From assembly GCA_045589435.1 (NCBI GenBank), contig JAZNPB010000008.1:21478-85477 (forward strand): a stretch of DNA of 64,000 bases, written 5' to 3'. How positions within the stretch are numbered: the stretch's first letter is position 1; each line of letters starts with the position of its first letter. Below the pieces are notes generated by a model. The model did no database searches, was not told the DNA's origin, and saw only the letters and a program-made list of their open reading frames with translations. Origin of the DNA: Eubacteriales bacterium. Lineage in GTDB: Bacteria > Bacillota > Clostridia > Oscillospirales > CAG-272. Made by a program: the position numbers and the translations under genes. Positions 1-64,000 of this stretch are shown piece after piece.

Positions 1-2280
1 TACGAGCTTGCGGAGGAAATAAAGCTTGACAAAAACATCAAGCATACCATTGAGATAGTAATAGACCGACTTGTTAACAGGGATGACATTCGCTCCAGAC
101 TTTCCGACTCTGTGGAGAGCGCGCTGAAGATAGCAGATCGCAGAGTAAAGATACTCACAATGCCAAGAGATGGCAGCGACGGTGAGCTTCTTGAATTTTC
201 TGAAAAATACGCTTGCGAGGAGCATGGAATAAGCTTTCCGGAGCTTGAGCCAAGAATGTTTTCCTTTAACAATCCCATCGGCGCTTGTCCAAGGTGCGCA
301 GGTATAGGAAACAGCCAGATGATAGCCGTTCCAAAGCTCATACCAAACAAAAATCTTTCACTTCGCGACGGTGGAATCGCGGTAAACGGCTTTAAAACCC
401 TTACAGAGGACTCATGGACAGGCCCTCTTGTGGCAGCTGTGGGCGAAGATTTTGGATTCACCCTTGATATGCCGCTGAAGGATTTTTCCGATGAGGCTAT
501 GCAGGCGCTGATGTTTGGAGCAGGCCCTAAAAAATACACAGTTCGCCGCTATTTCGGTGGTGAGGGCAGAGATCAGACAACGTCCTTTGACGGTATCGTT
601 CACATGATAGAAAAGCGCATGAAAATGATGGGTGGAGATTACTATCAGCAGTTCGTTGAGGAGATCGACTGTCCTTCCTGCCGCGGTAGAAGACTTTCAG
701 ATATGGTGCTTGGCGTAACGGTCGAAGGACTTAATATCGACGAGATCTGTCATCTTTCTATTGAGAAAATGCTGGAGTTCGTCAATGATCTTAAGCTTAA
801 CGAAACCGAGGAAAAGATCGCAAAAGAGGTATTGAAAGAGATCCGTGAGCGACTTAACTTTCTCATTAGTGTAGGTCTTGATTACCTGAATCTTGCAAGA
901 ACTGCAGGAACCCTTTCAGGCGGTGAAGCACAGCGAATACGTCTTGCAACCCAGATAGGTTCATCTCTTACGGGGGTGCTCTATATTCTCGATGAGCCTA
1001 GCATCGGTCTTCATCAGCGAGATAACGGTAAGCTTATCGGAACTCTCAAGCGTCTTCGTGACCTTGGCAACAGCGTTATAGTGGTTGAGCATGACGAGGA
1101 TACGATGCGTGAGGCAGACCACATTATCGATATAGGACCCGGTGCCGGAATTCACGGTGGTGAGGTGGTTGCAGAGGGCTCTCCCGAGGAGGTTGCAAAA
1201 AATTGTACGTCCATTACGGCAGACTATCTATCAGGACGTCGCGTAATAGCTGTTCCAAAGGAAAGACGCCCGGGTAACGGAGCAAAGCTCACTATCCTCG
1301 GTGCAAGAGAAAACAACTTAAAGAATATAGACGTGGAGATTCCTCTTGGAACGTTTACGGCAGTAACGGGGGTTTCGGGAAGTGGTAAGTCCTCGCTGAT
1401 TAATTCTATATTATATAGAACCCTTGCCCGTGATCTTAACCGTGCAATAACCTACCCCGGAAAGCATGATGTGGTAACCGGACTTGAGCATCTCGATAAG
1501 GTCATAGCCATTGACCAGAGCCCTATCGGAAGAACTCCAAGATCGAATCCTGCTACCTATACAGGCCTTTTCACCGACATCAGAAATCTCTTTGCAGATA
1601 CTCGTGATGCCAAGGCAAAAGGCTATGATGCAGGCAGATTCTCATTTAATATCCGAGGTGGCAGATGCGAGGCGTGCGAGGGCGACGGTGTAAAATGTAT
1701 CGAGATGAATTTCTTGCCTGACGTTTACGTCAAGTGCGACGTCTGCGATGGGAAACGTTACAATCGCGATACTCTAGATATAAAATACAAGGGTAAAAAT
1801 ATCTATGATGTTCTTGAGATGTCGGTTGAAGAGGGACTTGTTTTCTTCGACGGGCTGCCATCTATAAGACGAAAGCTGCAGACCCTCTTTGACGTTGGAC
1901 TTGGTTACATCAAGATCGGTCAGTCATCCACGACTTTGTCAGGTGGAGAAGCGCAGAGAGTCAAACTAGCAACCGAGCTTTCGAAGCGTTCAACAGGTAA
2001 AACAATATACATTCTCGACGAGCCTACTACGGGTCTTCATACCGAGGACGTGGCAAAGCTTATCAGTATTCTTCAGCGTCTTTGTGACGGTGGAAACACC
2101 GTGGTTGTTATCGAGCATAATCTTGATCTTATCAAAACCTGCGACTACATTATAGACCTTGGCCCCGAGGGTGGCGACAGAGGTGGAACACTTGTGGCGT
2201 CGGGTACTCCGGAGCAGGTAGCAGAGAATGAAAGGTCTTACACAGGTCAATTTCTCCGTCAGAAGTTAGGCATGAAATAA
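1..2280 (+). CDS. uvrA: Excinuclease ABC subunit A (UvrA), 5' end outside window
   Basis: Frame 1 is open from nt 1 (YELAEEIKLDKNIKHTIEIVIDRLV...) into the 112..2280 ORF. Two ABC signature/Walker B blocks (LSGGEAQRIRLATQIGS..LYILDEPSIGLH; LSGGEAQRVKLATELSK..IYILDEPTTGLH). Walker A GVSGSGKSS. Cys-rich fingers (CPSCRGRR; CEACEGDG..CDVCDGKR). Confidence 0.95.
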   Translation, partial: YELAEEIKLDKNIKHTIEIVIDRLVNRDDIRSRLSDSVESALKIADRRVKILTMPRDGSDGELLEFSEKYACEEHGISFPELEPRMFSFNNPIGACPRCAGIGNSQMIAVPKLIPNKNLSLRDGGIAVNGFKTLTEDSWTGPLVAAVGEDFGFTLDMPLKDFSDEAMQALMFGAGPKKYTVRRYFGGEGRDQTTSFDGIVHMIEKRMKMMGGDYYQQFVEEIDCPSCRGRRLSDMVLGVTVEGLNIDEICHLSIEKMLEFVNDLKLNETEEKIAKEVLKEIRERLNFLISVGLDYLNLARTAGTLSGGEAQRIRLATQIGSSLTGVLYILDEPSIGLHQRDNGKLIGTLKRLRDLGNSVIVVEHDEDTMREADHIIDIGPGAGIHGGEVVAEGSPEEVAKNCTSITADYLSGRRVIAVPKERRPGNGAKLTILGARENNLKNIDVEIPLGTFTAVTGVSGSGKSSLINSILYRTLARDLNRAITYPGKHDVVTGLEHLDKVIAIDQSPIGRTPRSNPATYTGLFTDIRNLFADTRDAKAKGYDAGRFSFNIRGGRCEACEGDGVKCIEMNFLPDVYVKCDVCDGKRYNRDTLDIKYKGKNIYDVLEMSVEEGLVFFDGLPSIRRKLQTLFDVGLGYIKIGQSSTTLSGGEAQRVKLATELSKRSTGKTIYILDEPTTGLHTEDVAKLISILQRLCDGGNTVVVIEHNLDLIKTCDYIIDLGPEGGDRGGTLVASGTPEQVAENERSYTGQFLRQKLGMK

Positions 2281-2322
2281 CTTATAAAATGATAACAATT
2301 ATTTGCATATTGAGGGAAAAAC

Positions 2323-2874
2323 ATGTATTACGGCAATATTAAAAAATTTGATATATCAAATGGAGAGGGTATCAGAACCAGCCTATTTGTCAGCGGATGC
2401 ACCAATAGATGTAAAAATTGCTTTCAGCCTGAAACATGGGATTTTTGCTACGGCAAGCCCTTTACTGAGGACGTGTGGGGGGAAATATTTGACTCTATGA
2501 AGATCCCATCTGTCAGGGGGCTGACTGTTCTTGGAGGTGAGCCTATGGAGGTGGAAAACCAAAGAGCATTGCTTCCGTTTTTGCGAGAATTTAAGGCAAG
2601 ATTCCCTGGCAAAGATCTCTGGATATTCACAGGTAATCTCTACGAGGAGCTGACAGACTCCAATATGAACCACCCAAAGCGGATAGAGGTGACAGACGAG
2701 CTTTTATCTCTTGTTGATATACTTGTTGACGGTAGATTTGAAGAAGATAAAAAACGTCTTGGGCTCAGATTCCGCGGATCCGAAAATCAGAGAATCATTG
2801 ATATGAACGAAACACGAGCTGCGGGAGAGATCGTCATTTGGAGTGGCGTAGAGTTTGACAAGACGTACAACTAA
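2323..2874 (+). CDS. nrdG: Anaerobic ribonucleoside-triphosphate reductase activating protein (radical SAM)
   Basis: NrdG-type N-terminus MYYGNIKKFDISNGEGIRTSLFVSGC followed by the CxxxCxxC cluster motif (CTNRCKNCFQPETW). RBS gaggga upstream. No nrdD in the window. Confidence 0.85.
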   Translation: MYYGNIKKFDISNGEGIRTSLFVSGCTNRCKNCFQPETWDFCYGKPFTEDVWGEIFDSMKIPSVRGLTVLGGEPMEVENQRALLPFLREFKARFPGKDLWIFTGNLYEELTDSNMNHPKRIEVTDELLSLVDILVDGRFEEDKKRLGLRFRGSENQRIIDMNETRAAGEIVIWSGVEFDKTYN

Positions 2875-2887
2875 AAAGGAAATAATA

Positions 2888-3322
2888 ATGAAACTTAATA
2901 TCAAAAAACTTGATGAAAATGCGAAAATTCCCACCTATGGAACGGAGTTTTCTGCCGGTGCGGATCTCTATAATCTCGGCTGCACGGTGAACATTCCTCC
3001 TCATGAAACGGTGCTTATCCATACGGGTATAGCTTTGGAGATTCCCGAAGGATATTGCGGACTTATCTTTGCTAGAAGCGGTCTTGCTACCAAGCGTGGA
3101 CTTGCCCCTGCCAATAAAGTCGGCGTTATCGATGCAGACTATCGCGGCGAGGTTATGGTTGCATTGCACAATCATAGCGAAATCAGCGCCGAGGTATCAC
3201 CGTTTGAACGCGTGGCACAGCTTGCGATCGTTCCTTTTCTCCACGCGGATTTCTCCGTGGTAGACGAACTTTCCGATACTGTTCGCGGCGCAGGTGGCTT
3301 TGGTTCCACCGGAGAAAAATAG
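2888..3322 (+). CDS. dut: dUTP diphosphatase
   Basis: dUTPase motifs AGADLY, GVIDADYRGEV and C-terminal RGAGGFGSTG. The start is moved to ATG 2888 (MKLNIKKLDENAKIP), which has RBS aaaagga 8 nt upstream. The ORF-track start 2855 overlaps nrdG. Confidence 0.9.
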   Translation: MKLNIKKLDENAKIPTYGTEFSAGADLYNLGCTVNIPPHETVLIHTGIALEIPEGYCGLIFARSGLATKRGLAPANKVGVIDADYRGEVMVALHNHSEISAEVSPFERVAQLAIVPFLHADFSVVDELSDTVRGAGGFGSTGEK

Positions 3323-3360
3323 CAGACCGATTAACATAATTCATTTTAATTTAAATAACA

Positions 3361-3410
3361 AAAACCACTTAAAATGCCAAGTAATATTGACAAATTAAGT
3401 GGTTTTTCTA
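3361..3410. terminator. Bidirectional intrinsic terminator between dut and the convergent pseudouridine synthase gene
   Basis: aaaaccacttaa (3361-3372) pairs with ttaagtggtttt (3396-3407). A T-run follows on both strands. Confidence 0.6.
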
Positions 3411-4370
3411 TTAAAAGTAATCTTTTGTGAAATAGATATCTTTCTTTGGGATCTTGAATTCTTTACCTGAAAGATAGTCAAGTTCGGTAGGATTTTGGGT
3501 ATCGAAGCTGAATTTTAACCTATATGAGCAAAGCGCCTGATACTTATATCCACGAGCTCTGTCTTCTCGGTTGACACCGTATTTTCCGTCACCTACAAGT
3601 GGGTGTCCTACATGAGCCATATGGGCTCTGATCTGATGGGTTCTGCCTGTCAGAAGCTCCACCTCGATTAGGGAGGTTTCCTTTGCTTTGGCTATCACCT
3701 GATATTTTGTGATGATCTCTTTGGCACCGTTTTTCGGATCATGATCCCACACGCGGACAGTGTTGTTTTTCTCGTCTTTTTTCAGGTATCCTCGGATGGT
3801 AGCTGCCTCAGGCTTTGGAATTCCGTGGACGGCGGCAAGATAGAATTTATCGATCTCATGAAGCTTTATCTTTTCGTTCATAACGCGAAGCGCCATAGCA
3901 TTCTTCGCAGCGATAACGATTCCGCCCGTGTTCCTATCGATTCGGTTGCACAGGGCAGGAGCGAAGCTTTGCTCATCGTCGGGATTATACTCGCCCTTGT
4001 CGAAAAGATACGCCTGAATGTGGGTGATGAGAGTGTTCGTGGATCCCTTTTCGTCCTCATGCACAGAAATGCCCGGGCGCTTGTTCAGAAGCATAATATT
4101 TTCATCTTCATAAACTATATCTAAATGGTGAGTAACATTTTCGAAAGTCTTTTTGGTGACCTTCTTCTCAAAAAACTCCTCGGGCAAAAAGCACTGGATA
4201 GTATCTCCCTCGGATAGTTTATCAGATATCTCCGCTCTTTTGCGATTGAGCTTTATTTTCTTTGTTCTGATGGATTTGTAGAGCAGGCTCATAGGTAGAT
4301 CAAGGGTCTTTGTAATAAACTTATCAAGCCTTTGTCCCGCATCATTTTTTCTAACCTTCAGTTCGCGCAT
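3411..4370 (-). CDS. RluA-family (RluD-like) 23S rRNA pseudouridine synthase
   Basis: N-terminal S4-like segment (GQRLDKFITK..SIRTKKIKLN). Catalytic-Asp motif NRIDRNTGGIVIAAK. C-terminal GRTHQIRAHMAHVGHPLVGDGKYG. Confidence 0.85.
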   Translation of the reverse strand: MRELKVRKNDAGQRLDKFITKTLDLPMSLLYKSIRTKKIKLNRKRAEISDKLSEGDTIQCFLPEEFFEKKVTKKTFENVTHHLDIVYEDENIMLLNKRPGISVHEDEKGSTNTLITHIQAYLFDKGEYNPDDEQSFAPALCNRIDRNTGGIVIAAKNAMALRVMNEKIKLHEIDKFYLAAVHGIPKPEAATIRGYLKKDEKNNTVRVWDHDPKNGAKEIITKYQVIAKAKETSLIEVELLTGRTHQIRAHMAHVGHPLVGDGKYGVNREDRARGYKYQALCSYRLKFSFDTQNPTELDYLSGKEFKIPKKDIYFTKDYF

Positions 4371-4376
4371 AACTAA

Positions 4377-5018
<642 letters not shown>

Positions 5019-5119
5019 TTAAAAGTGTAATTTTTTACTTAAATTGTAGCACATTTTGGCAAAAAATTCAATAGAATTGTAAATAGTTTTTCTGAAAATA
5101 AGAGATTTTTCTCCCAATG

Positions 5120-5148
5120 TTGACAAAAAATCGGTTTTGTAGTATAAT
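5120..5148 (+). promoter_or_regulatory. Sigma-A-type promoter for the nucleotidyltransferase gene
   Basis: TTGACA (5120-5125), 17-nt spacer, TATAAT (5143-5148), about 34 nt before ATG 5182. Confidence 0.55.
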
Positions 5149-5181
5149 AAATCTATAAAATCAAAAGAAAGAAGACATTTT

Positions 5182-6093
5182 ATGAAAAAACCAAGTCTTG
5201 TAATTATGGCAGCGGGCATGGGATCGCGCTATGGTGGACTTAAACAGATAGATTCAATAGATCCTTTTGGTCATACTATCATTGACTATTCGATATACGA
5301 TGCGATTGAGGCAGGCTTCGACGAGATCACTTTTGTAATTAAAGAAGCTATAAGAGAGGATTTTCTTGCAGTAATGGAGCCTCATCTTAAGGGAAAGCCC
5401 ATAAAGGTAAACTATGTTTATCAGGAGCTTGACAAGCTGCCGCATGGTTTTTCAGTACCAAAAGACAGAACAAAGCCTTGGGGAACGGCACACGCAGTGC
5501 TGTGCTGCAAAGACGTAATAGAAGGTCCATTCGCTGTAATCAATGCTGACGATTACTACGGTAAAAGCGCATTCAAAACTATCTATAAATTCCTCTCAGA
5601 GCTGCCTGACGATAGCGAATATAGCTATGCCATGGTAGGCTATAGAATAAAGAACACAGTAAGCCCTAAAGGGACTGTATCCAGAGGTGTTTGCAAGCAA
5701 AATGAAAGCGGAGAGCTTACCGAAATAATAGAGCGTACAAGGATCATTCCGGAGGACGAAAAAATCGTGTTCTATGAGGGGGATAACAGGGAAGAGCTTG
5801 ATCCCGATACTCTTGTTTCAATGAACTTCTGGGGATTTGATCCATCATTCATCCGCGAGTGTGAAAGTCGATTTGTAAGCTTCCTCGAAACAGCAGTCAA
5901 AGAAGATCCTGAAAAGGGAGAGTTCTATCTTCCAAAAGTGGTTGCTTCGCTGATCGCTGAGGGAGCTGCAAAAGTGCAGGTGCTTGAGAGCTATGACCGC
6001 TGGTACGGCGTTACTCACAAAGAAGATCATGCAGATGTAGCGAGAGCGTTTACACAGATGCTTGATAAGGGGATTTATCCTAAAATATTATAA
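5182..6093 (+). CDS. Sugar-phosphate nucleotidyltransferase family protein
   Basis: N-terminal nucleotide-binding loop LVIMAAGMGSRYGGLKQ and a GT-A-like INADDYYG segment. Specific substrate not assignable. Confidence 0.6.
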   Translation: MKKPSLVIMAAGMGSRYGGLKQIDSIDPFGHTIIDYSIYDAIEAGFDEITFVIKEAIREDFLAVMEPHLKGKPIKVNYVYQELDKLPHGFSVPKDRTKPWGTAHAVLCCKDVIEGPFAVINADDYYGKSAFKTIYKFLSELPDDSEYSYAMVGYRIKNTVSPKGTVSRGVCKQNESGELTEIIERTRIIPEDEKIVFYEGDNREELDPDTLVSMNFWGFDPSFIRECESRFVSFLETAVKEDPEKGEFYLPKVVASLIAEGAAKVQVLESYDRWYGVTHKEDHADVARAFTQMLDKGIYPKIL

Positions 6094-6125
6094 AAACCAA
6101 CATTTGGTAAATAAAAGTTAACAAA

Positions 6126-6176
6126 ATAGCAGGTTTTGCGAGGAAGATGATCTTTTGCGACCTGCTGTTTTTTTGT
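6126..6176 (+). terminator. Probable intrinsic terminator
   Basis: agcaggt (6126-6132) pairs with acctgct (6158-6164). The loop holds an inner aagat/atctt stem. Followed by gtttttttgttgtttt. Confidence 0.45.
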
Positions 6177-6775
6177 TGTTTTGGAAGGGTGTGTGCAATA
6201 TATGGGGGAGAGAAACACGTTAAAATAACAAGGGGAAACATTCAGCAAACTGATCAAATAATCTAGACTTTAAGCAGAGAACCATGAAAATCAAAGCGTG
6301 GTGACTAATGCGAGAAAAGAGATGAAAAGAGGTATGTAGATGAGTAAAAGCTTGTAGATCAGTCAATAATCTACATAGTATGGTAATTACATAGTATAAT
6401 ATTCACGGTCGAACATATAAAATACGACATATTCGCACAAATTACGAATATATTGTGCCTAAAAATAAGAATGACAAATCAGAATTTTGCTCGACTTAAC
6501 GGTAAAAAATACAACTGGAACAAAGTTAGTAAAATGTGCAAAAATACACAAGTTTTAAAAAAGAATGAAAACGGAAAAATCTGAATTTTCATCAAAAAAC
6601 AGCAGAAATGTAAACAAAAGATTACACGCCTCGAAAACGCCGAAAAAGGCAATTTTAAGGCTCGTTTTAGGTACAAAAAACTACCGAAATTCTCCAAAGA
6701 AAAATTGAATTAAACATGCTTAAAATTGACTTAAAAATCAACGTAGAAATTTGCAACTTTGCTTAAAAAAACCGT

Positions 6776-6910
6776 AAAAAGTGGCGAAATGTAAATATAA
6801 CTAGTCAAAAATGTGGTAAAAGTGGTTGAATTTAACTTTGGACTCGTTCTGTAGTTTAATTGTGCCTCTATTCAATTTTTGTGGTAATATTACCCAAAAA
6901 GTGGTAAATC
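6776..6910 (+). promoter_or_regulatory. Direct array of five AAA(A/T)GTGG(T/C)(A/G/T)AA boxes upstream of the operon promoter
   Basis: GTGG cores at 6781, 6813, 6822, 6881 and 6901, all on the + strand: aaaaaGTGGCGAAAT, aaaaTGTGGTAAAA, aaaaGTGGTTGAAT, tttttGTGGTAATAT, aaaaaGTGGTAAATC. Confidence 0.35.
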
Positions 6911-6953
6911 ATGGCAAATTACAAAATTGTTTCTTAAACTTTATTAAATTTCC

Positions 6954-6982
6954 TTGCAATTCACTAAATAATATGATATAAT
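6954..6982 (+). promoter_or_regulatory. Near-consensus extended -10 promoter heading the giant-protein gene string
   Basis: TTGCAA (6954-6959), 17-nt spacer ending in TGa, TATAAT (6977-6982). About 65 nt before the RBS aaaggagag and ATG 7048. Confidence 0.6.
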
Positions 6983-7047
6983 TTCGGCAACCCAAGCAAT
7001 ATTTTATTATATATCGCGTGGTAAGTTTTAATGAAAGGAGAGTATAA

Positions 7048-7545
7048 ATGTCACTTGTTTTTTTGGCCATCTCGATCTTTTTGCTTGATCGAATTCGGCA
7101 AACAGCTTTTTCAAAAGGCAAACGACAATTTTTATCAAAGCAAACGACGGATAAATTAAAGTGGTTCACTATCATCGCAGACCTTCTGCTATTCTCAGCG
7201 TTGTGTGTGAAATACATACTCTCTTCAGTTGAACCTTTCCTCCTGTATTTCGTAATTAATACGGAGGACATCCTAACGTCAGATGCCTTGACCTTGGCGC
7301 GTGGAGCACTTCAGTTTATTAGTACTCTTGAAACACCGCCTTTGGAATTCGCGTTTATTACGTTTATCCTTCTAGCTTACTTTGCAGCAATGATCGCACC
7401 CGGTGTTCTAATAGTATGCAGTTATTGCAGCGAGGAGCTATCACAAACCCCCTACCGCGATATCCTTCAATCGGGAGTGGAGAAGCCTCCCGAAATTTAT
7501 CCTAAGGAAAAGCTTTATTTGAAGCTTTGCCACCTCAGGAATTAA
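7048..7545 (+). CDS. Hypothetical small membrane protein
   Basis: Strong RBS (aaaggagag). Three or four hydrophobic helices (MSLVFLAISIFLL; WFTIIADLLLFSALCV; FAFITFILLAYFAAMIAPGVLIV). No recognisable family. Confidence 0.55.
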   Translation: MSLVFLAISIFLLDRIRQTAFSKGKRQFLSKQTTDKLKWFTIIADLLLFSALCVKYILSSVEPFLLYFVINTEDILTSDALTLARGALQFISTLETPPLEFAFITFILLAYFAAMIAPGVLIVCSYCSEELSQTPYRDILQSGVEKPPEIYPKEKLYLKLCHLRN

Positions 7546-7648
7546 ATCGCCATGCCGCATAAGCTACAAATCATTATCGCGGTAAGCGGGAATTATTTTT
7601 CCACAGGCGTTGAAAACTTAGTTACTAAAAAAATAAAAATAAATTTTT

Positions 7649-7677
7649 GCTGCGGTATCAAAATTGATAACCACAGC
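7649..7677 (+). promoter_or_regulatory. Imperfect hairpin / inverted repeat abutting the ABC ATPase RBS
   Basis: gctgcggtatcaa AA ttgataaccacagc, with inner arms TATCAA-N2-TTGATA. No U-tract. Ends 3 nt before aggag (7681-7685). Confidence 0.25.
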
Positions 7678-7691
7678 ACCAGGAGTTTAAC

Positions 7692-8423
7692 ATGTTAGTT
7701 GAAATCAGAAATCTCGGCAAAAAGTATCATGCGAAAGCAAACTATGCTGTTCGCGACATCAACATCGTAGGTAACGAGGGTGAGATCATCGGTATCCTCG
7801 GTCATAACGGTGCTGGTAAGTCCACAACCATCAAGTGCATCACGGGTATGCACCCCTACGAGGAGGGCTCGATCAGAATTGCAGGCTACGATCTTTCAAA
7901 GAACCCCATCGGCGCAAAGCAGAACTTCGGTTACGTAAGTGATGAGCACATTCTCTTTGAGAAGATGACAGGTCAGGAATACGTTGACTTTATGGGCGAC
8001 ATCTACGGCGTTCCCGTAAAAGCACGTAAGGAACGCGTGAAAAAGTTCCAGAACATCTTCCAGCTCGGTGATTCTATCTACAAGCCAATTTCCTCTTATT
8101 CACACGGTATGAAGCAGAAGATCTCCCTTATGGGCGCGCTCATACATAATCCAAAGGTATTTATCCTTGACGAGCCTATGGTAGGTCTTGACCCCTATAC
8201 CGCAAACGCACTTAGAAACTACTTCAGAGAACACGCATCAAACGGAAACCTCGTATTGTTCTCCTCCCACAACCTTGACACCGTTGAGAAGCTTTGTGAC
8301 AGAGTATACATCATCGACCAGGGTAAGATCCTTAAGGAAATTAATATGAGAGAATTCAAGCGTACAGGCAGAAACTTTGAAAGTTACTTCCTTGCTATTA
8401 CCAGGAGAGTTGCAAAGGTATGA
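7692..8423 (+). CDS. ABC transporter ATP-binding protein
   Basis: Walker A GHNGAGKST, signature-like YSHGMKQKISL, Walker B VFILDEP, H-loop SSHNLD. Confidence 0.9.
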   Translation: MLVEIRNLGKKYHAKANYAVRDINIVGNEGEIIGILGHNGAGKSTTIKCITGMHPYEEGSIRIAGYDLSKNPIGAKQNFGYVSDEHILFEKMTGQEYVDFMGDIYGVPVKARKERVKKFQNIFQLGDSIYKPISSYSHGMKQKISLMGALIHNPKVFILDEPMVGLDPYTANALRNYFREHASNGNLVLFSSHNLDTVEKLCDRVYIIDQGKILKEINMREFKRTGRNFESYFLAITRRVAKV

Positions 8424-10135
8424 GACAATTTTTAATACTTTTTAAACATGAGTTCAGGATGCAGTTCCCTCAGAAGAAGAAGGACCGCATGGACGTGATC
8501 GGCATGGCTCTGTCGGTTTTGATAACCCTGCTGATTCTTGGCGTATTCGTTTATCTGCTTTCTACTATAGCAGAAAACTACGTTACCATTAAGATCTTTG
8601 ATGAAAGACTTAATGCAATTACAAGCAACCCCAGTCAAAGAGCTGTTGAGTTGCTGAACGTTATCTACACAGGCATTATAGTTGCTCTTGGCGCGATGAT
8701 GCTTGAAAAGATGAGATCTACTCTCGCTCGTCAGCGTGATAAAGTACTGTTCTTGAGAATGCCTCTGCAGCAGCAGACTATATTCCTCAGCAAGCTTGCA
8801 ACACTTCTTATCTCCAACTATCTGACAGCATTGATTCTCATCGTTCCGATCAACATGATATTCTTCTTTGCTTTGAAGCCCGGCATGATGTTCTGGCTCT
8901 ACACCATTATCATCTGGCTCCTTCTTCCAATGGTATCATTCCTGATCGCCAGCGTGCTTTTGGTTCCTTACATTAAAATTGTAGAGTTCGTAAGCACAAG
9001 ATATTTCGTAATGTTCCTCGTTTTCACAGGCGCTCTTGTAGGTTCATTCCTCATCTACGCTGAGATCCTCGAGGTTATTCAGGAGCTTCTTGAAACAGGA
9101 TCTATAAAGTTCCTCTTTAACGATGAATTCATTAAGACACTCCAGCTTCTGATGGATATTACTTATCCTGCAAACTGCTTCGCTTACATAGCAGTTGGTA
9201 GATTCCTTGGAGTTTCCCTTGGAGTTACCGTTTCTTTGGCAGTTATCGCAGTATTCGTAGTATACTTCGTTTCAAAGCAGCTCTACTACATCACACTTTA
9301 TAAGAATGAAAGCCAGAAGAAGGTAAGAAGAAAGCTTCACGCGATCTTCAGAACAACGAAGTTCGCAGCGCTCATCCGTAAAGAGTTCATCTCCGTATTC
9401 CGCGAGCCCCAGAACTTGTTCTCCTACTTTGCAATTGCAACAGCGATGCCCGTTATGGTTTACTCCTGTTATACACTGTTCGAGTCACTTATCCAGAACG
9501 CACTTGGCTTTAACATCAGCTTTGCACTTGCCCTTATAGTAATTCTTATTTTCAGCATTTTGACTAACACCTTCTGTGCAACCAACGTTTCCCGTGACGG
9601 TGAGTTGGCGCTCAAGGTAAAGATGTTCCCTGTAAGAGCTTCCAAGCTCCTCTTTGCAAAGGTATTCTTCTGTAGCATAGTAAGCTCGCTCTCCGTTTTC
9701 GGCAGCTGTGCGCTTCTCTACGTTGCAAAGGTACATTTCAATGCGGCGGATCAGATCCTTGTAGCACCTATAGATCTTGCGGTGATCACAGTTGTTGGCA
9801 TCGTATTCTCACTTTCACATATCTTCGTGGCAACAAGACTTGACCTTAACCACGCAAAGGTAATGGCTTCTCCTCAGGAGATCGAAGAAGAGAGCAGCAG
9901 AACCATCGCAAAGACTGTATTTATCGGTCTTATCCTTGCTATTCTTGCCGGCGCATCCTCCTTGCTTGTAACAGTATTCGCAAATACAGGCATTATTGAG
10001 AAGTACATTGGTATTACACTCAGTCCGGAATATGCATATTATCTTCCTATCGGAATTGTAGGAGCGTATTTCCTCATCTCACTTGTTTACTACTTCTTCC
10101 TTATCGAGAGAAAGTACAGAAAGCTCGTAAGATAA
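8420..10135 (+). CDS. Fused ABC-2-like permease / polytopic membrane protein (about 12 TM)
   Basis: Start ATG overlaps the ATPase stop (ATGA at 8420-8423). Two hydrophobic halves, each opening with a basic-EF motif (LFKHEFRMQF; LIRKEFISVFREPQNLF). Confidence 0.7.
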   Translation: MRQFLILFKHEFRMQFPQKKKDRMDVIGMALSVLITLLILGVFVYLLSTIAENYVTIKIFDERLNAITSNPSQRAVELLNVIYTGIIVALGAMMLEKMRSTLARQRDKVLFLRMPLQQQTIFLSKLATLLISNYLTALILIVPINMIFFFALKPGMMFWLYTIIIWLLLPMVSFLIASVLLVPYIKIVEFVSTRYFVMFLVFTGALVGSFLIYAEILEVIQELLETGSIKFLFNDEFIKTLQLLMDITYPANCFAYIAVGRFLGVSLGVTVSLAVIAVFVVYFVSKQLYYITLYKNESQKKVRRKLHAIFRTTKFAALIRKEFISVFREPQNLFSYFAIATAMPVMVYSCYTLFESLIQNALGFNISFALALIVILIFSILTNTFCATNVSRDGELALKVKMFPVRASKLLFAKVFFCSIVSSLSVFGSCALLYVAKVHFNAADQILVAPIDLAVITVVGIVFSLSHIFVATRLDLNHAKVMASPQEIEEESSRTIAKTVFIGLILAILAGASSLLVTVFANTGIIEKYIGITLSPEYAYYLPIGIVGAYFLISLVYYFFLIERKYRKLVR

Positions 10136-10182
10136 TCCGGCACAATAAAATATTTTTAAGTAATTGAAGGAGTTTGGTTATT

Positions 10183-13100
10183 ATGACCAAGAAACTGATT
10201 TTATTGATTCTTGCTCTTCCTCTCTTCTTGATGATATGCTTATTCACTGCAACCAGCGGCGTTAGCCTTGCGGTACCGATCAGTGTATCAGGAATTGAGC
10301 TTAGCAGCGAATCATACGTTGAAATGGATTTAGATAATCCAAGAGAGCAGCACGTGATAGACTATACAGTTTATCCTACGAATGCTGCGAACCAGGCAGT
10401 TACCGTATCGTACGAGCCTCTTGTGGATGACACAGGAGCAGAGCAGAGACTTGCTCAGTTCAGCTACGATGAGGAAACTCGCACATTAAAGCCCTTGTCA
10501 CCCGGCTCTGCAGAGGTAGTTATTACAACTGTTGACGGCGGATTTAAGGCAAGATTTACTGTTTATGTAAAAACAAAGCAGCTTGTTTCCGTTGAAGCAA
10601 GCCACCCATCCCTCGGTGCAACAGTCGACGAGGAAACCGGAGCAGACAAATACATTCTTAACCCCGGTGAAGAATTTGTCGTTGACATCAAATGTGAGCC
10701 CGCAGGTGCGCAGAACGTTCGTGTAGACGTTAAATCCAGCAACCCCGAGGTAGTATCGGTTATTGGTAAACGCTTGAAGGCGAACGGTGTGGGCAGATCG
10801 ATCATCACCGTAACCTCTCGAGCTAACAAGTACATCAGCGATAGCTTCGTTATCGAAGTAGAGAATCCTGAGAACCAGTCCATCGTTATCGTTGATAAGA
10901 ACGTTTCCACAATTGAAACCTCAGGCTCTATTCCGATCTCCATTTATGCAACCACTGCATACACTCTCGATGCAAAGGTAGTTGACGGAGAAGGCAACGA
11001 GATCAAGGACGCATACAATTACGTTCGTGTATGGCCAAATGCAAACAACACGGCCATCGAATATTACTTCGTTGAAGATTATTACGGAACAACGTTTATC
11101 GACGTTACACTCAAAACAGATCTCGGCGAGGTAACAACTATCAGATGTAGCGCTACAAAGCTTCATCCATCCGAGCAGGGAGAATTCCGTATCGAGTTTG
11201 ACAATAGCAATTACGGAATGGTATACGATCAGTATGACGATATATACTTCCGTATATGGCCCGATGACGGATCCATGGATCTTGAATTCAAAGTAGAGTT
11301 CAACAACGGCAACGTTTTGGTTGACCAGGAAATAATTCCTGTAGGCGGATCCTTCTATCAGCTTGGTATTTACTCCAAGTTCGCAGGAATATCAGAGCTT
11401 ACGGTTACAGCAACGGATAAGGTAACAGGCCAAACAACAACCAAGACTGTTCCCATCACCGTAAAACCCAGCATGATCGGCGTTACTCCTCCGAAGTATG
11501 ACGGTATCGAGGGTTCATTCACCATCGGTAAGTACAACGCAAATCATACAGAATCATCCCCATCCCTCTATGAGTACGTTCTCAATTACAAGATCTCCGA
11601 CAAGGTCGGCGAAGGATTCTATGAGAACCTCAAATGGATATCCAGCAGCGATGCAGTTTACGTTGATGAAAACGGCAAGATCGTATTCGTTGAAGGTAAA
11701 GATATCGAAGACTTCGTAACGTTTACTGTTGTATTTTCTGCAAACGGCGTTGAAACCAAGTCTCAGGCTATCAAGATCAGATGCGTATCTAACGGTTATA
11801 ACGCAACAAGCTATAAGGAACTTCTCAAGCTCACAAACGAGGGCAAGGTAGTAGTCCTTCAGAATGACATTGTAGACGATTTCGGTAAAGACCTTACAGG
11901 CTTCGAATATCCTCTCTACACAGAAATGCAATCCACCTATGACACAACCTGGTATAAGAATCAGGGCAGAGAGGCGGAAGCAAAGATCAAGGTTCTCATC
12001 TCCTTTAGAGCAAGCGTTTACGGCAATGGTCACGAGATCAATGCAAATAACGTTGTATCAGTAGGTCAGAATTCAAGCTTTGCTGAAAACGGTCAGCCTC
12101 AGCTTACAAACGACGCTATCTTCCGCGGACCTCTCAGCTTCGTAGGTCTTGCAGACGGAAAGGGTCAGGGCGGTGCCGTAACAGTTGCAGCGCAGGATAA
12201 TATCTGCTTTGCGGCATACGATAACGTTACACTCAATAACGTAGTCCTTACAGGACGTAACATGATTTCTGAAAATGGCACGTACAATCTTCAGCAGCTT
12301 CACTATGCAGGAACTGTTGTAGAAGTTTTCGGTGACGTAAATATCGAATACTCCCGTGTAAGAAACGGTAGAAACGTAATCCGTGCATTCGGTGATGACA
12401 CTCCCTTTGGCGATGTAGGTCCTGACAGAAACATCAATCTTTCCGTAACAAATTCTGTTCTCAGCAACGGTCGTGACTTCATCATGCGTGTGGGAAGTAA
12501 CAAATTCATTGACGGAAGAGAAGGCGATAAGGACGCGCTCAGCCCATACATTCGCGATGATGATCCTACCGATAGAGTTGATTATTCCATGAGACATCAC
12601 TACAGTGACGATAAGTACACTGATGGTGAAAGATCTAAATATGACGAACAGTTCATCAGAACGTTTGTAACTCTCAAGAATTCCGTTCTTGAGGAACCCG
12701 GCATCTTCGGTATCGGTGTTGATTCACACTTTGCAGGAACTGCTCTTCAAAATGGTGAAAACTTCAAGGAATACGCAGCGAACAGTGAAGCACTTAACTA
12801 TTGGAAGAACATGGCTAAAACCAGCTACGGTGTAAAGCTCACTCTTTCCGGCGACGTAAGAATGTACTGCTGGAAGGATCTTAACACGGTAGATTCAACA
12901 TCCCTTATCGAAACTATGAACGGATTCAACCTTGGTCTGCTCTCTGCAGAATCATTGGCGTTCGATATTCCAACTCTCGTTCGTTCCGCTGTAAACAGTA
13001 ACTCTAACCTTGTTAACGTTGTTTATAACCCCGAGGTTAATAAAGAAGTAAGCAACGGTAAGGGTACTTGGATGCAGATCTGGAACAGAGATGCAAACAA

Positions 13101-13395
13101 CGACGGAATCAGAGAAATGCAGGAGTACGATAAAGTACACGCAGGTATCGCATTCTTCGGAGGCGGTAAGAACTACGGTGTGCTTCATTATGACAACTTT
13201 GATTTCTATGAATTCTCAAAGCCTTATGAGATCAGTCTTGCCGATGCGGGAAGATATGAGCTTACACTTGCAGCAGGAAATGAAGAATTCTATTTCGTTC
13301 TTTACGACTCAACAACACTTAATTTCCTATATGAAAAACAGGCGGCAATGAAGGGTGACCCCGAGGAGGGTTACAGCTGTCTTTACAAGAAATAA
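10183..13395 (+). CDS. Secreted or membrane-anchored protein with Ig-like (Big_2-type) segments and a beta-helix-like C-terminal half
   Basis: ATG 10183 has RBS gaaggag 10 nt upstream. Signal/anchor KKLILLILALPLFLMICLFTATSGVSLA. Big_2-like stretches (IDYTVYPTNAANQAVTVSY; SSNPEVVSVIGKRLKANGVGRSIITVTS). N/G/V-rich turn repeats (NICFAAYDNVTLNNVVLTGRNMIS; VNIEYSRVRNGRNVIRAFGD). Confidence 0.65.
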   Translation: MTKKLILLILALPLFLMICLFTATSGVSLAVPISVSGIELSSESYVEMDLDNPREQHVIDYTVYPTNAANQAVTVSYEPLVDDTGAEQRLAQFSYDEETRTLKPLSPGSAEVVITTVDGGFKARFTVYVKTKQLVSVEASHPSLGATVDEETGADKYILNPGEEFVVDIKCEPAGAQNVRVDVKSSNPEVVSVIGKRLKANGVGRSIITVTSRANKYISDSFVIEVENPENQSIVIVDKNVSTIETSGSIPISIYATTAYTLDAKVVDGEGNEIKDAYNYVRVWPNANNTAIEYYFVEDYYGTTFIDVTLKTDLGEVTTIRCSATKLHPSEQGEFRIEFDNSNYGMVYDQYDDIYFRIWPDDGSMDLEFKVEFNNGNVLVDQEIIPVGGSFYQLGIYSKFAGISELTVTATDKVTGQTTTKTVPITVKPSMIGVTPPKYDGIEGSFTIGKYNANHTESSPSLYEYVLNYKISDKVGEGFYENLKWISSSDAVYVDENGKIVFVEGKDIEDFVTFTVVFSANGVETKSQAIKIRCVSNGYNATSYKELLKLTNEGKVVVLQNDIVDDFGKDLTGFEYPLYTEMQSTYDTTWYKNQGREAEAKIKVLISFRASVYGNGHEINANNVVSVGQNSSFAENGQPQLTNDAIFRGPLSFVGLADGKGQGGAVTVAAQDNICFAAYDNVTLNNVVLTGRNMISENGTYNLQQLHYAGTVVEVFGDVNIEYSRVRNGRNVIRAFGDDTPFGDVGPDRNINLSVTNSVLSNGRDFIMRVGSNKFIDGREGDKDALSPYIRDDDPTDRVDYSMRHHYSDDKYTDGERSKYDEQFIRTFVTLKNSVLEEPGIFGIGVDSHFAGTALQNGENFKEYAANSEALNYWKNMAKTSYGVKLTLSGDVRMYCWKDLNTVDSTSLIETMNGFNLGLLSAESLAFDIPTLVRSAVNSNSNLVNVVYNPEVNKEVSNGKGTWMQIWNRDANNDGIREMQEYDKVHAGIAFFGGGKNYGVLHYDNFDFYEFSKPYEISLADAGRYELTLAAGNEEFYFVLYDSTTLNFLYEKQAAMKGDPEEGYSCLYKK

Positions 13396-13449
13396 TTGAA
13401 CGTAAAAATTTCAACTTCACGTTTATTCGCATTTTGAAAGGAAAATTAT

Positions 13450-13521
13450 ATGAAACAAATTTTATGTAGAATTTTGGTGTTACTCGTAGTAATCGCCGCT
13501 ATATTAGGTTTGTCCTCGTGT
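13450..13521 (+). other. Lipoprotein signal peptide with lipobox (Cys24)
   Basis: Basic n-region (K2, R7), hydrophobic core ILVLLVVIAAILG, lipobox L-S-S-C. Confidence 0.75.
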
Positions 13522-16500
13522 AATATTTTCATAGAACCGGAATTAACCACATACGATCTCGTGGTAGAAGACTTTGACCGAGAAGTAGTTTTCGGCTCGG
13601 AGCTTGACCTTGAGGGGCTCTACCTCAGGGCAACCACGGGAGATGATGTGAAGGTCATTCCCGTTAATGCCAGCATGATTAAAAACGGAGATACAAGCTC
13701 CGTTGGTGAAAAGGAGCTTACCATCGAGTATGGTGGCTTCAGCTGGCAGCTCAGCTATGACGTATATTACAAGGTCGAGCACATAGTAGACGGTATGGTT
13801 TACGATTCCCAGATGGTAATGTCGAGAGATGAGCTCTTCTACGTTAAAGAGCCTTCCAAGACCGGATCCATTTTCCTTAGCTGGGATAAAGCAATTCCTA
13901 GTGAATTGACAGATAACCTTACCATCACCGCTGTATTCTTGGACGGTCTTGAGCTTCCCAAGTTCAGCGCGACTTACGGCGATACTCTTGGCGATCTCGA
14001 GCTTCCTGAAGCAAAGGGCGGCCATTGGGAGTGGAAGCATGATCTTGATACTCCCGTTGGAAACGCAGGTAAGCTTAATACGTTTACTCTCGCTTTCATT
14101 CCTGAGGTAAATACAGAGAATGCTATCGAGTTTGACGTTAATATCAGCGTTGCTAAAAAAGAACTCGAAATCAGAGTCCTTGAGGACACCTTCGAGTACG
14201 ACGGTGAAAAGCATAATGTTAAATATGCAATTTACGATGGCGATAAGCTGGTTGACTACTTCGTGAACGTTATCGAGTTCAGTAGTCCTCAGTCAGTAAT
14301 CGGCACGTACGACTATACAATTCAGATGGCAGATGCCAATTATACTGCCACAGCACGTAAAGGTTCATTCTCTATCGTTAAGATAGCAGTTACCGTTCGT
14401 GTTGAGCTTGATAAGAGCTCCATCAAATACGGCGAAGATTTTCCCGGATACAGAATCATAGTAGAAAAAGACGGCGAAGCCTTTGACTTTGAAGATGGAA
14501 TCAAGCTTGGTATTATCAAACCCGCAACTCTTGAAAAGGGATATTATGATATCGTTGCTACCGTAAAAGATGAAAACGGCGATGATATTGATAACCTTTA
14601 CAAGTATGATATCACATATGTAAACGCTGGATTTACCGTAGAGGGTATTGATTTCAACCCCGGCAAGCCTCAGTTCTCAACAGCTGACGGAACCGATATA
14701 TTCTACGGCGATAAGCTCAGCAAGGTCGTATTCGATCCTCATCCAAACGGTGAGTGGACTTGGGACTTTGATTACGCAGGCGGAGATACAGTAGGTGACG
14801 CTAATCCCGAACCTAAGCTCTTCCGCGCAATATTCACTCCCTACGATACGAGCTATAACGTATACTATGCAGATATAGCTATCGAGGTAAGAAAGAAAGA
14901 GCTTAACGTTGACCTTGATATGAACAATCCCGCAGAAAAGACCGTTACTGTTATATATGACGGAAAAGAACACGGTATCAAGTACGTGATCTGGGATTGG
15001 GATGCAAATCACGAGGAAAAGATCGATCTTACCGATAAATTTAGCGTAACAGGCAATGTTACTTACGTTACAGCAAAAGAAGAAGGATACAAGATCGTAA
15101 TCAGAATCGATCATCCAAACTATACCGGTGAAGATGAGTTCAAGCTTATAATCAAGAAAGCTGTTCCTGAAACTGATTTTGACCGTATCATCACAGCAAC
15201 ATGGCAGAGCGGTATGACCCTTGCAAGTATCGAACTTCCCCAGGGATACGCATGGGAACCTGTAGGAAATACAGCTCCAAACAAGGTTGCTGTCACAGGC
15301 GCAGGTACTTACACTTATACAGCCACCTTCACACCTGAAGACACAACTAACTATCTTACTGTTACCGATGATTTCACAGTAGTTGTAACTCATGCAAACT
15401 CCACCATCGATGGTCTTAACGCTTCTTATGACAGCTGGACCTTCAATAATAACGATCACAAACTCGCAGATCTTCTGTCCGGCATTACCGTAACAGGTAC
15501 TGACAGAGTTGTTAAGTATTATTATAATGGTAGAGAAGTTACCACACTTAAGGAAGCAGGCACATACCTCATCACAGTTAGAGTGCTTGAGAGCGGACAG
15601 TATAAAGAGGTTTCTGCTGATACAATCGTAATCATCAAGAGAGCGACAGCGGAGATCAATAACTACGGTATTCCCGATAATGGCTGGACCTACGGCCATG
15701 ATGCAAAGACTCCTTACGCTTACAAGAATTTGTCATACGTAGGCGACATCGTTGTTGAATATAAGCTCGCTTCAGCAGCAGACAGCGCGTATACAACAAC
15801 CGTTCCTACTCTTGCAGGCGCATACGTAGCTCGCTTCAGCATCGTAGGTGGCGAAGGCTATAACTGGAATAGCGCAGAACCAAAGTACGTAAACTTCACG
15901 ATCGCAAAAGCAGTTGTTACAGCTCCTACTATTACGAGCAAGATCTACACAGGCTCATCTCAAAAAGCAGACGTTGAACCAACTGATCTTTATACGATCA
16001 AAGAAAACCTTGGCGGAACAAACGCAGGTAACTACAACGTAGTTCTCGCCCTCACCGACAGTGCAAACTATAAGTGGGAAAAGACCGATGCAGCTGAATA
16101 TACAGCAACCTTCAGCATCGGAAAGGCACCTAACGCCATTGCTCCCTTCGAGGCAGGCACATGGGTTTACGGTGACGAAATTTCTCACTCTACAACAGCA
16201 ACCTTTGGCGAAGTAGTTAAGATCACTTACTACGATAAGCAGAACAATAAGGTAACAAGCTTTGATGCCGGTGAATATGTTGCAAGAGCAGAAGTAGAGG
16301 GAACCTCCAACTATGAGGGCGCAGTTCTCAGCGTTAACTTTACAGTTGGACAGCTTCCCGTAGCAGTTCCCGAGCTTAAGGAGAACACCTTCATCTATAC
16401 AGGATCTCTCATCAAGCCCGAGTTCAAGACAGCTATCCCCGAAAATGCTCCTTACTGGGTAACAAACGACGGTAAGGTAGCGGTGAACAACTCCACAACT

Positions 16501-19500
16501 CCAACTTATGCAGTAACTCTCCAGCTCAAGAATAACAACTACAAGTGGGCAGACGGAGATACAAGCAATATTAAGTCACTCACATACGTGATCAATAAGG
16601 CGGAGGCAAAGATCTCCGGTCTTACCATCACCGGCTGGACATTTGGAGACGATGCAAATTCTCCTTCAGCAAGCACAACCTTCGGTACTATCAGTTATGA
16701 TTACTACGTAAATGGTGCATGGCAGACAGCTGCTCCTAAAAATGCAGGCAATTACACAGTAAGAGCGACCGTTAACGGTACCGGTAACTTTGACGGTGAT
16801 TTTGCTACATTTGACTTCACCATTGCAAAGGCAGATGCTACAATTAACGGCGTAAATGCTGATAAAAAGTACACAACTGTTTACAGTGGAAGCAAATTCA
16901 GCATTGCAGGCGTAACATCATCTCACACAGAAACAACTCCTGTTTATACAATTAAGAACAGTGCAGGCGTGACCGTTGGAGAGATGGTAAATGCGGATAC
17001 CTACACAGTTATTATCTCCCTTGCTTCTACTGCAAACTACAATGCAGCAGAATCTATTGAGGTTGAAGTATTTATTGACAAGTTCGACGTTCATACACCC
17101 GAGCTTGTATCCAATAGCCGTATGTATAACAAGGGTATATACAAACCCGCAGTTAAGACTGATGCGCACAACAAGTACTACACCTACGAGTATTCAACTC
17201 CTGATAGTACTATCGTTGGTACGTACAGCGTAAACTTCACTCTTAACAATGAAAACTACAGATGGGACGATGCAACGTTTGCAAACGTTCTCACCTACAA
17301 TATCACAAAGGCGAATGCTGAGATCACTCTCACAAGCAACGCATTTGAGAAATATTATCGCATTCAGGGTTATACTCGTGCAGACGTTATCACAGGCGTT
17401 GGCAGAAGCCATGAGGAATCCGAGCTTTCTTACAGCATTGAAAGCTTCGGCGATGCAAACACATATACAGTAATAGTTTCTCTCCCTGCCAGCCATAACT
17501 ACAATGCGGCAGAGAATAAGACGATTACCGTTACTATCAAAAAGCAGCTCGTTTATGCTCCATCTATTTCCGACCTTATCTATAACGGCGCAGCACAGGC
17601 TCCGGACGTTGATGATTCAGATCTCTACGAGGTATTTGAAAACGTAGGCGGAACTAACGCAGCAGCATATAACGTAGTGCTTAGACTTAAAAACTCTGCA
17701 AACTACAAGTGGTCTGATGATGCTACGGATGAGGCTGAAAAGACAACTGTAGTTTACAATATCAAGCCAGCAACCATTACTCTTTCTGAACTTACAACAA
17801 AGACGTTCAAGTATCTTGATACAATTTCTTTCACCTCCCAAAAGTCATATAACGTTGATAATAAGACTGACTTCGGTGTTGTAAGATACATTTATTCCAA
17901 GACCGCAGACTTTGCGGTGACCGTAACTCCCGATGACGTTGGATTCTACTATGTAAAGGCATACGTGGATGGCGACATCAACTGGGGCTATGAAGAAACA
18001 CTTCCCGTAAGATTCCAGATTACAGAAAGACCTTTCGATGTTCCCGCCCTCAGCTGGACCAGCAAGGTTTATAATGATGAAATTCTTAAACCTACCGTTG
18101 CAAAGGACGACAACATCTACAGCGTACAGTTTGTAACTGAAAATAGCGAAGATGTTGGTACTTACACTGTAAAATTCACTCTTACGAACAGCAACTACAA
18201 GTGGAATGACGCATATTCCGGTACAGAGAGATCTCGTACTTACAGCATTACTCCTGCAACACCTACAATCGCAGGATTTGCAAGTACAAGCAAACCTTAT
18301 GATACCCATGCGATGAACCTTTCCACAACAGCATCTATCCCAGGAAGCACCCTTTCCGCAACCATCACATACTATAGCGCGAAGGATGACGCCGCAGTTA
18401 TTCCTGCACCTACAAACTTCGGTACTTACTATGTTAAGGCATCCGTAGGATCAGGCAAGAACTGGAGCGCAGCTTCTACAGACTTCATTGAAATCAATAT
18501 CACAAAGGCAAGCGCTAATATCACAGTTGATACAAGTGACATAGTTGTAACCTATGGTGATACTTTCGCACTTCCTATCGCTACAACAAATCTCGGTTCT
18601 GTAAATGTAGATAAGACCGTTGCAGATCTTGTAAACGTTGGAACTTATTACGTAACTTATACAGTAGTAGGAAACACAAACTACAACGGTGATACAGAAA
18701 CTGTTAAGGTAATTATCGGTGAGCTTGCAGTAGACGAGCCTACCGTAATTGGTACACTTACTTATCTGACCAACGCTAGTGGCGTTGCTATTGAGCAGCA
18801 GGTCAACCTTGGTGTACTTCCTTCCTATATGACTATTAAGGAAGGCACAAACAAGGGAACCTTGGCAGGTGGATACACCGTAGAGATCACCCTTGATAAA
18901 AACCACAAGTGGGCAGAAAACTCTGACGGTCGTGTGGAATGGTCTATCGCAAAGGCAAAGCTTACAAAGCCTACTGCGAATACAGCCACATTTACCTACA
19001 ACACAGAAAGCCAGACTTACACACCTGTAAACTTCGATGCAAAGACAATGAGCATCACAAATAACGTTCAGTCCAATGCAAACGAAACAGGTTACAGCGT
19101 TGTTGTAAGCATTTCCGATACTGCAAACTACGAATGGGTAGGCGGCACTCAGGAAAACATCGGATTTACATTCGTAATCAACAAGCTTGAAGTAGTTGAA
19201 CCTCAGGCAATCGGTACACTCACCTATATGGTTGACTCCGAAAACGTAGCTATTGCTCAGCAGGTCAACCTCGGTGTACTTCCTTCATACATGACTGTAG
19301 TTGAGGGAACCGACGTGAAGAGTGCAGCAGGTAACTACACTGCAAAGATTACACTCGATGAAAACCATAAGTGGGCATCTGGCTCTGACGGTGACGTAGA
19401 GTGGTCTATCGCAAAGGCGAAGCTTACAAAGCCTACTGCGAATACAACCACATTTACCTACAACACAGAAAGCCAGACTTATACACCTGTAAACTTCGAT

Positions 19501-22500
19501 GCAAAGACAATGAGCATCACAAATAACGTTCAGTCCAATGCAAACGAAACAGGTTACAGCGTTGTTGTAAGCATTTCCGATACTGCAAACTACGAATGGG
19601 TAGGCGGTACTCAGGAAAATATTGGATTTACATTCAGAATCTATAAACTTGCAGTAGAAGAACCTACCGTATCCAGCACTCACACATATACAAGTGTTGA
19701 GCATACAGTAACCCTTGATAAATTCTACGATTCCTACATGGATATCGTTCTCGGAACAGACAAGGGAACTGCAGCAGGCAACTACTGCGTAGAGATCAAG
19801 CTCGACGATAACTACGTATGGAAATTCGGCCATGACGGTAAAGTAGATTGGACTATAGCACAGGCAACGACATCCATCACGGGTCTTTCGATCACCGGTT
19901 GGACATACGACCAGTATAATGCAGTAACAAATAAGGCAAATTACACAGTAACCACCGATAGCGGATTTGTAATTCCCGAGTCTTACATCAAGGTATGGTA
20001 CAAGTCCACAAAGGCTGGTTCTACATGGTCTGAAATAGTTCCTACCGATGCAGATACCTATCAGTTCAAGGTAGTAGTTGGAACTGATGCTAATGAAAAC
20101 TGGGCAGCTGAAGAATTAATTTCTAATGAATTTACAGTTGAACAGCTTGCAGTAAACGAGCCTACAGCAACCGGAACATATACTTATACGGTTGTTGACA
20201 ATGAGGCGATCGTTCACGAAGTAACTCTTGTAGGTTACGATTCTTCCTACATGACTATAACTCTTGGAACAAACAAGGAATCCACAGCAGGCACTCACAC
20301 AGTAATAATCACTCTTGATAACAACCACAAGTGGGCAGAAAATTCCGACGGTCATGTGGAATGGTCTATTGCAAAGGCAAAGATCGATCTTAAGGATGTA
20401 GAGTGGAATTACAGTGATGCATTCGCTTACAACGGTGAAGCAAAATCTGTAGCTCTTAAGACTGCTAGCCTTCCTGGCGGATTCGGTACTATTTACACTG
20501 TAAATTACACCAATAACTCTGAAACTGACGAGGGCGATTACACAGCTAGTGCAGCATTTGCATTCCTCGGTAACAACAGCAGTAACTACGAGTTCGTTGG
20601 CACAGTAGCAGATTGTGAATGGAAGATCGATCCTGCAGAAGACAATGTGGTAACATTCACAGCTGGTGCAACCTCTTGGACATACGGAGATACAGTTTCC
20701 TATACAGCAACATCTACGTATGGAACACCTACAATTAAGATCTATGACTCTGAAGGAACGCTTCTTGCAACCTCCACAGGAGCAAACGGAACTGCAACAG
20801 TATCCATCAAACTCAATGCAGATACAAATTATAAGGTAACAGTAACCTACGAAACATCTGCTAACTGGAATACTGTAGAAAACGTAGAAGCTACCTTCGG
20901 CGTAGCACAGTCTACGGCTTACACAGCAAAAGCAAATTCGATTGACGATGCAGTTTATGGAGATCTTCTCTTAGCAAAGAGAGCAATTCCTACCGGTACT
21001 GTAACCGTTAATGGAACAACTCTTGCCGGTACATGGAAATGGCAGAATGTTACCAGCGAAACAAAAGTTGGCTCTGCCGGCACAAACACATTCTACGCAA
21101 CCTTCACACCCGATGATGCGAACTACGCAGCAACAACCAATATCGCGGTTACTGTAAACGTAGCAAAATACGGTCTTGCAGTTCCCAATGGTATACAGGT
21201 TGAGTATAACGATGGTCATACAGTTTACTCCGGCGTTGCTTCTTCTTACTTCAATGATAAATTGAGTAGCGACGGTATACTTGACACTGATATTATTGAC
21301 GTAGTGGACAACGGCGGTTCAGCAGTAGGTGACGTTGTAACCTTAACTCTTACAATCAAAGACGAGTTCAAGGGCAATTATTACTGGATCAGTTATAATG
21401 CAGATGAAACCGTGGCTACCACAACGTATATAGTAGTTGTGGATAAAAACAGCTGGGAAGTGGACGGTGAACCTACCGACATGGAATGGACATACGGTGA
21501 GGATGGTGAAGTAGTCGATGAACCTACCGCAAATCCTGTAAGTGGCATAGGTAGTGAGAAAAAGATCACTTATAAGCTTCAGTCTGATGCAGATATTCCT
21601 GAAAACTGGAACGATTGGTCAACTATTTCTGCAGAAACTCCAGCAGGTACGTACGATGTTAAGTTCGTAGTAACTCATCCGAACTATGCTGATATGGAGA
21701 AAACTGTTAAGCTCGTTATCAAGACTCGCGTGGTAGAGCTTCCCACTCTTGCAACTAACTCCTTCACTTACCAGGGTAAGGATGCGCAAGGTAACGATAT
21801 AGTTATAACTCCTGTCGTTACACATAACGATGATGAAACGCTTTATGAAACTATCAACACCGGTAACGTGAACGTTGGAACAGGCTACAAGATCACGTTC
21901 ACTCTTCCTAACAAAAATTACGAATGGGCCGATGGTCATGGTAACGAGGACAACAAGCTTGTCTACGAGCTTACCTATAACATCACAGCCGCAACCGACA
22001 ACGAGGGAACGTTCACAGCTGGTGCAACCTCTTGGACATACGGAGATACAGTTACCTATACAGCAACATCTAAGTATGGAACACCTACAATTAAGCTCTA
22101 TGACTCTGAAGGAACGCTTCTTGAAACCTTCACAGGAGCAAACGGAACTGCAACAGTATCCATTGGTCTCGGTGCAGGTACAGGCTATAAAGTAAAGGTA
22201 ACCTACGAAACATCTGCTAACTGGAATGCTGTAGCAGACAAAGAAACTACCTTCGACGTAGCACAGTCTACGGCATACACAGCAACTGCAGATTCTATAA
22301 ACGCAGTTTATGGAGATCTTCTCTTAAGCAAGAAGGAAATTCCTACCGGTAGCGCATCTATTGCCGGTACATGGAGCTGGAATAGTGCTAATGCTGAAAC
22401 AACTGTTGGTGATTTCGGCACAAACAAATTCTACGCAACCTTCACACCCGATGATGCGAACTACGCAGCAACAACCAATATCGCGGTTACTGTAAACGTA

Positions 22501-25500
22501 GCAAAGGCAGATATTGTTAAACCTAATATCACAGTTAATGCAACTTACGGTGACACCCTTGCAGATATTAAGTCCCAGCTTTCAAACTATGATAACGCAA
22601 ACGGAAACTGGACATGGGTAGATGCAGATACAACATCTGTTGGTGATCACGGACGAAATACGTTTAAGGCTAAGTTCACATCTACTGATAGTAACTTCAA
22701 CAGTATTGATGAATATCCAGTAACTGTAGTAGTTGCAAAGAAAGATATTTCCGGCGCAACAATAACACTTACAGGTCCCGCTCTCACATATACAGGAGCA
22801 GCGCAGACCCAGAACTACACAGTAGAGCTTGATGGATTTGCTACCTTCACTTACGATGATGATAACACTAACGTGGCTACCAACGCAGGTACACATACCA
22901 TCACCATTGCTGGTACAGGTAACTTTGATGGCGAAGTAACTAAGATCTTCGAAATCAAAGAAAAGACCATTACAGCTGATGATATAACAGTTAGTGAAAT
23001 CATCTATAATGGCGAAGAACAGACTCCTTCTGTAACAGTAGAAATCGATGGTATTATAGGCAGCATTACTTATGACGTGACCTGGAGCGATGCTACTGTT
23101 AAGGATGTAAGACCTGAAGGACGCTTGTATTCAGTAACAGTAACCGGTACTGATAACTTTGACGGTGTAGTAACTAAAGAGTTCAACGTTACACCTCTTG
23201 ATATTACAGAGAACGAAAACGTTGAAATATCTCTTGACAACAGTCTAACCTACAACAACGGAACAACTCTTATTCAGCAGTTTACTGTAAGAGTAAAAGT
23301 TGTAACAACCGAGGGTGAAAAGGTGCTTATTGTACCTTGTAATGTACTTGAAAAGACAAATGAAGTAAAAATAGCAGGCTCTCACACATTGCGTGTGGAA
23401 GCAAACGATGATAACTTCACAGGTACTGCGATAACGACCTTCAGCGTTGCAAAGGATAACTACGATATGAGCAATGTTCAATGGAGCGCATCTACGTTCG
23501 AGTACAATCAGACAGAAAGAGAAGTAACTATCGTAAGCGGTCTTCCCACAGGTGTAACTGTAACTGGTTACGAAAAGAATAAGGGAACTGTAAAGGGTGA
23601 TTACACAGCAACAGCAATTCTTTCCTATGATGAGCAGAACTACCATGCTCCTAGCGCAACTCATAATTGGAGTATCACAACAGCATATATCGAAATGCCT
23701 ACAAAGGGAACAACAAGCTTCACTTATGATGGAACCGAAAAGACGTTCTTCAGCCAGACCAGCACTTATTGGACTGCAACAGGAACTCTTAAGGCAACTG
23801 ATGCAAGTACAAGAAAGTATGTTGTAACAATTACCTTCAATGCAGCAGATATTGGTAGCTGTCAGTGGAAAAATGCAGAAACAGGAAAAGAAACTGCAGC
23901 ACTCACATATGAGTACACAATTTCTCCTCTTGATATTACAAACGCAACAGTAAATCTTGATACAAGTACACCTCTTGTTTATGGTGGTAACATGACTCAG
24001 AATGTTATCAGCATTACAAAGGATGGTAAAACATTCTTAGTTAAGGACGGAGAAGTAGTTAACTTCTTAATAAGCGGCAACGTAGCAGAAACAGCAGGTA
24101 TTCATCCATTGACTGTAACTGCAAACAACAGTAACTTCACAGGTTTTGTAACTTGTGACTTCAACGTTGCAAAGGATACCTTTGATATGACTGGTGTTCA
24201 TTGGAATTACTCCGGTACTCCGTTCGTTTATGCAAAGAATACAACTCATACGGTAGAACTCGTAGGTCTTCCCGTAGGCTTAACACCTGTATACAGTGGC
24301 GTATATAGCGCAAGCGAGTTTGGCACTTACACTGCAAAAGTAACGTTCACTTACGATACTGTAAACTATGAAAAACCTACCGTTGCAGATTGTGAATGGA
24401 AGATCAATCCTGCAGAAGACAATGTGGGAACATTCACACCTGGTACAACCTCTTGGACATACGGAGATACAGTTACCTATACAGCAACATCTACGTATGG
24501 AACACCTACAATTAAGCTCTATGACTCTGAAGGAACGCTTCTTGAAACCTTCACAGGAACAAACGGAACTGCAACAGTATCCATTGGTCTCGGTGCAGGT
24601 ACAGGCTATAAAGTAAAGGTAACCTACGAAACATCTGCTAACTGGAATGCTGTAGCAGACAAAGAAACTACCTTCGACGTAGCACCGTCTACAGTTTACA
24701 CAGCAACTGCAGATGCAATTACAGATGCAGTTTATAGAGATCTTCTCTTAAGCAAGAAGGAAATTCCTACCGGTAGCGCATCTATTGCCGGTACATGGAG
24801 CTGGACTAGTGCTAATGCTGAAACAACTGTTGGTGATTTCGGCACAAACACATTCTACGCAACCTTCGAACCTACAGATCCAAACTACGCAGTGAAAACT
24901 AATGTTCCAGTAACTGTAATTGTAGACAAGGCAACCTTCAATATGGATGGCGTTAAGTGGGATTACTCCGGTACACCATTCGTTTATGCAAAGAATACAA
25001 CTTATACGGTAAAACTCGTAGGTCTTCCCGAAGGCTTAACGCCTAAATACGGTGGTGTATGCAGCGCATCTGCAGCAACAGATGATCATTACACCGCTAC
25101 AGTAAGCTTCGAGTACGATGCTAGCAACTATTACGCTCCTGGAGAAATAGATGATCTCGAATGGAAGATTGACAGAGCTCCAGTAAATAGACCTGCAAAG
25201 GATACTACAGTATACACCTACGATGGAGTAACCACCCACGAGTATAAGATCGTGAAGAATGATGAATTCTACAAGATTGAAGGAACACTTTCTGCAATGG
25301 CGGGTGGCACTTATGAGATTACCATTACTCTCGCAGATGGCAATAACACAAAGTGGGATGATGGAAGTACAGCTTCTCTTGTATATGACTTCGTAGTAGG
25401 TAAGGGTACGAACGCATTCACTGGAACTCTTACTATGGAGGGCTGGGAACACGACTCTACTGCAACTACACCTTCTGGCATTACTGGTGCTAAGTGGGAT

Positions 25501-28500
25501 TACGATGCATCTAAAGTAAAGTATGAGTATCGTGATTTAGACGGTGAGTGGTATGCCGAAAGTGAATTCCGTCCAGAGAATGACAGTCCTTTTGGAACAT
25601 ATGCAGTTCGTGCATATATGGAAGGTAACAACAACTACGATAAGTTCTATTCAGATGAAGTTGAATTTGAAATTACCGTAAAGACAGTTACAATTCCCGA
25701 AATTAACGCAACACAGGAATATGTAGAAGACGGAGATAATTACCCAACTATTAAGGGTACCAACGACATATTTGCAGAGGGCGATCACGGTGATTATACT
25801 GTAGAATATGTAGAAGGTATTGGTACAAAAGTTGGAACAACCTATTACGTATATGTAACTCTTAAGGATACTGTAAATACTAAGTGGAGTGATGGTACTA
25901 CTGAACCTAAAACTCTCTCCTATAGACTTACAGGTACACCTGCAAATATTGTGGTTGACGATGGCAATGACAAGATCGTGGACGGTTGGACCTTTGGAGA
26001 GGAACCTGCTGATTATGCAGCGGTTATTAAGGCTCTCACAAAGGTTTACTTCAAGGGTGAAGAAGTTCAAGACTTTGCAATGTCACTTAAGTACTACACA
26101 AGCAATGATGCTAATGCTGTTGGTTCGACAGATGTTCCTCAAGACCACGGAACATACTACTTCAAGATAGTAGTGGCAGCAGGCGCAGGATACGATACAA
26201 CTGAAAGTGACTTCTATCAGTTCGAAATCGCTCAGGCTCCTCTTACCCTTGGAGCAGATGTTACCGGAATCACTATTGGTGGTGTAGAATACGGCACAGC
26301 TCTTGAAAGTGTAAGCGTTTCTAATAAGGTTTACTACTACGACGGAGAAGAGTACAAAGAAATCTCCGGTACATGGTCATGGGATTCCGATAGCGAAGAA
26401 CTCGGCGCAGTAGGAAACTACACACGCACTGCAATCTTCACACCTAGTGATGACAACTACGCTCCTCTCACAGTAGAAGACGTACAGATTACAGTAGTTC
26501 CCAAGACTATCACCGTAACAAACAGCAGCCCTGCTGAAGATAAGGATACCGATGATTATCTTGACCTTGAATTCAAGGAAAGCGGATACGTAGAGGCAAA
26601 CTTTACAACAGTTACATTCAAGTGGAACAACGAAGAAGTAACTCTTGTTAAGGGCGAAAGCGGTGATTACATTGTGACTGTAACTTACGCTGGCGGAACT
26701 GCAACTCAGTACACAAATGCAGGCGTTTACACAGTAATAGTAACTCTCATTCAAAATGCAGACGGCAGTTATAATTACAACTTCGGTGTAAAAAATGTCG
26801 AAGGAACACCTACACCTATTGTAACCCAAACGTTCGTATTCGAGATTGAGAAGGCAACGTTAACACTCACCAATGGATTACCCGAAAATGCAGATTGCAC
26901 TTATGGTGGTACTTACCATGATAAGGGCGCAAGCTACTTTGAAGGATTGGCAACTCTCACACATGGTACAAAGACCTTCACACCTAGTGTAACAATCGCT
27001 TACTCAACAGACGGTTCCACTTATGGTGATGAAAGCACAACTCTTACCATCGGCGATGTAGGATATTACAAGATTACTTACACATATACCGGTAATGGCA
27101 ATTATGCATACTTCTCTGGTGAGGTAAAAATTCAAATTACACCAGCGGAAGTAAGGGTTGAAACTCCTAAACATAAGGGTTCCTTCTACGAGGATACGTT
27201 TAACTTCCTTGATGATAAGAATGATCAACCTAAAGCATATGACGCTGTTACTGGAGTTGAGCTTGTAGGCGGAACATTCAGTTGTGTAAGCTTGCACTTC
27301 AATTCAGAAAACCCAAATAATAGCTATTACATGCTGTCCTATAATCCTAACAACGCTAACTATAAGTGTTCCACTAATTTTGAAGTTCCAGTTTCTCTCA
27401 TTACAGTTGCAACTCTTCAAAGAGGAACCGAACTTACTAAATACGGTAGTATTGCAAAAGCGTTGGCAGCTGCTACAACTAGCGGTGATAAGGTTTGGGT
27501 AATTCCTGATACAAGCGGTAACATTGTTATTGATACAACTGATGTAAGTAAGACTGTTACTGTTAATGCAGGAACAACCTTGATTCTTCCTTACGCTAAG
27601 TATAACGGTGGAAACGATGCGAATGGCACATACAGAAATAATAGCTATGTTGCAACACTTACAGGTGACGGACTTCCCAAGGATACCAATCTTAAGACAC
27701 TTGTAATTCTTGGTAACGGCGTAACACTTGAAGTAAAGGGAACTCTCCATATAGCAGGTGAACTTTCCGGTGGTAACGGCGGAGCTCATTATTCAAGTCA
27801 TACCAAGGGTAATTATGGAGAACTCAGACTTGGTACTGATTCAACTCTTATTATTCCTAAGGATGTGAACGGAAAGATTGAGTGCTACGGCTTCATAACA
27901 CCGCTTGGAGAAAATAACGGTAGTAAGGTTGAAATTAGAGGCGGTACACTTTATCAGCCATTCACTCTCCTTGACCACCAAGGTGGTACTGCTCTTTCCT
28001 CTATCAAAAACAAAATGAATAGCAACCATATTGCACCATTCTATGAGTATCAGTTCAGAAACGTTCAGACCGATGTTTCAATTCACTATGGCGGCAAGCT
28101 AACAGTTTATGCAAACATGGATGCAACTTTACCGTTAGTAAATACTCTTCAACATAATGGTACACTGGTATGTATGGTTGGCCACGAAAAAGATACCGAA
28201 ACTGATAAAATGCCAATGCTTCAGCTTACAAGTTCAGAGTCGTACCTTAACGCTAAATTTGATAAGACAACTGGAATTCTGGACCTTGATCTCTTTGGTG
28301 GAGCAAAGCTTAACAGCATGGTTATGACGATTACGTTTGGAACGGATATTCCATTGTCAACTGAAAGCGTATTCTTCCCATTATCATGGACCATGGATAT
28401 TTCTCTTAATCCTACTGAAGAGCAAAAGTCCCAAAATAGAATAGCGCAATATAACGCTCCTTATATGATGCAGCTTGCTTGGGGAGGCAAATTCACAGTT

Positions 28501-31500
28501 GAGAAGGGCGCCAAATTTACGGTAAAAGATTTGGTTATCCATGATAACTATGAAACTAATCACAATATAGGTCTTCAGGAATATGCAAAAGCCAGCCCTG
28601 ATAAAGTGACAAGTAGACAAGATGCGATGTTCATTCTTAGAGGCGAGCTTTTTGTAACAGACGCAATCGGCGGCAAAGTTCGTGCTGACACTCCCGGTGC
28701 AAAGATTATCGCAGCTAGCGTTTCCTGCGTTTGGTATAAAGTGACTAGTAATAAAGCTGCAACAGAAGCTCTTACTTATAATCTCTCACTCTGGAAGCAT
28801 AGCAAGAGTGATGAAACTATCACCTATACTCAGTCTGATGTATCTGCAGCTGCAGGTGTGATTGCTTGGTATAACGGAAACGATTGGGTATCCGGATCTA
28901 CAGATACCGGCTTTGATGTTGTTATCAAGTACGTTGGTATCAATTCCGATGGAACGGAAACGGAAATCAAGAGTGATTATCACCATACCTATGATATATC
29001 CACGCTTAGTACGATCTTTGCAAACACGTTTATTGATCTTTCCGATGCTGATGATGGTAACTATAAGTTCATCGGTTGGTACTTATGTAAAGGCAATAAC
29101 GGATTCACTGATGAATACAGAATAATTACCGATAGAATTAGTCTTGAAGAGCTTTATACAAAGCTTGCTGCTGACGGTTATAACAACGTTACTATCTACT
29201 GCGTAATGGCTAACCCATCTTACACATTTGAGTATGATGATGGAACTGATTCTACAGCAGATGATAGCACGGCAAAATATTCTGCAACTCAGCTTCCTTA
29301 TGCATCTCTTGTAACTCTCGATCAGTATGACTTTGATACAACGGTTTCAAAATATCATACTGGCTGGAAGCTTGTTGATGCTAACGGAAACGAAATTGCA
29401 ACATTCACCAGAACAGATGTTATCACATGGAGCGTACCTGATCTTGAAGATATAGTAACAGCATATCTTTCTTCTATAGAGTGTGTTGATAATAACTACA
29501 CCTTCAAGCTTGTTGCAGTATGGACAGACAAGACGGCTGTTACTGTAAATTACGGTGAAAATGTTATTGATCTTGAAAATACTGTAATCTATCTCAACCA
29601 TGCATTTGGTCAGAGTAGTTACGACGATCTCGCGGATCTTACAATGGGAGATACTGAATACGATAAGAGCCTTTACTCTAACGGATGGGAAACTCCCGAT
29701 GGTGTAACCGTTTCCGGAACGACTGTAACTATTACGTCAACTGCAAACGTAGAGATCAAGGCTAAATGGCTCAATAAGGTTGTTCTCACTATCTATTATG
29801 GTGAAAATAGTCTTGGCTTGTCCCCTGTAACTACTATTTATCTAAATACAAGCCAAAATCAGACGTCTTATAAGACCAGTGTTCTTGCCGCTAAGACTGA
29901 CTCTACCAAGGAAACATTCTTCAATGGTTGGAAGGAGATGAGCAACTGTACAGTTAATGCTGCCGGAGATATAATCAATGTAACTTCCGGAGCAACAGAA
30001 GCTTCTATTCTTGCCAATACATGGGGAGTTAAGGATTGTGTAACAGTTGAATACGGCAATAACAACTTAGGTCTTCCCTTATCTAAGATAATCTATATTA
30101 ATCCTGATACTAATTCTTGTGTTATCGATAACGTAAATGCAAATGATGCTAATGTTACCGTAATTAAGTACTTTGACACTTGGGTTGGATTTGCTCTTAA
30201 TGCAGATGGTACTTATACTTACACAACCGACACAGGTATAACAATTACTATCAATGGCAGAAACATCACACTTGGTGGCAGCCTGACAGACACTGTAGAT
30301 AACGTTATTATCACAGCAAAGTGGGGAGAAAAAGAAAATATCAAGTTCAGTGGAAACAACGGTCTTACCGGTGAGAGTAATGTTAGTGTTGACGTTGAAG
30401 GTTATGTAAGAACTAATACCAATGATAACTTTGTTGCAGATATACAAAAAATGTTGGCAGATAAGATCAAAGATCAGGCTAATATAAAGGATAGTGATCC
30501 TGATGTAAATCAGTATTTCTATGGTTTATCTTATAATGGCAAGACTTATAGTGAATACGATTCTGATAATCCTTATTCCAATATGGAGTATGTAGAAAAG
30601 GTTAACTCCATAACAGTTGAATGGACTGGCAAATATGAAGTAAAAGTTTCGTCAAGCAATGCTAATGTAACGGTTAATGGAAATTCAGTAAGCAATAACG
30701 GAAGTGTATATTTTAAGCCCGGTGACAAAGTTACAGTAAGTGTTAGTTACACTCAGACTGAAAAACAAACTACTACCATAACAGGCGCAGATAAGACTAC
30801 TTATACTTCTCCATTCGATATGCCTAGCCAAGCGGTTACAATTAGTGCTAGTAGCTCAAGCTGTATCGCAGCCGGAACACTCATCACCCTCGCAGATGGA
30901 ACACAGAAGAAGGTTGAAGATCTCCTTGACACTGATATTCTTCTCGTTTACGATCACGAGAGAGGAGAATACGTTGCTTCACCTATTGTATTCATCGAGA
31001 GAGACGGTTGGAATTACTACAACGTAATCTATCTTGAATATTCAAACGGTGTTACTAATAAGCTTATTTACGAGCACGCTATGTTCGACCTCACTCTTAA
31101 TACTTACGTATATATCACAGAGGCAAATTACCTTGATTACGTAGGTCACGAGTTCGCATACTTCAACGGTGAATCTATTGAAAGTGTGACTCTTGAAAAC
31201 GCATACGTTAAGAATGAGTACACAGGCTGCTTCAGCTTGGTAACAGCAGTTCATCTCAATTACTTCATTGATGGAATGTTCTCGATCCCAGGTGGTATTG
31301 AAGGCATATTCAACATCTTCGAGTACGGAGAGGACCTTAAGTATGATTCTGAACAGATGCAGAAGGATATTGAAACTTACGGACTTTACACTTACGAAGA
31401 TTTCGCAGAGTATGTTCCGGAAGAAGTATTCTATGCATTCCAGGCACAGTACTTCAAGGTTGCAGTTGGCAAGGGTATGATCACATTTGAAGAAATCATC

Positions 31501-31545
31501 GAAATGATTGATAGATACCTTGTTAAAAACGGAGTTATTGAATAA
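13450..31545 (+). CDS. Giant (6031 aa) surface lipoprotein/adhesin: MBG/YDG-like repeats, conserved module, Listeria-Bacteroides-type repeats, C-terminal Hint domain
   Basis: One uninterrupted 18,096-nt frame with RBS aaagga upstream. Signal peptide plus lipobox MKQILCRILVLLVVIAAILGLSSC. Dozens of 80-110-aa repeats with recurring motifs (F.YDG..H, IY.G..Q, ATYGD.L, GTY.Y.A.FTP.D.NY, NYKW.D). No LPXTG, SLH, choline-binding or dockerin motif noticed. Confidence 0.9.
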   Translation: MKQILCRILVLLVVIAAILGLSSCNIFIEPELTTYDLVVEDFDREVVFGSELDLEGLYLRATTGDDVKVIPVNASMIKNGDTSSVGEKELTIEYGGFSWQLSYDVYYKVEHIVDGMVYDSQMVMSRDELFYVKEPSKTGSIFLSWDKAIPSELTDNLTITAVFLDGLELPKFSATYGDTLGDLELPEAKGGHWEWKHDLDTPVGNAGKLNTFTLAFIPEVNTENAIEFDVNISVAKKELEIRVLEDTFEYDGEKHNVKYAIYDGDKLVDYFVNVIEFSSPQSVIGTYDYTIQMADANYTATARKGSFSIVKIAVTVRVELDKSSIKYGEDFPGYRIIVEKDGEAFDFEDGIKLGIIKPATLEKGYYDIVATVKDENGDDIDNLYKYDITYVNAGFTVEGIDFNPGKPQFSTADGTDIFYGDKLSKVVFDPHPNGEWTWDFDYAGGDTVGDANPEPKLFRAIFTPYDTSYNVYYADIAIEVRKKELNVDLDMNNPAEKTVTVIYDGKEHGIKYVIWDWDANHEEKIDLTDKFSVTGNVTYVTAKEEGYKIVIRIDHPNYTGEDEFKLIIKKAVPETDFDRIITATWQSGMTLASIELPQGYAWEPVGNTAPNKVAVTGAGTYTYTATFTPEDTTNYLTVTDDFTVVVTHANSTIDGLNASYDSWTFNNNDHKLADLLSGITVTGTDRVVKYYYNGREVTTLKEAGTYLITVRVLESGQYKEVSADTIVIIKRATAEINNYGIPDNGWTYGHDAKTPYAYKNLSYVGDIVVEYKLASAADSAYTTTVPTLAGAYVARFSIVGGEGYNWNSAEPKYVNFTIAKAVVTAPTITSKIYTGSSQKADVEPTDLYTIKENLGGTNAGNYNVVLALTDSANYKWEKTDAAEYTATFSIGKAPNAIAPFEAGTWVYGDEISHSTTATFGEVVKITYYDKQNNKVTSFDAGEYVARAEVEGTSNYEGAVLSVNFTVGQLPVAVPELKENTFIYTGSLIKPEFKTAIPENAPYWVTNDGKVAVNNSTTPTYAVTLQLKNNNYKWADGDTSNIKSLTYVINKAEAKISGLTITGWTFGDDANSPSASTTFGTISYDYYVNGAWQTAAPKNAGNYTVRATVNGTGNFDGDFATFDFTIAKADATINGVNADKKYTTVYSGSKFSIAGVTSSHTETTPVYTIKNSAGVTVGEMVNADTYTVIISLASTANYNAAESIEVEVFIDKFDVHTPELVSNSRMYNKGIYKPAVKTDAHNKYYTYEYSTPDSTIVGTYSVNFTLNNENYRWDDATFANVLTYNITKANAEITLTSNAFEKYYRIQGYTRADVITGVGRSHEESELSYSIESFGDANTYTVIVSLPASHNYNAAENKTITVTIKKQLVYAPSISDLIYNGAAQAPDVDDSDLYEVFENVGGTNAAAYNVVLRLKNSANYKWSDDATDEAEKTTVVYNIKPATITLSELTTKTFKYLDTISFTSQKSYNVDNKTDFGVVRYIYSKTADFAVTVTPDDVGFYYVKAYVDGDINWGYEETLPVRFQITERPFDVPALSWTSKVYNDEILKPTVAKDDNIYSVQFVTENSEDVGTYTVKFTLTNSNYKWNDAYSGTERSRTYSITPATPTIAGFASTSKPYDTHAMNLSTTASIPGSTLSATITYYSAKDDAAVIPAPTNFGTYYVKASVGSGKNWSAASTDFIEINITKASANITVDTSDIVVTYGDTFALPIATTNLGSVNVDKTVADLVNVGTYYVTYTVVGNTNYNGDTETVKVIIGELAVDEPTVIGTLTYLTNASGVAIEQQVNLGVLPSYMTIKEGTNKGTLAGGYTVEITLDKNHKWAENSDGRVEWSIAKAKLTKPTANTATFTYNTESQTYTPVNFDAKTMSITNNVQSNANETGYSVVVSISDTANYEWVGGTQENIGFTFVINKLEVVEPQAIGTLTYMVDSENVAIAQQVNLGVLPSYMTVVEGTDVKSAAGNYTAKITLDENHKWASGSDGDVEWSIAKAKLTKPTANTTTFTYNTESQTYTPVNFDAKTMSITNNVQSNANETGYSVVVSISDTANYEWVGGTQENIGFTFRIYKLAVEEPTVSSTHTYTSVEHTVTLDKFYDSYMDIVLGTDKGTAAGNYCVEIKLDDNYVWKFGHDGKVDWTIAQATTSITGLSITGWTYDQYNAVTNKANYTVTTDSGFVIPESYIKVWYKSTKAGSTWSEIVPTDADTYQFKVVVGTDANENWAAEELISNEFTVEQLAVNEPTATGTYTYTVVDNEAIVHEVTLVGYDSSYMTITLGTNKESTAGTHTVIITLDNNHKWAENSDGHVEWSIAKAKIDLKDVEWNYSDAFAYNGEAKSVALKTASLPGGFGTIYTVNYTNNSETDEGDYTASAAFAFLGNNSSNYEFVGTVADCEWKIDPAEDNVVTFTAGATSWTYGDTVSYTATSTYGTPTIKIYDSEGTLLATSTGANGTATVSIKLNADTNYKVTVTYETSANWNTVENVEATFGVAQSTAYTAKANSIDDAVYGDLLLAKRAIPTGTVTVNGTTLAGTWKWQNVTSETKVGSAGTNTFYATFTPDDANYAATTNIAVTVNVAKYGLAVPNGIQVEYNDGHTVYSGVASSYFNDKLSSDGILDTDIIDVVDNGGSAVGDVVTLTLTIKDEFKGNYYWISYNADETVATTTYIVVVDKNSWEVDGEPTDMEWTYGEDGEVVDEPTANPVSGIGSEKKITYKLQSDADIPENWNDWSTISAETPAGTYDVKFVVTHPNYADMEKTVKLVIKTRVVELPTLATNSFTYQGKDAQGNDIVITPVVTHNDDETLYETINTGNVNVGTGYKITFTLPNKNYEWADGHGNEDNKLVYELTYNITAATDNEGTFTAGATSWTYGDTVTYTATSKYGTPTIKLYDSEGTLLETFTGANGTATVSIGLGAGTGYKVKVTYETSANWNAVADKETTFDVAQSTAYTATADSINAVYGDLLLSKKEIPTGSASIAGTWSWNSANAETTVGDFGTNKFYATFTPDDANYAATTNIAVTVNVAKADIVKPNITVNATYGDTLADIKSQLSNYDNANGNWTWVDADTTSVGDHGRNTFKAKFTSTDSNFNSIDEYPVTVVVAKKDISGATITLTGPALTYTGAAQTQNYTVELDGFATFTYDDDNTNVATNAGTHTITIAGTGNFDGEVTKIFEIKEKTITADDITVSEIIYNGEEQTPSVTVEIDGIIGSITYDVTWSDATVKDVRPEGRLYSVTVTGTDNFDGVVTKEFNVTPLDITENENVEISLDNSLTYNNGTTLIQQFTVRVKVVTTEGEKVLIVPCNVLEKTNEVKIAGSHTLRVEANDDNFTGTAITTFSVAKDNYDMSNVQWSASTFEYNQTEREVTIVSGLPTGVTVTGYEKNKGTVKGDYTATAILSYDEQNYHAPSATHNWSITTAYIEMPTKGTTSFTYDGTEKTFFSQTSTYWTATGTLKATDASTRKYVVTITFNAADIGSCQWKNAETGKETAALTYEYTISPLDITNATVNLDTSTPLVYGGNMTQNVISITKDGKTFLVKDGEVVNFLISGNVAETAGIHPLTVTANNSNFTGFVTCDFNVAKDTFDMTGVHWNYSGTPFVYAKNTTHTVELVGLPVGLTPVYSGVYSASEFGTYTAKVTFTYDTVNYEKPTVADCEWKINPAEDNVGTFTPGTTSWTYGDTVTYTATSTYGTPTIKLYDSEGTLLETFTGTNGTATVSIGLGAGTGYKVKVTYETSANWNAVADKETTFDVAPSTVYTATADAITDAVYRDLLLSKKEIPTGSASIAGTWSWTSANAETTVGDFGTNTFYATFEPTDPNYAVKTNVPVTVIVDKATFNMDGVKWDYSGTPFVYAKNTTYTVKLVGLPEGLTPKYGGVCSASAATDDHYTATVSFEYDASNYYAPGEIDDLEWKIDRAPVNRPAKDTTVYTYDGVTTHEYKIVKNDEFYKIEGTLSAMAGGTYEITITLADGNNTKWDDGSTASLVYDFVVGKGTNAFTGTLTMEGWEHDSTATTPSGITGAKWDYDASKVKYEYRDLDGEWYAESEFRPENDSPFGTYAVRAYMEGNNNYDKFYSDEVEFEITVKTVTIPEINATQEYVEDGDNYPTIKGTNDIFAEGDHGDYTVEYVEGIGTKVGTTYYVYVTLKDTVNTKWSDGTTEPKTLSYRLTGTPANIVVDDGNDKIVDGWTFGEEPADYAAVIKALTKVYFKGEEVQDFAMSLKYYTSNDANAVGSTDVPQDHGTYYFKIVVAAGAGYDTTESDFYQFEIAQAPLTLGADVTGITIGGVEYGTALESVSVSNKVYYYDGEEYKEISGTWSWDSDSEELGAVGNYTRTAIFTPSDDNYAPLTVEDVQITVVPKTITVTNSSPAEDKDTDDYLDLEFKESGYVEANFTTVTFKWNNEEVTLVKGESGDYIVTVTYAGGTATQYTNAGVYTVIVTLIQNADGSYNYNFGVKNVEGTPTPIVTQTFVFEIEKATLTLTNGLPENADCTYGGTYHDKGASYFEGLATLTHGTKTFTPSVTIAYSTDGSTYGDESTTLTIGDVGYYKITYTYTGNGNYAYFSGEVKIQITPAEVRVETPKHKGSFYEDTFNFLDDKNDQPKAYDAVTGVELVGGTFSCVSLHFNSENPNNSYYMLSYNPNNANYKCSTNFEVPVSLITVATLQRGTELTKYGSIAKALAAATTSGDKVWVIPDTSGNIVIDTTDVSKTVTVNAGTTLILPYAKYNGGNDANGTYRNNSYVATLTGDGLPKDTNLKTLVILGNGVTLEVKGTLHIAGELSGGNGGAHYSSHTKGNYGELRLGTDSTLIIPKDVNGKIECYGFITPLGENNGSKVEIRGGTLYQPFTLLDHQGGTALSSIKNKMNSNHIAPFYEYQFRNVQTDVSIHYGGKLTVYANMDATLPLVNTLQHNGTLVCMVGHEKDTETDKMPMLQLTSSESYLNAKFDKTTGILDLDLFGGAKLNSMVMTITFGTDIPLSTESVFFPLSWTMDISLNPTEEQKSQNRIAQYNAPYMMQLAWGGKFTVEKGAKFTVKDLVIHDNYETNHNIGLQEYAKASPDKVTSRQDAMFILRGELFVTDAIGGKVRADTPGAKIIAASVSCVWYKVTSNKAATEALTYNLSLWKHSKSDETITYTQSDVSAAAGVIAWYNGNDWVSGSTDTGFDVVIKYVGINSDGTETEIKSDYHHTYDISTLSTIFANTFIDLSDADDGNYKFIGWYLCKGNNGFTDEYRIITDRISLEELYTKLAADGYNNVTIYCVMANPSYTFEYDDGTDSTADDSTAKYSATQLPYASLVTLDQYDFDTTVSKYHTGWKLVDANGNEIATFTRTDVITWSVPDLEDIVTAYLSSIECVDNNYTFKLVAVWTDKTAVTVNYGENVIDLENTVIYLNHAFGQSSYDDLADLTMGDTEYDKSLYSNGWETPDGVTVSGTTVTITSTANVEIKAKWLNKVVLTIYYGENSLGLSPVTTIYLNTSQNQTSYKTSVLAAKTDSTKETFFNGWKEMSNCTVNAAGDIINVTSGATEASILANTWGVKDCVTVEYGNNNLGLPLSKIIYINPDTNSCVIDNVNANDANVTVIKYFDTWVGFALNADGTYTYTTDTGITITINGRNITLGGSLTDTVDNVIITAKWGEKENIKFSGNNGLTGESNVSVDVEGYVRTNTNDNFVADIQKMLADKIKDQANIKDSDPDVNQYFYGLSYNGKTYSEYDSDNPYSNMEYVEKVNSITVEWTGKYEVKVSSSNANVTVNGNSVSNNGSVYFKPGDKVTVSVSYTQTEKQTTTITGADKTTYTSPFDMPSQAVTISASSSSCIAAGTLITLADGTQKKVEDLLDTDILLVYDHERGEYVASPIVFIERDGWNYYNVIYLEYSNGVTNKLIYEHAMFDLTLNTYVYITEANYLDYVGHEFAYFNGESIESVTLENAYVKNEYTGCFSLVTAVHLNYFIDGMFSIPGGIEGIFNIFEYGEDLKYDSEQMQKDIETYGLYTYEDFAEYVPEEVFYAFQAQYFKVAVGKGMITFEEIIEMIDRYLVKNGVIE
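18721..19644 (+). repeat. Two tandem 462-bp (154-codon) in-frame repeat units
   Basis: The motif caggtcaacc is at 18799 and 19261 (offset 462). Cores 18940-19173 and 19402-19635 differ at 6 of 234 nt. More diverged partial copies at about 19645-19860 and 20140-20380. Confidence 0.9.
20611..21168 (+). repeat. Dispersed intragenic repeat, copy D1
   Basis: Encodes DCEWKIDPAEDNVVTFTAGATSWTYGDTVSYTATSTYGTPTIKIYDSEGTLL...FYATFTPDDANYAATTNIAVTVNVAK. Homologous to D2 and D3. Confidence 0.9.
22012..22506 (+). repeat. Dispersed intragenic repeat, copy D2
   Basis: Offset from D1 is 1356 nt (acctcttgga at 20671 versus 22027). Its 3' part (ttctacgcaaccttcacacccgatgatgcgaactacgcagcaacaaccaatatcgcggttactgtaaacgtagcaaa) is identical to D1. 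Confidence 0.9.
24388..24868 (+). repeat. Dispersed intragenic repeat, copy D3
   Basis: Offset from D2 is 2421 nt (acct at 22027 versus 24448). Perfect D2/D3 runs of 126 nt (22139-22264), 64 nt and about 69 nt. The two off-frame ORFs 21875..22195 and 24368..24616 translate to near-identical peptides. Confidence 0.9.
27091..29210 (+). other. Conserved module of about 700 aa shared with the truncated paralog at 33886..35900 (function unknown, beta-solenoid-like)
   Basis: Collinear protein similarity by eye. Giant first, paralog second: GNGNYAYFSG / NGNYAYSG; VWVIPDTSGNIVIDT / VWVIPNTSGDVIIDT; LILPY in both; ECYGFITPLGENNGSKV..LYQPF / NCYGFITEESKNNGSQV..IYQPF; FFPLSWTMDISLN / YFPISWVFDISLN; F.GWYL..IY (IYCVM / IYAKW). 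Confidence 0.8.
29000..30325 (+). repeat. Five Listeria-Bacteroides-type (Flg_new-like) repeats
   Basis: Repeated pattern ..Y..(F/Y/H).GW......(I/V).A.W: YKFIGWYLC..IYCVM; YHTGWKLVD..LVAVW; YSNGWETPD..IKAKW; FFNGWKEMS..LANTW; YFDTWVGFA..ITAKW. Confidence 0.65.
30862..31284 (+). other. Hint (Hedgehog/intein-type) autoprocessing domain, 141 aa, starting at Cys5805
   Basis: Block A: SSSS|CIAAGTLITLADGTQKKVEDLLDTDILLVYD. Block B-like: NKLIYEHAMF (the His is present). Block F/G-like: GCFSLVTAVHLNYFIDGMFS. The usual terminal His-Asn and a +1 Cys/Ser/Thr extein residue are absent. Confidence 0.75.
31285..31542 (+). other. 86-aa acidic, aromatic-rich, probably helical tail following the Hint core
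   Basis: IPGGIEGIFNIFEYGEDLKYDSEQMQKDIETYGLYTYEDFAEYVPEEVFYAFQAQYFKVAVGKGMITFEEIIEMIDRYLVKNGVIE. No family recognised. Confidence 0.5.
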
Positions 31546-31596
31546 TCAATAACGGCAAAATCTCAACTGACAAACCGAACTTGAGAAACTAAACAA

Positions 31597-31726
31597 CAAA
31601 ATTCCTAGGGGTGAAAATCCCCTAGGAATGACCACAAGAATTTACAATTTAAGCGCAAAATACGGTTTCGTATTTTGAAATAAGAAAAGCCCACCGCAGA
31701 TCTTTATGGTCTGCGGTGGGTATTTT
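31597..31726 (+). repeat. Three-hairpin 3' module, left copy; hairpin 3 acts as a bidirectional terminator
   Basis: H1: ttcctagggg-tgaaaat-cccctaggaa (31602-31628). H2: aaatacg-gttt-cgtattt (about 31658-31675). H3: cccaccgcaga-tctttatgg-tctgcggtggg (31690-31720) followed by tatttt. Inverted homolog at 33063-33192. Confidence 0.8.
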
Positions 31727-31766
31727 CGTATTAATTTTAGTTAATAATATTCTTTTTTAAGGCTAA

Positions 31767-32870
31767 TTATTCATTGAATTTTGAGTTGTTTTTTGCGAAG
31801 TCTTTCATAAATTCCACAAGGCTTTCAACCGCCTCAAGGGGCATGGAATTATAGATAGATGCGCAGATTCCGCCGATGCTTTCATGACCTTTCAGGTTGG
31901 TGAAGCCTGCCAGCGAAGCCTCGATACAGAATCGCTCATCAAGGGCAGAGCTACCGGTATTGAACACCACGTTCGTCATGGAACGGCATTTTTTATCGAT
32001 AGTTGAAATATAGTAGAACTGACCGTCGATAAAATCATAAAGGCAGCTGGCTTTTTTCTCGTTTCGGCGCTTCATTTCCTCAAGTCCACCGATGGATTTT
32101 ATCCATTGGAATACCAGCTTTGCCACGTAGATATTAAACACAGGGGGAACGTAATCTGATGCGCCCTGCTCGGAGAGGATCTCGTAGTTAAACATGGATG
32201 GTGTTTCGGGAAGAGGGTTGCCAATCAGGTCGGAACGAATGATAACAACCGTCATAGCCGCGGGAGCAACGTTCATCTCGGAGCTAGCATAGATCATTGC
32301 AAATTTCGAAATATCAATAGGCTCGGAGAGGATGCAAGAGGACATATCAGCAACCAATGGGATGTTACCCGTGTCCGGAACTGCCGGGAATTTTGTTCCG
32401 TAAACCGAGTTGTTATAGCAAATATGAACATAGTCCGCGTCGGGGCGGAAGCTGGAGCGAGTTGCCTCCGGAATAGTTGAAAAAATAGGTGTCGCGCCAC
32501 CGGAAGAAGCCGCAACGGCAATGTCACCGTACCTCTTTGCCTCCAGCATAGCCTGACGTGAGCGCTGTCCGGAGAGAATGTAGTCCGCGCACTTGTGAGC
32601 CGAGAGCAAATTCATAGGCACCATGGAAAACTGCTGTGTTGCATCGCCCGGAAGGAACATTACCTTGTAGTTTGCGGGAATGTGCATCAGCTCGCGCAGG
32701 AGTCTTTCTGCATCGTGCAAAATCTCTTTGAATGCAGGGGATTTCGGGCTGATCTCAAGGATCGACATTCCGGAATCGTTGTATGATAAAAGATCTTTCT
32801 GAACTTGCTCAATGACCTCCGCGGGTAGCATAGCAGGCCCGGAGGCGAAATTATATACTCTTTTTGACAT
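31767..32870 (-). CDS. Phosphoserine aminotransferase (SerC)-like protein lacking the PLP-binding lysine; probable pseudoenzyme or neofunctionalised paralog
   Basis: Collinear over its full length with E. coli SerC as I recall it (NF.SGPAMLPAEV; IP.NYKV.F; ADMSS.ILS.PID.S; LKGH...GG..ASIYN.MPLE.V..L..FM..F). The AGAQKNIGPAGL motif reads ASSEMNVAPAAM. RBS aaggag present. Confidence 0.85.
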   Translation of the reverse strand: MSKRVYNFASGPAMLPAEVIEQVQKDLLSYNDSGMSILEISPKSPAFKEILHDAERLLRELMHIPANYKVMFLPGDATQQFSMVPMNLLSAHKCADYILSGQRSRQAMLEAKRYGDIAVAASSGGATPIFSTIPEATRSSFRPDADYVHICYNNSVYGTKFPAVPDTGNIPLVADMSSCILSEPIDISKFAMIYASSEMNVAPAAMTVVIIRSDLIGNPLPETPSMFNYEILSEQGASDYVPPVFNIYVAKLVFQWIKSIGGLEEMKRRNEKKASCLYDFIDGQFYYISTIDKKCRSMTNVVFNTGSSALDERFCIEASLAGFTNLKGHESIGGICASIYNSMPLEAVESLVEFMKDFAKNNSKFNE

Positions 32871-32907
32871 TTTACGTAATTTTCTCCTTGGTAGGACTTT
32901 TTCTTAT

Positions 32908-32936
32908 ATTATACTATTTTTTCAAGGAAAAATCAA
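32908..32936 (-). promoter_or_regulatory. Promoter of the SerC-like gene
   Basis: Minus-strand TTGATT (32936-32931), 17-nt spacer, TATAAT (32913-32908), about 38 nt upstream of ATG 32870. Confidence 0.5.
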
Positions 32937-33062
32937 GAGGTTTGGGAGTTTTTAGTTATTTTGTGGGGTGTATAGATAAAAACACTGCTTTTTTTGCTTT
33001 TTAATTTGCTTTTTATGAGTTTAAAAAAGCAGCGTCAAATATTACTAAATTAGCTAAAAAAA

Positions 33063-33192
33063 TCACCCACCGCAGGCCATAAAGATCCGCGGTGGGCTTT
33101 TTAATTTCAAAGCACAATCCCGTGCTTTTTCATTGAATTTTGTAAATAATGGTTTTCATTCCCTAGGGGTTTTCGCAAACCCCTAGGTTTTT
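33063..33192 (-). repeat. Three-hairpin 3' module, right copy (inverted); terminator of the truncated paralog
   Basis: H1': ccctagggg-ttttcgcaaa-cccctagg (33161-33187). H2': aaagcac-aatccc-gtgcttt (33109-33128). H3': cccaccgc..gcggtggg (33066-33096), with ttttttt following on the minus strand. Confidence 0.8.
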
Positions 33193-33243
33193 TCGTTGAA
33201 ATAACTTCGTTGAAACATAATAGGTTTTACTAATAAATGTTTA

Positions 33244-35900
33244 TTAGTAATTTAACAGTTTAAGCTTTGTATAAACTGTTCCGGCAGTGGAAGTCCAAGT
33301 TATTTGAGCACTTGTCGATATGCGACCACTATATCCTTGTTCTGTTAGTGTTGTACCATTTTCTGTTAATCTAACGCTATTTTTATAATAACCATAGGTT
33401 CCCAATCCGTAAGTTCCTCCGGATACTTTGGATGTTATAGTCACCGTACCATTCGCATTATATTGAACAGTTACACTATGATAATCACCTGCGGCCAAGG
33501 ACGTTGTATCAAATGTTATTCTTGCTAACACAACAATTGAAGTTGCTGTGCAAGACGAACCTTCACTACCATTTATTGTTACGTTTTGTGTTTTATCACT
33601 ACCGTTAGTAATGTTATTAACGCCCTCAACATAACCTGTGGTGAATTTAGGAAGCGTATCAGTACCTAAAATATGATAGGACTTCATGTGATATACCAAC
33701 GTCGTTCCTGATTCTACGTAAATTACTTTAACACCGCTATAGTTTCTAGTGTCAAATCCGCCTTCGTAAAGAATAGCATTTCCGTTCGCATCAGCATAGT
33801 ACGCTTCACATGTGATATATGCTCCATCAGGGAGATCTGGAAGCGTTACCGCTACATAACTAGATACAGGTTTAATTTCTGTGATCCACTTTGCATAAAT
33901 TTTAATTACATCAGAAGATAGCACATCATAATTCGTAGCACTTGTGATAGATCCAAATCCAACACTAAATGTTGTATTATCAAGATACCAACCATCAAAT
34001 ATCTTATCACTTCTTTCATGTGTAGGTGTGGGAAGCTTTGAAACTACATATGCTTCTTTGACCTCGTCATATTTCACTACAATATCATCACATGCATTGC
34101 CGCCGTTAGTAACAAATTCAAGTGTAACTTGATCTAGTATCCATTTTCCATTGTATACTTTTGCAGATCTTCCTGACGTAGTTATGCCAACGGGCGCACT
34201 TACACTAACCATATTACCGTCCGCATCATATGATTCGAAGTAACAAAGTGAAGTGTTAATAATGTTACTATGCCATGTATCTATGTGTCCAGTGGTGGTT
34301 GTTTTGCCTAATATTGTTGAAGTTGTTGTATAGTAAACACATTCAAACAATGTCAGGGTTGGACTTTCTGAAATACTAACAGTTGCGCCATGATTATTAG
34401 AGTAAATCTTACCTGCGAAGTTGGTTGCAACTAATGATCCATTGACTACAAATACTGCTTCGCTCGTTATTGGACACGGATTGGGATCGCCGGTTGGAAG
34501 ATTGTGAATACTGTCATAAACGGCGAAGTTTCCAGCGGTAAATTCAGTATTTTCATTTACAGTCAATCTTGCACCATGCATTAACTTTGTTGGATAGTTG
34601 ATTTGATATTTAGCAATAGCAGTTTGATCGTTAGCTTGATTCAATGATATATCAAATACCCAGCTTATTGGGAAGTAATACTCCGATGTGTTTACGTCAA
34701 TCGAGCCAAGATCCACGCCCAGTACTTCTCCCAATATTAATGTCATTTTAATCTCATTCAACCTTGCACCACCATATATATCTAACTTACATGGATTGCC
34801 GCTTTGTGCCAACAATTTATCATGATCATATTTCGCTACAACTTTACTGTAAGTTGAATCTGTAAGTTCAAGAAGCGCAGCAGATCCATTTCCAATTACT
34901 GACAAGGTTGCAGGATTGTGTTTTCCACCGGCATAAAGGTTGGCCCATCCATACAAACTAGCAGCATGATATATTGTCATTTCGGGTCGAACGTTCATTA
35001 GAACAAACTCACTAAATGGAGCCTGTGACAAAGTGTTTTTCTTATCGTACACAGTCTTCATATAGGTACCGCCGCCAAAGTCAAGGAATACAAATGGCTG
35101 ATAAATGCTTCCTGCGTTGAGTATTACTTGGCTTCCGTTGTTTTTAGACTCTTCTGTAATAAAGCCATAACAATTAATAACAGCGTCTTTAGAACCTGTA
35201 GGTATTTCTATTTTTGAATTGCTGCCCAATACTAATTCTGCATACAAACCTTCCGTGTGACCTGCATAAGGTGTACCGCCGGAACCACCAGCCAACTGGC
35301 CTGATATCTCAAGGATACCATTCAGCGTGATAGTCTTGCCAGCCGACAACTTAACTAATGTCATTCTTTCTTTCAATTCTGAAAGTGAGTAACCACCTAC
35401 TATCGTTGCGGTGGTGCTGGTGTTTCTACCATTAGCATCATCTGTAGTTCCGTAAGGAAGAATAAGAGTTACATCAGAATCAATAGTAAGATCAGTATCG
35501 ATAATTACATCGCCTGAGGTGTTAGGAATTACCCAAACGGTTCCACCACCGGTACTGTCATTCGCTGCTGTAACAGCATCAAATATTGTGTAATAATTGG
35601 TGCTATTATAGGTGGCTACTGCCGTAAGGTTGACAGTATAATCTGTTTTTGATACAGATTTATAATTTGAACTTGTAGGAGTGAATACAATTGTAAATGT
35701 TGCAACACCCGCGTCTATCGAAACGCCAGTAAACTCAAACGCACCGTCAACACTTGCAACGCCTGTAGTTGAAATCTTACTCAAATCGATAAGATTCTTA
35801 TAGGTCTTACCTGTGTAAGTAGGCCATGTCGTTACTGTAGGTGTATCCTGTGTAATCTGGATAGTTACACTAGTTCCGGAGTAGGCATAATTGCCATTAT
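33244..35900 (-). pseudogene. 5'-truncated paralog of the giant protein's conserved module (no start codon context, RBS or signal peptide); frame still open
   Basis: Homology to giant aa about 4548-5250 begins abruptly at NGNYAYSG (about nt 35900), in the last strand of an MBG-like repeat. The ORF-track N-terminus (TTG at 36015, MKASSTLPYSVTRPPFFHIITHFFHF) is antisense translation of a GTGG-box region. No in-frame ATG for about 200 codons. One Listeria-Bacteroides-type repeat (FDGWYLD..IYAKW) plus a unique 213-aa tail. Confidence 0.7.
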
Positions 35901-36238
35901 GGGAAGTTGACAATTTTTTTAGGATTTTTGCGGTAGAGAAGTGGAAAAAGTGGGTGATGATGTGGAAAAAAGGAGGGCGGGTTACGGAGTAGGGAAGCGT
36001 TGACGATGCCTTCAAGCAAAAATGAGCGGGAAACTGATTTTTCTTTTGTGAATATACTGAAAATGCTTGAAAGGTGCTTTGGATTTGCGGTTTTTTAGGA
36101 GTTTGTTAAAAAATCTGCGCAATGTAACAAAATAATCACATTTTCGCCACAAAACTCTAAAAAAATCTCAACAAAACCTACATAGTTTATATAAAAATTC
36201 GAAATATATTAACTTTTATTAAATATTGGAAAAAGATG

Positions 36239-36267
36239 TTGACAAAAACTATGAATTATGTTAAAAT
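36239..36267 (+). promoter_or_regulatory. Extended -10 promoter for the small lipoprotein gene
   Basis: TTGACA (36239-36244), 17-nt spacer ending in TGt, TAAAAT (36262-36267). Confidence 0.55.
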
Positions 36268-36336
36268 AATATCACAAGAGGAAAAACTCTTTGAAATAAA
36301 AACAAAAAAATAAATAAACAAAAGGAGACACACACA

Positions 36337-36726
36337 ATGAAAAAGACAATTTCTACAATCCTCGTATGCGTTCTTCTCGTAGGTTCGCTTCTTTCTCTCG
36401 CTTCTTGCGAAGTAGCAGGTTTCGTATTCGGAACTTATTCCAGAACAGACAAAATTATTGTTGACGTAACAACAACATACGAGTTCTCACTCACAGAAGT
36501 AACAAAGACCGTTACAACTGAAAACCTTATCGGCGACGGCAAGAACACAACAACCGAGACCATGAAGTACAAGGTTGGCGAAAACGATGAAGGCGAAAAG
36601 GTTATCGCTTTCACAGTTGAAACAGATGACGGTTCCAAGACAACAGAGTATAGCTTCAACTCCGGCAAGGATGACGGTGGCTCTTACATCGAAATCGCTG
36701 GTACAAGATACTACTCCGTAAAATAA
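36337..36726 (+). CDS. Small hypothetical lipoprotein (129 aa)
   Basis: RBS aaaggag. Signal peptide plus lipobox MKKTISTILVCVLLVGSLLSLASC. Thr/Glu/Asp-rich mature part. Confidence 0.7.
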   Translation: MKKTISTILVCVLLVGSLLSLASCEVAGFVFGTYSRTDKIIVDVTTTYEFSLTEVTKTVTTENLIGDGKNTTTETMKYKVGENDEGEKVIAFTVETDDGSKTTEYSFNSGKDDGGSYIEIAGTRYYSVK

Positions 36727-36790
36727 TTCAGTAAATACTTAAAACCTAATCGTTTTAGTTTTCATTTCATATTTCTCTCTCCTAATTTTA

Positions 36791-36817
36791 CGGGAAGCTT
36801 AGGCTTCCCGTTTTTTT
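36791..36817 (+). terminator. Intrinsic terminator
   Basis: cgggaagc-ttag-gcttcccg followed by ttttttt. Confidence 0.8.
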
Positions 36818-36919
36818 GCATTTTTATTCTCTTTTCATCGCATAAAAAATCCTCTTGAAAAAACAATAATTATATGTTATAATAGAATGATGTATTATGT
36901 GTAATTTTTTGGAGGAATA

Positions 36920-37834
36920 ATGAAAAACGAAAAAACAAAAGCGTTTTTATATAGCAATGGCCTTGTGATCTTAGGTACGGTAATTCTTGCTTTCGGCAGT
37001 GCAGTATTCTTGGTACCATTTGATTTGGTAATGGGCGGCACGTCGGGAATTGCAATAGCTATCAAGGAATTTTTCTTTGATAATGCCTCTCCCGAAGAAG
37101 CAAATCTTTATATCGAAATTGTTATTGCTATAATCACTTGGACTTTGTTTTTTATTGGCCTTATTTTCCTTGGCAGAGAATTTGCCGCAAAAACGTTGCT
37201 TTCGACTATAGTTTACCCTTTGGTTTTCCCGTTGCTTCTGATGTTGGTTTCGGAGGATGTGCTTGGCGGATTTTTCTACCTTGAGGGAAATGAATATAGC
37301 GAGCTTGCTCTCATCTTTTCCGGTGTAATGGGTGGCATGCTTTTAGGTGCGGGAAGCGCAATTGCGTTCCTAGGAGGAGGCACTACCGGAGGCACGGATA
37401 TCCTGTCGTTCCTCATATGCAAATTCTTCCCGAAATTAAAGATCTCGCAGGTAACGTTTTTCATAGATTTCACTATAATTCTTCTTGGAATCTTTGCTGT
37501 TAAAAATATTATTGTATCCGGTATCGGCGTTCTTTCGGCGTACGTTTCATCCCTTGTTATCGACAAGATATTCTTGGGTGGAAAGACGGCGTACGTTGCA
37601 AATATTGTGACTACCACCCCCGATGAGATCAGCCGTGATGTTATCGAAATTCTCGATAGAACGACCACCATAATGGATTGCAAAGGTGCGTATTCCGGCG
37701 AACACAAAAATATCGTCATGGTGTCATTTACCATGCGAGAATACCGCGAAATTCTAAGTATAGTTAGCAAATATGACAAAAAAGCCTTCATTACGGTGAG
37801 CAAGGCTCACGAGGTTTCCGGCGAAGGTTGGTAA
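36920..37834 (+). CDS. YitT-family membrane protein (C-terminal DUF2179-like domain)
   Basis: GGTSGIAIAI and GGGTTGGTDILS motifs. C-terminal TTTIMDCKGAYSGEHKNIVMVSFTMREYREILSIVSKYDKKAFITVSKAHEVSGEGW. Confidence 0.8.
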   Translation: MKNEKTKAFLYSNGLVILGTVILAFGSAVFLVPFDLVMGGTSGIAIAIKEFFFDNASPEEANLYIEIVIAIITWTLFFIGLIFLGREFAAKTLLSTIVYPLVFPLLLMLVSEDVLGGFFYLEGNEYSELALIFSGVMGGMLLGAGSAIAFLGGGTTGGTDILSFLICKFFPKLKISQVTFFIDFTIILLGIFAVKNIIVSGIGVLSAYVSSLVIDKIFLGGKTAYVANIVTTTPDEISRDVIEILDRTTTIMDCKGAYSGEHKNIVMVSFTMREYREILSIVSKYDKKAFITVSKAHEVSGEGW

Positions 37835-37858
37835 TTTTTAAGAAAGGAATGACACTAG

Positions 37859-38860
37859 ATGAAAAGAAAAATAACCAGGGATGATATAGTGAATTTTTTG
37901 AAAAAACAAGATTATAAAAAGATGATCAGGCAGGGGATTATGATATTGGCAAGTGCCTTTGTTCTTGCCTTGGCAGTAGAGCTGTTCATAGCTAAATTCA
38001 AATTGGTTTCGGGCGGAGTTACCGGCATTGCCATCGTTCTTGCAGAGCTGTTTGAGAAAACTAATAATGCTTTGAATGCTGAGTTCTGGATAACCCTTTT
38101 GACGTGGGTGTTCTTCTTCCTTGGATTTATTTTCGTTGGCAAAAAGTTTGCTCTGAAAACCTTGCTCTTTACCATAGTTTATCCCGTTTGTCTTCATATT
38201 GTCAAACTGTTTTTGGAGTGGGAATTTTTTGGTGATTATTTTAGCAAAATTTCAGAACCTACCAATGAAACCTATCAGGTCGGACTTGTTCTTGCCGCGG
38301 TAGTTGGAGGCGCATTGGTCGGCCTTGCAATAGCTATTTCATTTATGGCAGATAGCTCCACCGGCGGTGTTGATATTATCTCTCTTGCAATCTGTAAATT
38401 CTTCCCGAAGATTAAGCTCTCTCACGTTACCCTGATCATCGACGCTTCAATCGTTGTAGCAGGTATGTTTGCAACACAGGATTTTGTTAAATCTCTGCTC
38501 GGTATCATTTCTGCCGCAGTGACCTCGTTTATGATCGATAAGGTATTTCTCGGTGGCTCGAGAGCATTCATTGCGCAGATCGTGTCAGAAAAACATGAGG
38601 ACGTACGTACGGCAATTCGTGACGAGCTTGACAGAACGTCAACCATCTTTGACTGTATTGGCGGATACTCCGGAGAGAATAAGAAAATGGTCATGGTATC
38701 CTTTACTATGAGTCAGTATGCGCAGCTTATGAGTATTCTTGATCGCATTGATTCCCAGTGCTTCGTAACAGTACATAGAGCTCATGAAATCGGTGGACTT
38801 GGCTTCTCCATAGAGAAAAGGGCTGCATCTTCGTCAGCTTCCACAAAAAATAATTTGTAA
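37859..38860 (+). CDS. YitT-family membrane protein, tandem paralog
   Basis: Same motif set (SGGVTGIAIVL; DSSTGGVDIISL; STIFDCIGGYSGENKKMVMVSFTMSQYAQLMSILDRIDSQCFVTVHRAHEIGGLGF). Confidence 0.8.
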   Translation: MKRKITRDDIVNFLKKQDYKKMIRQGIMILASAFVLALAVELFIAKFKLVSGGVTGIAIVLAELFEKTNNALNAEFWITLLTWVFFFLGFIFVGKKFALKTLLFTIVYPVCLHIVKLFLEWEFFGDYFSKISEPTNETYQVGLVLAAVVGGALVGLAIAISFMADSSTGGVDIISLAICKFFPKIKLSHVTLIIDASIVVAGMFATQDFVKSLLGIISAAVTSFMIDKVFLGGSRAFIAQIVSEKHEDVRTAIRDELDRTSTIFDCIGGYSGENKKMVMVSFTMSQYAQLMSILDRIDSQCFVTVHRAHEIGGLGFSIEKRAASSSASTKNNL

Positions 38861-38956
38861 AATTATGTAATTTCTACAAAAAAGTTCTTGCATTTTGCAC
38901 TTCCTTGTAGTAAAATATAAGGGTATGAAATTTTGATTAATAGAGGAATATAGAAA

Positions 38957-40798
38957 ATGAAGCGTACCGATTTAAGAAATATTGCTATCATTGCACACGT
39001 TGACCACGGCAAAACGACCTTGGTTGACGAAATGCTTCGCCAAGGTGGTATTTACCGTGATAATCAGGACATGGCAGACCGTGTTATGGACTCCGGTGAC
39101 CTTGAGCGTGAGCGTGGAATTACAATTTTGGCAAAAAACACGGCAATTCATTATAAAGACGTAAAAATCAACGTTATCGACACTCCCGGCCACGCAGACT
39201 TTGGCGGCGAGGTTGAACGTATTCTCAAAATGGTAAACGGAGTTATCCTTTTGGTTGATGCTGCAGAGGGCCCCATGCCACAGACAAGATTCGTTCTTGA
39301 AAAGGCGCTTGCAATGGATCACAGAGTTATCGTTGTAGTAAACAAGGTAGATAGACCCGATGCTCGTCTTGATGAGATCGGTGACGAGGTTTTGGAGCTT
39401 CTTCTCGAGCTTAACGCTACGAACGAGCAGCTTGATTCTCCCATGCTCTTCTGCTCCGGTAGAGCAGGTACTGCATCCTTTGATCCATATACTCCTGGCA
39501 CAGATCTCAAACCCTTGCTTGACACCATTCTTGAATATATGCCTGCTCCCGAGGGGGAGGAAGAAGATCCTCTCCAGCTTCTCGTTTCTTCCATCGATTA
39601 CAATGAGTTCGTTGGTAGAATCGGTATTGGCCGCATTGAGCGCGGAGTTATCAAGCAGGGACAGGGCGTTTCTATATGCAACTACCATGGCGACGGAAAA
39701 TCTCGCCCATCAAAGATAGTTTCTATTTATCAGTTTGACGGATTGAAGCGTGTTCCGGTAACTGAGGCAAAGGTTGGTGACATCGTTTGCTTCTCCGGAT
39801 GCGAGGATATTGCTATCGGTGATACAGTTTGCTCTCCTGCAAAGGTAGAGCCTCTTGAGTTCGTTAAGGTTGGCGAGCCTACAATGGAGATGACCTTCTC
39901 TGTAAACGATTCTCCCTTCGCGGGTAAAGAAGGTAAGTTCGTAACTTCCCGTCATCTTCGTGCAAGACTCTATAAAGAGCTGCTTCGCGACGTATCTCTC
40001 CGTGTAACAGACGGTGATACCACTGATTCCTTCCGCGTAGCGGGTAGAGGCGAGATGCATCTTTCGATCCTTATCGAAAATATGCGCCGCGAGGGATATG
40101 AGCTTTGCTGCTCCAACCCAAGAGTGCTTTATAAGGAGATCGATGGTGAGAAGTGTGAGCCTATTGAGGACGTCATCGTTGACGTTCCAGAAATGTATGT
40201 TGGCGCAGTAATGGAAAAACTTGGTGCAAGAAAGGGTATCTTAAACGATATGCAGCTCCACGGATCTCGCCAGAAGCTGTTCTATACAATTCCCACAAGA
40301 TGTCTTTTCGGGTACAGAAGCGAGCTTCTTACCGACACCAGAGGTGAGGGTCTTATTTCCACACTCTTTGCAGGATACGAGCCCTTCCGCGGCGAGATCA
40401 AGACTAGATTCACCTCATCTCTCGTTGCATCCGAAAAGGGTGTATCAACTACCTACGGACTTTATCAGTCCCAGGATAGAGGTCCTCTCTTCATCGGCCC
40501 TGCAACTCCTGTTTATGAGGGTATGATCGTAGGCGAGAACCCCAAGCCTGATGATATTGAAGTAAACGTTTGTAAGGAAAAGCACCTTACTGCTATTCGT
40601 TCCTCCGGAGCAGATGAAAAGCTCACTCTTATTACACCCGTTCAGCTCTCTCTTGAGGAAGCTATTGAGTTTATCACAGAGGACGAGCTTATTGAGGTAA
40701 CTCCCAAGAGCATCAGACTCCGTAAGGTAATTCTCGATACTCCTACGAGAAAGCGTATTCAGGCGCAGAAGCGTGCTGCACTTAAAGAGAAAAAATAA
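38957..40798 (+). CDS. typA: Translational GTPase TypA/BipA
   Basis: G motifs AIIAHVDHGKTTLVD, DTPGHADFGGEVER, NKVDR. BipA-type length (613 aa) and C-terminal domain. Confidence 0.93.
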   Translation: MKRTDLRNIAIIAHVDHGKTTLVDEMLRQGGIYRDNQDMADRVMDSGDLERERGITILAKNTAIHYKDVKINVIDTPGHADFGGEVERILKMVNGVILLVDAAEGPMPQTRFVLEKALAMDHRVIVVVNKVDRPDARLDEIGDEVLELLLELNATNEQLDSPMLFCSGRAGTASFDPYTPGTDLKPLLDTILEYMPAPEGEEEDPLQLLVSSIDYNEFVGRIGIGRIERGVIKQGQGVSICNYHGDGKSRPSKIVSIYQFDGLKRVPVTEAKVGDIVCFSGCEDIAIGDTVCSPAKVEPLEFVKVGEPTMEMTFSVNDSPFAGKEGKFVTSRHLRARLYKELLRDVSLRVTDGDTTDSFRVAGRGEMHLSILIENMRREGYELCCSNPRVLYKEIDGEKCEPIEDVIVDVPEMYVGAVMEKLGARKGILNDMQLHGSRQKLFYTIPTRCLFGYRSELLTDTRGEGLISTLFAGYEPFRGEIKTRFTSSLVASEKGVSTTYGLYQSQDRGPLFIGPATPVYEGMIVGENPKPDDIEVNVCKEKHLTAIRSSGADEKLTLITPVQLSLEEAIEFITEDELIEVTPKSIRLRKVILDTPTRKRIQAQKRAALKEKK

Positions 40799-40808
40799 TT
40801 ATTTTAAG

Positions 40809-40843
40809 CTCGGGATGACTCTGATCATTCCGAGTTTTCTTTC
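40809..40843 (+). terminator. Intrinsic terminator after typA
   Basis: ctcgggatga-ctctga-tcattccgag (one G-U pair) followed by ttttctttc. Confidence 0.7.
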
Positions 40844-40937
40844 ATATACAAAATTAAAGAAAAAGTCGTTTTAATATTGCATTTTAGGTTTTAGTATGGT
40901 ACAATATAAATGTTAGAACATTAACAGAGGTAACGAT

Positions 40938-41858
40938 ATGAATAGATATCTTGATATAGCTCCCGAGGTTGCTGCTGCCCTTGCAGAGGGGCGCCCTGTG
41001 GTAGCTTTGGAATCTACTATAATTTCACACGGTATGCCATATCCTGAAAACGTGAAAACAGCCTTGGCAGTAGAGCAGATCATCCGTGATAACGGTGCTG
41101 TTCCCGCAACTATTGCCATCATCGGCGGAAGACTTAAGGCAGGACTCTCCGTAGAGGAGATCACTCATCTTGGAAAAAAGGGAACTGGAGTTATTAAGGC
41201 ATCCAGACGCGATCTTCCCGTGCTTTTGGCGAAAGGCGAGGACGGCGCGACCACTGTAACTACTACTATGATGATAGCAGACATGGCGGGTATTCGTGTG
41301 TTTGCCACAGGTGGAATAGGCGGCGTTCACAGAGGAGCAGAAACCACGATGGATATATCTGCAGACCTCCTAGAGCTTGCCAATACACAGGTTATGGTAA
41401 TCTGTGCAGGTGCAAAATCCATTCTTGACCTTGGTCTGACTCTTGAATATCTTGAAACTAACGGCGTTACCGTTATCGGATACGGCACAAAGGAGCTTCC
41501 TGCATTCTATACCAGAACCTCCGGTCACAGCGTTGATTATCGCCTTGATACACCGAAGGAAATTGCAGAAGCGTTTAACGTTAAGGTGGAGCTTGGTCTT
41601 CGCGGCGGAATGCTTGTAACTAACCCGATCCCCGAGGAGTATTCTATGGCTCCCGAGGTAATAAACGCTGCTATAGACAGAGCGATCAGCGAAGCAACAG
41701 AAGCCGGAATCAAGGGAAAGGAAACTACTCCGTTCTTACTTGCGAAGGTAAAGGAGCTTACCGGTGGAGATTCTCTTGAGAGTAACATCAACTTGGTTTA
41801 TAACAATGCTCGGCTTGGAGCAAAAATCGCAACAGAACTTACGAAAATACCGCAATAA
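40938..41858 (+). CDS. psuG: Pseudouridine-5'-phosphate glycosidase
   Basis: PsuG-type N-terminus (VAAALAEGRPVVALESTIISHGMPYPEN) and GGIGGVHRGAETTMDISADL. Confidence 0.88.
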   Translation: MNRYLDIAPEVAAALAEGRPVVALESTIISHGMPYPENVKTALAVEQIIRDNGAVPATIAIIGGRLKAGLSVEEITHLGKKGTGVIKASRRDLPVLLAKGEDGATTVTTTMMIADMAGIRVFATGGIGGVHRGAETTMDISADLLELANTQVMVICAGAKSILDLGLTLEYLETNGVTVIGYGTKELPAFYTRTSGHSVDYRLDTPKEIAEAFNVKVELGLRGGMLVTNPIPEEYSMAPEVINAAIDRAISEATEAGIKGKETTPFLLAKVKELTGGDSLESNINLVYNNARLGAKIATELTKIPQ

Positions 41859-41903
41859 TCTTTGAAAACTACCAAATTTCGACTAAATTGTGAGGAAAGT
41901 AAA

Positions 41904-43205
41904 ATGGCAAAAAAGAGATATGCTCAAGTAGGCCTAGGCGGCAGAGCAAGAATGTATTATAACGCAATAGCAAAGACGTTTTCCGAAACATCAGAGCTTG
42001 TAGCACTCTGTGATATAAACCAAACGCGACTTAATTATGCAAACGAAATTCTCGAAGGAGAGCTTGGATATAAGAAGCTCCCAACCTACGGTGCAGACGA
42101 GTTTGAGAAGATGATACTCGAAACCAAGCCTGACGTTGTTATAGTAACCTCAATTGACCGCACTCATCATAGATATATTATCAAGGCTATGGAAATGGGA
42201 TGTGACGTTGTGTCTGAAAAGCCCATGACTGTGGATGAGGTGAAGTGTCAGGAAATAATCGACTGCATAGAACGCACAGGAAAGAGCCTCAGAGTTACCT
42301 TCAACTACCGTTACGCTCCTCATAATACAAAGGTTCGCGAGCTTATTATGGACGAGGTTATCGGCAAGATAACTCAGGTTCATTTTGAATGGATCCTTAA
42401 TACTTCTCACGGCGCAGATTACTTCCGTCGCTGGCATAGAGATAAAAGAAACAGCGGTGGACTTCTCGTACATAAATCTACCCATCATTTTGACCTTGTA
42501 AACTTCTGGCTCGGAAGCTATCCTACCCGCGTGTTTGCGCTTGGCGATCTTAAATTCTATGGCAGAGAAAACGCAGAGGAAAGAGGAGTTACAAAGTTCT
42601 ATTCCCGCGTTCACGGACAGAAAAATGCAGAGGGCGATCCTTTCGCTCTTGTAATGGATAATAACGAAAGTCTTCGTCGCCTATATCTTGATGCCGAGGC
42701 TGATGATGGCTACATCCGCGACCAGAGCGTGTTTGGAGATAATATCTCCATTGAGGATACCATGAACGTTCTCGTTCAGTACAAATCCGGCGCTCAGCTT
42801 TCCTACTCACTCAATGCTTACTCTCCCTTTGAGGGATTCCGCGTTTCCTTTACGGGAACAAAGGGCAGAATGGAGCTTCTTGTAAACGAGGGAGTTTACG
42901 TCAATGCCGGTGGTGATAGCGCTACCGAGGGCGTTACTGACTGCGAAAAGATCACCGTTTATCCCCTGTTTGGAAAGCCATACGAGGTGGAGATAGAAAA
43001 GGGTGTTGGAGGTCACGGTGGTGGAGATACCGTGCTTCTTAACGACATTTTTGGTACTCCCGCACCTGATAGATTCCATCGCGCAGCATCTTACGTAGAC
43101 GGTGCAATGAGTATTCTCACAGGAATAAGCGCAAATAAATCCATCGCATCCGGAATGCCGATCACCCCTCTTTCTCTGGTAGATATTCCGGGATATAAAA
43201 AATAA
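41904..43205 (+). CDS. Gfo/Idh/MocA-family oxidoreductase
   Basis: Start moved to ATG 41904 (RBS gaggaaag). Rossmann start YAQVGLGGRARMYY and the family EKPM motif (DVVSEKPMT). Confidence 0.75.
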   Translation: MAKKRYAQVGLGGRARMYYNAIAKTFSETSELVALCDINQTRLNYANEILEGELGYKKLPTYGADEFEKMILETKPDVVIVTSIDRTHHRYIIKAMEMGCDVVSEKPMTVDEVKCQEIIDCIERTGKSLRVTFNYRYAPHNTKVRELIMDEVIGKITQVHFEWILNTSHGADYFRRWHRDKRNSGGLLVHKSTHHFDLVNFWLGSYPTRVFALGDLKFYGRENAEERGVTKFYSRVHGQKNAEGDPFALVMDNNESLRRLYLDAEADDGYIRDQSVFGDNISIEDTMNVLVQYKSGAQLSYSLNAYSPFEGFRVSFTGTKGRMELLVNEGVYVNAGGDSATEGVTDCEKITVYPLFGKPYEVEIEKGVGGHGGGDTVLLNDIFGTPAPDRFHRAASYVDGAMSILTGISANKSIASGMPITPLSLVDIPGYKK

Positions 43206-43218
43206 AATGTAAAAAACA

Positions 43219-43250
43219 AAAGGCTATTGCAAAATTTGCAATAGCCTTTA
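43219..43250. terminator. Bidirectional terminator between the oxidoreductase gene and trxA
   Basis: aggctattgca-aaattt-tgcaatagcct, flanked by an A-run and a T-run. Confidence 0.65.
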
Positions 43251-43299
43251 AAACTGCCTATAATGTAAATAATTCTTCTCAAAAAGCGTTATTTATCGA

Positions 43300-43608
43300 T
43301 TAAACATCAAGCATATCGAGAATCTGTGCTTCGTTTTTTGCGCCGATTGCCTTGCTTGCGATCTCTCCGTTTTTGAGAACGATGAGGGTAGGAATGCTCA
43401 TGATTCCGAACATTCTTGCAAGGTCGCCCTCCTCATCAACGTTAACCTTTCCGATAACGTATTCGGGATGCTCCTCTGCGATCTTTTCAACGATGGGAGC
43501 TACCATACGGCATGGGCCGCACCAGTCTGCGTAGAAATCTATAAGAACGTTCTTTTCACTAGCTTTAATTTCTGCAAAGTTTTCTTTTGTTACCTTAATG
43601 TATCCCAT
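43300..43608 (-). CDS. trxA: Thioredoxin
   Basis: 102 aa with active site WCGPC in FYADWCGPCRMVAP. IPTLIVLKNGE is also present. Confidence 0.93.
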   Translation of the reverse strand: MGYIKVTKENFAEIKASEKNVLIDFYADWCGPCRMVAPIVEKIAEEHPEYVIGKVNVDEEGDLARMFGIMSIPTLIVLKNGEIASKAIGAKNEAQILDMLDV

Positions 43609-43704
43609 AATAATTTCCTTTCTGTCAGCGCGATTTGCGCAATTTTCTTTTGTGATTAAATTATATCATGTTTATATTTCGTTTTCTGTGATGAGGTCAC
43701 ATAG

Positions 43705-44700
43705 TCAGGATAAAAGCTTTGTTGTCAGTGCTTTTTCGATTTCCTCAAAGCTGAAGTTTTCGCCCTCGTCGATCCTATCGCGTATCTGTGCAAATTTTTC
43801 TGCCCTCACCCGAGATTTTAAGAATCCTTCGATCCAATAGAGAAATTTTGTACCATTTGAAAGATGCTCGAGAGCCTTCATCCTCCTATACATAGGTGCG
43901 CCGTCACCGGCATCTCTCCACGTGTCAACGAATGCAAGATCAAACCCCTCATCCGGCATCACATTTTCTGCATATTCGAAGGCATCACAGCAAACGATCT
44001 TTACTTTGTCCTTGCATCTGAAATAGGGAAGAATATATCGCTCAAACAGCCGTATTACGTCGGTGCTCTTTTCCACCACGGTTATAGATTCCACCTCCGG
44101 CTTCTCGGATACCATAAAGGCATAATATCCAAGTCCCAGTCCAAACGTGACCACTTTTCCGTATGCTGCATCTATTGCCTCCTCGCAGGTGTCAAGATCC
44201 ACGGGAGTTAAGGTCATCCACTCATTTCCACCTTCAAGCACGGCAGGGAAGTGAAATTCTTCAGTAAAAAATCCAAGCGGGGGATATTCTTTCATATCGG
44301 AAAGCTCTACCACATCACCAACGATAACACCGCGATAAGGCTTGTAGCTCTCATGGCGCAGTTCCCATTCTCCGTCCTTGACGTTGGAGATCTTAACTCG
44401 CTTGTAGTATGGGTTATCTATATATTTTTTCGTGTCCATAACTCTGACGGATGGTGTCAGATAATTCATAATAATGCGTCTATCCTCGGCTCGGTCAAAA
44501 TCAAGGCCGAAGATCTCCGATAACAGAGCAACGAGAGCCTCTTCCTTCGTAAGGCCGCTGTCGGTAAGCGCCTCAACCATCTCTCCATTGATTATTTCCG
44601 GGTAATGCTCTAGGTAATTTGCGTACAGCCTTGTTAGTCTGAAATTGTCGGAAAAGACCTCGCAAAGCCTATCAAATTTTATTTTGTCCTTATATTCCAT
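43705..44700 (-). CDS. Hypothetical protein, possible class I SAM-methyltransferase / spermidine-synthase-like fold
   Basis: Weak Rossmann-like pattern VVTFGLGLGYYAF..ITVVEKSTDVI..CCDAFEY..FDLAFVDTW. Function not assignable. Confidence 0.4.
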   Translation of the reverse strand: MEYKDKIKFDRLCEVFSDNFRLTRLYANYLEHYPEIINGEMVEALTDSGLTKEEALVALLSEIFGLDFDRAEDRRIIMNYLTPSVRVMDTKKYIDNPYYKRVKISNVKDGEWELRHESYKPYRGVIVGDVVELSDMKEYPPLGFFTEEFHFPAVLEGGNEWMTLTPVDLDTCEEAIDAAYGKVVTFGLGLGYYAFMVSEKPEVESITVVEKSTDVIRLFERYILPYFRCKDKVKIVCCDAFEYAENVMPDEGFDLAFVDTWRDAGDGAPMYRRMKALEHLSNGTKFLYWIEGFLKSRVRAEKFAQIRDRIDEGENFSFEEIEKALTTKLLS

Positions 44701-44872
44701 AAAATAACCGCCTGTGTTTTCTGCTTATATTTTACAATAAAAACCCCTCCCCGTCAAGTAAGTTTTGAAAAAAACCTTAATTAACAAGTAAAAATGTAAA
44801 AATAAATTCTAAATCTCTTGACTACAATTTAAGTCTATGTTAAAATATAAAAAAATATTTTTTGGAGGAGCC

Positions 44873-46810
44873 ATGAAAAAAGCCATATCACTATTTCTTG
44901 CTTTGATACTTATGTTATCCACTTTTATATCCTGCGACTTTTTTGGAAATGACCCTATTCCCGATCCACCGAAGACTGATGAAGAACCGGGTGATGGAAA
45001 TGTAGATGAAGTGCCCGGCGAGGAAACTATCGCCGATAGAACGAACACACCTGATGAAAATTACACTCCCAAGGGAGTCGTATTCTCCGCAGGAGCTACC
45101 CAAGAGGACGATTTTATAAATCTTTTCTCTCCCGACGTTCGCGTTGAGATCAAGATCGACATCTCCCCGGAACAGCTCCAGCTTTTGCAGTCCGACTACG
45201 AGCATTATTCCTCTTTTGGATCTAAATCTCCTATCTACCGTAAGGCTAATGTTACGTTCAAGATGACCTTGCCAAACGGTATGGTTAAGGAGCGCTTCCT
45301 TGAGGAGGTAGGCGTACGTATGAAGGGTAACACCAGCCGTACGTCTTTCTACAACGCGCAAGAGGGAATATATAACCTCATCCACCTGAAGCTTGATTTC
45401 GGCGAAACCTTTGACGATGAGGAATACTACGGTGAATCTGCCAAGGTTTGGACCGATTCCGCTGCAAGAAAGGCAAGAAAGAACCGTACATTTGCAACTC
45501 TTGAAAAGATCGATCTTCGCTGGAATAAAGAAGACGACGCAACCTATATTCGCGAGATATATTCCTACGACGCATATCGCGAGGCGGGAGTTCTTGCGCC
45601 CCACGTAAACCTTGCATCCCTTGATATGGGAGGTGAGCATCTGGGTCTGTTTACCGTAAACGAGCCTATCGACGATATATTCCTTGAAAAGAATCTACCT
45701 GAGAACCTTCTTGGCGGCGACCTTTACAAGTGCGGTTGGGGCATTAACGGCAGTGCATCATTCTTAAGCTCCAGCTCCATAGGTATCGAGGATGAGGACA
45801 ATGCGCTGTTCTACGCCTACGATTTAAAAACTAACAAAAAGACTTCGCAGCACGAGGCTCTTAAATATTTCATTGAGGAAATTAACAAAAAAGGCGTTAC
45901 GAAAGAGCGCGTAGCAGAGCTTATGGATATTGAAAACTTTATATCCTTTGCAGCTATATCCTGGTTCCTTGGAAACCCTGACGATCTTCGTAACAACGGA
46001 AATAATTATTACGTGTATTTCACTCCCGAGGGAAAAGCTATTTTTATCCCCTATGACTACGATCGCTCCATGGGCATCAGCCATGACTGGAATCCAACGG
46101 GTCACGGAATGACAAAGGATGACCCACTGACAAAAGATATGGCAGCAGGCGGAAAGCAGAACTGTGCAGTTTATCTTTTGACCGTTGTAAAGGGTGGATA
46201 CTATACCGCAGAATATCTTGATCGCTTAAGCCAGATCGCCAGCAGTACTATCTTCTCAAATGCAAAATTTGAGGATCGCTATAACAGAGCGAAAAAACTC
46301 TATACCGGCTATACCGAGCCGTCAAAGGATTTCCACAACGACGGTGGTCACCACACCTATTTTGATATCACTATAACAGCTGATCCATCTGACGGAGGCG
46401 GAAATATTTCTTATAGCGATTACATGAAGCTGAAGCTTGAAACTCTCCACAATGCTCTTGCGCCCTATATGCAGCCAAGCACGGGCAACGGCGAGAACGG
46501 TGGCAGTGAAGTTTATGAGATCGAGGATTATTACATCCGTGCAGATTTCACTAACTGGGAGATCAAGGACGGCTATAAAATGAAAAGCACCGACGGTATC
46601 GTATATACCTTCGACGTTAACGTTACCAATACTAACAGACTTAAAGTATACTATCTCGATGGTGAGGATTGGCTTGGCGAGGAGTCGGTTGATCCGGAGT
46701 GTACCGTTCCATTCGAAACAGACGGTCATGGAAATATCATCCTCTCCAGAGGTCAATATACGATCGTATATAATGCACAAACAAAGTATATAACTATTGT
46801 TAAACGCTGA
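44873..46810 (+). CDS. CotH-kinase-family protein with lipoprotein signal
   Basis: Start ATG 44873 with RBS ggagga. MKKAISLFLALILMLSTFISC lipobox. CotH-like blocks VRMKGNTSRTSFY and LRNNGNNYYVYFTPEGKAIFIPYDYDRSMG. Confidence 0.7.
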   Translation: MKKAISLFLALILMLSTFISCDFFGNDPIPDPPKTDEEPGDGNVDEVPGEETIADRTNTPDENYTPKGVVFSAGATQEDDFINLFSPDVRVEIKIDISPEQLQLLQSDYEHYSSFGSKSPIYRKANVTFKMTLPNGMVKERFLEEVGVRMKGNTSRTSFYNAQEGIYNLIHLKLDFGETFDDEEYYGESAKVWTDSAARKARKNRTFATLEKIDLRWNKEDDATYIREIYSYDAYREAGVLAPHVNLASLDMGGEHLGLFTVNEPIDDIFLEKNLPENLLGGDLYKCGWGINGSASFLSSSSIGIEDEDNALFYAYDLKTNKKTSQHEALKYFIEEINKKGVTKERVAELMDIENFISFAAISWFLGNPDDLRNNGNNYYVYFTPEGKAIFIPYDYDRSMGISHDWNPTGHGMTKDDPLTKDMAAGGKQNCAVYLLTVVKGGYYTAEYLDRLSQIASSTIFSNAKFEDRYNRAKKLYTGYTEPSKDFHNDGGHHTYFDITITADPSDGGGNISYSDYMKLKLETLHNALAPYMQPSTGNGENGGSEVYEIEDYYIRADFTNWEIKDGYKMKSTDGIVYTFDVNVTNTNRLKVYYLDGEDWLGEESVDPECTVPFETDGHGNIILSRGQYTIVYNAQTKYITIVKR

Positions 46811-46869
46811 TTTTGCAAACAATGATTTGCAAACCACCTATATTTTTCATTAAAAGGAGAATATAAATT

Positions 46870-48543
46870 ATGATGACAGATATAGAAATTGCTCAGTCCG
46901 TCACACCTAAGCACATTTTGGACGTGGCGAGGAGCATTGGCATAGATGAAAAATATATAGAGCTTCACGGAAAAGACAAGGCAAAGATCGATCTGTCATT
47001 TCTTGAAGACACGAAGGACAAAAAGTCGGGCAAGCTCATATTGGTCACTGCCATCACCCCCACCCCAGCAGGAGAGGGAAAAACTACCACAACTATCGGT
47101 CTTGCTGACGGACTTAAAAGAATTGGAAAAGACGTTACCGTAGCACTTCGCGAGCCCTCTCTTGGTCCTGTTTTTGGTATTAAGGGCGGTGCGGCAGGCG
47201 GTGGATATGCGCAGGTCATTCCTATGGAAGACATCAATCTCCACTTTACGGGTGACTTCCATGCAATAGGAGCTGCGAATAATCTTTTGGCTGCCATGCT
47301 TGATAACCACATCTATCAGGGCAACGAGCTGAATATCGACACGGAAAACATTACTTGGCGCAGATGCGTTGATATGAACGACCGTCAGCTTCGTTTCGTT
47401 CGTGACGGCCTTGGAGGAGGTCCAAACGGTGTTCCTCGTGATGACGGATATGATATCACTGTAGCATCTGAAATTATGGCAGTGCTTTGCCTTGCAAATT
47501 CGCTTTCTGACCTGAAGGCAAGACTTGCTCGCATCATCGTTGCCTATGATAAAAACGGCAAACCCATCACAGCTCATGACCTTAAAGCTGAGGGCGCAAT
47601 GACAGCCTTGCTAAAGGATGCTCTCAAACCCAACCTTGTGCAGACACTTGAAGGAACACCTGCTTTTGTTCACGGTGGTCCATTTGCAAATATCGCTCAC
47701 GGCTGTAATTCCGTAATAGCAACGAAAACAGCCTTGAAAATGGGTGAATATACTGTAACTGAGGCGGGATTTGGTGCGGATCTTGGAGCAGAGAAGTTCC
47801 TTGACATTAAATGCCGCGAGGCGAATCTTACGCCTGATGCCGTAGTCCTCGTAGCGACGGTCAGAGCATTGAAAATGCACGGTGGTCTTCCTAAAACCGA
47901 TCTTGGAGAAGAAAACATTGAGGCGCTTTGTGAGGGAATCCCCAATCTTTTGCGCCATCTTTCCAACATTAAAAACGTATATAAGCTCCCCTCCGTCGTA
48001 GCAATTAACCGTTTCCCAACAGATACCGATCGTGAGATCGATTTCATCATTGAAAAGTGTCGCGCACTCGGTGTCAACGTTGTTCTTTCTACGGTTTGGG
48101 CAGAGGGAGGCAAGGGAGGAGAGGCCTTGGCTCGCGAGGTGGTAAGACTTTGCGAAAATGAGCAGGGAAACTTTACCTTTGCATATGATTCAGAAGACAG
48201 CATTGAAGAAAAAATCAAAAAATTAACAATGAAAGTTTACGGTGGAGCAGCAGTAGAGCTTACTCCCGATGCTAAATCAGAAATTGATCGACTTACGGCT
48301 CTCGGCTTTGGAAATCTTCCGATCTGTGTTGCAAAAACACAGTATTCCTTCTCCGACGATCCCAAAAAGCTTGGCGCGCCCGAAGGATTTACCGTGACTA
48401 TAAGAAAAGTCAAGGTATCTGCCGGAGCAGGCTTTGTAGTGGTTCTTACAGGCGCTATAATGACCATGCCGGGTCTGCCAAAGGTGCCTGCCGCAGAAAA
48501 GATCGACGTTAACGAAGATGGCAAGATCGTAGGATTGTTCTGA
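46870..48543 (+). CDS. fhs: Formate--tetrahydrofolate ligase
   Basis: [18 protein letters not shown]-loop, [13 protein letters not shown], 557 aa. Confidence 0.95.
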
Positions 48544-48556
48544 TCGGTAGGTAGAT

Positions 48557-49129
48557 ATGAAACTTATAATCGCATCAAATAACAAGCATAAAATTCAGGA
48601 GATCAAATCCATACTTTCCGGGAAATTCGAGGAAATACTATCGCTCTCCGAGGCAGGCATTTATCATGAAACTGTTGAAGACGGTGAAACGTTTTATGAG
48701 AACTCACTGAAAAAAGCCCGTGAGATATGTGAGATATCCGGCTCAGTAGCTCTTGCAGATGATAGCGGACTTTGCGTTAACGCCCTTGGTGGCGCCCCCG
48801 GAGTTTATTCTGCAAGATATAGCGGTGAGGGGGCAAATGCTGATAGTAACAACCGTTTGCTTCTCAATAATCTTTCGGGAGCATCCGATAGATCTGCATG
48901 CTTTCTCTGCGTCATTACGCTGGTTTATCCCGATGGTAGGGTAATTGTAGCAGAGGGGAGAGTAGATGGTGAGATAATCGATTCTTACCGCGGTGAGCAT
49001 GGTTTTGGCTATGATCCACTGTTTCTCGTTAAGGGGGATGAGCGCACTCTCGCTGAAATGAGCGATGAGGAGAAAAACGCTATCAGCCATAGAGGCAATG
49101 CACTGAAAAATCTTCTTGAAAAACTATAA
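48557..49129 (+). CDS. rdgB: Non-canonical purine NTP (dITP/XTP) pyrophosphatase, Ham1/RdgB family
   Basis: MKLIIASNNKHKIQEI.., ADDSGLCVNALGGAPGVYSARY, GFGYDPLF, EKNAISHRG. Confidence 0.9.
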   Translation: MKLIIASNNKHKIQEIKSILSGKFEEILSLSEAGIYHETVEDGETFYENSLKKAREICEISGSVALADDSGLCVNALGGAPGVYSARYSGEGANADSNNRLLLNNLSGASDRSACFLCVITLVYPDGRVIVAEGRVDGEIIDSYRGEHGFGYDPLFLVKGDERTLAEMSDEEKNAISHRGNALKNLLEKL

Positions 49130-49171
49130 ATCCAAGAATTTGATAACTAGAATTTACATTTTGGAGTAATT

Positions 49172-49843
49172 ATGAGCGTTTTAATTGATATACTCAACAT
49201 CATAGGTGTAATATCTTTTGCCGCTGCGGGTGCAATGGTCGCAATAGATAAAGAAACTGATATATTCGGTGTTCTGTTTCTCTCGCTTACCACTTGTTTT
49301 GGTGGCGGTGTTCTTCGTGACACAATGATCAGCCAAGGACTTCCAAGGTTCTTTTTACCAAATATGAGAGTGGACATCGTCATATGTCTTGCTACGGCAT
49401 TTGCCGTATTCATTGCCGCAAAGGTGTTAAAAAAGAAGTACGTGGAGAACGAAGAAACGGTAAATAGTGCGAACAACGTGCTTGATGCCATAGGCCTTGG
49501 TATATTTGCATCCGGTGGAACGGAGATATGCCTTTCACTTGGATACGGTCCATTCGTAGCTATTATCATGGGGATGCTCTCAGCAGTTGGGGGAGGAATG
49601 CTTCGTGATATCATTCTTCGCGACATTCCCTTTATTCTTCGCAAGCGCGTGTATGCGGTGGCAGCAATGGCAGGTAGTGGAGTTTATTGCCTTATCAGCT
49701 ATCTTATGCAAGATATGAACTCTCGCGAGGTAGTGTCTACCATAGCGTGCCTTTCCGTAATATTCGTTATCCGTATGTGCGCAACGTACTTTAAGTGGCA
49801 GCTGCCAAAGGCTATAGTATTTTCTGAAATTGAAACGAAATAA
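49172..49843 (+). CDS. TRIC/UPF0126-family membrane protein
   Basis: Two UPF0126 repeats, each with a G-G-G-hydrophobic-LRD motif (GGGVLRD; GGGMLRD). About 7 TM. Confidence 0.75.
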   Translation: MSVLIDILNIIGVISFAAAGAMVAIDKETDIFGVLFLSLTTCFGGGVLRDTMISQGLPRFFLPNMRVDIVICLATAFAVFIAAKVLKKKYVENEETVNSANNVLDAIGLGIFASGGTEICLSLGYGPFVAIIMGMLSAVGGGMLRDIILRDIPFILRKRVYAVAAMAGSGVYCLISYLMQDMNSREVVSTIACLSVIFVIRMCATYFKWQLPKAIVFSEIETK

Positions 49844-49927
49844 TTCAGAAACCGTGGCATACGTCCGAACAAAACTCTACATTATATACAGAATGAAATA
49901 TTTCTTAAATATTTTTTAAAAACCTCT

Positions 49928-49956
49928 TTACAAACACGAATCTTTGTGTTATAATA
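49928..49956 (+). promoter_or_regulatory. Extended -10 promoter of rpsO
   Basis: TTTACA (49928-49933), 17-nt spacer ending in TGt, TATAAT (49951-49956). Confidence 0.6.
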
Positions 49957-49962
49957 TCAAAC

Positions 49963-50086
49963 GGCCTATTGCTTTGTCTTGTGTATGGCCCTGCTCCGTT
50001 TGGGTGTTGACCCTTGCGTGGCCCGCGCTTTTCACCCGCACAAAAACAAAGCTTTATGGAAATAAATTTATGAAAGGTGAAGAAAA
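49963..50086 (+). ncRNA. Structured, GC-rich rpsO 5' leader (candidate S15 autoregulatory element)
   Basis: About 125-nt leader in otherwise AT-rich DNA. Helices caaacgg/ccgtttg (about 49960-50010) and gggtg/caccc enclosing gcg-tggcc-cgc. Ends at RBS aaaggtgaag. Confidence 0.3.
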
Positions 50087-50353
50087 ATGATCGCAAAGGA
50101 AAAAAAGACAGCCCTCATCGAGACTTACAAGATTAATGAGAGAGACACAGGTTCTCCCGAGGTTCAGGTTGCTATTCTTACAGCCAGAATCAATGAGCTT
50201 ACAGTTCACATGAAGAAGAACCCAAAGGACTTCCACTCTCAGAGAGGTCTTTCCAAGATGGTTGGTCACAGAAAGCAGCTCCTTAATTACCTTGCTAAGA
50301 AGGATATCGAAAGATACAGAGCAATCATTAAGCAGCTCGGTCTCAGAAAGTAA
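50087..50353 (+). CDS. rpsO: 30S ribosomal protein S15
   Basis: 88 aa with [48 protein letters not shown]. Confidence 0.97.
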
Positions 50354-50378
50354 TTTTACTTTCCCGGGATTCATATTA

Positions 50379-50416
50379 ACGGGAACGGTGAAAATTTCAT
50401 CCGTTCCCGTTTTTAT
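50379..50416 (+). terminator. Intrinsic terminator/attenuator between rpsO and pnp
   Basis: acgggaacgg-tgaaaatttcat-ccgttcccgt followed by ttttat. Confidence 0.8.
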
Positions 50417-50577
50417 AGCCGCGGATCTCGCGGCAAAATTACGTGTAAAAAACAAGTGAGCGGAGAAAGTAGCAGTTAATTATGGGCTTGATACTTTGTG
50501 GCAGTCCGAAACTCTGATATCAAGCATATATTTAAGTGCTATTCTCAAAGCTCCCAAAAACATAAGGAGAAAACAAA

Positions 50578-52683
50578 ATGGTAGAAAATTTTAAGACCTT
50601 TGATAATTACAAGGTATTTACTACAGAAATCGCAGGCCGCCCCTTCACAGTTAAAACAGGCAAGATTGCAGGCCTTGCAAACGGTGCAGCCCTTTGCCAG
50701 TACGGCGAAACAACAGTTCTTTGTACAGCAACAGCATCTGCTGCTCCCAGAGATGGAATCGATTTCCTTCCTCTTTCCGTAGATTATGATGAAAAGCTTT
50801 ATGCAGTTGGTAAGATCCCCGGTGGATTCCTTAAGAGAGAGGGTAAGCCCTCTGAAAAGGCAGTTCTTGCAGGCCGTGTAATCGATCGTCCTATCCGTCC
50901 CCTCTTCCCAAAGGATCTTCGTAACGACATTTCTCTCATTCTTACAGTTATGTCCGTTGATCCCGACTGCTCACCTGAAATTACAGCAATGATCGGTGCG
51001 TCCATCGCCCTTTCTATTTCCGACATTCCGTGGAACGGCCCTATCGCAGGCGTGTTCATGGGTCTTGTTGATGGCAAGCTCGTTGTTAACCCCACAGCTG
51101 CAGAGAGAGCAGTTAGCGACCTTGAGCTTACGGTTGCAGCATCTGCAGGCAAGGTAGTAATGATCGAGGCAGGCGCAAACGAGGTTGCAGACGACCTTAT
51201 GTACGATGCGATCATGCAGGCACATGAGGAATGTAAGAAGATCGTTGAGTTTATTAACGGTATCGTAGCTGAGATAGGCAAAACTAAGTTTGAGTACCCC
51301 TCTTGCGAGCTTGACCACGATATGTTCGACGAGATCTTCGCATATTGCGAAGAGAGAGTAATGGAAGCTCTCGATACAGACGATAAGACAGTTCGTGATG
51401 CAAAGATGCAGCCTATCATGGAAGACATCGTTGCAGCATTTGAAGAAAAATACGAGGACATCAAGACCATACTTCCCGAGCTTATCTACAAGATACAGAA
51501 GAAGATCGTTCGTCGTTGGCTTCTCGTTGACAAAAAGAGAGTTGACGGCAGACGCATGGACGAGATCCGTCCCCTTGCAAGTGAAGTTGGCGTGATTCCA
51601 AGAGTACATGGTTCCGGTCTTTTCACAAGAGGACAGACACAGGTTCTTACAATTGCAACCCTTGGTACACTTTCCGAGGCACAGAAGCTTGAGGGACTTG
51701 ATTCCGAAACATCAAAGAGATATATGCACCACTACAATATGCCCGGCTACTCCACAGGTGAAGCAAAGTCTATTCGTAGCCCCGGCCGTCGTGAGATCGG
51801 TCACGGTGCGCTTGCAGAGAGATCTCTCGTTCCCGTTCTTCCCTCCGAGGAGGAATTCCCCTACGCTATCAGACTTGTATCCGAGGTTGTAAGCTCTAAC
51901 GGTTCTACATCTCAGGGTTCAGTTTGTGGTTCCACTCTTGCACTTATGGATGCAGGTGTTCCAATCAAGGCTCCCGTAGCAGGTATCTCCTGCGGTCTTA
52001 TCACAGCAGAGGATGGCTCTTGGGATACTATGATCGACATTCAGGGACTTGAGGACTTCTACGGAGATATGGATTTCAAGGTAGCAGGTACACATAAGGG
52101 TATTACATCCATTCAGATGGACCTTAAGGTAGACGGTCTTACTCCCGAGATCATCAAAAAGGCACTTGAATCTACACATCAGGGTAGAGATGAGATCATT
52201 GACAAGATCATTCTTGCTGCAATTCCTGCACCTAGAGCAGAGGTTTCTCCCAACGCTCCAAAGATGATCACAATGCACATCAATCCCGATAAGATCCGTG
52301 AGGTTATCGGCTCCGGTGGAAAGGTTATCCAGAAGATCGTTGCTGACACCGGTGCAAAGGTTGATATCAATGATGACGGAACAATCTTCATTGCCGCAGT
52401 TGACAGAGCAGGCGCAGATATGGCAAAGGCTATTATTGATGCTATCGTATTTGAGCCCGTTGTAGGTGAAACCTATGAGGGTATTGTAACCAGAATTATT
52501 CCTATCGGTGCATTCGTTGAGTATGCTCCCGGTAAGGAGGGTATGGTACACATCTCCAAGCTCCAGAAAACCAGAACCGAGAAGGTTGAGGACGCTGTAA
52601 CCGTTGGTGACACAGTTCGCGTTAAATATCTCGGCAAGGACGAGCGCGGTAGAGAAAATCTTTCTATGAAGGATGCTGACTAA
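50578..52683 (+). CDS. pnp: Polyribonucleotide nucleotidyltransferase (PNPase)
   Basis: Two RNase PH-like halves (RPIRPLFP; DGRRMDEIRPL; GHGALAERSL), KH (IGSGGKVIQKI) and S1 (GETYEGIVTRIIPIGAFVEYAPGKEGMVHISKL). Confidence 0.97.
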   Translation: MVENFKTFDNYKVFTTEIAGRPFTVKTGKIAGLANGAALCQYGETTVLCTATASAAPRDGIDFLPLSVDYDEKLYAVGKIPGGFLKREGKPSEKAVLAGRVIDRPIRPLFPKDLRNDISLILTVMSVDPDCSPEITAMIGASIALSISDIPWNGPIAGVFMGLVDGKLVVNPTAAERAVSDLELTVAASAGKVVMIEAGANEVADDLMYDAIMQAHEECKKIVEFINGIVAEIGKTKFEYPSCELDHDMFDEIFAYCEERVMEALDTDDKTVRDAKMQPIMEDIVAAFEEKYEDIKTILPELIYKIQKKIVRRWLLVDKKRVDGRRMDEIRPLASEVGVIPRVHGSGLFTRGQTQVLTIATLGTLSEAQKLEGLDSETSKRYMHHYNMPGYSTGEAKSIRSPGRREIGHGALAERSLVPVLPSEEEFPYAIRLVSEVVSSNGSTSQGSVCGSTLALMDAGVPIKAPVAGISCGLITAEDGSWDTMIDIQGLEDFYGDMDFKVAGTHKGITSIQMDLKVDGLTPEIIKKALESTHQGRDEIIDKIILAAIPAPRAEVSPNAPKMITMHINPDKIREVIGSGGKVIQKIVADTGAKVDINDDGTIFIAAVDRAGADMAKAIIDAIVFEPVVGETYEGIVTRIIPIGAFVEYAPGKEGMVHISKLQKTRTEKVEDAVTVGDTVRVKYLGKDERGRENLSMKDAD

Positions 52684-52694
52684 TTAGAATAAAT

Positions 52695-52738
52695 GCCACC
52701 AAAATGCGAATTTAAGTTTGCAAATTGGTGGCTTTTTG
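52695..52738 (+). terminator. Intrinsic terminator after pnp
   Basis: gccaccaa..(tgcgaa-ttta-agtttgca)..ttggtggc followed by ttttt. Confidence 0.75.
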
Positions 52739-52776
52739 ATAAAAATAATCCTAACTAAAGAAAAGGACGATATAAA

Positions 52777-54063
52777 ATGGAAAGAACTTATATTAAAGAC
52801 ATAATCCCCGGTTACCACAAGGTGCAGGGTTTCGTTGAAAACTTCCGTAATAAGAGAACTATGGCTTTCATCGTAGTAAAGGATATTACCGGAAAGCTCC
52901 AGGTTACTATCGAAAAAGAGAAGCACCCCGAAATGCTTGAGATGCTTGATAGCCTTACCATTCACTCCGTTGTTACCTTTGAGGGTGAGGTTGTTGCCAG
53001 CGAGTACGTTAAAATGGGTGGAAAGGAAATGTATCCCGATAAGATGAGAGTTGAATCTATTGCAGATGCTCTCCCCATTAAGGATGACTCTGATATCGAT
53101 CACAAAATGGACTTCCGTTGGATCGACCTTCGCCGTGATGCTAACCACCTTATGCTGGAAATGCAGACCACGCTTACAAACGCAATGCGAGAGTTCCTCG
53201 TTCAGAGAAACTTTGTTGAGATCCATACACCAAAGCTTATTGCTGCAGCTAGTGAGTCCGGCTCCGACGTATTTGAGGTTAAATACTTTGACGGCAAGGC
53301 ATATCTTGCACAGTCCCCACAGTTCTATAAGCAGATGGCAATGGCAGCAGGTCTTGAGAGAATTTTTGAAACAGGTCCTGTTTTCAGAGCAGAGAAGTCT
53401 TATACTAACAAGCACGCTACCGAGTTCACAGGCTTCGACCTTGAATTTTCTTATATCGAGTCCTTTGATGACGTTATGAAAATGGAAGAAGAACTTCTTG
53501 CATATGCTCTTGAAAAGGTAGCTGAAAAGCATGGTGAAGAAATCAAGGCGCAGTACGGTCTTGAGGTTATCGTTCCAAAGCTTCCTTTCCCAAGAATGAA
53601 ACTTGCAGACGTTTACAGCGAGCTTGAGGCAAGATACGGTTTCAAGGTTCCGGACGAGCTTAAGGGCGACCTTACTACAGAGGCAGAGCGTATGACTCGT
53701 CAGCTTGCAAAGGATATGTTCGATCACGAATTCCTCTTCATCACAGATTATGATGCAAAGGAAAGAGCCTTCTACCACATGAGAGATGAAGCAGGCGTTC
53801 CTCAGGGTTACGACCTTATCTGGCGTGGTGTAGAGATCACAACAGGTGCGCAGCGTGAACATAGATACGACGTTCTTAAGGCACAGGCAGAGGAAAAGGG
53901 ACTTGCGGAAGACGTTAAGTTCTATCTTGAGTTCTTCAAGTACGGCTGTCCTCCTCACGGTGGCTTCGGTCTTGGTATTGACCGTCTTACCATGCTCTTC
54001 CTTGGTCTTTCTATCAAGGAAGCAGAGTTCTTGTTCAGAGGACCTAATCGTCTTACCCCATAA
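52777..54063 (+). CDS. aspS: Aspartate--tRNA ligase, archaeal/eukaryotic-type class IIb (428 aa)
   Basis: OB-fold N-terminus. Motif 2 FRAEKSYTNKHATEFTGFDLE. GVEITTGAQRE. Motif 3 GCPPHGGFGLGIDRL. C-terminal FRGPNRLTP. Asp versus Asn specificity inferred from size and the C-terminal pattern only. Confidence 0.75.
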   Translation: MERTYIKDIIPGYHKVQGFVENFRNKRTMAFIVVKDITGKLQVTIEKEKHPEMLEMLDSLTIHSVVTFEGEVVASEYVKMGGKEMYPDKMRVESIADALPIKDDSDIDHKMDFRWIDLRRDANHLMLEMQTTLTNAMREFLVQRNFVEIHTPKLIAAASESGSDVFEVKYFDGKAYLAQSPQFYKQMAMAAGLERIFETGPVFRAEKSYTNKHATEFTGFDLEFSYIESFDDVMKMEEELLAYALEKVAEKHGEEIKAQYGLEVIVPKLPFPRMKLADVYSELEARYGFKVPDELKGDLTTEAERMTRQLAKDMFDHEFLFITDYDAKERAFYHMRDEAGVPQGYDLIWRGVEITTGAQREHRYDVLKAQAEEKGLAEDVKFYLEFFKYGCPPHGGFGLGIDRLTMLFLGLSIKEAEFLFRGPNRLTP

Positions 54064-54276
54064 ATTTGTGGAATAATTTTGGCGGATATTTCAGAAACCT
54101 GTCTACCAGGTCGAATCGCTGTAGCCTTCTGCAGCTTTATCTCTTTCGCTGGGATCCCTTCATCTGCGCCTGAAATTCTCCTCACAAATCACTCTAAAAA
54201 GAGCCAAAAAGTAAACTATAATTTATATTATCCCCGATTTTTCGACAAAAAAGAAAACTAATAAGGATATAACAAA

Positions 54277-54915
54277 ATGAAAATTGCACTTATAAATGAA
54301 AATAGCCAGGCGGCAAAAAACTCCCTTATTGAAACAACTCTCCGTTCAGTAGTTGAGCCTCTCGGTCACGAAGTTTTTAATTACGGTATGTATTCTGCAG
54401 AGGATAAGGAACAGCTGACTTACGTTCAGGTAGGTATCCTTTCTGCCATTCTTCTTAACTCAGGCGCGTGTGATCTCGTTATCACAGGTTGTGGCACGGG
54501 CGAGGGCGCAATGCTCGCTTGTAATGCATTCCCTGGCGTACTCTGCGGCCACGTTGTAGACCCCACAGACGCTTATCAGTTTACTCAGGTAAATAACGGA
54601 AACGCCATTTCAATGCCTTTTGCAAAGGGCTGGGGTTGGGGATGTGAGCTTAATCTTCAGTACGTATTTGAAAAGCTGTTCGTTTCCGAATGGGGACTCG
54701 GTTATCCTCGTGAGAGAGCAGTTCCGGAGCAGAGAAACAAGAAGATCCTTGACGAGGTTAAAAAGGTTACTCACACCGATATCGTATACATTCTAGAGAA
54801 TCTTGATCGCGATCTTGTTCGCGGAGCTATCTCAACAAGAGGATTTTCTGACTACTTCTTCGCAAATTGCAAGGATGAAAGAATTGCAAACTGCGTAAGA
54901 GAGCTTCTCAAGTAA
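54277..54915 (+). CDS. RpiB/LacA/LacB-family sugar-phosphate isomerase-like protein
   Basis: Family-like core DLVITGCGTGEGAMLACNAFPGVLCGHVVDPTDAYQFTQVNNGNAISMPF. Confidence 0.55.
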   Translation: MKIALINENSQAAKNSLIETTLRSVVEPLGHEVFNYGMYSAEDKEQLTYVQVGILSAILLNSGACDLVITGCGTGEGAMLACNAFPGVLCGHVVDPTDAYQFTQVNNGNAISMPFAKGWGWGCELNLQYVFEKLFVSEWGLGYPRERAVPEQRNKKILDEVKKVTHTDIVYILENLDRDLVRGAISTRGFSDYFFANCKDERIANCVRELLK

Positions 54916-54934
54916 TTTTGCGTTTTATATAACT

Positions 54935-54992
54935 AAAAAATCCCGAAAATCAGATCTACGCTCTGTGCAGATCCGAAATTTCGGGATTTTTT
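54935..54992. terminator. Bidirectional terminator
   Basis: aaaaaatcccgaaa ... tttcgggatttttt, with A- and T-runs on the two sides. Confidence 0.7.
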
Positions 54993-55017
54993 ATTGATCT
55001 AATTTTGAAAGCTGAAA

Positions 55018-55775
55018 TTAGATAGCAGTGTAACCACCGTCAACAGGAAGAATAACGCCTGTAACGTAGGAGGATTCCTCTGCGCCAAGTAAGATTGCAG
55101 CGGAGTTAAGCTCACCCTCATGACCGTATCTTCCAAGTGGAACTGTAGCCTTCATGTAGTTTGTGAACATCTCTGTGTTAAGAGTGTCAACAGTAAGCTC
55201 GGTAGCGAAGTAACCGGGGCAGATAGCGTTGCAAGTAATGTTGTACTTTGCAAGTTCAGCTGCAACGGCTCTTGTCATGTTAACAACACCACCCTTGGAT
55301 GCGTGGTAAGCAACAGTGTCGATTGCAGGGTTACCTACAAGACCGTACATAGAAGCGATATTGATAATTCTACCGTAGTTGTGCTTCTTCATAATGTTAG
55401 CGAAAGCACGTGTTACGTAGAATACGCTTGTCATATCGGTGCTGATAGTGAAGTCCCATTCTTCGTTTGTCATACCGAGAACACCTGCGTTCTTTGCGGA
55501 ACCTGCGCAGTTAACAAGAACGTAAACCATGCCAAATTCCTTTTCAACAGTAGCAGCACCTCATCTACCATAGCAGAATCGGTAACGTCGCACTTCAAAG
55601 GAAGAACACGAACACCCATTGCGCGAAGCTCCTCTGCAAGAGCCTCAAGCTTTTCAAGTCTGCGAGCTGTAATAACCAGGTCTGCACCCTGTGCAGCATA
55701 GCCACGTGCCATCTGTGCGCCAAGGCCGGAGGACGCGCCGGAAACTACTACAACTCTACCTTTGTAATTGAACAT
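55018..55775 (-). pseudogene. SDR-family oxidoreductase interrupted by a 1-nt frameshift (or sequencing error)
   Basis: N-terminal part is MFNYKGRVVVVSGASSGLGAQMA...CDVTDSAMVDE (ATG 55775, RBS gggaga). After about nt 55558-55564 the continuation is in another frame: (G)AATVEKEFGMVYVLVNCAG...IASMYG...YHASKGGV...PVDGGYTAI, which is ORF 55018..55530. Confidence 0.8.
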
Positions 55776-55891
55776 GATTTTTTCTCCCAAATAAAAAAGT
55801 ATTTTGTCTAAAAAGACAGATGTATTATATCGTATGTTAAATTAAAGTCAATGTTTTTCAATAATATTTTCTAAAAAGCCGCAGCCATAAG

Positions 55892-55925
55892 AAAAGCTCC
55901 CCAAAACATATAGGGAGCCTTTTAT
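55892..55925 (-). terminator. Probable terminator after the pullulanase gene
   Basis: aaaagctccc-caaaacatata-gggagcctttt. On the minus strand the stem is followed by cttttctt. Confidence 0.45.
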
Positions 55926-56008
55926 AAAAACTAAAAAGTAAAATATCAATAATTTGTTCATTTATAGAAAATATGCAATAAATGTAAAATATGATTTACA
56001 TTTTAAGG

Positions 56009-58165
56009 CTATTTAACGTAAACTCTGATGCTTATAGCTCTGACAGTTGCAGAAGCTTCTTTTCTTATAACATCAGCCCCCGCATGATTTTCATCTGCTA
56101 TAAGACCCCATTCTTCGCCAAAACTGATATTGAAATCCTTGTGTTTTGGATTGATAATGACCTTTACTTCCTCTGTGCCGCCTTTCTCATAAGTGAGAAT
56201 TACAGCACCGTTTGCAAGCCACTCGTATCTGATATTTGTGTCTTTGTCAGTGAAAATGCCTAGTCCGCGGCGCATATTTATAAGCCCCTTATAGTAGAGC
56301 ATTGTGCGATAGGGAAGTGTGCCTTTTTTCAGACAAGACCAGTCCATGTTATTGATCTTATCGCTAGCGTTATAGCTATTTTCATCGCCATACTTTGTGC
56401 GAAGCATCTCCTCGCCCGCCTGCCAAAAAACAGAGCCTTTTGAGATCATCATGATAGCAGCGCCAAGCTTGTTCATCTCTGCCTTTGCCTCATCCGAGTC
56501 CTTTGGATTAGAAAGAGCTAGCTTATCCCAAAGAGAATAGTTATCGTGCGCGCTCATGTAGTTGACTACCATTGAGGAGGGGACACTCCAGCCATTTTCC
56601 CCTGCAATAGCACCACCGTTGATACCAAACCAAACAGAAGCCCAGCTCTTGTGATCAGCACCGCCGTTTACGTATCCGGGAGCACCTTCCTCGAAAACAC
56701 TACCCTTAAGTCCGTCACGAATAACGTCGTTAAATACGGCAATACCACCAATTGCATCGCCGGTAGGAAGGATCTCTCCGATCATTTTCTGATTTGCTTG
56801 CTTAACACCACCGATAGTAGCGCCCATATTCCAGCCTTCACCATAAATGATGGCGTGTGGATTGATTGTATGAGTAATAGCCTCAACCTTTTGCATAGTT
56901 GCAAGGTCATGAAGTCCCATAAGGTCAAATCTCAGTCCGTCAAGATGGTATTCGCGAACCCAATAAGCGCATGAATCAACCATGTATTTACTAAACATAG
57001 CTCTCTCGGACGCGGTATCGTTTCCACAGCCTGAAGCATTGGTGTTTTTTCCGCCTATGGTATATCTATAATAGTAGTAGGGAACAGTCTTGTTTAAGTT
57101 GCTGTTCGCATCGTATGTATGATTATAAACCATATCCATAACAACGCCGATTCCTGCCTCATGGAGAGCTGCAACCATTTCTTTGTATTCCTTGATTCTG
57201 ACATCACCAGTGTAGGGATCTGTGGAATAGCTACCCTCGGGAGCATTATAGTTTTGTGGATCGTATCCCCAGTTAAAGTTACAGCACTTATGCTCATCAA
57301 CAGAAGCGTAATCATAAACAGGTAAAAGATGAATGTGAGTAATGCCAAGTTCCTTAAGGTAATCAATACCTACGGGCATACCATTCTCGTTTTTCAGCCC
57401 TTTTTCGGTAAAAGCGAGATATTTACCTTTGTAGTTGGATTTTTCGATCATATTGGAGAAGTCGCGAACGTGTACCTCCCAAATGATCGCATCGGAGTAG
57501 CTCTTAATGTCCTCTTTTACAGAGTCCTCATCCCAGCCATTGGGATTAGTGCGACCCAGATCAACAACCATTCCGCGCGCACCGTTAACGCCAACTGCCT
57601 TGGCATAAGGATCAACAGCCTCCTGTTTACCAACAACAGTGCTTACCTCGTATGTGTAGTAAACCCCGTGTCCTACGTTGGCAAAAGCGTACCAAACGCC
57701 TCTATCGCCACGCACCATTTCGATCTTCTGAAAGGCGTCGCATCCTTCACCTTCGCTAAAGAGATTGAGTACAACCTTGAAAGCGGTAGGCGCCCAAAGC
57801 TTAAAAGCAGTTCCATCATCGCAAATTACAGCACCGAGATCATCGCCGTCGTATACATATTTTTCCTTAAAGTATTCAGTATCGAAAATTCCGCAAGGAA
57901 TAGCGAAAGCCTCTCCGGTATCACCGATATCAACTCGATAGCAACCGGAAATATCCAAAACCTCGCAGAGCTTTACGCGGAAAACTCTGAACCAACCGTC
58001 AGTCAATCCGTCAGTAGCCCATCTTTCTTCTCTGGATTTAATTGCGATCTCGCGCTCTCCATGGAAAACGCGGATTTGATCTATATCAGCTACCATGTCG
58101 CCAAGAAATGCAACGTCGATAGCATCTCTATCAATAATATTAGCAAAAAAATTACCCGAAATCAT
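56009..58165 (-). CDS. pulA: Type I pullulanase (GH13)
   Basis: Pullulanase-specific NWGYDPQNYNAPEGSYSTDP plus GH13 regions GVVMDMVYNHT, GLRFDLMGL, IYGEGWN, NYMSAHDNYSLWD. No signal peptide is obvious at MISGNFFANIID. Confidence 0.88.
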   Translation of the reverse strand: MISGNFFANIIDRDAIDVAFLGDMVADIDQIRVFHGEREIAIKSREERWATDGLTDGWFRVFRVKLCEVLDISGCYRVDIGDTGEAFAIPCGIFDTEYFKEKYVYDGDDLGAVICDDGTAFKLWAPTAFKVVLNLFSEGEGCDAFQKIEMVRGDRGVWYAFANVGHGVYYTYEVSTVVGKQEAVDPYAKAVGVNGARGMVVDLGRTNPNGWDEDSVKEDIKSYSDAIIWEVHVRDFSNMIEKSNYKGKYLAFTEKGLKNENGMPVGIDYLKELGITHIHLLPVYDYASVDEHKCCNFNWGYDPQNYNAPEGSYSTDPYTGDVRIKEYKEMVAALHEAGIGVVMDMVYNHTYDANSNLNKTVPYYYYRYTIGGKNTNASGCGNDTASERAMFSKYMVDSCAYWVREYHLDGLRFDLMGLHDLATMQKVEAITHTINPHAIIYGEGWNMGATIGGVKQANQKMIGEILPTGDAIGGIAVFNDVIRDGLKGSVFEEGAPGYVNGGADHKSWASVWFGINGGAIAGENGWSVPSSMVVNYMSAHDNYSLWDKLALSNPKDSDEAKAEMNKLGAAIMMISKGSVFWQAGEEMLRTKYGDENSYNASDKINNMDWSCLKKGTLPYRTMLYYKGLINMRRGLGIFTDKDTNIRYEWLANGAVILTYEKGGTEEVKVIINPKHKDFNISFGEEWGLIADENHAGADVIRKEASATVRAISIRVYVK

Positions 58166-58265
58166 ATAATAACCCCTAAAATTTAATTGACCGCCAATAT
58201 TATACCAAAAAATAGAAGAAAAGTAAAGTGGTAATGTAAAAATAATTCAATAATCGAAAAAAAGC

Positions 58266-58303
58266 AAGCACTCGCCCTAAAATAGATGAGGCAAGTGCTT
58301 TTT
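58266..58303 (-). terminator. Hairpin with U-tract (works on both strands) between the pullulanase promoter region and an orphan small unit
   Basis: aagcactcgcc (58266-58276) pairs with ggcaagtgctt (58290-58300) with one mismatch. A6 lies upstream and TTT downstream on the + strand. Confidence 0.5.
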
Positions 58304-58750
58304 AGTTATGAGCATAATAGTCATTCAGAATCTTTCGTAGTGACAAATTTATATCCTTGAAGCAGGCTGACAAAAACCATACATTATATGCAATGTCAAT
58401 ACTGTTGGGTGGGGGGATCTTGATCAAGCGTAAATTCTGTAGGACATTGGCGCGGAGCTCCTTCAAATAAGATAAAAGCATCAAACAAATATTTTCTTAT
58501 AAAGTAATACCCTTTTCTTGACAAATTTGTTCAAATTTTACATAAAAAGATTCTCGAAAAAGCTTGCCACAAATTGGCAAAAAAATACGGTTTGAAAGTT
58601 AAAATTTCCATTTAGTTGAATATCTTATATATGTTAATACGTATTTTTTGTTGCAAATGTGACAAATTCAAGAAAAGTTTTCTGATTTTTCAAATACTGA
58701 CATGAATTGTAAAAAAGCATACTGGATTTTAGCGTTTTGGCTTGGTTTTA

Positions 58751-58784
58751 CAAAAAACAAGAGCGACCGCAAAGATCGCTCTTG
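58751..58784 (-). terminator. Intrinsic terminator of the AcnX operon
   Basis: Minus strand: caagagcga-tctttgcgg-tcgctcttg followed by tttttt. Confidence 0.75.
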
Positions 58785-58866
58785 AAAAATATTAATCATC
58801 ATTTTTAGTCTTTTTCAGGGAGAAAGGGGATCACCTTTGACGGTGGAAGGAGAATGCGAGAGCTGA

Positions 58867-59313
58867 TTATTCTTCAATCTCAACAACGCCATCCTCGCGA
58901 ACGTGGATGATCATGCCGTCTTTAACGTAATTTAGGAACTCATCACCGAGGCAATCTACAACGGGCATGGTGACGCCGTCAACCCAAACGTCTGCAAGAA
59001 CAGCACCTGCAGCAGCAAGAGAGTCGATATGGTTAGCGAAAAGCATACAAGCAGGGTTCTTATGGAGTGCGCAAGCGCAGTAGAGAACAAGACCGCCGGT
59101 TGTAGAACCGATAGTTTGTGGAAGACAGAGAGCCTTGTTGATAAGGGGCTTGCCGTTAAGCTCTGCATTGTTTTGGTCGCCGCATTTTACCTTCTTGTCG
59201 CCAAACTGAAGCGCCATCTGGAGAGAAGCGAGGGTGTTAAATCCCTGTGTGGTAACAACTGCCTCAGCAGTGCAAGTGCCGGGAGTTACAACTCTACCTT
59301 TGAACTGTTTCAT
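58867..59313 (-). CDS. Aconitase X swivel-domain subunit (DUF126 family)
   Basis: 148 aa. Pattern FKGRVVTPGTCTAEAVV..(small-molecule-binding loop)..LCLPQTIGSTTGGLVL..NPACMLFANHIDSLAAAGAVLA matches my recollection of DUF126. Sits 2 nt downstream of the large subunit. Confidence 0.6.
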   Translation of the reverse strand: MKQFKGRVVTPGTCTAEAVVTTQGFNTLASLQMALQFGDKKVKCGDQNNAELNGKPLINKALCLPQTIGSTTGGLVLYCACALHKNPACMLFANHIDSLAAAGAVLADVWVDGVTMPVVDCLGDEFLNYVKDGMIIHVREDGVVEIEE

Positions 59314-59315
59314 AA

Positions 59316-60590
59316 TTACTTACCTCCCTTTGTGATTGCGTGCAGGATCTCATCGTCCGTGTAATATCTTGCGCTTGTATATGTACGAAGCTTGTTGGAA
59401 GATGTAATAACGGGCATAGTCTTGCAAAGTGGATTATTCATGTACATGAGTGGGCAGATGTAAGATGTGATAACGCCGGTAGCCTTAAGGCGAGGAGCGT
59501 AATCGGTCTTTTCAAACTCTGCGAGAACTGCCTTTGGAGCAGTGAAGACTGTAGGAATGAGAACCTTTGCGTTTCCGCTTTCCTTGAGAGAAGCCTCAAC
59601 CTTGTCGGTCCAGTCCTTAAGCTGCTGGAGGCTCATGTGAGGGCAACCCATGAAGCAAAGCTTGGGTTTAGCATCAGGATTTTTCCAAATAACGGGATAA
59701 TCATTCTTAACTCTTTCAAGCTCTGCATCGTCGATAACGTACTCACGTGCGCCCTCTGCTATGAGAGATTCACCAAGCTCTACTGCCTCGGGAGTGAGAT
59801 TTGCAATGTGGTAAAGACCAACTGCGCCGTTAGAAGCTGTAGCAGCGCCGAAATCCTTAAGGTATGTGCAAGCAGATTCGTCAAGCTCTGTACCGAGCCA
59901 CTTGTCAAGACCTACAACGTAGGGAACGTCTTCCATAACCTTCATGCCGATAGCAGAACCGAGAAGCTGCGCTTCAGGTTTCTTTGTGGTGTTGATTCTT
60001 ACAACCCAAGTAGCCTTTCTGCCCTCATCAGTGAGAAGACCGAAGTAAGGAACGTAACCAACGATGGATCCCATAATATCGAGAATACCGGAGTTACGGT
60101 TGCATCTTGCGCCGAGAACGGAGTTAGCATAAACAACTGCCGAGGACTCTGCCCAGGAAAGAATGTCGCCCTTCTGTGGCTTGTTGCCAACCTGATCAAG
60201 GTAGCACGCACAGGTGAAAGCGTTGTCATCAAGAAGACCAAGCTCGTGGAGCTGCTTTTCATAGAAGTCCTGCTTTGTATACATGAACTTCTCGAAAACG
60301 AAGTTCTGAAGGAAGTTTGCAGGAACGTTTTTATCAAGAGGTCTCGGGTCAACAGAGAATTTCTGACCGGAAGCTACACCGGCGTCGAGAAGCTGCTGCA
60401 TAAGGTCGTATACAGGAGCCATAACCTTAAGACCAAATGAAGTTACAAGGTGGTTGTACTTGGATGTGATAGGTACGAGCTTTTCTGCGCCAAAGGCTTC
60501 ACCATACATAACCATAGTCTTCATAACCTTGGCCATGGTTTCGCCCTGCGCACCGTCAAGTATCTGCTGTTGCAATTCTGTAAGTTGCAT
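59316..60590 (-). CDS. Aconitase X catalytic subunit (DUF521 family)
   Basis: N-terminus MQLTELQQQILDGAQGETMAKVMKTMVMYGEAFGAEKLVPITS resembles the DUF521 opening (L..E...L.G..G......M......G..FGAE.LVP.TS). 424 aa. Confidence 0.6.
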   Translation of the reverse strand: MQLTELQQQILDGAQGETMAKVMKTMVMYGEAFGAEKLVPITSKYNHLVTSFGLKVMAPVYDLMQQLLDAGVASGQKFSVDPRPLDKNVPANFLQNFVFEKFMYTKQDFYEKQLHELGLLDDNAFTCACYLDQVGNKPQKGDILSWAESSAVVYANSVLGARCNRNSGILDIMGSIVGYVPYFGLLTDEGRKATWVVRINTTKKPEAQLLGSAIGMKVMEDVPYVVGLDKWLGTELDESACTYLKDFGAATASNGAVGLYHIANLTPEAVELGESLIAEGAREYVIDDAELERVKNDYPVIWKNPDAKPKLCFMGCPHMSLQQLKDWTDKVEASLKESGNAKVLIPTVFTAPKAVLAEFEKTDYAPRLKATGVITSYICPLMYMNNPLCKTMPVITSSNKLRTYTSARYYTDDEILHAITKGGK

Positions 60591-60630
60591 TTTATTTTCT
60601 CCTTTATAGGATTTTTGTAAATATTGGTTA

Positions 60631-60660
60631 GCATTTTAGCGGTTTTTGCCGCTAAAATGC
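60631..60660 (-). promoter_or_regulatory. Perfect 12-bp hairpin between the reductase and AcnX genes (no clear U-tract)
   Basis: gcattttagcgg-tttttg-ccgctaaaatgc. Confidence 0.3.
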
Positions 60661-60745
60661 GTTTGTTCTATTTTTAACAGTTTTTGAAATGTTCCATTTA
60701 ATAATCAAATTTGTTTTGGGATCCGAAGGAATTATCCTATCAGGA

Positions 60746-62815
60746 TCAGATCTTCATAGCAACGTCCCAAGCGCCCCAGATAACGGTTCTAAGGTTACCA
60801 ACTGCCTTTGCATCACCGATAACATGAACGTGTGCAGCCTTCTTTGCTACGGGAGCAGGGTTATAACCTACGGACATGATTGCGCTGTCTGCTGCGATGG
60901 TCTTGGAGTTGCCTTCCTTATCAACGATAACAACCTCTCCGTCACGGATCTCGGCAGTCTTATGCTCGAGGTGAACGGGAACCTTGTTTGTTTTGAAGAA
61001 GTCACGAAGGTAGCTTGTGTTAGCAAGGCAAATGCCCTTAGTTACGATGAGGTCGTCCATCATCTCAACGATCTGTGGCTTCTTGCCCTGGAGGTAAAGC
61101 TCGTATGCGATCTCGCAGCCTGTAAGACCGCCGCCAACCACAACAACGTTTTCACCAACGGTAGCATTTCCAAGAAGGAAGTCAACTGCCTCGATGGATT
61201 TTTCAACGCCGGGAATAGGAATTCTCTTTGCAGTTGCACCGGTAGCAACGATAACCTCGTCAGCACCGAGAGCCTTAATATCGGTAACCTCTGTATTCAT
61301 CTTCACTTCGATTGGGTATCTTGTGATCTCGCGTCTGTACCAAGCGATAAGATCTCTGTCCTTTTCTTTGAAGGAAGGAGTTGCAGCAGCAATAAATACG
61401 CCGCCAAGCTTGTCGCTCTTTTCGTAAAGAGTTACCTTATGTCCACGCTTCGCGCAAACGATAGCAGCTTCCATACCGCCTATACCGCCACCGATAACTG
61501 CAACGGTCTTTGCCTTCTTTGCGGGCTTGAGATTATATTTCTTTGTCTGCATGGTCTCGGGGTTGAGAGCGCAGCGGGAAAGTCCCATTGTATCTGTGAG
61601 ATCTTGGGTGTTAGCATGACCCTTGGAGGAGGAGAAGTTGAAGCATCCGCTATGGCAGCAAATACAGGGCTTGATGTCCTCAAGTCTGTCCTCGATAAGC
61701 TTTGTAACCCATTCAGGGTCAACGAGGAACTGACGTGCAATACCGACAGCGTCGATTCTTCCGTCCTCAACAGCCTTTGCGCCAATTTCGGGATCCATTC
61801 TACCTGCGCAAACCACGGGAATGTCAACGAATTTCTTTATGTGTGCAACGTCTTCAAGGTTGCAGTTTTCGGGCATATACATTGGTGGATGAGCCCAATA
61901 CCAGGAGTCGTATGTACCGTTATCCGCATTGAGCATATCATAGCCGGCATCCTGAAGATACTTGGCAGCTCTCTCGGATTCTTCCATGTTACGTCCAACC
62001 TCAACGTAGTCCTCGCCGGGCATAGCGCCGTAGCAGAAGTCTTTGAGTTTGGATTCAACGGAGTAACGGAGAGAAACTGGATAATCAGAGCCACAAGCTT
62101 CCTTGATAGCCTTAACGATCTCGGCAGCGAATCTGTAACGGTTCTCGAAGCTTCCGCCGTATTCGTCTGTACGCTTATTGAAGAATTCAATAGCAAACTG
62201 GTCAAGAAGATAACCCTCGTGAACAGCGTGAACCTCAACTCCGTCAACACCGGCTTCCTTACAAAGCTTCGCAGTCTTTGCAAATGCCTCGATTATCTCG
62301 TGGATGTGATGCTTGGAAAGCTCGGGGCACTCAATATCGTGAGCCCATCTGGACTTTTGAGGGCTGGGAGATGCAAGTTCGTGAGAAGTATCGAGAATTG
62401 GTTTGATCAGTGCGCGGGTAAACTTATTCTTATGGAGAGGAGCAACAAGCTCTGTAATAGCCCAGGAACGTCCCATACCTGCAGTAAGCTGAACAAAGAG
62501 CTTTGCACCGGTCTTATGGATCTCGTCCATATATACCTTAAGCTCCTCAAACATTTTGGGATTCTGCCAGAGCCACTTACCCCAGAATGTATCGCGAACG
62601 GGCGCAATACCGGGAATGATAAGACCTACGTTGTTCTGTGCTCTCTTGAGGAAGTGATTAGCCGCCTCCTTGTCAAAGTGACATCCTGTAAGCTCAAACC
62701 AACCAAAGAGGGAGGTTCCGCCTGTGGGACAGAGAACTATGCGGTTCTTAATTTCTACGTTACCTATTTTCCAAGGGGTAAACAGGGCTTCGTACTTTTG
62801 GTCCATGTTAGACAT
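60746..62815 (-). CDS. OYE/FadH-type NADH:flavin oxidoreductase (2-enoate / 2,4-dienoyl-CoA reductase-like) with Fe-S and FAD/NAD(P) domains
   Basis: TIM-barrel motifs PWKIGNVEIKNRIVLCPTGG, GVEVHAVHEGYLLDQF, RTDEYGGSFENRYRF. Cys cluster CICCHSGC. Rossmann motifs VAVIGGGIGGMEAA and VVVVGGGLTGCEIA. Confidence 0.85.
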   Translation of the reverse strand: MSNMDQKYEALFTPWKIGNVEIKNRIVLCPTGGTSLFGWFELTGCHFDKEAANHFLKRAQNNVGLIIPGIAPVRDTFWGKWLWQNPKMFEELKVYMDEIHKTGAKLFVQLTAGMGRSWAITELVAPLHKNKFTRALIKPILDTSHELASPSPQKSRWAHDIECPELSKHHIHEIIEAFAKTAKLCKEAGVDGVEVHAVHEGYLLDQFAIEFFNKRTDEYGGSFENRYRFAAEIVKAIKEACGSDYPVSLRYSVESKLKDFCYGAMPGEDYVEVGRNMEESERAAKYLQDAGYDMLNADNGTYDSWYWAHPPMYMPENCNLEDVAHIKKFVDIPVVCAGRMDPEIGAKAVEDGRIDAVGIARQFLVDPEWVTKLIEDRLEDIKPCICCHSGCFNFSSSKGHANTQDLTDTMGLSRCALNPETMQTKKYNLKPAKKAKTVAVIGGGIGGMEAAIVCAKRGHKVTLYEKSDKLGGVFIAAATPSFKEKDRDLIAWYRREITRYPIEVKMNTEVTDIKALGADEVIVATGATAKRIPIPGVEKSIEAVDFLLGNATVGENVVVVGGGLTGCEIAYELYLQGKKPQIVEMMDDLIVTKGICLANTSYLRDFFKTNKVPVHLEHKTAEIRDGEVVIVDKEGNSKTIAADSAIMSVGYNPAPVAKKAAHVHVIGDAKAVGNLRTVIWGAWDVAMKI

Positions 62816-62861
62816 AATAAAAATTCCTTTCCTTGATATTTATTTAACGAATAACAAGAAT

Positions 62862-62890
62862 ATTATACTACATTCCGCAACACTTGTCAA
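62862..62890 (-). promoter_or_regulatory. Consensus promoter of the reductase-AcnX operon
   Basis: Minus strand TTGACA (62890-62885), 17-nt spacer, TATAAT (62867-62862). Confidence 0.65.
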
Positions 62891-63001
62891 GAAAAAACTA
62901 AATATTTATGTAATTTGCGCATTAAAATAAATGAAGAAACGGATTTTGGAATTTCGAAAAAATAAAATGCAAATAAAAATGTTAAAGTTTTCAAAATTCT
63001 A

Positions 63002-63030
63002 TTTACAAAAAAGTCACGTTGTGATATAAT
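63002..63030 (+). promoter_or_regulatory. Extended -10 promoter of rsuA
   Basis: TTTACA (63002-63007), 17-nt spacer ending in TGa, TATAAT (63025-63030). Confidence 0.55.
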
Positions 63031-63090
63031 ATATGCTGTGTTTTTTCGCGAAAAGCTAAAAACACAAAAAACGGAGAGGAGAGCCCAAAG

Positions 63091-63807
63091 GTGAGAATAG
63101 ATAAATTTCTTTCAGAGCAAGCGGTAGCTAGTCGTAAGGAAGCTGCAAAAGTTGCTAAAAGCGGCGGAGTTCTGGTAAACGGCATCACCATCAAGGACCT
63201 TTCGGTTCATATTGACCCCTCTCTGGATTCTGTTGTATATCTTGGGCGAAAAATAGAATACCAGCAGTTCATTTACGTTATGCTGAATAAACCCGAGGGA
63301 TACGTCAGTGCAACCGACGATAAAAGTTTGCCGTACGTAACGGAGCTTCTCCCTGAGGAACTTCAGAAAAGAGAGCTTTTCCCGGTAGGAAGACTTGACC
63401 GAGATACGGTAGGGCTCATGATACTCACCAACAACGGGCAGTTGGCGCACGCGTTGCTTTCTCCAAAGCGCCATGTGGAAAAGGAATATCGTTTCACTGC
63501 AAAAGTCCCAATGAGATATGGCGTTGAAGAAGAATTTCGCGACGGAGTGACCCTTGCAGACGGGTACGAATGCAAGAGCGCAATAATCCGGCTTGATCCC
63601 GACCGTATGGGTGGAGTAATAACCCTGACCGAGGGGAAGTATCATCAGATCAAGCGAATGGTTGCGGCATCTGACAACAGAGTTATGAGTCTTGAGAGGA
63701 TCTCATTCGGTGGGATCAAACTTGACGAAAGCCTTAACAGGGGAGAGTGGCGCTATCTTACGAAGGATGAGATCGCTCTTCTGGAGTCAAAGGCACAAAA
63801 GCAGTAA
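63091..63807 (+). CDS. rsuA: RsuA-family 16S rRNA pseudouridine synthase
   Basis: GTG start after RBS ggagaggag. S4 domain MRIDKFLSEQAVASRKEAAKVAKSGGVLVNG. Catalytic motif GRLDRDTVGLMILTNNG. YHQIKRM. 238 aa. Confidence 0.8.
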   Translation: MRIDKFLSEQAVASRKEAAKVAKSGGVLVNGITIKDLSVHIDPSLDSVVYLGRKIEYQQFIYVMLNKPEGYVSATDDKSLPYVTELLPEELQKRELFPVGRLDRDTVGLMILTNNGQLAHALLSPKRHVEKEYRFTAKVPMRYGVEEEFRDGVTLADGYECKSAIIRLDPDRMGGVITLTEGKYHQIKRMVAASDNRVMSLERISFGGIKLDESLNRGEWRYLTKDEIALLESKAQKQ

Positions 63808-63844
63808 TATTTATGTTGCGCTTTGGCGCAGATTGGAGTAACAA

Positions 63845-64000
63845 ATGGATATATTAAAGACACTAGCCAAGGAGTTTGGCATCAAGGAGGAGCAGGTTAA
63901 GGAAACCGTAGCTCTTATCGACGAGGGTAATACCATCCCATTTATTTCAAGATACCGTAAGGAAGTGACTGGTGGTCTTGATGATGCAACTCTCCGTGAT
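63845..64000 (+). CDS. tex: Tex-like S1 RNA-binding transcription accessory protein, 3' end outside window
   Basis: MDILKTLAKEFGIKEEQVKETVALIDEGNTIPFISRYRKEVTGGLDDATLRD. The IPFI(S/A)RYRKE motif is characteristic of Tex. Confidence 0.8.
   Translation, partial: MDILKTLAKEFGIKEEQVKETVALIDEGNTIPFISRYRKEVTGGLDDATLRD

Follow-up and report, generated by a model that had tools for sequence, protein, structure and literature searches.

The window, by which we mean the whole 64,000-nucleotide stretch of DNA analyzed here, contains one giant open reading frame (ORF) of 6031 codons with no internal stop. Its product has a computed mass of 659.9 kDa, in line with the roughly 650 kDa originally estimated, and a computed pI of 4.4 (Table 1). 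Three tightly packed genes on the same strand (7692..13395) precede it and are probably co-transcribed. The same three-gene order occurs in another locus (L011), ahead of a lipobox protein that ends in the same C-terminal Hint domain and helical tail as the giant (hereafter Hint-tail), and the family of the 1073-aa secreted protein adjoins Hint-tail genes in seven loci, the window included.

The giant gene is followed by hairpins, one of them terminator-like, and by a convergent aminotransferase gene; no + strand ORF occurs between its stop codon and the terminator-like hairpin. Further downstream, on the opposite strand, lies a paralogous internal fragment lacking both a signal peptide and a Hint-tail, with a module 32% identical to that of the giant. 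This segment is missing from the syntenic locus described below. The window also encodes another lipobox protein (36337-36726). An ORF at 49172-49843 with a TLxTC "sortase motif" was considered as a sortase and rejected, as it encodes a membrane protein of the glycine transporter family. Scanning the window for Rfam families and for tRNA genes gave no hits.

Table 1. Features of the giant gene and its surroundings in the window.
Feature	Position	Strand	Residues	Basis or remarks
ABC ATPase gene	7692-8423	+		
Polytopic permease gene	8420-10135	+	571 aa	
Secreted protein gene	10174-13395	+	1073 aa	No Pfam match
Shine-Dalgarno-like AAAGGA	13437..13442	+		7 nt 5' of ATG; direct sequence reading
Giant ORF	13450..31545	+	6031 aa	Stop codon included; no internal stop
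Lipoprotein signal peptide, lipobox L-S-S-C (Cys24)	13450..13521	+	1-24	PROSITE-type rule, hydropathy
Divergent beta-rich N-terminal region	13522..14016	+	25-189	Aligns with ortholog N-termini
Stalk, ~53 divergent Ig-like units of weak MBG type	14017..27399	+	190-4650	Self-derived profiles, self-BLAST
Conserved all-beta module, ~500 aa	27400..28941	+	~4651-5164	tblastn
Five degenerate Flg_new-like (Listeria-Bacteroides-type) units	28942..30327	+	5165-5626	Family-built profile, sub-threshold
Linker and beta-rich spacer ending SSSS	30328..30861	+	5627-5804	Composition only
Predicted scissile bond, codons AGC TGT	30859..30864	+	Ser5804/Cys5805	Invariant Cys, small preceding residue
Hint domain	30862..31296	+	5805-5949	AF2, Foldseek, profile; Cys1 = C5805, block-B His72 = H5876
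Conserved four-helix tail, motifs DIETYGLYTYEDF and AVGKGxxT	31297..31542	+	5950-6031	No Pfam family
Terminator-like hairpin, 14-bp stem, T-run	31689..31721	+		3' of giant gene
Paralogous internal fragment	33244..36015	-		End of one Ig-like unit, module, Flg_new-like unit

Integrity of the giant gene

That the region holds one giant ORF, as originally predicted, is borne out by its 6031 open codons, by colinear orthologs and by a syntenic locus. Colinear full-length orthologs (P0144, 4938 aa; P0147, 4030 aa; P0137 and P0176) were found in independent assemblies; they range from 3598 to 4938 aa and share the lipobox and the C-terminal end with the giant. The syntenic locus (L003), from a related metagenome-assembled genome (MAG), is open over at least 3563 codons, and its Hint-tail is 87% identical to that of the giant while the passenger is just 34–43% identical; the high-identity DNA begins 6 nt past the Cys codon. 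DNA repeats within the frame reach no more than 300 nt, at 82–91% identity, and because long identical repeats are absent, the ORF does not invite mis-assembly.

It is extremely improbable that the 18-kb frame arose by chimeric assembly of repeats or that it is a pseudogene in decay: the gene is rich in repeats and homologs in public assemblies are frequently broken by frame shifts or at contig ends, but a stop-free 18 kb is not attainable by chance at 43% G+C, the internal repeats are short and diverged, and independently assembled proteins of 3.6–4.9 thousand aa with the same lipobox and end, together with the open syntenic locus, argue against it. The giant gene is genuine; it belongs to an uncultured gut Clostridium-like bacterium and is predicted to encode a surface fiber.

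Signal, stalk and head

The giant protein begins with MKQILCRILVLLVVIAAILGLSSC, in which VIAAILGLSSC (aa 14–24) satisfies a PROSITE-type lipobox rule ([LVI][ASTVI][GAS]C closing an n-h signal, with Cys at position 15–35), and K2 and R7 lie within the first seven residues. Kyte-Doolittle hydropathy exceeds 1.6 at this signal segment only, across the entire protein. The lipobox that had been proposed at Cys24 fits the rule and is kept in full-length orthologs (ILGLSSC in P0144 and P0147, GLMAC in P0137, MNAC in P0176), and Cys24 is accordingly predicted, from sequence, to be lipidated. The region that follows the signal has a weak Big_3 match at aa 43–96 (E 0.0036, tiled Pfam scan).

Classical wall anchors are absent, as the original prediction held. 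Regex and hydropathy scans of the giant found no LPXTG-like motif, and Pfam detected no LPXTG, SLH, CW_binding, LysM or dockerin domain in the giant or in 29 full-length relatives. Across 1.3 Mb of family loci a single LPXTG-like candidate turned up, and its ORF is spurious.

Five self-derived profiles resolved 53 units of ~80 aa each in the stalk, and self-BLAST similarity spans about aa 100–4450. No part of the giant attained a curated Pfam or NCBIfam cut-off; scans of large pieces yielded next to nothing, and tiling the protein into 170-aa windows improved the Pfam yield just slightly. MBG_3 matched 9 of 71 windows (best E 1.6e-5; 16.8 bits for a large piece versus a cut-off of 25), while MBG_2, in two windows at E 0.01, and Big_3_5 (best E 5e-6) were both sub-threshold. 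The MBG/YDG families (PF17883, PF18676, PF18887, PF18657) likewise fell short of their gathering scores in the giant; clear MBG_2 is present in two relatives (1.8e-13) and YDG in one (6.7e-9). Searched against PDB, the stalk-unit profile gave weak matches, every one to an Ig-like domain. The long repeat stalk that had been described as MBG/YDG-like is therefore real and Ig-like, but the MBG name finds only sub-threshold matches.

Beyond the stalk lies a module for which tblastn gives matches in 18 Hint-tail loci as well as in the paralogous fragment of the window. Its presence and its lack of a family label agree with the original prediction, which had given it about 700 aa rather than the ~500 aa delimited here. 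It has no match in Pfam or, by profile search, among PDB sequences, and Pfam scans of the 18 homologs gave no consistent family. A word-indexed homolog search with an 861-aa module query returned none, and a repeat with an alignment of locus-derived modules returned three true homologs only. Because so few homologs were found, AF2 modeled the module poorly (pLDDT 47.6), predicting short regular strands. Foldseek matches to it are not significant (E at least 0.024, TM about 0.1); beta-helix proteins rank top among them, but we give these matches no evidential weight. The module is possibly a beta-solenoid.

When 144 Flg_new units from relatives were combined into a profile, its five best matches fell exactly on aa 5165–5626 (independent E 1.7e-4, 0.13, 3e-3, 3e-3 and 0.012). 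Pfam Flg_new (PF09479) has no match in the giant, and the ortholog P0144 has a weak one (E 0.0017) at the equivalent site. The five Listeria-Bacteroides-type repeats of the original prediction are visible only at sub-threshold scores, with Pfam silent in the giant itself. The spacer that follows, which the original prediction called Ig-like, gave no BLAST match to P0012, a protein carrying Flg_new_2; in most relatives, the Hint domain is preceded by Ser/Gly-rich linkers. Overall, self-BLAST, the family profiles and the Hint fold bear out, in outline, the order of parts first proposed. The architecture suggests adhesion as the function, and it is in this sense that the label "adhesin" may apply.

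The Hint domain and its conserved tail

Hint domains take part in protein splicing, in the attachment of cholesterol to Hedgehog and in toxin release. The AF2 model of the C-terminal region (pLDDT 95.4, pTM 0.89) confirms the Hint fold that had been proposed and places the tail confidently against it. Foldseek, with target-normalized TM-scores of 0.84 for 1mi8, 0.82 for 6y75, 0.78 for 1at0 and 0.77 for 2lwy, gave 59 PDB matches at E ≤1e-3, and among the matches listed all are inteins, bacterial intein-like (BIL) domains or Hedgehog. A profile search of PDB matched BIL2 (E 5e-5) and Hedgehog (E 2.7e-3). The sole Pfam Hint-family match to the giant and its relatives is the Hedgehog-type PF01079, which scores 16–18 bits in the giant versus a gathering score of 29.7; PF13403, PF07591 and PF14890 gave no match listed at default thresholds.

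Every Hint domain compared, in 80 of 80 loci and 132 of 132 representative proteins, begins with Cys, and the residue preceding it is small (S, then G, N and T). The block-B His (H5876) is invariant. The Thr of the block-B TxxH motif is replaced by Ile or Val (IYEH in the giant, consensus i.eH), the family consensus has no conserved acidic residue in the region of Asp46, and a second conserved Cys is absent from it. The domain ends GMFSIP in the giant and GMLSxP in the consensus, without the terminal His-Asn of an intein, and the 82 aa after it are a conserved domain, not a host protein. A mobile intein can be ruled out, as there is no extein, Asn or endonuclease.

The original prediction took the Hint domain for the end of the protein and named the N-terminal lipid and the Hint domain as the only attachment or processing devices. 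The absence of other anchors holds, but the Hint domain is not the end: the 82-aa helical tail, which had been missed, follows and belongs with it. The tail has no Pfam match even when E up to 10 is allowed, and within the family it is better conserved (53–58% identity) than the Hint domain (45%). A tail-only profile retrieved 2230 representative proteins, each standing for a cluster, and the tail is C-terminal in all of them. The Hint domain lies immediately upstream of the tail in 133 of 133 proteins, and at least 1907 protein clusters carry the two as a single C-terminal unit. Ahead of this unit the N-termini are of lipobox, signal-anchor, SipW/TasA and prepilin types.

Carriers are poorly known gut Clostridia (Christensenellaceae, Pumilibacteraceae, Oscillospiraceae and relatives) and at least one gut methanogen, a Methanomethylophilaceae archaeon whose MAG encodes a Flg_new protein that exceeds 3500 aa and has the same Hint-tail, flanked by archaeal genes. 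The loci of a single MAG include up to three Hint-tail copies, and no universal neighboring gene or dedicated partner gene was found among the family loci. Our literature search found no description of this Hint-tail family or of proteins combining Flg_new with Hint. The Hint-tail is a large, very widespread and previously undescribed C-terminal family of Hedgehog-like type, and it is the real point of interest at this locus.

A close parallel in arrangement is the Hog domain of Hedgehog and related proteins of animals and protists. As in those, a Hint domain with the fold of 1at0, the same Cys1/His72 spacing and no C-terminal Asn stands at the C-terminus of a secreted protein and is followed by an extra helical region of ~80 aa, and the total size is about equal; Hog domains are defined by a C-terminal Hint on a secreted protein with ~70–90 additional aa, and the tail here has 82. 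Unlike Hedgehog, the carriers are prokaryotic and the passenger is a giant fibril, not a signaling domain. No similarity between the tail and the SRR could be detected, the Pfam Hint match covers only model positions 7–145 of 213, equivalents of Asp46 and Cys143 are not conserved, Thr69 is replaced, and sterol transfer is implausible in these prokaryotes.

B-type BIL domains (Amitai et al. 2003), as far as they are described in a later summary (PMC7765530), have the intein motifs minus the C-terminal one and occur in variable secreted bacterial proteins. Compared with that description, the Hint domain here shares the type of host protein, the missing C-terminal motif and, as predicted, the N-terminal cleavage chemistry, and its fold matches the Clostridium thermocellum BIL 2lwy; it differs in being strictly C-terminal, in its fusion to an obligatory conserved tail and in a family centered on gut Clostridia. 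BIL2 of the Tetrahymena BUBL polyubiquitin-like locus (6y75, 6tmm) is the best sequence-profile match among solved structures, extending over the whole Hint domain, and is also similar in fold (TM 0.82). In BIL2 the Hint thioester is resolved by a lysine amine, giving an isopeptide conjugate without ATP (PMC8616854). However, BIL2 retains the terminal His-Asn, lies between ubiquitin-like domains, has no helical tail, and is eukaryotic and cytosolic.

Two further systems resemble the protein as a whole. Pre-toxin HINT proteins (Zhang et al. 2012, PMC3482391) combine a Sec signal, filamentous repeats and a near-C-terminal HINT domain with proposed autoproteolysis, whereas the C-terminal domain of the giant is conserved, with no immunity gene and no Asn for cargo release. 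Giant repeat adhesins of the gut, including the Flg_new adhesin-like proteins of methanogens, are likewise very long and built of Flg_new- or MBG-type units, and fibrils of up to 300 nm have been seen in Methanomethylophilus alvi (PMC10673518). In the published descriptions that we found, a C-terminal Hint-tail is not mentioned, and the giant would be anchored through its predicted lipobox and not through a C-terminal TM helix or LPXTG.

Proposed autoprocessing and alternative readings

On balance we favor the reading that the protein is a membrane-tethered giant surface fibril with Hedgehog-like C-terminal autoprocessing at Ser5804/Cys5805, and consider it fairly likely. After Sec export, lipidation of Cys24 and removal of the signal peptide would leave the N-terminus tethered to the membrane. 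The ~53 Ig-like units would form a stalk roughly 0.2 µm long, and in this predicted fibril geometry the stalk would carry a distal head made of the ~500-aa module and the Flg_new-like repeats. The last 227 residues, Hint domain and four-helix tail together, would be one folded unit acting like the Hedgehog Hog domain. Aided by His5876, Cys5805 would convert the Ser5804-Cys5805 peptide bond into a thioester, and a nucleophile resolving it would sever the 5780-residue passenger from the Hint-tail. If that nucleophile were water, the outcome would be simple maturation or release; alternatively, the passenger may be transferred to an acceptor recruited by the tail.

Because the terminal Asn and a C-extein are absent, splicing and C-terminal cleavage are excluded. 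The N-terminal cut itself is predicted from conserved residues and the modeled fold. Counting against it are the replacement of TxxH by IxxH, the lack of an Asp46 counterpart and the sub-threshold Pfam Hint score, and a C-terminal cut offers no obvious benefit if the N-terminus is already lipid-anchored.

A less likely possibility is that the same thioester chemistry passes the acyl group to a specific tail-bound acceptor instead of water; candidate acceptors would include membrane lipids, glycans and amines exposed by a target surface. Hint thioesters can be resolved by sterol, lysine or water (PMC7765530, PMC2362128, PMC8616854), so there are precedents. The tail sits where Hedgehog has its SRR/ARR, and the higher conservation of the tail and its confident placement against the Hint domain are consistent with acceptor binding. 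Furthermore, the Hint-tail terminates many unrelated surface proteins (the 2230 representative clusters), as sorting and anchoring signals do, and recurs up to three times among the loci of one MAG. None of the 29 full-length members has a classical anchor, and some members, judged by eye, have ordinary cleavable signal peptides and hence no other visible retention device. However, there is no acceptor to name, N-terminal anchors are already present in many members, and neither a conserved Asp46-like activating residue nor a dedicated partner gene was found. The Hint-tail also occurs in the Methanomethylophilaceae archaeon, and bacterial and archaeal lipids differ. A cultured member of this archaeal family lacks both a cell wall and an S-layer (PMC10673518), and because the Hint-tail occurs in such a lineage, peptidoglycan can be ruled out as the general acceptor.

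If transfer to an acceptor does take place, it would amount to enzyme-free C-terminal ligation, permitting covalent anchoring or adhesion without sortase, and would be a prokaryotic counterpart of cholesterol addition in Hedgehog or of lysine conjugation by BUBL-BIL2. In that case, and we put this forward only tentatively, the Hint-tail of gut Clostridia and certain gut archaea could be a self-contained prokaryotic "Hog" module for ligation, in which the tail would bind a conserved acceptor and the Hint domain would join the newly formed C-terminus of the fibril to it. Such a module would either link the fibril covalently, independently of sortase, to some component of the membrane or a glycan, or act as a covalent "harpoon" fired once at a target surface.

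It is quite unlikely that the Hint-tail remains uncleaved as a structural or binding cap at the fibril tip, with its Cys used for a disulfide or for metal binding. The missing block-B Thr and the sub-threshold Pfam Hint scores would fit such a cap, as would a highly conserved tail whose abundant aromatic and acidic residues could form a binding surface, but Cys at the first position in 212 of 212 sequences, the invariant His72 and the small preceding residue are the signature of an N-S acyl shift, and no second conserved Cys is available for a disulfide.

We reject, as highly improbable, a polymorphic toxin in which a Sec signal, a filament and a pre-toxin HINT domain precede a small C-terminal toxin freed by Hint; the order of signal, repeats, HINT and C-terminal domain is formally like that of Sec-exported polymorphic toxins (PMC3482391), but the C-terminal 82 aa are the best-conserved part of the protein and common to all 2230 clusters rather than polymorphic, no immunity-like ORF lies downstream among the hairpins and the convergent aminotransferase gene, downstream genes vary from locus to locus, there is no terminal Asn for freeing a C-terminal cargo, and no PT-HINT or toxin Pfam family matches.

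The proposed autoprocessing at Ser5804/Cys5805 would matter beyond this locus, as large surface proteins from at least 1900 clusters end in a Hint-tail, whatever their N-terminal mode of export or anchoring. If the Hint-tail only cuts itself off, this would define a previously unrecognized step in the maturation of the main fibrils that the carriers display in the gut. If the passenger is instead transferred to an acceptor, this would be a new mode of covalent surface attachment, and the family would allow the origin of Hedgehog autoprocessing to be examined by direct comparison with bacteria.

A single giant ORF and its parts

The giant (659.9 kDa, pI 4.4) is encoded by one uninterrupted ORF and is abundant in Thr, Val, Asn, and Tyr. 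Its N-terminus, MKQILCRILVLLVVIAAILGLSSC, matches the PROSITE-type lipobox rule at residues 14–24, preceded by K2 and R7, and a hydropathy scan of the whole protein places the sole hydrophobic stretch at this signal. A motif scan of the full protein found no LPXTG-like motif, and Pfam detects no SLH, LPXTG anchor, cell-wall-binding, LysM, or dockerin domains in 29 full-length relatives. These results support the outline of the original prediction: a single giant ORF with a lipobox Cys24, a Hint domain near the C-terminus, and no classical wall anchor.

Self-comparison reveals repeats at ~aa 100–4450, a unique stretch, repeats at 5300–5600, and then a unique end. Five profiles grown from the giant itself delimit 53 non-overlapping stalk units of roughly 80 aa each (aa 190–4650). 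None reaches the gathering score in the curated libraries (Pfam, NCBIfam); sub-threshold matches are to MBG_3 (9/71 windows, best 1.6e-5), Big_3_5 (6/71, 5e-6), and MBG_2 (2/71), and the weak PDB matches of the stalk-unit profile are all Ig-like domains. At about aa 4650–5160 lies a conserved all-beta module, which 18 related loci and a paralogous fragment in the window also carry; it has no relatives in Pfam or PDB, and its AF2 model is too poor for use. The five Flg_new-like units that follow are undetected by Pfam; they are the five best, sub-threshold matches (aa 5165–5252, 5257–5359, 5365–5441, 5447–5522, and 5532–5626) of a profile made from 144 bona fide Flg_new units in relatives, and at the corresponding site of the orthologue P0144 Pfam gives a weak Flg_new match. 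The predicted order of parts holds in outline; most of the domain names assigned to them are sub-threshold. Because DNA repeats within the gene are at most 300 nt long and 82–91% identical, the gene is repeat-rich in protein yet not collapse-prone in assembly.

Features of the giant gene and its neighbourhood in the window
Feature	Position	Strand	Remarks
ABC ATPase, 571-aa polytopic permease, 1073-aa secreted protein	7692–13395	+	tightly packed, upstream of giant
Shine-Dalgarno-like AAAGGA	7 nt 5' of giant's ATG	+	
Giant ORF	13450–31545	+	6031 codons, zero internal stops
Hairpins CCTAGGGG...CCCCTAGG	31601–31629 and 33162–33187		similar, either side of aminotransferase gene
Terminator-like hairpin, strong	31689–31721		after giant gene
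Aminotransferase gene	31767–32870		
Segment with 923-aa ORF	32874–36103		
923-aa ORF	33244–36015	-	internal fragment of family member
CotH kinase-family protein	44837–46810	+	657 aa

The 1073-aa secreted protein has no Pfam match. The same ABC ATPase-permease-1073-aa gene order precedes a lipobox protein ending in the same C-terminal unit in another locus (L011), and relatives of the 1073-aa protein adjoin genes for such proteins in seven loci, the window included (downstream once, in L002); it may be a partner. The two hairpins may form a bidirectional terminator pair, or else a small palindromic element that is repeated. The CotH kinase-family gene has ordinary housekeeping genes around it, namely those for BipA, formate-THF ligase, PNPase, and an Asp/Asn-type tRNA synthetase. 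The 923-aa ORF contains the end of one Ig-like unit, the module (500 aa, at 32% identity with that of the giant), and one Flg_new-like unit, without a signal peptide or Hint domain and tail. Its 3.2-kb segment is absent from L003, the syntenic locus of a related MAG, indicating an insertion in the window or a deletion in L003; the ORF could be a decaying copy or silent cassette.

The C-terminal Hint-tail unit

The giant ends in a Hint domain (aa 5805–5949) and a helical tail (aa 5950–6031), together the Hint-tail. A model of the last 232 residues, using 48 homologues (pLDDT 95.4, pTM 0.89), contains a beta domain (residues 6–150) followed by four helices. The beta part matches the folds of inteins (1mi8, TM 0.84), Tetrahymena BIL2 (0.82), Hedgehog HhC (0.78), and the C. 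thermocellum BIL (0.77), while the fold search returned no structural match for the tail helices. Among solved structures, a sequence profile comes closest to BIL2 (E 5e-5) and Hedgehog (2.7e-3). Cys is the first residue of the Hint fold in 80/80 genomic loci and 132/132 representative proteins, and is preceded by a small residue; His72 is invariant, and Ile or Val replaces Thr in block B. The giant's Hint terminates in GMFSIP, lacking the His-Asn required for C-terminal cleavage or splicing.

The 82-aa tail, with motifs DIETYGLYTYEDF and AVGKGxxT, stays without a Pfam match when E values up to 10 are admitted and is also unrecognised by NCBIfam. Its conservation exceeds that of the Hint (53–58% versus 45% identity). 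A tail-only profile searched against 1.84 billion representative proteins matched 2230, 1907 of them at E ≤ 1e-10. Among the matches listed, the tail is at the extreme C-terminus in 150/150, with a Hint directly upstream in all 133 long enough to hold one. The Hint fold had been correctly predicted; the tail and the family context had been missed.

Carriers of the Hint-tail

A scan of species-representative genomes confirmed at least 347 Hint-tail loci, almost all in uncultured gut Clostridia (Christensenellaceae, Pumilibacteraceae, Oscillospiraceae, Candidatus Coproplasma, Candidatus Scatosoma, CAG:314), encoding proteins of 800 to >3500 aa. Only eight Pfam families occur in the 29 full-length members (Flg_new, Hint, Peptidase_M73, N_methyl, MBG_2, MBG_3, YDG, Flg_new_2), and no universal neighbouring gene of the loci was found. 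There are at least four kinds of N-terminus: a lipobox; a hydrophobic segment, then G-x-S-S-W-L-I; a SipW/TasA-type TFAWFTD signal, close to genes for SipW-like peptidase and camelysin-like proteins; and a prepilin-type N-methylation motif.

Most members have the hydrophobic segment and a conserved G-x-S-[ST]-W-[LIM]-I resembling the G-T-W of TasA/SipW-type signals (loci L004, L006, L008, L012, L014–L017, L020, L024, L035, L036, L067, and L078; proteins P0122, P0130, P0133, and others), which may mark an undescribed signal or signal-anchor class. Proteins of 1500–1900 aa carry either an N-terminal type IV prepilin methylation motif (Pfam N_methyl; L028, L033, L053) or a camelysin/TasA-like domain and signal (L043, L055, L062, L065, L079), with clusters of genes for SipW-like signal peptidase and small TasA-like proteins nearby. 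As these different N-termini share the same Hint-tail, Hint-tail proteins seem to be incorporated in several different fibre systems.

One locus (L073; JBMNHS010000001.1, 650145–670825) comes from a Methanomethylophilaceae archaeon, on a long-read contig of 1.17 Mb, and encodes an ORF of >3500 aa with Flg_new repeats and a Hint-tail, flanked by archaeal genes (aIF2-alpha, PAC2, diphthamide synthase). A cultured member of this family lacks both cell wall and S-layer and bears fibrils up to 300 nm, ascribed to Flg_new adhesin-like proteins (PMC10673518). It looks as if a wall-less gut methanogen had acquired the gene from gut Clostridia. Another Hint-tail protein, on a 9-kb scaffold of a MAG labelled Prevotella sp. 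(L078), has an N-terminus nearly identical to that from a Bacilli MAG (L067), MKI[R/K]NLI[S/T]ILLCFII..., and the label of this short scaffold is probably a binning error.

Predicted processing and its alternatives

On the conservative reading, Cys24 would be lipidated via Lgt and Lsp, tethering the N-terminus to the membrane. If each unit spans 3.5–4 nm, as is general for Ig-like domains, the repeats would form a stalk of roughly 0.2 µm, with the module and Flg_new-like units as a distal head. The Hint-tail would perform an N-S acyl shift at Ser5804-Cys5805, and resolution of the thioester would part the 5780-residue passenger from the 227-residue Hint-tail. The Hedgehog Hog domain (Hint plus SRR/ARR; PMC2362128; PMC7765530) has the same architecture, a Hint with an obligatory helical extension ending a secreted protein, and the motif pattern, with all motifs but the C-terminal one, agrees with the published description of B-type BIL domains (PMC7765530). 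Hint thioesters are resolved by a lysine amine in the Tetrahymena BUBL BIL2 (PMC8616854) and by a sterol hydroxyl in Hedgehog (PMC2362128; PMC7765530); water as the nucleophile would mean simple maturation or release.

The tail's position, conservation, and confident packing on the Hint, a distribution resembling that of a sorting signal, and the lack of another anchor in members with apparent cleavable signal peptides (N-termini judged by eye) make it possible, if on balance unlikely, that the thioester is passed not to water but to a specific acceptor bound by the tail. As a candidate for a general acceptor, peptidoglycan was rejected because the Hint-tail is present in a wall-less archaeal lineage. 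A non-catalytic cap is improbable, being hard to square with Cys at position 1 in 212/212 sequences and the invariant His72. We give very little credence to a polymorphic toxin with a Hint-released C-terminal toxin, as the tail is the least variable part, the terminal Asn is absent, and no ORF lies between the giant's stop and the strong terminator-like hairpin. That the ORF is an assembly artefact is the least credible of all; against it speak four full-length orthologues colinear from lipobox through tail (P0144, 4938 aa, MKQIFCRILVVLTVIAAILGLSSC; P0147, 4030 aa; P0137, 3702 aa; P0176, 3598 aa) and synteny with L003, which has at least 3563 open codons and flanking genes 75–80% identical in DNA.

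In the closest metagenomic relative (L001, 60–11110), a stretch containing N, the giant gene is split into 3282- and 401-aa ORFs overlapping by 4 nt, and the gene caller registered just its final 369 aa. This probably explains why a word-indexed protein search gave only relatives of ≤404 aa.

Protein identity between L003 and the giant is 87% in the Hint-tail, 34% in the module, and 34–43% in the stalk, and high-identity DNA starts 6 nt past the Cys codon. The passenger thus diverges fast, while the processing unit is kept as tight as a housekeeping gene. The tail escapes both Pfam and NCBIfam, and no description of the unit was found in the searchable literature. Neither Hint domains nor giant surface proteins built of Ig repeats are new in themselves; the novelty is the Hint-tail, which in gut Clostridia makes up a large and uniform family, strictly at the C-terminus, and has apparently been transferred to a gut archaeon at least once.

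Follow-up and report, generated by a model that had tools for sequence, protein, structure and literature searches.

A Hint domain joined to a previously undescribed four-helix domain at the C terminus of a giant bacterial surface protein

The C-terminal 227 residues of a predicted surface protein of 6031 residues, encoded by a single open reading frame (nt 13450–31545, + strand) in the window (the whole stretch of 64,000 nucleotides that was analyzed), are a genuine Hint domain fused to a small helical domain that has not been described before. The module combines the Hint fold and conserved catalytic residues with an obligatory C-terminal tail and lacks the terminal Asn. Its function is, with a probability of about 60%, a single-turnover C-terminal cut that serves as a maturation step, in which the tail would govern how or when the thioester is resolved. 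Hint domains are among the very few cofactor-free protein devices that make a reactive thioester from a peptide bond, and earlier natural uses of them have been important in biology or as tools (protein splicing, Hedgehog cholesteroylation, and E1-free ubiquitin-like conjugation). The clade reported here is large and unannotated. In it, huge surface proteins end in a Hint domain that has a new accessory domain as its permanent partner, and the two domains evolve as a paired, putatively self-processing module. No description of the family was found in the literature.

The Hint domain, its tail, and the carrier protein

The Hint domain comprises 141 residues, Cys5805 to Ser5945 (nt 30862–31284, + strand), which read CIAAGTLITLADGTQKKVEDL ... 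LIYEHAMF ... CFSLVTAVHLNYFIDGMFS and contain blocks A, B, F, and G but no terminal His-Asn; it is followed by the tail and then by the stop codon. The translation agrees exactly with the sequence-only reading of this DNA, in which Cys5805, preceded by SSSS, was seen to open a 141-residue segment with block A, LIYEHAMF, and a block F/G-like end. The module has 117 homologs (E 4e-127 to 5e-7), and the family profile, when searched against PDB sequences, matched Tetrahymena BIL2 (PDB code 6y75) across the entire Hint domain (E 4e-5), with weaker matches to an intein-type protein and to Hedgehog Hh-C after it. As a single sequence, the module gave only chance matches to PDB sequences. The AlphaFold2 model of the Hint domain plus tail has a pLDDT of 92.9 and a pTM of 0.87, and a Foldseek search of the PDB returned 54 matches at E ≤ 1e-3, the 50 listed ones all being of the Hint/intein fold. 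The best match was again 6y75 (E 2.9e-8, target TM 0.81), with Hedgehog (1at0, E 1.5e-6) and the Clostridium thermocellum BIL (2lwy, E 1.6e-6) also found, and target TM values were about 0.8 to BIL2, the DnaB and RecA mini-inteins, Hh-C, and the C. thermocellum BIL. Profile and predicted fold thus both bear out the earlier identification of a genuine Hint domain.

A Pfam search, suggested with the sequence-only reading as a check on that identification, supported it in part. The match of the window protein to Hint (PF01079) scored 20.3 bits (E 4e-4), short of the gathering cut-off of 29.7, with an alignment that stops at profile position 87 of 213, and neither Hint_2, PT-HINT, nor any NCBIfam model matched this protein. 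Among 72 members of the family PF01079 was the most frequent Pfam model, being found in 42 at E ≤ 0.01 (best 1.1e-8), with weak matches to Hint_2 (PF13403) in eight (best E 3.7e-4) and a match to PT-HINT (PF07591) in one. The module is a member of the Hint superfamily, in which both the fold and the N-terminal catalytic set are present and the curated Pfam threshold is missed by the window protein.

The tail consists of 86 residues (nt 31285–31542) with a pI of 4.12, and contains 18 Asp and Glu, six Lys and Arg, and 16 Phe, Tyr, and Trp residues. It starts with a post-Hint linker, IPGGIEGIFNIFEYGE (nt 31285–31332, + strand), with the family consensus PGGIxGLFNIFEY, and continues as an acidic domain of 70 residues (nt 31333–31542, + strand) that is predicted to form four helices. 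By eye, the linker resembles the N-x-Y-x-I-x-x-M-K-[FY]-V motif found after related phage Hint domains. Near-invariant tail residues are Asp5973, Tyr5977, Gly5978, Lys6003, Lys6008, and Thr6012, and a G-K-G-x-x-T loop runs into helix 4. The four-helix domain modeled alone has a pLDDT of 95.5 and the tail is, on this model, a separate, autonomously folding domain; the pTM of 0.87 for the whole module implies that the Hint domain and tail would be fixed in their mutual arrangement, with the tail rigidly docked. Searches with the tail alone against Pfam (as a single sequence and with 48 members), NCBIfam, and PDB sequences produced no match, and Foldseek gave no hits in the PDB at E ≤ 10.

A profile of the tail alone retrieved 2208 protein clusters, defined at 50% identity. 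In the best 150 matches the tail was C-terminal in every case, and a Hint domain was found directly upstream in all 128 whose length permits a judgment. This is a Hog-like layout, as had been proposed from the sequence, and the converse possibility raised at that time, that homologs of the tail might never be associated with Hint domains, is contradicted by all 128. The tail is no less conserved than the Hint domain, with a mean pairwise identity of 50% as compared with 45%.

At its N terminus the window protein has a signal peptide with a lipobox (MKQILCRILVLLVVIAAILGLSS|C24; nt 13450–13521, + strand), read by eye as LGLSSC with Cys24 as the lipobox cysteine. The lipobox consensus is [LVI][ASTVI][GAS]C, to which LSSC conforms, and an N-terminal lipid anchor is predicted for the 6031-residue protein. 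Given this lipobox, cleavage at the C terminus would remove the 25-kDa module and leave the remainder anchored through Cys24, contrary to the earlier proposal that the adhesin would be released. A conserved core domain of ∼600 residues (residues 4641–5260; nt 27370–29229, + strand), identified with jackhmmer, is common to most Hint-tail proteins, being present in 96 of the 156 long members of the family, and has no Pfam match and no homolog among PDB sequences. When the body of the protein was compared with Pfam in pieces of 1000 residues, only sub-threshold matches were obtained (MBG_3, E 0.003; Big_3_5, E 1.9e-5), and pieces of 3000 residues gave none. The label of MBG/Listeria-Bacteroides giant protein, given to it previously, has only these sub-threshold matches behind it in the window protein, but does suit the homologs, in which Flg_new was found in 22 of 38; subtilase, LRR, and dockerin domains also occur among the homologs. 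The window is chromosomal, with UvrA, TypA, PNPase, and formate-THF ligase as neighbors; the next gene after the 6031-residue open reading frame is a convergent class-V aminotransferase, and no further copy of the Hint domain or of the tail was found in the window.

Catalytic residues and the Ser5804–Cys5805 junction

The module is preceded by a flexible Ser-rich linker, SASSSS (nt 30844–30861, + strand), that ends at the putative new C terminus, Ser5804 (nt 30859–30861), such that ISASSSS leads directly into Cys5805. A flexible Ser/Gly-rich linker is found upstream of the module in the family, and position −1 is mostly small across 126 representatives (39 Ser, 29 Gly, 12 Asn, and 11 Thr). Cys5805 (nt 30862–30864, + strand), residue 1 of the Hint domain and the predicted nucleophile of the N-to-S acyl shift, is conserved in 274/274 modules that cover the position and in 126/126 representatives; its presence in a further set of 71 loci is not an independent test, because these were chosen by a motif that requires this Cys. 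The block-B histidine, His5876 (nt 31075–31077, + strand), is at Hint position 72, where it aligns with Hedgehog His72, and is conserved in 287/287 modules, with Asp76 and His96 present in 270 and 271 of the 287, respectively. The block-B Thr is replaced by Ile or Val family-wide, and its loss counts against cleavage.

Residues 1–73 of the Hint domain and of Drosophila Hh-C form a gapless HMM alignment. In the sequence alignment Glu5850 (nt 30997–30999, + strand), at Hint position 46, lies opposite Hedgehog Asp46, which acts as the general base toward cholesterol. Position 46 is Asp or Glu in 189/287 modules (66%) and hydrophobic in the remaining third, and position 48 is Asp, Glu, or His in 84%.

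The junction that follows the Hint domain reads S-I-P-G-G, with IPGG in place of His-Asn plus Cys, Ser, or Thr. The sequence-only reading had noted that the terminal His-Asn and the C-extein nucleophile are absent, and this extends to the whole family, where positions 142–143 are Met/Ile-Pro and Asn is found at 143 in 0/287 modules. The module is also terminal, not inserted in a conserved host protein, and is set apart from inteins in this respect. Hint domains without the Asn can only cleave or transfer (PMC7664689, PMC7765530). As the terminal Asn is absent, the chemistry established for inteins, BILs, and Hedgehog would allow nothing beyond cleavage at the N-terminal junction, Ser5804|Cys5805, or transfer there, and the same restriction, already drawn from the window protein, holds with Cys1 and the block-B His invariant across the family.

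Distribution of the module in bacteria and phages

At least 478 loci in species-representative genomes carry the module. The best 80 loci all belong to Clostridia or Bacilli, for the most part sampled from gut or rumen, and the carriers are all uncultured, metagenome-assembled genomes. The Hint domain plus tail layout was found in 71 of these 80, with the start of the module 218–270 residues ahead of the stop codon in open reading frames of 800 to >3500 residues; in the representatives it begins 220–237 residues from the end of the protein. Paralogs with the identical tail family occur within one genome (three in JAZOCA01 and two in SVRZ01). The carriers have lipoboxes or signal sequences at their N termini, the export and anchor signals being very different between proteins, and many members with cleavable signal peptides have no other Pfam wall-binding domain.

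The same arrangement is found on phage contigs in IMG/VR, where the Hint domain and tail end proteins of ∼725–800 residues whose gene lies between the portal gene and a giant open reading frame. These modules are 33–42% identical to that of the window, and the phage proteins have no recognizable N-terminal signal peptide (judged by eye in one protein). Sister Hint clades with short helical tails also end phage proteins, one of which has a collagen-like tail-fiber N terminus. A tblastn search of GenBank phages and of PLSDB plasmids gave no match. Recoding of stop codons was considered for the region that follows the phage Hint-tail gene, where no long open reading frame had been listed, and was rejected; the giant open reading frame runs past the end of the locus. 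Taken together, the varied N termini and the signal-less phage virion proteins fit a self-cutting device that is independent of its context.

No generally conserved gene neighbor of the module was found. Downstream, no family of open reading frames occurs in more than four loci (among those of the 71 loci that have enough downstream sequence), and no general conserved upstream partner gene was detected. The best upstream candidates are small proteins with a common N-terminal signal motif, present in 7/44 loci, and suggest no acceptor.

Function of the module and comparison with known systems

The proposed cut would follow export of the lipoprotein and folding of its C terminus. The carbonyl of Ser5804 would be attacked by Cys5805 with the assistance of His5876, and the N-to-S acyl shift would convert the peptide bond into a thioester. 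Splicing would be impossible, because there is neither a terminal Asn nor a downstream nucleophile, and the thioester would be resolved by water or another nucleophile with departure of the 25-kDa Hint-tail unit. The giant protein would then end at Ser5804 on its distal tip while its N-terminal lipid continued to hold it, with predicted product ends of ...VTISASSSS upstream and CIAAGTLITLADGTQK at the start of the departing unit. Cleavage, its site, and the role of the tail are inferred; the inference of cleavage is well supported, and transfer to an acceptor is possible. A plain self-removing pro-domain would leave unexplained the near-invariant Asp, Tyr, Lys, Lys, and Thr of the tail and the acidic residue that aligns with Hedgehog Asp46, and both features hint at a specific ligand.

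In a transfer reaction of the Hedgehog type, the tail would bind a nucleophile, the acidic position 46 would activate it, and Ser5804 would be esterified or amidated to a lipid, a glycan, a wall component, a host molecule, or a lysine of a partner protein. The module would then be the prokaryotic and phage counterpart of Hog, a ligase acting in cis and for a single turnover, with the tail selecting the nucleophile and transfer proceeding through Ser5804. Such a function is tentative but possible. It is consistent with the Hog-like layout and with the restriction of the tail to this Hint domain (128 of the 128 that can be judged among the best 150), with the gapless alignment that sets Glu5850 on Hedgehog Asp46 and the frequency of acidic residues there and of Asp, Glu, or His at position 48, and with the near-invariant polar residues of the tail, including those of the G-K-G-x-x-T loop. 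Moreover, the best structural and profile match, BIL2, passes its upstream domain to a lysine (PMC8616854), and many members with cleavable signal peptides have no other wall-binding domain in Pfam. However, the tail occupies the place of the Hedgehog sterol-recognition region, as had been suggested, in layout only, as it is acidic and soluble-looking and has no detectable similarity to that hydrophobic, membrane-binding region (PMC7906309). One third of the members have a hydrophobic residue at position 46, no conserved neighbor gene points to a partner, and signal-less proteins encoded in phage head operons end in the same tail. A cell-envelope acceptor therefore cannot be general, which argues against a wall polymer, one of the acceptors named at the outset, in a universal role.

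The logic of polymorphic toxins, in which the Hint domain would be a pre-toxin releasing peptidase and the 86-residue tail a small effector or toxin that a Sec-exported filament or a phage-packaged protein would shed, draws on the fact that such proteins are the classic carriers of HINT plus a C-terminal toxin (PMC3482391), and the module occurs in both settings. This is nevertheless quite improbable: the C-terminal domain is not polymorphic but a single tail family throughout its 2208 clusters, paralogs within one genome have the same tail, PT-HINT matches only 1/72 members, no immunity gene is found among downstream families confined to four loci or fewer, the next gene in the window being the convergent aminotransferase, and, because there is no Asn, the tail could not be freed from the Hint domain. 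A self-removing assembly pro-domain, with the tail nucleating folding or oligomerization of the fiber before the Hint domain excises it by hydrolysis, like the intramolecular chaperone of a phage tail spike or fiber, is unlikely, although it would suit the position of the module, at the extreme C terminus of proteins that are very long and rich in repeats, and the short helical tails of the phage sister clades, including the one with a collagen-like tail-fiber N terminus. Phage chaperone domains abut the fiber, whereas here a flexible Ser/Gly linker parts the module from the upstream domains; the tail is predicted to be a compact, monomeric four-helix domain that forms one confident unit with the Hint domain (pTM 0.87) and not a coiled coil, and the upstream architectures (Flg_new, subtilase, LRR, and dockerin) are too varied for one chaperone. 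Least credible is a catalytically dead Hint fold that carries out no processing and is retained at the tip for binding or as a structural domain. The absent block-B Thr and the sub-threshold Pfam scores of many members would agree with this, but Cys1 and His72 are unvarying despite a mean pairwise identity of ∼45% in the Hint domain, and the junction is preceded by a mostly small residue in a flexible linker.

If the single-turnover cut is all that occurs, the module would define a new C-terminal signal by which surface proteins mature in uncultured gut Firmicutes. If transfer is true, it would be a bacterial Hog-type ligase, with a bearing on adhesion to host or particles, on the origin of Hedgehog processing, and on C-terminal protein labeling; a latent thioester warhead would be carried at the distal tip of a ∼5800-residue fiber, providing sortase-free covalent adhesion or cross-linking.

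In the sortase/LPXTG system a C-terminal segment is removed via a cysteine thioester that is resolved by a nucleophile. The comparison is one of mechanism only, as here the cysteine is within the substrate, acts in cis and for one turnover, and the LPXTG motif is absent. The Peptidase S74 phage tail-fiber chaperone gave no Pfam or PDB match to the module or the tail, and serves as a parallel in function only. PT-HINT proteins are similar in having a Hint domain near the C terminus of Sec-exported filamentous or phage-packaged proteins, with a short terminal domain behind it, but differ in that the terminal domain here is of one kind, without an immunity gene, and PF07591 is found in just the one member.

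C-terminal Hint-like domains of secreted proteobacterial proteins have been noted by Burglin (2008) and by Dassa and Pietrokovski. Like BIL type B domains (Hint_2), the module is a Hint domain in non-conserved secreted bacterial proteins, has no intein C-terminal motif, and would be expected to cleave at its N terminus; those families are, however, proteobacterial or myxobacterial, Hint_2 is weak here (8/72 members), and no report of a four-helix tail on them was found in the literature. BIL type A domains have a conserved C-terminal His-Asn, which is missing from this module. BIL2, from the Tetrahymena BUBL1 polyubiquitin-like locus (6y75 and 6tmm), is the best profile and Foldseek match, and shows that a Hint thioester can pass to a lysine to give an isopeptide bond (PMC8616854). 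It is nonetheless only ∼10% identical to the module, retains the terminal Asn (the crystallized mutant is N143A), and is eukaryotic, intracellular, and flanked by ubiquitin-like domains.

Compared with Hedgehog and other Hog proteins, the junction here is Ser|Cys-Ile instead of Gly|Cys-Phe, there is no block-B Thr, positions 141–143 are Ser-Ile-Pro with no equivalent of Cys143 or SCYA, and the tail is an acidic four-helix domain whose sequence is not related to that of the sterol-recognition region; the module is carried by bacteria and phages, in which a sterol is not expected. In both, an exported N-terminal part leads through a flexible junction to Cys1 and the Hint domain, and the protein ends in a helical region of ∼70–100 residues. 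Asn and splicing are lacking in both, and residues 1–73 align without a gap, so that Cys1 and His72 coincide and, in two-thirds of the modules, an acidic residue aligns with Hedgehog Asp46.

The giant protein and its C-terminal Hint domain

The giant surface protein is encoded by a single uninterrupted ORF of 6031 codons (13450..31545, + strand) and carries at its N terminus a lipobox, MKQILCRILVLLVVIAAILGLSS|C, with the cysteine at position 24. The lipobox consensus is well established, and the giant protein is therefore predicted to be a lipoprotein anchored at Cys24. Its last 227 residues comprise a 141-aa Hint segment and an 86-aa tail. Cys5805 (nt 30862-30864), immediately preceded by ISASSSS, opens the Hint segment, which reads CIAAGTLITLADGTQKKVEDL ... 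LIYEHAMF ... CFSLVTAVHLNYFIDGMFS and is followed directly by IPGG in place of His-Asn and a nucleophile. The tail is acidic and aromatic (pI 4.12, Asp+Glu = 18, Phe+Tyr+Trp = 16). Coordinates and residue identities were confirmed on a second check, and the cysteine and preceding serine run, the block patterns, the absent His-Asn and nucleophile, and the tail composition are all as described in the sequence-only reading.

As a single sequence, the module matched the Pfam Hint model PF01079 below threshold (E = 4e-4, 20.3 bits; cut-off 29.7) and no other Pfam Hint or NCBIfam model, and a phmmer search against PDB sequences returned only noise. At the family level the evidence is decisive that the first part of the module is a Hint superfamily domain. 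Homologues spanning both Hint and tail numbered 117, and an alignment of 72 family sequences (A1) was used as a profile and as AlphaFold2 input. Against PDB sequences, the best match of the profile was Tetrahymena BUBL1-locus BIL2 (E = 4e-5), which covered the whole of the Hint domain; an intein-type protein and the Hedgehog C-terminal Hint domain (Hh-C) followed. The AlphaFold2 model (pLDDT 92.9, pTM 0.87) gave 54 Foldseek matches in the PDB at E <= 1e-3; all 50 of those listed are Hint/intein-fold proteins, including BIL2 (E = 2.9e-8, target TM 0.81), Hh-C (1at0, E = 1.5e-6), the DnaB and RecA mini-inteins and the C. thermocellum BIL 2lwy. When the A1 members were scanned singly, PF01079 was found in 42/72, Hint_2 in 8/72, Intein_splicing and Hom_end_hint in 7/72 each, and PT-HINT in 1/72. 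The earlier assignment to Hint holds for profile and fold, with the single sequence staying below the Pfam cut-off.

The four-helix tail, its carriers and their loci

Residues 5962-6031, folded alone, gave a confident four-helix domain (pLDDT 95.5). No match to the tail was found among PDB sequences, by Foldseek against the PDB, or in Pfam, which was scanned with the single sequence and with 48 members. Conservation of the tail equals or exceeds that of the Hint domain (mean pairwise identity 50% versus 45%), with Asp5973, Tyr5977, Gly5978, Lys6003, Lys6008, and Thr6012 near-invariant. A tail-only profile (A2), searched against 1.84 billion representative proteins, produced 2208 matches at E <= 1e-3, 1869 of them at E <= 1e-10. 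Among the best 150 of the 2208, the tail forms the extreme C terminus in every case, a Hint domain lies directly upstream in all 128 that are long enough to judge, and Cys1 is present in 126/126, located 220-237 aa from the end with one exception (312 aa). The Hedgehog-like layout proposed from the sequence is borne out, and the 128 proteins contradict the possibility, raised there as damaging to an acceptor-recruiting tail, that tail homologues are never associated with Hint domains. Extensions of 38-86 aa beyond the tail are confined to a minority of modules (P0029, P0038, P0047, P0050, P0060, P0106, and P0110) and are mostly Pro/Thr/Ser/Asp-rich and of low complexity; that of P0060 (86 aa) is non-repetitive.

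A survey of one genome per species revealed at least 478 relatives of the module. The best 80 all belong to Clostridia (Christensenellaceae, Oscillospiraceae, Eubacteriales) or Bacilli and come nearly all from metagenome-assembled genomes, the named sources being human, ruminant, rabbit, mouse, and chicken gut. At 71 of these 80 loci the module precedes the stop codon by 218-270 aa, in ORFs that range from 800 to >3500 aa. Upstream of the module, Listeria-Bacteroides repeats occur in 22 of 38 members, with MBG, subtilase, BspA-type LRR, and dockerin domains also present among the 38. A core domain of ~600 aa, with motifs TLxLPY ..., YD..GG ..., and PFN ..., recurs in 96 of 156 long members; in the giant protein it corresponds to aa 4641-5260 (27370-29229). 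Neither Pfam nor the PDB sequences gave a match to it.

The N termini differ across the family: some have lipoboxes or ordinary signal peptides, and others a recurrent G-x-S-S-W-x-I anchor motif, type IV pilin-like leaders, or TTFAWFTD signals of the SipW type. A hydrophobic stretch ending G-[FAY]-S-[ST]-W-[IVL]-I recurs at the N terminus of many Hint-tail proteins and is also found on 213-251-aa proteins encoded directly upstream of the Hint-tail gene at 7/44 loci (L005, L006, L011, L014, L015, L017, and L027); it may represent an undescribed signal/anchor class, or a small-/large-subunit surface system. Some Hint-tail proteins of 1300-2200 aa have type IV pilin-like leaders, in which K-[GA]-F-T-x-V-E is combined with a hydrophobic helix (P0205, P0236, P0238, P0239, P0260; L039, L043, L072), and others have SipW/TasA-type TTFAWFTD signals (P0130, P0187, P0197, P0252, P0256; L040, L052, L059); giant pilin-like and TasA-like proteins thus also end in the module.

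The window is ordinary chromosome, with UvrA, TypA, and PNPase among the nearby genes. Upstream of the giant gene, 7692-8423 encodes an ABC ATPase, 8420-10135 a membrane protein of 571 aa, and 10174-13395 a secreted protein of 1073 aa, the latter two without family match; across the loci nothing general was found upstream. L010, L015, and L017 each encode a homologue of the 1073-aa protein upstream of the Hint-tail gene, and L010 likewise one of the 571-aa protein. A 923-aa ORF (33244-36015, - strand) without Pfam or NCBIfam match has repeats (type TVxITQDTPTVTTWP ... YTGKTY) resembling the Ig-like repeats of the giant protein, and from this likeness may be a second surface protein.

Related modules in phages

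IMG/VR contained 26 related loci, with no match to the module in GenBank phages or PLSDB plasmids. Ten of these loci (L081-L090) have the same Hint and tail (33-42% identity), ending proteins of ~725-800 aa. The L082 protein, the only one translated, has a low-complexity N terminus, a middle rich in charged, helix-favouring residues, and no signal peptide visible by eye. In the three loci examined (L082, L087, and L090) the gene order is terS - terL - portal - Hint-tail gene - giant ORF, the L082 head operon running from 436 to 12672. The giant ORF encodes at least 746-1993 aa (>= 1993 aa in L082) and runs off the locus end; that of L082 contains hydrophobic segments rich in glycine and a metalloprotease-like HEFTH motif, and its product resembles a virion protein of the polyvalent or ejected kind. 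Sister phage Hint clades (L091-L104) end in short tails of 36-87 aa that represent three or more further types; judged by eye, most share a post-Hint N-x-Y-x-I-x-x-M-K-[FY]-V motif that resembles the FNIFEYGEDLKYD linker of the giant protein. One of them, L096, has a collagen-like tail-fibre N terminus, and L099 has two Hint-ending genes in tandem. The module would therefore also work in proteins whose synthesis and assembly are cytoplasmic, and an envelope polymer cannot be its universal acceptor, which counts against the suggested wall polymer as a general rule.

Catalytic residues, expected chemistry and relation to known systems

In an alignment of 287 non-identical modules, each of the 274 with coverage at position 1 has Cys1, and the block-B histidine (position 72, His5876) occurs in all 287, together with Asp76 (270/287), His96 (271/287), block-F His131 (236/287), and Ser/Thr141 (260/287). 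Ile/Val replaces the block-B threonine, and positions 142-143 are Met/Ile-Pro, with Asn in none of the 287. Hint domains without Asn can form the N-terminal thioester and cannot splice, leaving cleavage or transfer (PMC7664689, PMC7765530). By analogy with intein, BIL, and Hedgehog chemistry, the module would likewise be limited to these two outcomes, in agreement with the sequence-only reading. The family HMM aligned with Drosophila Hh-C without gaps (residues 1-73 on 1-73), consistent with the 1at0 coordinates from the profile search; the Hh-C sequence used has the expected length, and D46, T69, H72, and C143 fall at the expected numbers. Glu5850 is aligned with Hh Asp46, the cholesterol-activating base. 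Position 46 is Asp/Glu in 189/287 modules, and 242/287 have Asp, Glu, or His at position 48; this suggests, without proving, that the acidic position 46 is equivalent to Hh Asp46.

The Hint fold, the conserved Cys1 and His72, the missing Asn, and the obligatory Hint-tail coupling are shown, as is a flexible Ser/Gly linker in which a small residue occupies position -1. An N-to-S acyl shift would occur at Ser5804|Cys5805, after which the thioester would be resolved, by water or by a specific nucleophile, and the 25-kDa Hint-tail unit would depart. Held by its lipobox, the giant protein would remain bound to the cell, with Ser5804 as its last residue at the distal tip; release of the adhesin, as earlier envisaged, is consequently not the expected outcome. 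Single-turnover cleavage is the function we assign to the module as such, with a probability of about 0.6. It is possible, at considerably lower odds, that a specific nucleophile resolves the thioester, as in Hog domains (Hint plus a sterol- or adduct-recognition region), and leaves a specific adduct on the product. Coupling and conservation of the tail, the Glu at position 46, and the transfer to lysine by BIL2 (PMC8616854) favor such a reaction, whereas the tail is acidic, unlike the sterol-recognition region (SRR; PMC7906309), the module also occurs in phages, and no partner gene was identified at the loci.

By analogy with phage fibres the module might serve as an assembly pro-domain, which we consider unlikely. 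Shedding of the tail as an effector or toxin is less credible still: in the paradigm, HINT releases a polymorphic toxin that is paired with an immunity gene (PMC3482391), and here the tail is non-polymorphic, the giant gene is followed in the window by a convergent gene for a class-V aminotransferase, and no downstream ORF family is common to >4 loci. That the Hint domain is catalytically dead is very improbable. C-terminal Hint-like domains of secreted proteobacterial proteins have been described (PMC2362128), and BIL types A and B and PT-HINT are known from secreted bacterial proteins; the kind of domain is thus not new. A literature search gave no record of a Hint clade permanently fused to a four-helix tail, and all source names are "hypothetical protein". 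By its fold, Cys1, and block-B histidine the module belongs to the Hint superfamily, and it is neither an intein, a BIL-A domain, nor a PT-HINT system. Its layout and some details of the active site are like those of the Hog domain, but it has no SRR homology, GCF junction, or Cys143. The clade is found at the end of thousands of surface proteins from uncultured gut Firmicutes and of some phage virion proteins.

Follow-up and report, generated by a model that had tools for sequence, protein, structure and literature searches.

A probable pseudoenzyme derived from an ancestral serC at a serA-less locus of uncultured gut Clostridia

The question raised by this locus is what role is left to a gene that is still recognizable as serC, the gene for phosphoserine aminotransferase (PSAT), when most of the residues of its active site have been replaced. 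The gene, here called serC', occupies 31767..32870 on the minus strand of the window (the whole 64,000-nucleotide stretch of DNA that was analyzed), where the ORF listing gives it an ATG start and 367 aa. An earlier note, made by reading the sequence alone, had proposed that the gene is retained for a non-catalytic or new function and that it could be linked functionally to the adhesin-like genes on either side of it. Our reading is that serC' is probably a conserved pseudoenzyme descended from the ancestral serC of a locus without serA, selected for a role other than transamination, and that the adhesin genes are its neighbors.

Family assignment and active site of serC'

The architecture of a class-V aminotransferase (fold type I) is present in serC' and is collinear with that of PSATs. 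Pfam PF00266 (Aminotran_5) covers residues 5-349 end to end (E=5.3e-28), NCBIfam PRK05355 (SerC) scores 448.5 bits, above its cutoff of 253, and a phmmer search of the PDB returned 20 PSAT entries, the best of which, 4xk1 (E=1.5e-93), is collinear over residues 1-361. The AlphaFold model of serC' (pLDDT 87, pTM 0.88) gave TM scores of 0.91-0.92 when compared by Foldseek with the PSATs 4xk1, 1w23 and 1bjn. The description of the gene in the earlier note as a SerC homolog with an intact frame and fold is borne out by these results; of the HMM comparisons that it had proposed, Aminotran_5 matched, while TIGR01364 serC_1 scored 423, under its cutoff of 443.6. JGI gives members of one Lys-less cluster (P0023) the product name 'phosphoserine aminotransferase', and automatic pipelines would still label serC' as SerC. 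Because HMM-based pipelines name it a phosphoserine transaminase, reconstructions from gut MAGs could wrongly credit these organisms with a step of the serine pathway.

Substitutions were read against the fetched sequence of E. coli K-12 SerC (b0907) aligned to serC', and the list in the earlier note proved correct in every entry. In the alignments to E. coli SerC and to the PDB PSATs the Schiff-base lysine K198 corresponds to M199 of serC', whose codon lies at 32274..32276 on the minus strand (CAT on the plus strand), and the preceding Q197 to E198. The other replacements are H41 by P42 and R42 by K43; H73 by P74, G75 by D76, G76 by A77 and R77 by T78; W102 by R103; G195 and A196 each by S; N239 by Y240 and T240 by V241; and R329 by E330 and R335 by C336. 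The GPAMLP and ASIYN motifs are kept, together with D174 (D175 in serC'), S176/S177 (S177/S178) and H328 (H329). The roles of the contact residues follow the AtPSAT1 structures (PMC6043687), in which 18 residues contact PLP or phosphoserine; 12 of these are replaced in serC'. The PLP-binding set (W102, D174, the phosphate loop GG(A/G)(S/T/R) and Asn239/Thr240 of the partner subunit) retains only D175 and A77-T78, and the phosphoserine-binding set (His41/Arg42 of the partner subunit, His328/Arg329 and Arg335) retains H328 alone; Q197, N239 and T240, which contact the PLP phosphate, are all substituted, and G75D places a negative charge at the phosphate loop.

Because the Schiff-base lysine and most of the contacts are lost, no internal aldimine can form and serC' is predicted not to encode a working PSAT, as had been argued from the first reading. 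The protein very probably does not bind PLP; non-covalent binding of PLP or PMP is possible in principle, since D175, S177/S178, the A77-T78 backbone and H329 are kept. A relocated catalytic lysine was considered and rejected, as the candidate, K43, is limited to the closest clade and other Lys-less lineages have G, S, D, T or N at that position.

Locus history and the Lys-less relatives

The gene order of canonical relatives is serC-serA-bipA (L003, L009), with one extra gene between serA and bipA in L015. The gene downstream of the canonical serC encodes 386 aa with 2-Hacid_dh and ACT domains, and serA lies directly downstream in all 58 of the canonical genes that could be tested. For 20 Lys-less genes the locus, followed for up to 10 kb downstream, holds no serA, and the Lys-less contigs P0045 and P0108 lack it as well, making 0 of 22 Lys-less loci. 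In the closest clade the order serC'-p129-yitT-yitT-bipA-indA-GFO is conserved. By position, serC' is the ortholog of the ancestral serC in a serC-serA-bipA locus and not an added paralog; the earlier note had advised a check for a canonical serC elsewhere in the genome, as if this one might be an extra copy. A locus without serA points to loss of the serine pathway and possible serine auxotrophy, and the clean disappearance of serA means that unused genes do get removed from it. In a tree of BipA, canonical serA-containing lineages are interleaved with degenerate ones, which suggests at least three separate losses of serA, a count that rests on a neighbor-joining tree of one very conserved protein, without bootstraps.

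Independent clusters at 90% identity, 22 in number (P0001-P0022) and drawn from many samples, share the same substitutions, and because these recur in this way chance or assembly error is ruled out; these clusters are also the orthologs of the Lys-less form for which the earlier note had advised a search. A scan of a genome collection whose species representatives lack the closest clade gave a best match of 64% identity. Lysine holds the Schiff-base position in 146 of 150 representatives of 50%-identity clusters. The Lys-less lineages differ in its replacement, which may be M, I, V, Q, A, N or H. Position 103 is R, A, F, H, C or Y across the Lys-less lineages and position 43 is K, G, S, D, T or N; the R335 position is R or C only, in 11 Lys-less lineages. 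Within the 22-cluster clade D76, R103, E198, M199, E330 and C336 are invariant or nearly so. Since the pocket residues vary between Lys-less lineages, there is no shared new ligand site, and the comparison of loci found no partner gene conserved across these lineages.

We classed 139 relatives as canonical, a class that has K at the Schiff-base position by definition, and 158 sites are invariant among them. Of these sites, 79 are unchanged across all 11 Lys-less lineages and 105 in 10 or more of them; the least kept are K198 (0/11), H41 and R42 (1/11), M40, G195 and R329 (2/11) and A82 and F102 (3/11). Loss is most frequent at sites that contact PLP or phosphoserine, and the relaxation is centered on the active site. 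A graded series runs from P0120 through P0108 and P0095 to the HAD group, and related genomes hold intermediate stages in which K is kept but R329 is lost, K has changed to H only, or K has changed to I together with R329 to P; the singleton P0045 is the sole plain K-to-H variant. The reading frame is free of frameshifts and stops in each of the 22 Lys-less genes examined and in 4 serA-less genes with the lysine.

Selection, expression signals and adhesin genes

Two recent pairs of serC' genes differ by synonymous changes only, 27 synonymous and 0 non-synonymous between L082 and L083 and 12 and 0 between L085 and L086, for which the combined probability under neutrality is about 3e-24. Between the window and L082, dN is 0.097, dS 1.65 and omega 0.06, a value that sits between those of IndA (0.04-0.07) and YitT (0.05-0.14) for the same genome pairs; dN/dS for serC' is in general about 0.06-0.10, past synonymous saturation. 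These values agree with the proposal that the gene is retained and not decaying, and purifying selection evidently acts on the Lys-less coding sequence after catalytic loss. Relative to BipA, the Lys-less proteins evolve 4-12 times faster than canonical SerC (0.4-1.8 times), so that the constraint on serC' is clearly weakened. A polarity reading, in which the frame is kept for the expression of the downstream bipA, was rejected: it would predict dN/dS near 1, and in the window serC' lies in the opposite orientation to bipA, with a separate promoter and terminator.

The promoter and ribosome binding site that had been described were both located and are conserved in relatives. The scan placed a sigma-70-type promoter, TTGATT-17-TATAAT, at 32908..32936 on the minus strand (10 of 12 consensus positions), and it is conserved in L082, L088, L090 and L091. 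The AAGGAG site at 32884..32889, on the same strand, is 13 nt from the ATG, a rather long spacer compared with the 6-11 nt of relatives, and AAGGAG is present upstream in 8 of 8 clade members examined. Over the 75 nt upstream of the ATG the window is identical to L082 at 72 positions (96%), and third codon positions are 53% identical. The expression signals of serC' are thus, to judge from conservation, under selection, and expression of the protein is predicted. Rfam gave no matches (riboswitch, T-box or other RNA elements) across the whole window.

A hairpin at 31685..31726, between the giant adhesin gene and serC', forms the left arm of a 42-nt inverted repeat, I1, that is 90% complementary; its terminator-like core at 31689-31721 is followed on the minus strand by CTTTTCTTATTT, and it can, as predicted, terminate both of these convergent genes. 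The right arm, at 33060..33101, is placed as the putative terminator of the 923-aa adhesin-like ORF. A second terminator-like hairpin in the left inverted module, at 31601..31629 (CCTAGGGG...CCCCTAGG), pairs with a similar one found by the hairpin scan in the right module, at 33162..33187. The 42-nt motif occurs at two places only in the window (0 expected by chance) and is absent from the 86 other loci compared; gene orientation differs between related species, and inverted repeats in relatives of either orientation are weak and at chance level only. No recombinase was noted among the neighbors that carry annotation. A conserved inverton was therefore rejected, the repeat being confined to the window and the relatives having none comparable. 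A silent cassette or shufflon for the two adhesin genes was likewise rejected, since the DNA inverted repeats are short and 72-81% complementary and the proteins are 32% identical. The second adhesin gene, the 923-aa ORF, is found in this window alone and is apparently a long-diverged paralog or fragment rather than a recombination cassette.

A role for serC' as an accessory factor of the adhesins, acting in the modification, folding or export of the giant surface proteins on either side of it, appears highly improbable. The idea draws on the giant adhesin-like gene beside serC' that all contigs of the closest clade have (the window, L001, L082, L083 and L088-L092), but with BipA 96-99% identical these are such near relatives that a common gene order is to be expected. 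Beyond this clade the association, which the earlier note had suggested checking, breaks down: DUF559 and DUF2130 genes lie between serC' and the adhesin in the P0023 lineage, DUF2130 is the upstream neighbor in P0024 contigs, where no adhesin gene was called, and in other Lys-less lineages, where the annotation covers the immediate neighbors, these are a HAD hydrolase, an inorganic pyrophosphatase or others. The gene forms a monocistronic unit between a promoter and a terminator of its own; close relatives differ in the direction in which it faces the adhesin; the protein has no signal peptide by inspection; and as the ancestral serC of the serC-serA-bipA locus it predates the adhesin neighborhood. 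Pfam had no matches to the ends of the giant adhesin or to the 923-aa ORF. The functional link proposed at first is not supported, and with it goes the suggestion that serC' belongs to an adhesin system.

Possible roles and comparison with known systems

By its sequence serC' combines enzyme-family homology, loss of essential residues and purifying selection, the marks of a pseudoenzyme, and lasting purifying selection on a PSAT scaffold without its cofactor implies a further role. In the course of events that we propose, serA, whose product catalyzes the first step of the phosphorylated serine pathway, was lost from the locus in a lineage of uncultured gut Clostridia. With the pathway broken, selection on the aminotransferase active site was released, and the Schiff-base lysine, the PLP-phosphate contacts and the phosphoserine-binding His and Arg were replaced, turning an anion-binding pocket neutral or acidic (K198M, R329E, R335C, Q197E, G75D). 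The remainder of the protein is still under strong purifying selection and the promoter is conserved, and we infer that the predicted protein is made and does something other than transamination. It might well serve, at near even chances, as a cofactor-free, non-catalytic scaffold or binding protein built on the dimeric PSAT fold, in which new side chains (R103, D76, E198 and M199) would plug the former cofactor cavity. The role may predate the loss, as a moonlighting function already present in the ancestral enzyme, which would explain why dead copies are kept in several serA-less lineages. We raise only tentatively, and think somewhat unlikely, the broader claim that SerC in these gut Clostridia has a second, catalysis-independent function sufficient alone to keep the gene once the serine pathway has gone; such a function would explain lineages that delete serA yet keep a full-length SerC with its pocket eroded or re-plugged, and if it is true the dead copies are a natural separation-of-function series for the moonlighting role of a universal enzyme. 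The giant adhesin genes would be neighbors by descent and rearrangement, not partners.

Other readings of the same evidence were weighed. A remodeled pocket (D76, R103, D175, E198, H329, E330, C336 and K43) that runs a new reaction seems unlikely; such chemistry could depend on a metal or a thiol, or else use PMP to act on a substrate that is cationic or lacks a phosphate, and a different residue may have taken over from the lysine. In its favor, the predicted fold remains intact and selection acts on it, D175, S177/S178 and H329 are kept, the R335 position is restricted to R or C, and six pocket residues are near-invariant in the 22-cluster clade, which may reflect the clade's background level of conservation; Lys-less PMP enzymes also exist, namely the ColD and E1 dehydratases. 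However, the substitutions at positions 199, 103 and 43 are not common to the Lys-less lineages, which have no common catalytic constellation, and the loss of the phosphate contacts and the charge of G75D also count against this reading. A functionless relic, useless after the loss of serA and persisting because little time has passed or because misfolding of an expressed protein is selected against, is quite unlikely. It would account for the perfect association with serA loss, the progressive erosion of the active site along different lines in different lineages and the accelerated protein evolution, but not for 39 synonymous against 0 non-synonymous changes in the two recent pairs, the low omega, the intact frames or a promoter region better conserved than third codon positions, and selection against misfolding would neither protect the promoter nor prevent deletion at a locus from which serA was cleanly lost.

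We give still less weight to a regulatory role, in which serC' would be a dead subunit, like a prozyme or PDX1.2, that joins and modulates either a functional class-V aminotransferase or another, canonical SerC encoded elsewhere. PSATs are obligate dimers with active sites shared across the interface (PMC6043687), pseudoenzyme partners are known, such as PDX1.2 in the passage of PMC6522883 that cites it, and another serC elsewhere in the genome is possible. On the other side, the ancestral serC position and the missing serA fit pathway loss and not duplication, no assembly with two serC-like loci is found among the 80 genome matches listed, and N239 and T240, residues of the interface that extend into the site of the partner, are themselves replaced. 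A conserved pseudoenzyme with a non-transaminase role thus remains the reading we prefer, and the protein is small and soluble enough for testing.

Among known systems the closest is SerC/PSAT itself (EC 2.6.1.52; E. coli 1bjn, B. alcalophilus 1w23, P. aeruginosa 4xk1, A. thaliana 6czx), to which serC' is collinear at 40-42% identity, with the predicted fold and the kept residues and motifs described above; it differs in having no Schiff-base lysine, in 12 of 18 replaced contacts and in having no adjacent serA. The SerC proteins of related uncultured Clostridia (P0026, P0061, L003, L009, L015) are 62-66% identical and share a bipA-flanked locus, but they keep H41, R42, G75, F102, D174, Q197, K198, N239, T240, H328, R329 and R335, which serC' does not keep as a set, and serA is always next to them, whereas the serC' locus has none. 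ColD and the E1 3-dehydratases are PMP-dependent enzymes of the aspartate-aminotransferase-type fold without a Schiff-base lysine; they have His at the lysine position and keep their cofactor-binding residues. In contrast, serC' has Met there, and with Q197, N239, T240 and W102 replaced the phosphate and O3' contacts are lost. The literature searched held no dead or moonlighting SerC. Like described pseudoenzymes (PMC6522883, PMC12910592), serC' is an enzyme-family homolog whose catalytic residues are lost and whose fold is under selection. Those cases, however, are extra paralogs beside an active copy, whereas serC' is a positional ortholog left after the loss of its partner in several lineages, and it would offer a clear bacterial case of an ortholog that became a pseudoenzyme after losing its pathway partner, with the intermediates still extant.

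Fold and active site of the SerC homolog

The gene serC', which encodes a SerC homolog without the Schiff-base lysine, is an ORF of 367 aa with an ATG start (31767..32870, minus strand). The assignment to SerC in the earlier note was made by eye, and it holds in the HMM searches: residues 5-349 of the product align with Pfam Aminotran_5 (E=5.3e-28), and the protein scores 448.5 bits against the NCBIfam SerC equivalog PRK05355 (cutoff 253), while its TIGR01364 score of 423 falls just under the cutoff of 443.6. A phmmer search of all PDB sequences gave 20 matches, all phosphoserine aminotransferases (PSATs), the best of which (4xk1, 1.5e-93) is collinear with residues 1-361. The AlphaFold model, built on an input alignment of 44 sequences, is confident (pLDDT 87, pTM 0.88); its superposition with PSATs reaches TM 0.91-0.92 at an rmsd of ~2 A, which shows the predicted fold to be intact.

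The active site was compared with E. coli K-12 SerC (b0907), whose sequence was fetched as the reference, and every substitution that had been listed was borne out. The SH/R positions read H41->P42 and R42->K43, the phosphate-loop region H73->P74, G75->D76, G76->A77 and R77->T78, and the lysine motif G195->S, A196->S, Q197->E198 and K198->M199, with the Met199 codon (32274-32276, minus strand) in place of that of the Schiff-base lysine. Also replaced are W102->R103, T153->S155, N239->Y240, T240->V241, R329->E330 and R335->C336; GPAMLP, D174, S176/S177 and H328 are kept. Crystal structures of AtPSAT1 define 18 residues in contact with PLP or phosphoserine (PMC6043687), and 12 of these, mapped by motif onto the alignments, are replaced in the window protein. 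The alignments thus show its catalytic and binding residues to be gone. We infer that it is not an aminotransferase, in agreement with the earlier view that it is no working PSAT, as the lysine, the PLP set and the phosphoserine set all fail at the sequence level. It very probably does not bind PLP: the phosphate and O3' sites have gained negative charge through G75D and Q197E, both N239 and T240 have been replaced, and an Arg stands where the stacking aromatic was.

Lys-less relatives and the loss of serA

The protein search scored 8000 candidates and found 7549 relatives at E<=1e-20, and among the best 120, which were examined, are the orthologs of the Lys-less form that the earlier note proposed to look for: 22 clusters plus further lineages. 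These first 22 clusters (P0001, the window's own protein, to P0022) come from many samples, are 77-100% identical to the window protein and share, with few single-site variants, the signature P-K / P-G-D-A-T / R / (S/G)-(S/A/T)-E-M / H-E / C. Clusters P0023 (75% identity) and then P0024/P0025 (64-66%) are less modified step by step, and more Lys-less lineages at 57-65% identity have I, V, Q, A, N or H at K198. Canonical relatives, 62-66% identical, have intact H41, R42, G75, F102, D174, Q197, K198, N239, T240, H328, R329 and R335. In the wider SerC diversity, sampled by 150 sequences that each represent a 50%-identity cluster, 146 have the lysine. Lys-less SerC is therefore rare overall and concentrated in one group of uncultured gut Clostridia, known from MAGs under the names Eubacteriales, Clostridia or Oscillospiraceae that come from ruminants and other hosts (gut or faecal samples). 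Five Lys-less sequences of the P0023 cluster (P0121-P0125) carry the name "phosphoserine aminotransferase" in public sources; given such names and the passed PRK05355 cutoff, the whole clade will be mislabelled by automatic annotation. The gene is at once an annotation trap and a clean, useful evolutionary case.

The SerC tree contains a graded series from P0120 (K->I, R329->P) to P0108 (with R335->C added), P0095 and a more eroded HAD-linked group. In a second Lys-less group (L004, L008, L014, L016, L023, L024, L051 and L094, the P0108 locus; K->I or V, R335->C) the gene always directly follows a HAD-family hydrolase gene, which could be a remnant of or substitute for a phosphoserine-phosphatase-like step; an RNase_T-type exonuclease gene comes next in most loci, a context unlike that of the window's clade. 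Across representatives of 11 Lys-less lineages the site of the carboxylate-binding R335 (window 336) has a kept Arg or a Cys and nothing else, which could reflect CGY-to-TGY mutational bias or constraint on the site.

In the canonical order (L003, L009) serC is followed by a 386-aa gene and then bipA, and L015 has serC-serA in the same way with one additional gene ahead of bipA. The 386-aa gene has 2-Hacid_dh and ACT domains and is a SerA-type 3-phosphoglycerate dehydrogenase. The window's clade has serC', a 129-aa lipoprotein-like gene (p129), two yitT, bipA, indA and a GFO/IDH oxidoreductase gene, and in the remaining Lys-less lineages serC' lies directly ahead of bipA or of yitT-bipA. The serA gene stands immediately 3' of all 58 testable canonical genes, and none of 20 Lys-less genes has it in its locus, searched up to 10 kb downstream; it is likewise missing from the Lys-less P0045 and P0108 contigs and from L005, L068, L007 and L017, which keep the lysine and have lost R329 or other residues. 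From this gene order and tally, the window protein is the positional ortholog of serC, at a locus that has lost serA in these genomes; the possibility that serC' is an extra paralog gives way to its ancestral serC position. At L093 (P0045; gene 6001-7113, order serC'-yitT-bipA) K198->H is the sole departure from the canonical active-site signature, and this protein is either the earliest inactivation stage or a ColD-like His variant. The window's p129 (36337-36726, plus strand) has orthologs in relatives and no Pfam match, and lies beside serC' in all contigs examined from the P0023 and P0024 lineages and from the window's clade.

A neighbour-joining BipA tree interleaves canonical serA-containing lineages with degenerate ones (neighbours L009/L005, L003/L011 and L015/L073). 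Together with the different lysine replacements of the lineages this suggests at least three independent losses, a tentative count because the tree was built from a single, very conserved marker and was not bootstrapped.

Selection, expression and the adhesin neighbourhood

Two very close pairs of Lys-less genes have 27 and 12 synonymous changes and 0 non-synonymous ones, a joint result with a probability of ~3e-24 under neutrality. For serC' of the window against L082 dN is 0.097, dS 1.65 and omega (dN/dS) 0.06, and against L084 omega is 0.10; in the same genome pairs omega is 0.015-0.03 for BipA, 0.04-0.07 for IndA, 0.03-0.04 for GFO, 0.05-0.14 for YitT and 0.09-0.19 for p129. All 22 Lys-less genes examined are full-length, uninterrupted frames. 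By these substitution patterns serC' is shown to be retained under purifying selection and not decaying, as the earlier note had argued from its intact 367-codon frame: the 39:0 changes rule against neutrality, and omega, the measure it had proposed, lies well away from the neutral value. The constraint is weaker than that on the working enzyme, with dN(SerC)/dN(BipA) of 4-12 in degenerate pairs versus 0.4-1.8 in canonical pairs. The 139 canonical relatives share 158 invariant sites, of which all 11 Lys-less lineages compared retain 79, and at least 10 of them retain 105. The least kept are K198 (0/11), H41 and R42 (1/11), M40, G195 and R329 (2/11) and A82 and F102 (3/11), most of them PLP or phosphoserine contacts; the relaxation is concentrated where it is expected for a dead active site.

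Both expression signals first reported are present, namely the TTGATT-17-TATAAT promoter (32936..32908, minus strand) and the RBS AAGGAG (32884-32889, minus strand, 13 nt from the ATG), and the terminator scan places a hairpin terminator at 31689-31721. Of the 75 nt that precede the start codon (32871-32945, minus strand), 72 are identical in the window and L082, versus 53% identity at third codon positions of the two genes, and clade members of either gene orientation share the -35 box, the extended -10 (TAGTATAAT) and AAGGAG. This conservation shows purifying selection on the promoter, and the protein is presumably made. Promoter and leader are conserved despite the near-saturated synonymous sites of the gene; the leader of ~40 nt may carry a regulatory element, and an Rfam search of it gave no match.

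All contigs of the closest clade, whose genomes have BipA 96-99% identical, carry a giant adhesin-like gene next to serC'. In P0023 two other genes lie between them, the P0024 contigs have DUF2130 upstream and no adhesin gene called, and the other Lys-less lineages differ as far as the genes immediately next to serC' are concerned. The functional link to the adhesins once thought possible is not supported, as the genomes with the adjacency are very close and the other lineages differ in these immediate neighbours. In the window, the 6031-aa repetitive surface protein (13450-31545, plus strand) has an N-terminal lipoprotein-like signal and, by eye, a C-terminal stretch (SSSSCIAAGTLITLADGT...) resembling a Hint/intein-like autoprocessing module. 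Pfam found nothing at E<=0.001 in its first 1000 and last 1498 residues, and its orthologs in relatives have weak Flg_new matches. The 923-aa ORF (33244-36015, minus strand), 32% identical to residues 4549-5161 of that protein, is a diverged paralog, possibly 5'-truncated; it occurs in the window and is absent from related loci, has no Pfam match, and its N-terminal signal sequence is not convincing by eye (mechanical TTG start).

Repeat and terminator scans found inverted two-hairpin terminator modules (31601-31726 and 33060-33187) bracketing serC', one pair being a 42-nt repeat, 90% complementary, and the other the CCTAGGGG...CCCCTAGG hairpin. The rest of the window and the related loci lack this motif. 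Judged against the conserved p129-yitT-bipA block, the window, L001 and L090 have serC' reversed as compared with L082, L083, L084, L085, L088 and L091, and in L090 p129 is flipped in place too; local inversions the size of a gene seem to be frequent here. The position of serC' inside the modules had been taken as a functional hint; the modules are specific to the window, and no comparable or conserved flanking repeats were found in relatives. Modules and flips give the impression of local rearrangement in a place prone to insertions and not of a functional unit.

Possible roles and comparison with known systems

The role we prefer, at a little under an even chance, is that of a cofactor-free scaffold or binding protein, in which the cavity that once held the cofactor would be filled by R103, D76, E198 and M199. 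Such a role may predate the loss, as a moonlighting function of SerC; dead copies kept in several lineages fit this without proving it. A new enzyme with an acidic/His/Cys pocket is unlikely, and a functionless relic improbable in view of the counts against neutrality. It is distinctly improbable that the protein serves an active paralog as a dead, regulatory subunit, and an adhesin accessory factor, suggested by the adjacency in the closest clade, is very improbable given the other lineages. A polarity effect, by which the ORF would be kept just for bipA expression, was rejected, since omega should then be near 1 and since the window's serC' is inverted relative to bipA and monocistronic. A Lys-less PMP enzyme of the ColD/E1 type was also rejected as the identity of the window protein.

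The window protein belongs to the SerC family by homology but fails the features that define a PSAT (the lysine, the PLP set, the phosphoserine set and the pathway context) and so should not be classed with them; pseudoenzyme, as a general category, suits it. The literature searched, our coverage of which is incomplete, gave no account of a dead SerC. Among textbook cases, PDX1.2 (cited in PMC6522883) is an extra paralog, as are the non-enzymic PLP-fold proteins in the M. tuberculosis census (PMC12910592), whereas the window gene is an ortholog stranded by pathway loss, a course taken in several lineages.

Follow-up and report, generated by a model that had tools for sequence, protein, structure and literature searches.

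The 923-codon stop-free frame on the minus strand at 33244-36015, which runs from TTG to TAA, belongs by sequence match to the head-module family of giant MBG/Hint surface proteins. Positions are those of the window, the whole stretch of 64,000 nucleotides that was analysed. The best reading, and a quite possible one, takes this ORF as a head cassette, a silent alternative to the present 3' end of the neighbouring giant lipoprotein gene (13450-31545, plus strand, 6031 aa), which would be swapped in by inversion. If so, a single 18-kb gene would specify at least two surface tips that differ greatly and share its 4500-residue stalk; one of them would end in a Hedgehog-like self-cleaving domain, which the other would lack. 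A large uncharacterised adhesin family of gut Clostridia would then join those diversified by programmed inversion, with concrete junctions available for checking in reads. If this reading is wrong, the ORF would be an ordinary young gene fragment.

The head module and its open frame

The head module is about 450-600 aa in length and is normally preceded by a signal peptide or a stalk, whereas the ORF has the module without either. A total of 603 matches to the family were found among representative proteins, 173 of them at E<1e-30, and no Pfam family covers the head module of these giant proteins. The BLASTP alignment of the ORF with the giant protein begins abruptly at ORF residue 40 (NGNYAY), which corresponds to giant residue 4549; the earlier note had placed this start near 35900 in the same motif. 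The family profile alignment likewise begins at residue 42. Homology spans giant residues 4549-5161 and beyond, with 32% identity over 660 columns and 37% over 593 aligned residues. Codons 40-923 (33244-35899) are homologous to the family head module, and codons 1-39 are non-homologous and open by chance.

All 884 homologous codons are open, whereas in the five other frames of this stretch stop-free runs average 12.5 codons and reach 69 at most, which agrees with the earlier estimate of about 885 open codons against short random frames. Every family-invariant residue is retained and no stop was found in the 923 codons. A family HMM built without the ORF gave it 572 bits (upper quartile), compared with 458 bits for the resident giant head and a family median of 516. 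The AF2 model of the ORF has a pLDDT of 85 and a pTM of 0.89, and a Foldseek search against the PDB returned only weak beta-helix resemblances (E>=0.013). The ORF does not show the lost conserved residues, stops or frameshifts of a decaying pseudogene, and it may be a very young one. Its intact and undecayed state supports the inversion reading.

The earlier note had also described a TTG start, no Shine-Dalgarno (SD) sequence and no in-frame ATG for about 200 codons. The earliest in-frame ATG was indeed found at codon 218, and a GGAGG-type SD was absent before all eight ATG/GTG/TTG candidates in the first 260 codons. Residues 1-60 were inspected and contain neither a hydrophobic signal nor a lipobox, again as first described. 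No upstream ORF was found in the other frames 5' of the ORF, and a start or signal restored by a frameshift or sequence correction was rejected because all three upstream frames are closed or non-coding. A displaced 5' half was sought elsewhere in the genome, where the only other MBG-like locus (contig C72) proved to be a complete gene of 1707 aa that has a signal itself.

The flank at 35900-36336 is non-coding and unrelated to the giant gene and its promoter region. The divergent lipoprotein gene (36337-36726) has its promoter in this flank, which also contains GTGG-type words, and only weak promoter-like sites are present on the ORF strand. Homology of this flank to the GTGG boxes of the giant operon promoter region was rejected since the matches are words of 9-12 nt only; for the cassette flanks of other taxa the matches were 11-nt words only.

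These features bear on whether the ORF could be expressed alone from a non-canonical or internal start (TTG at codon 35 or ATG at codon 218), with no Sec export or by some other route, which we consider improbable. The frame is open and undecayed and has its own terminator module, it is preceded on its strand by the weak promoter-like sites and by GTGG-type words, and public annotation lists an 889-aa protein beginning with the TTG at codon 35. However, no candidate start has an SD, unlike the three neighbouring starts that were read (serC, the lipoprotein gene at 36337 and the gene at 7048), all of which have GGAGG/GGAGA-type sites, and a start at codon 218 would be predicted from the model to cut into the folded head. 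Furthermore, the relatives with a complete N-terminus, among those read, all carry a signal peptide, membrane anchor or lipobox, located directly before the head in P0009, P0010 and P0082 and before longer N-terminal domains or a stalk in P0005-P0008.

The inverted repeat and the putative invertible segment

The putative constant part of the giant gene (13450-27092, plus strand) encodes a lipoprotein signal (..LGLSSC) and about 4540 residues of MBG-like repeats. The resident variable end (27113-31545, plus strand; about 1480 aa) comprises the last repeat, the head module, further domains and a Hint-plus-tail C-terminus. Between them, inside the gene and where the stalk (last MBG-like repeat) meets the head, lies TAATGGCAATTATGCATACT (27093-27112, plus strand). 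Its inverted counterpart TAATGGCAATTATGCCTACT (35880-35899, minus strand) encodes (H)NGNYAY(S) and forms the exact 5' limit of the ORF homology. The two copies are identical at 19 of 20 nt (95%) and share the same codon phase, and they constitute the single BLASTN match between the giant gene and the ORF. The homology limit coincides exactly with this best nucleotide match. The two genes lie tail-to-tail on opposite strands, and this geometry together with the in-phase inverted repeat at the homology limit argues for the inversion reading. When the 8.8-kb segment 27113-35879 was flipped in silico, an in-frame lipoprotein of 5432 aa was obtained with a single terminal stop and the lipoprotein signal kept; the reciprocal product is the other head, equally start-less.

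In the proposed mechanism, the expressed gene would supply the promoter, the lipoprotein signal and the repeat stalk of about 4540 residues to either of two head-encoding bodies downstream, arranged tail-to-tail, each having its own three-hairpin terminator module and the same 20-nt sequence at its 5' limit, where the two copies are inverted and agree in codon phase. If the segment 27113-35879 were inverted, the self-contained SerC-like gene would travel with it and the 884 residues of the ORF would be fused in frame to the stalk, giving a new head without the Hint end. The same event would silence the resident head-plus-Hint end. The inversion, its frequency and the recombinase that would perform it, presumably encoded elsewhere, are all putative.

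The repeat itself weakens this reading, as it is only 20 nt long with one mismatch, and five of six identical codons at the conserved NGNYAY motif have a chance probability of about 5%. An 18/20 window is also present elsewhere in the giant/ORF codon alignment. Among 401 family genomes, exact copies of the repeat were found in the present genome (G000) only, the site being unconserved elsewhere, and matches with two mismatches occurred near the level of the reversed-pattern control. No serine or tyrosine recombinase (PF00239, PF00589) was found on the 124-kb contig (C8), the 22 matches of the genome being located on other contigs, and the scan of the window genes, which extended to 54915, revealed no recombinase domain. 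The unconserved site and the lack of a recombinase on the contig also count against the inversion reading. The species is known from one metagenome-assembled genome (MAG) and is a singleton in 15 billion proteins, and exact scans of JGI metagenome contigs matched neither the junction nor the motif.

The 3' ends of the two bodies were found to be similar. The three-hairpin module behind the giant gene (31604-31735, plus strand) contains H1 at 31604-31626 and a terminator formed by H3 plus a T-tract at 31685-31726; H1 is also terminator-like on the opposite strand. The module behind the ORF (33051-33187, minus strand), whose retention had been pointed out before, contains H1 at 33162-33187 and the H3 repeat arm at 33060-33101, which is 90% complementary over 42 nt. 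The two modules are 81% identical over about 130 nt and are the only two in the whole genome; Rfam gave no significant match on 31000-37000. The cassette edges are conserved (95% at the 5' site and 81% at the 3' module, rising to 90% for the 42-nt H3 arm) compared with 49% in the coding interior, and this contrast supports the inversion reading.

This interior value is the identity of the ORF and giant coding DNA in aligned codons; at third positions of identical residues it is 44%. The low DNA identity noticed earlier is thereby borne out, the longest match being the 19/20-nt repeat. The earlier note had regarded the ORF as either a recent truncation or an archived donor cassette for recombination into the expressed gene, and had proposed a nucleotide alignment, which was run here by BLASTN and codon alignment and revealed saturation without conversion tracts. 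The locus resembles pilS/pilE of Neisseria, vls of Borrelia and MgPa of Mycoplasma genitalium in having a start-less archived partial copy near an expression locus. Those systems require high-identity stretches and usually have many cassettes, whereas here a single copy was found with 49% coding identity and no tract above 20 nt. Since the coding DNA is saturated, conversion of the pilS/vls type is not supported. The broader cassette idea does gain support, as inversion at a short site, and truncation is still a live rival.

As for truncation, there is a real possibility, one we hold tentatively, that the ORF is a non-functional remnant too young to have gained stops, with nothing being switched. 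It would derive from a paralog that had once been full length or had been acquired horizontally, or else from a displaced head allele, and its 5' part would have been lost during rearrangements of the locus. The locus is clearly rearranged. The SerC-like gene (31767-32870, minus strand), which has its own promoter and lies between the two convergent head genes, is flipped with respect to YitT/BipA in a comparison with five relatives. A serA-like gene, which one relative has in the interval from serC to YitT, is missing here, and the lipoprotein gene at 36337-36726 is displaced, being about 30 kb apart from NTP-transferase/upp/rluD/uvrA, which it adjoins in G059. Single-lesion pseudogenes are common in bacteria, and the missing start codon, SD, strong promoter and signal, the lack of a recombinase nearby and the statistically weak inverted repeat all suit a remnant.

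On the other hand, such a truncation would need to be as young as the last 0.7-3% of neutral divergence when only substitutions are counted, or 1% at most with indels. The ORF and the giant head are saturated, which implies that selection maintained this copy throughout almost its entire past. A remnant also leaves unexplained why the homology limit is the best inverted DNA match and why the 3' module is 81% identical, and start-less heads persist in the same family across species. Under the inversion reading, the flipped SerC-like gene would be a passenger of the putative invertible segment, and its orientation supports that reading. A search of the orthologous locus in relatives gave no close ortholog of the ORF (best match 41%), and because the closest serC is only 65% identical, synteny is of limited help.

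It is very improbable that the ORF is an assembly artefact in which a chimeric or collapsed contig at about 35900 hides a full-length second giant gene. The source is a metagenome bin of 155 contigs with 79.6% completeness and 5.3% contamination, assemblies break at giant repeat genes, and the contigs of relatives end at head boundaries. However, no uninterrupted identical run between the two loci exceeds 15 bases, which is not enough to lead a k-mer assembler astray, ordinary single-copy genes flank the locus, and no other contig was found with ORF-like or stalk-like DNA ending at such a junction.

Start-less heads in the same GTDB family

Other genomes of this family were also found to have start-less head ORFs. 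P0094, P0104, P0169 and P0056, which have pairwise identities of 36-41%, all share a conserved 16-nt motif, ATAATACCGGTTATGT, as their starting point, and the non-coding DNA ahead of them is unrelated. In L028, two inverted copies of ATAATACCGGTTATGT are located 8.2 kb apart. The same terminator hairpin is present on each body, convergent head genes come after the cassettes of L029 and L031, and MAG contigs break at the motif. When two species were compared, the flank was 89% identical up to ATAATACCGGTTATGT and 47% just past it. This drop suggests that start-less heads can be long-maintained. They persist across species with ORFs of only 37% identity, and such motif-bounded heads support the inversion reading of the present ORF. 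That reading is weakened by two further observations: G000 alone, of the family genomes that were searched, has two head modules in inverted orientation on a single contig, and no expression site bearing the ATAATACCGGTTATGT motif was found.

Other candidates did not withstand inspection. A giant gene with an inverted truncated copy was sought in family genomes and seen in G000 only; the short-frame matches in G269, G079, G364, G277 and G207 all have normal signal peptides, and P0026, considered as a second truncated ORF, is a scaffold-gap artefact. The head bodies of the MAGs G375, G376 and G378 were not binned.

A wider reading, which we regard as possible though less likely than not, is that this uncultured family of gut Clostridia changes the distal head of its giant lipoproteins by inversion among start-less cassettes, with the recombinase encoded elsewhere. 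Taken as a whole, it would mean that short lineage-specific sites delimit the cassettes (TAATGGCAATTATGCNTACT here and ATAATACCGGTTATGT in another clade), that each cassette keeps a matching terminator module, that a swap can add or remove a self-cleaving Hint end, and that invertible segments can carry housekeeping genes (SerC-like here; sigma..groESL in L028). Since motif-bounded cassettes occur across the family, any long-read metagenome of gut or rumen could serve to test the question.

Comparison with known switching systems

Gene-altering programmed inversions, of the shufflon type or "partial intergenic" invertons (phage Mu G segment, P1 C segment and R64 shufflon), have been surveyed (PMC9881135; bioRxiv 10.1101/2023.03.11.532203). 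As in these systems, the constant 5' part is expressed, and the alternative 3' bodies are promoter-less, start-less and inverted. The short inverted pair that sits within the coding sequence, where its constant and variable parts meet, is a candidate for the repeats of such systems. The two variable bodies converge, and after inversion, here in silico, the fusion is in frame. The silent copy lies on the opposite strand with no SD or usable start. Unlike these systems, no recombinase lies in or next to the locus, the 8.8-kb segment holds an unrelated gene, and the swapped part would be 880-1480 residues of a 6000-residue surface lipoprotein. The 20-nt repeat with its mismatch is also under the 22-bp filter of PMC9881135. 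The same survey reports some invertible regions without a nearby recombinase, and tail-to-tail pairing where repeats lie near the 5' ends; both points are in favour of the inversion reading.

The orphan C-terminal modules (C-terminal displacement) found in the polymorphic toxin loci of Rhs/CdiA are similar in that a 5'-less body lies downstream of a giant gene, with a short conserved piece at its 5' limit and a divergent interior. They are normally in direct orientation and are immunity-paired toxins, whereas the body here is an inverted surface head with no immunity-like partner. In Clostridioides difficile, the RecV-dependent switches (cwpV, flgB) rely on a recombinase encoded far away and on inverted repeats that are imperfect and about 20 bp long, and they invert non-coding regulatory segments of about 150-200 bp. 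The present locus differs in that coding bodies, and not small regulatory segments, would be inverted, and it resembles these switches in its clostridial host, its imperfect repeats of about 20 bp and its putative distant recombinase.

A preserved head-module frame without a start

The start-less head-module frame (the ORF; 33244-36015, minus strand) runs for 923 codons from TTG to TAA, while the other five frames over the same DNA have a mean stop-free run of 12.5 codons and a maximum of 69. Because these frames close so early, chance openness was dismissed and the ORF was taken to be a preserved coding sequence. It aligns by BLASTP with residues 4549-5161 of the giant lipoprotein (6031 residues; gene 13450-31545, plus strand) at 32% identity, or 37% across 593 aligned residues. 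The alignment opens exactly at the NGNYAY motif (ORF residue 40), and alignment to a family profile that excludes the ORF opens at residue 42. The earliest in-frame ATG is codon 218, and a Shine-Dalgarno sequence was found at none of the eight ATG, GTG or TTG codons within codons 1-260, unlike the neighbouring gene starts that were read, which are preceded by GGAGG/GGAGA-type sites. The 39 residues ahead of the homology have no signal-like character, and a simple frameshift hiding the N-terminus was ruled out because the two other upstream frames are closed. The frame is thus long and open, start-less, signal-less and abrupt in its homology, as an earlier note had claimed.

Only weak promoter-like sites were observed upstream on the ORF strand, and the 321-nt spacer contains a good promoter that serves the divergent lipoprotein gene at 36337. 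Expression as a stand-alone gene is one of the less likely readings and we consider it unlikely. The source is a metagenome-assembled genome of 2.57 Mb in 155 contigs, 79.6% complete, with the window forming part of its contig C8; that the ORF is an assembly chimera seems improbable. Other such genomes encountered within the same GTDB family carry the labels "Clostridia bacterium" and "uncultured Ruminococcus sp."

There is no sign of decay in the ORF. Against a profile of 107 head modules, from which the ORF and the giant were both left out, it scores 572 bits, compared with 458 for the resident giant head and a median of 516 for the training members. In an alignment of 18 sequences the ORF retains every column that is invariant or nearly so. 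An AlphaFold2 model of residues 130-565 (34321-35628, minus strand) is a confident beta-rich solenoid (pLDDT 85, pTM 0.89). By computation, a random substitution in the ORF makes a stop in about 3.7% of cases, and under neutral drift a stop would be expected with 50% chance by 0.7% divergence and 95% by 3%, limits that count substitutions and would be tightened by indels. If the ORF were a recent remnant, its truncation would need to be very young.

The head module has hundreds of relatives and yet is absent from Pfam and has no significant neighbour in the PDB; Foldseek against the PDB gave only faint beta-helix likeness (PfbA, AlgG and tailspikes, all E>=0.013).

Shared edges and a possible inversion

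In the aligned codons of the ORF and the giant the DNA is 49% identical, and the same codon is used at only 42% of identical residues, so that the coding DNA is saturated. The sole BLASTN match between the two genes is 19/20 nt, at 27093-27112 (plus) and 35880-35899 (minus). The idea of a donor cassette like pilS, vls or MgPa was excluded as homologous gene conversion because of this saturation and this single short match; judged on the coding DNA, a pilS-like mechanism is wrong for the ORF.

The 20-mer is located exactly at the 5' homology limit of the ORF, inverted relative to the giant copy and in the same codon phase. By itself, this repeat would be weak evidence for switching. An 18/20 window is also present elsewhere in the codon alignment, the chance probability of five in six identical codons at the conserved NGNYAY motif is about 5%, and the 20-mer was found not to be conserved in 401 family genomes. 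A three-hairpin module, with two copies genome-wide, lies in the 3' flank of both genes, with 81% identity across about 130 nt. The stems of its first hairpin are identical in both copies with a different loop, the second hairpin keeps its structure with a different sequence, and the 42-nt repeat arm of the third is 90% complementary between the two modules. The retained terminator module and the low DNA identity had also been noted earlier; every statement in that observation was borne out, and the observation is real.

Flipping 27113-35879 in silico joins the MBG-like stalk of the giant to the ORF as a single unbroken lipoprotein of 5432 residues; the resident head-plus-Hint end then becomes start-less in its turn. 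We tentatively suggest that the ORF may be a silent alternative head that is exchanged through inversion between the 20-nt repeats, though we would place this somewhat short of an even chance. Such an inversion would account jointly for a frame that is intact but has no start or signal, for the inverted tail-to-tail position and for the homology limit at an in-phase repeat, as well as for the doubled terminator module and the opposite orientation of the SerC-like gene. A head swap of the shufflon type is the best-supported reading, and it is unproven.

Gene-altering programmed inversions typically involve tail-to-tail pairs with repeats close to the 5' ends, and they usually, though not always, have a recombinase nearby (PMC9881135; bioRxiv 10.1101/2023.03.11.532203). 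The window has a comparable tail-to-tail pair with a candidate inverted repeat, but differs in that no serine or tyrosine recombinase gene was found on the 124-kb contig C8. All the genome-wide matches (10 serine and 12 tyrosine) are on other contigs, and no recombinase domain came up when the window genes as far as 54915 were scanned with Pfam. Of the family genomes searched, this one alone showed an inverted head-module pair on one contig. The species occurs as a singleton in the protein collection, and a metagenome scan for the inversion junction gave no match.

Start-less heads in the wider family

Head-module matches were found in 603 representative proteins, 173 of them at E<1e-30. The closest non-self match to the ORF is only 41% identical and the ORF therefore has no ortholog. 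The module usually falls within the last third of proteins 1000-4000 residues long, and relatives read with a complete N-terminus open with a signal peptide, anchor or lipobox. Four contig-internal head ORFs of 660-935 residues were observed to have no start (P0094, P0104, P0169 and P0056), with mutual identity of only 36-41%. A further candidate, P0026, was rejected as a scaffold-gap artefact.

In all four, homology opens at the DNA motif ATAATACCGGTTATGT, and the DNA upstream is unrelated and non-coding. Across these loci and two further copies the synonymous sites of the motif are invariant, whereas the next Val codon is variable (GTG, GTA, GTT or GTC). Copies are located at L028 1820-1833 (minus) and 9989-10002 (plus), L029 7447, L030 56, L031 672, L043 19810, L044 5553 and L046 1 and 8154. 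The two copies in L028 are inverted, 8.2 kb apart, flank a sigma..groESL block and each head an outward-pointing head body. In genome G378 this block forms a contig of its own (8.3 kb), delimited by a 103-nt inverted repeat that finishes in ATAATACCGGTTATGT, and in G375 and G376 contigs end at the motif. In two species that share 95% identity in their GroEL C-termini, identity is 89% in the non-coding flank as far as ATAATACCGGTTATGT and 47% in the DNA just past it; the head proteins are 37.5% identical. All the cassette bodies share the terminator hairpin GAGCCCGAGGGAAACCTCGGGCTC at their ends. A convergent head or Hint gene follows the cassette at L029 9672-10868 (minus) and L031 2940-3182 (minus), tail-to-tail as are the giant and the ORF. 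No contig was found in which a stalk reads into ATAATACCGGTTATGT.

The loci show that head ORFs which lack a start and are bounded by a conserved site are a maintained state in this protein family and not merely young debris. The genomes carrying them belong to the same GTDB family as that of the window. Inversion of the window pair would match both this precedent and the known gene-altering programmed inversions.

Directly upstream of ATAATACCGGTTATGT in G378 (L046 8080-8150) and in L030 (1-55) we noticed a near-consensus promoter (TTTACA, 17-nt spacer, TATAAT), whose -10 box is also the opening hexamer of the conserved site. In G236, another genome of the family, contig C111 carries head-module genes at 2722-4104 and 13289-14602, both on the minus strand and about 9 kb apart, in frames of 1655 and 1823 aa.

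Gene order around the two head bodies

Between the two head bodies lies the SerC-like gene (31767-32870, minus strand), which has a promoter and terminators of its own. In five relatives (L007-L012) serC is followed by a serA-like gene, YitT and BipA, all pointing the same way; here, by comparison, the SerC-like gene is inverted with respect to YitT and BipA. A recent remnant is a simpler account of the ORF than inversion and fits this reshuffling, as the surroundings of serC have changed and about 30 kb now separate the lipoprotein gene at 36337-36726 from a block that adjoins it in G059. It leaves the conserved edges of the ORF as coincidence, and we regard it as only a little less likely than inversion.

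The block in question is NTP-transferase/upp/rluD/uvrA, to which the lipoprotein gene counterpart is close in G059 (L022). In the window the intervening interval (6094-36336) holds the GTGG-box region, an ABC operon, the giant gene, serC and the ORF. Conservation of the flanks of the giant operon is likewise lacking in G019 and G301, an island-like behaviour. The serA-like dehydrogenase between serC and YitT in G068 is absent here, the best match in the genome being 26% identical and on contig C53. The sequence GCGAAAATGTG, part of the GTGG box GTGGCGAAAATGTGA described in the earlier note, is found at 36137-36150 (minus) and 6783-6797 (plus), and also reverse-complemented upstream of the L029 and L043 cassettes, there as 11-nt matches only (E ~0.17). 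Two YitT/DUF2179 genes are in tandem at 36920-37834 and 37859-38860, whereas the relatives with a YitT match (L007-L009) have one.
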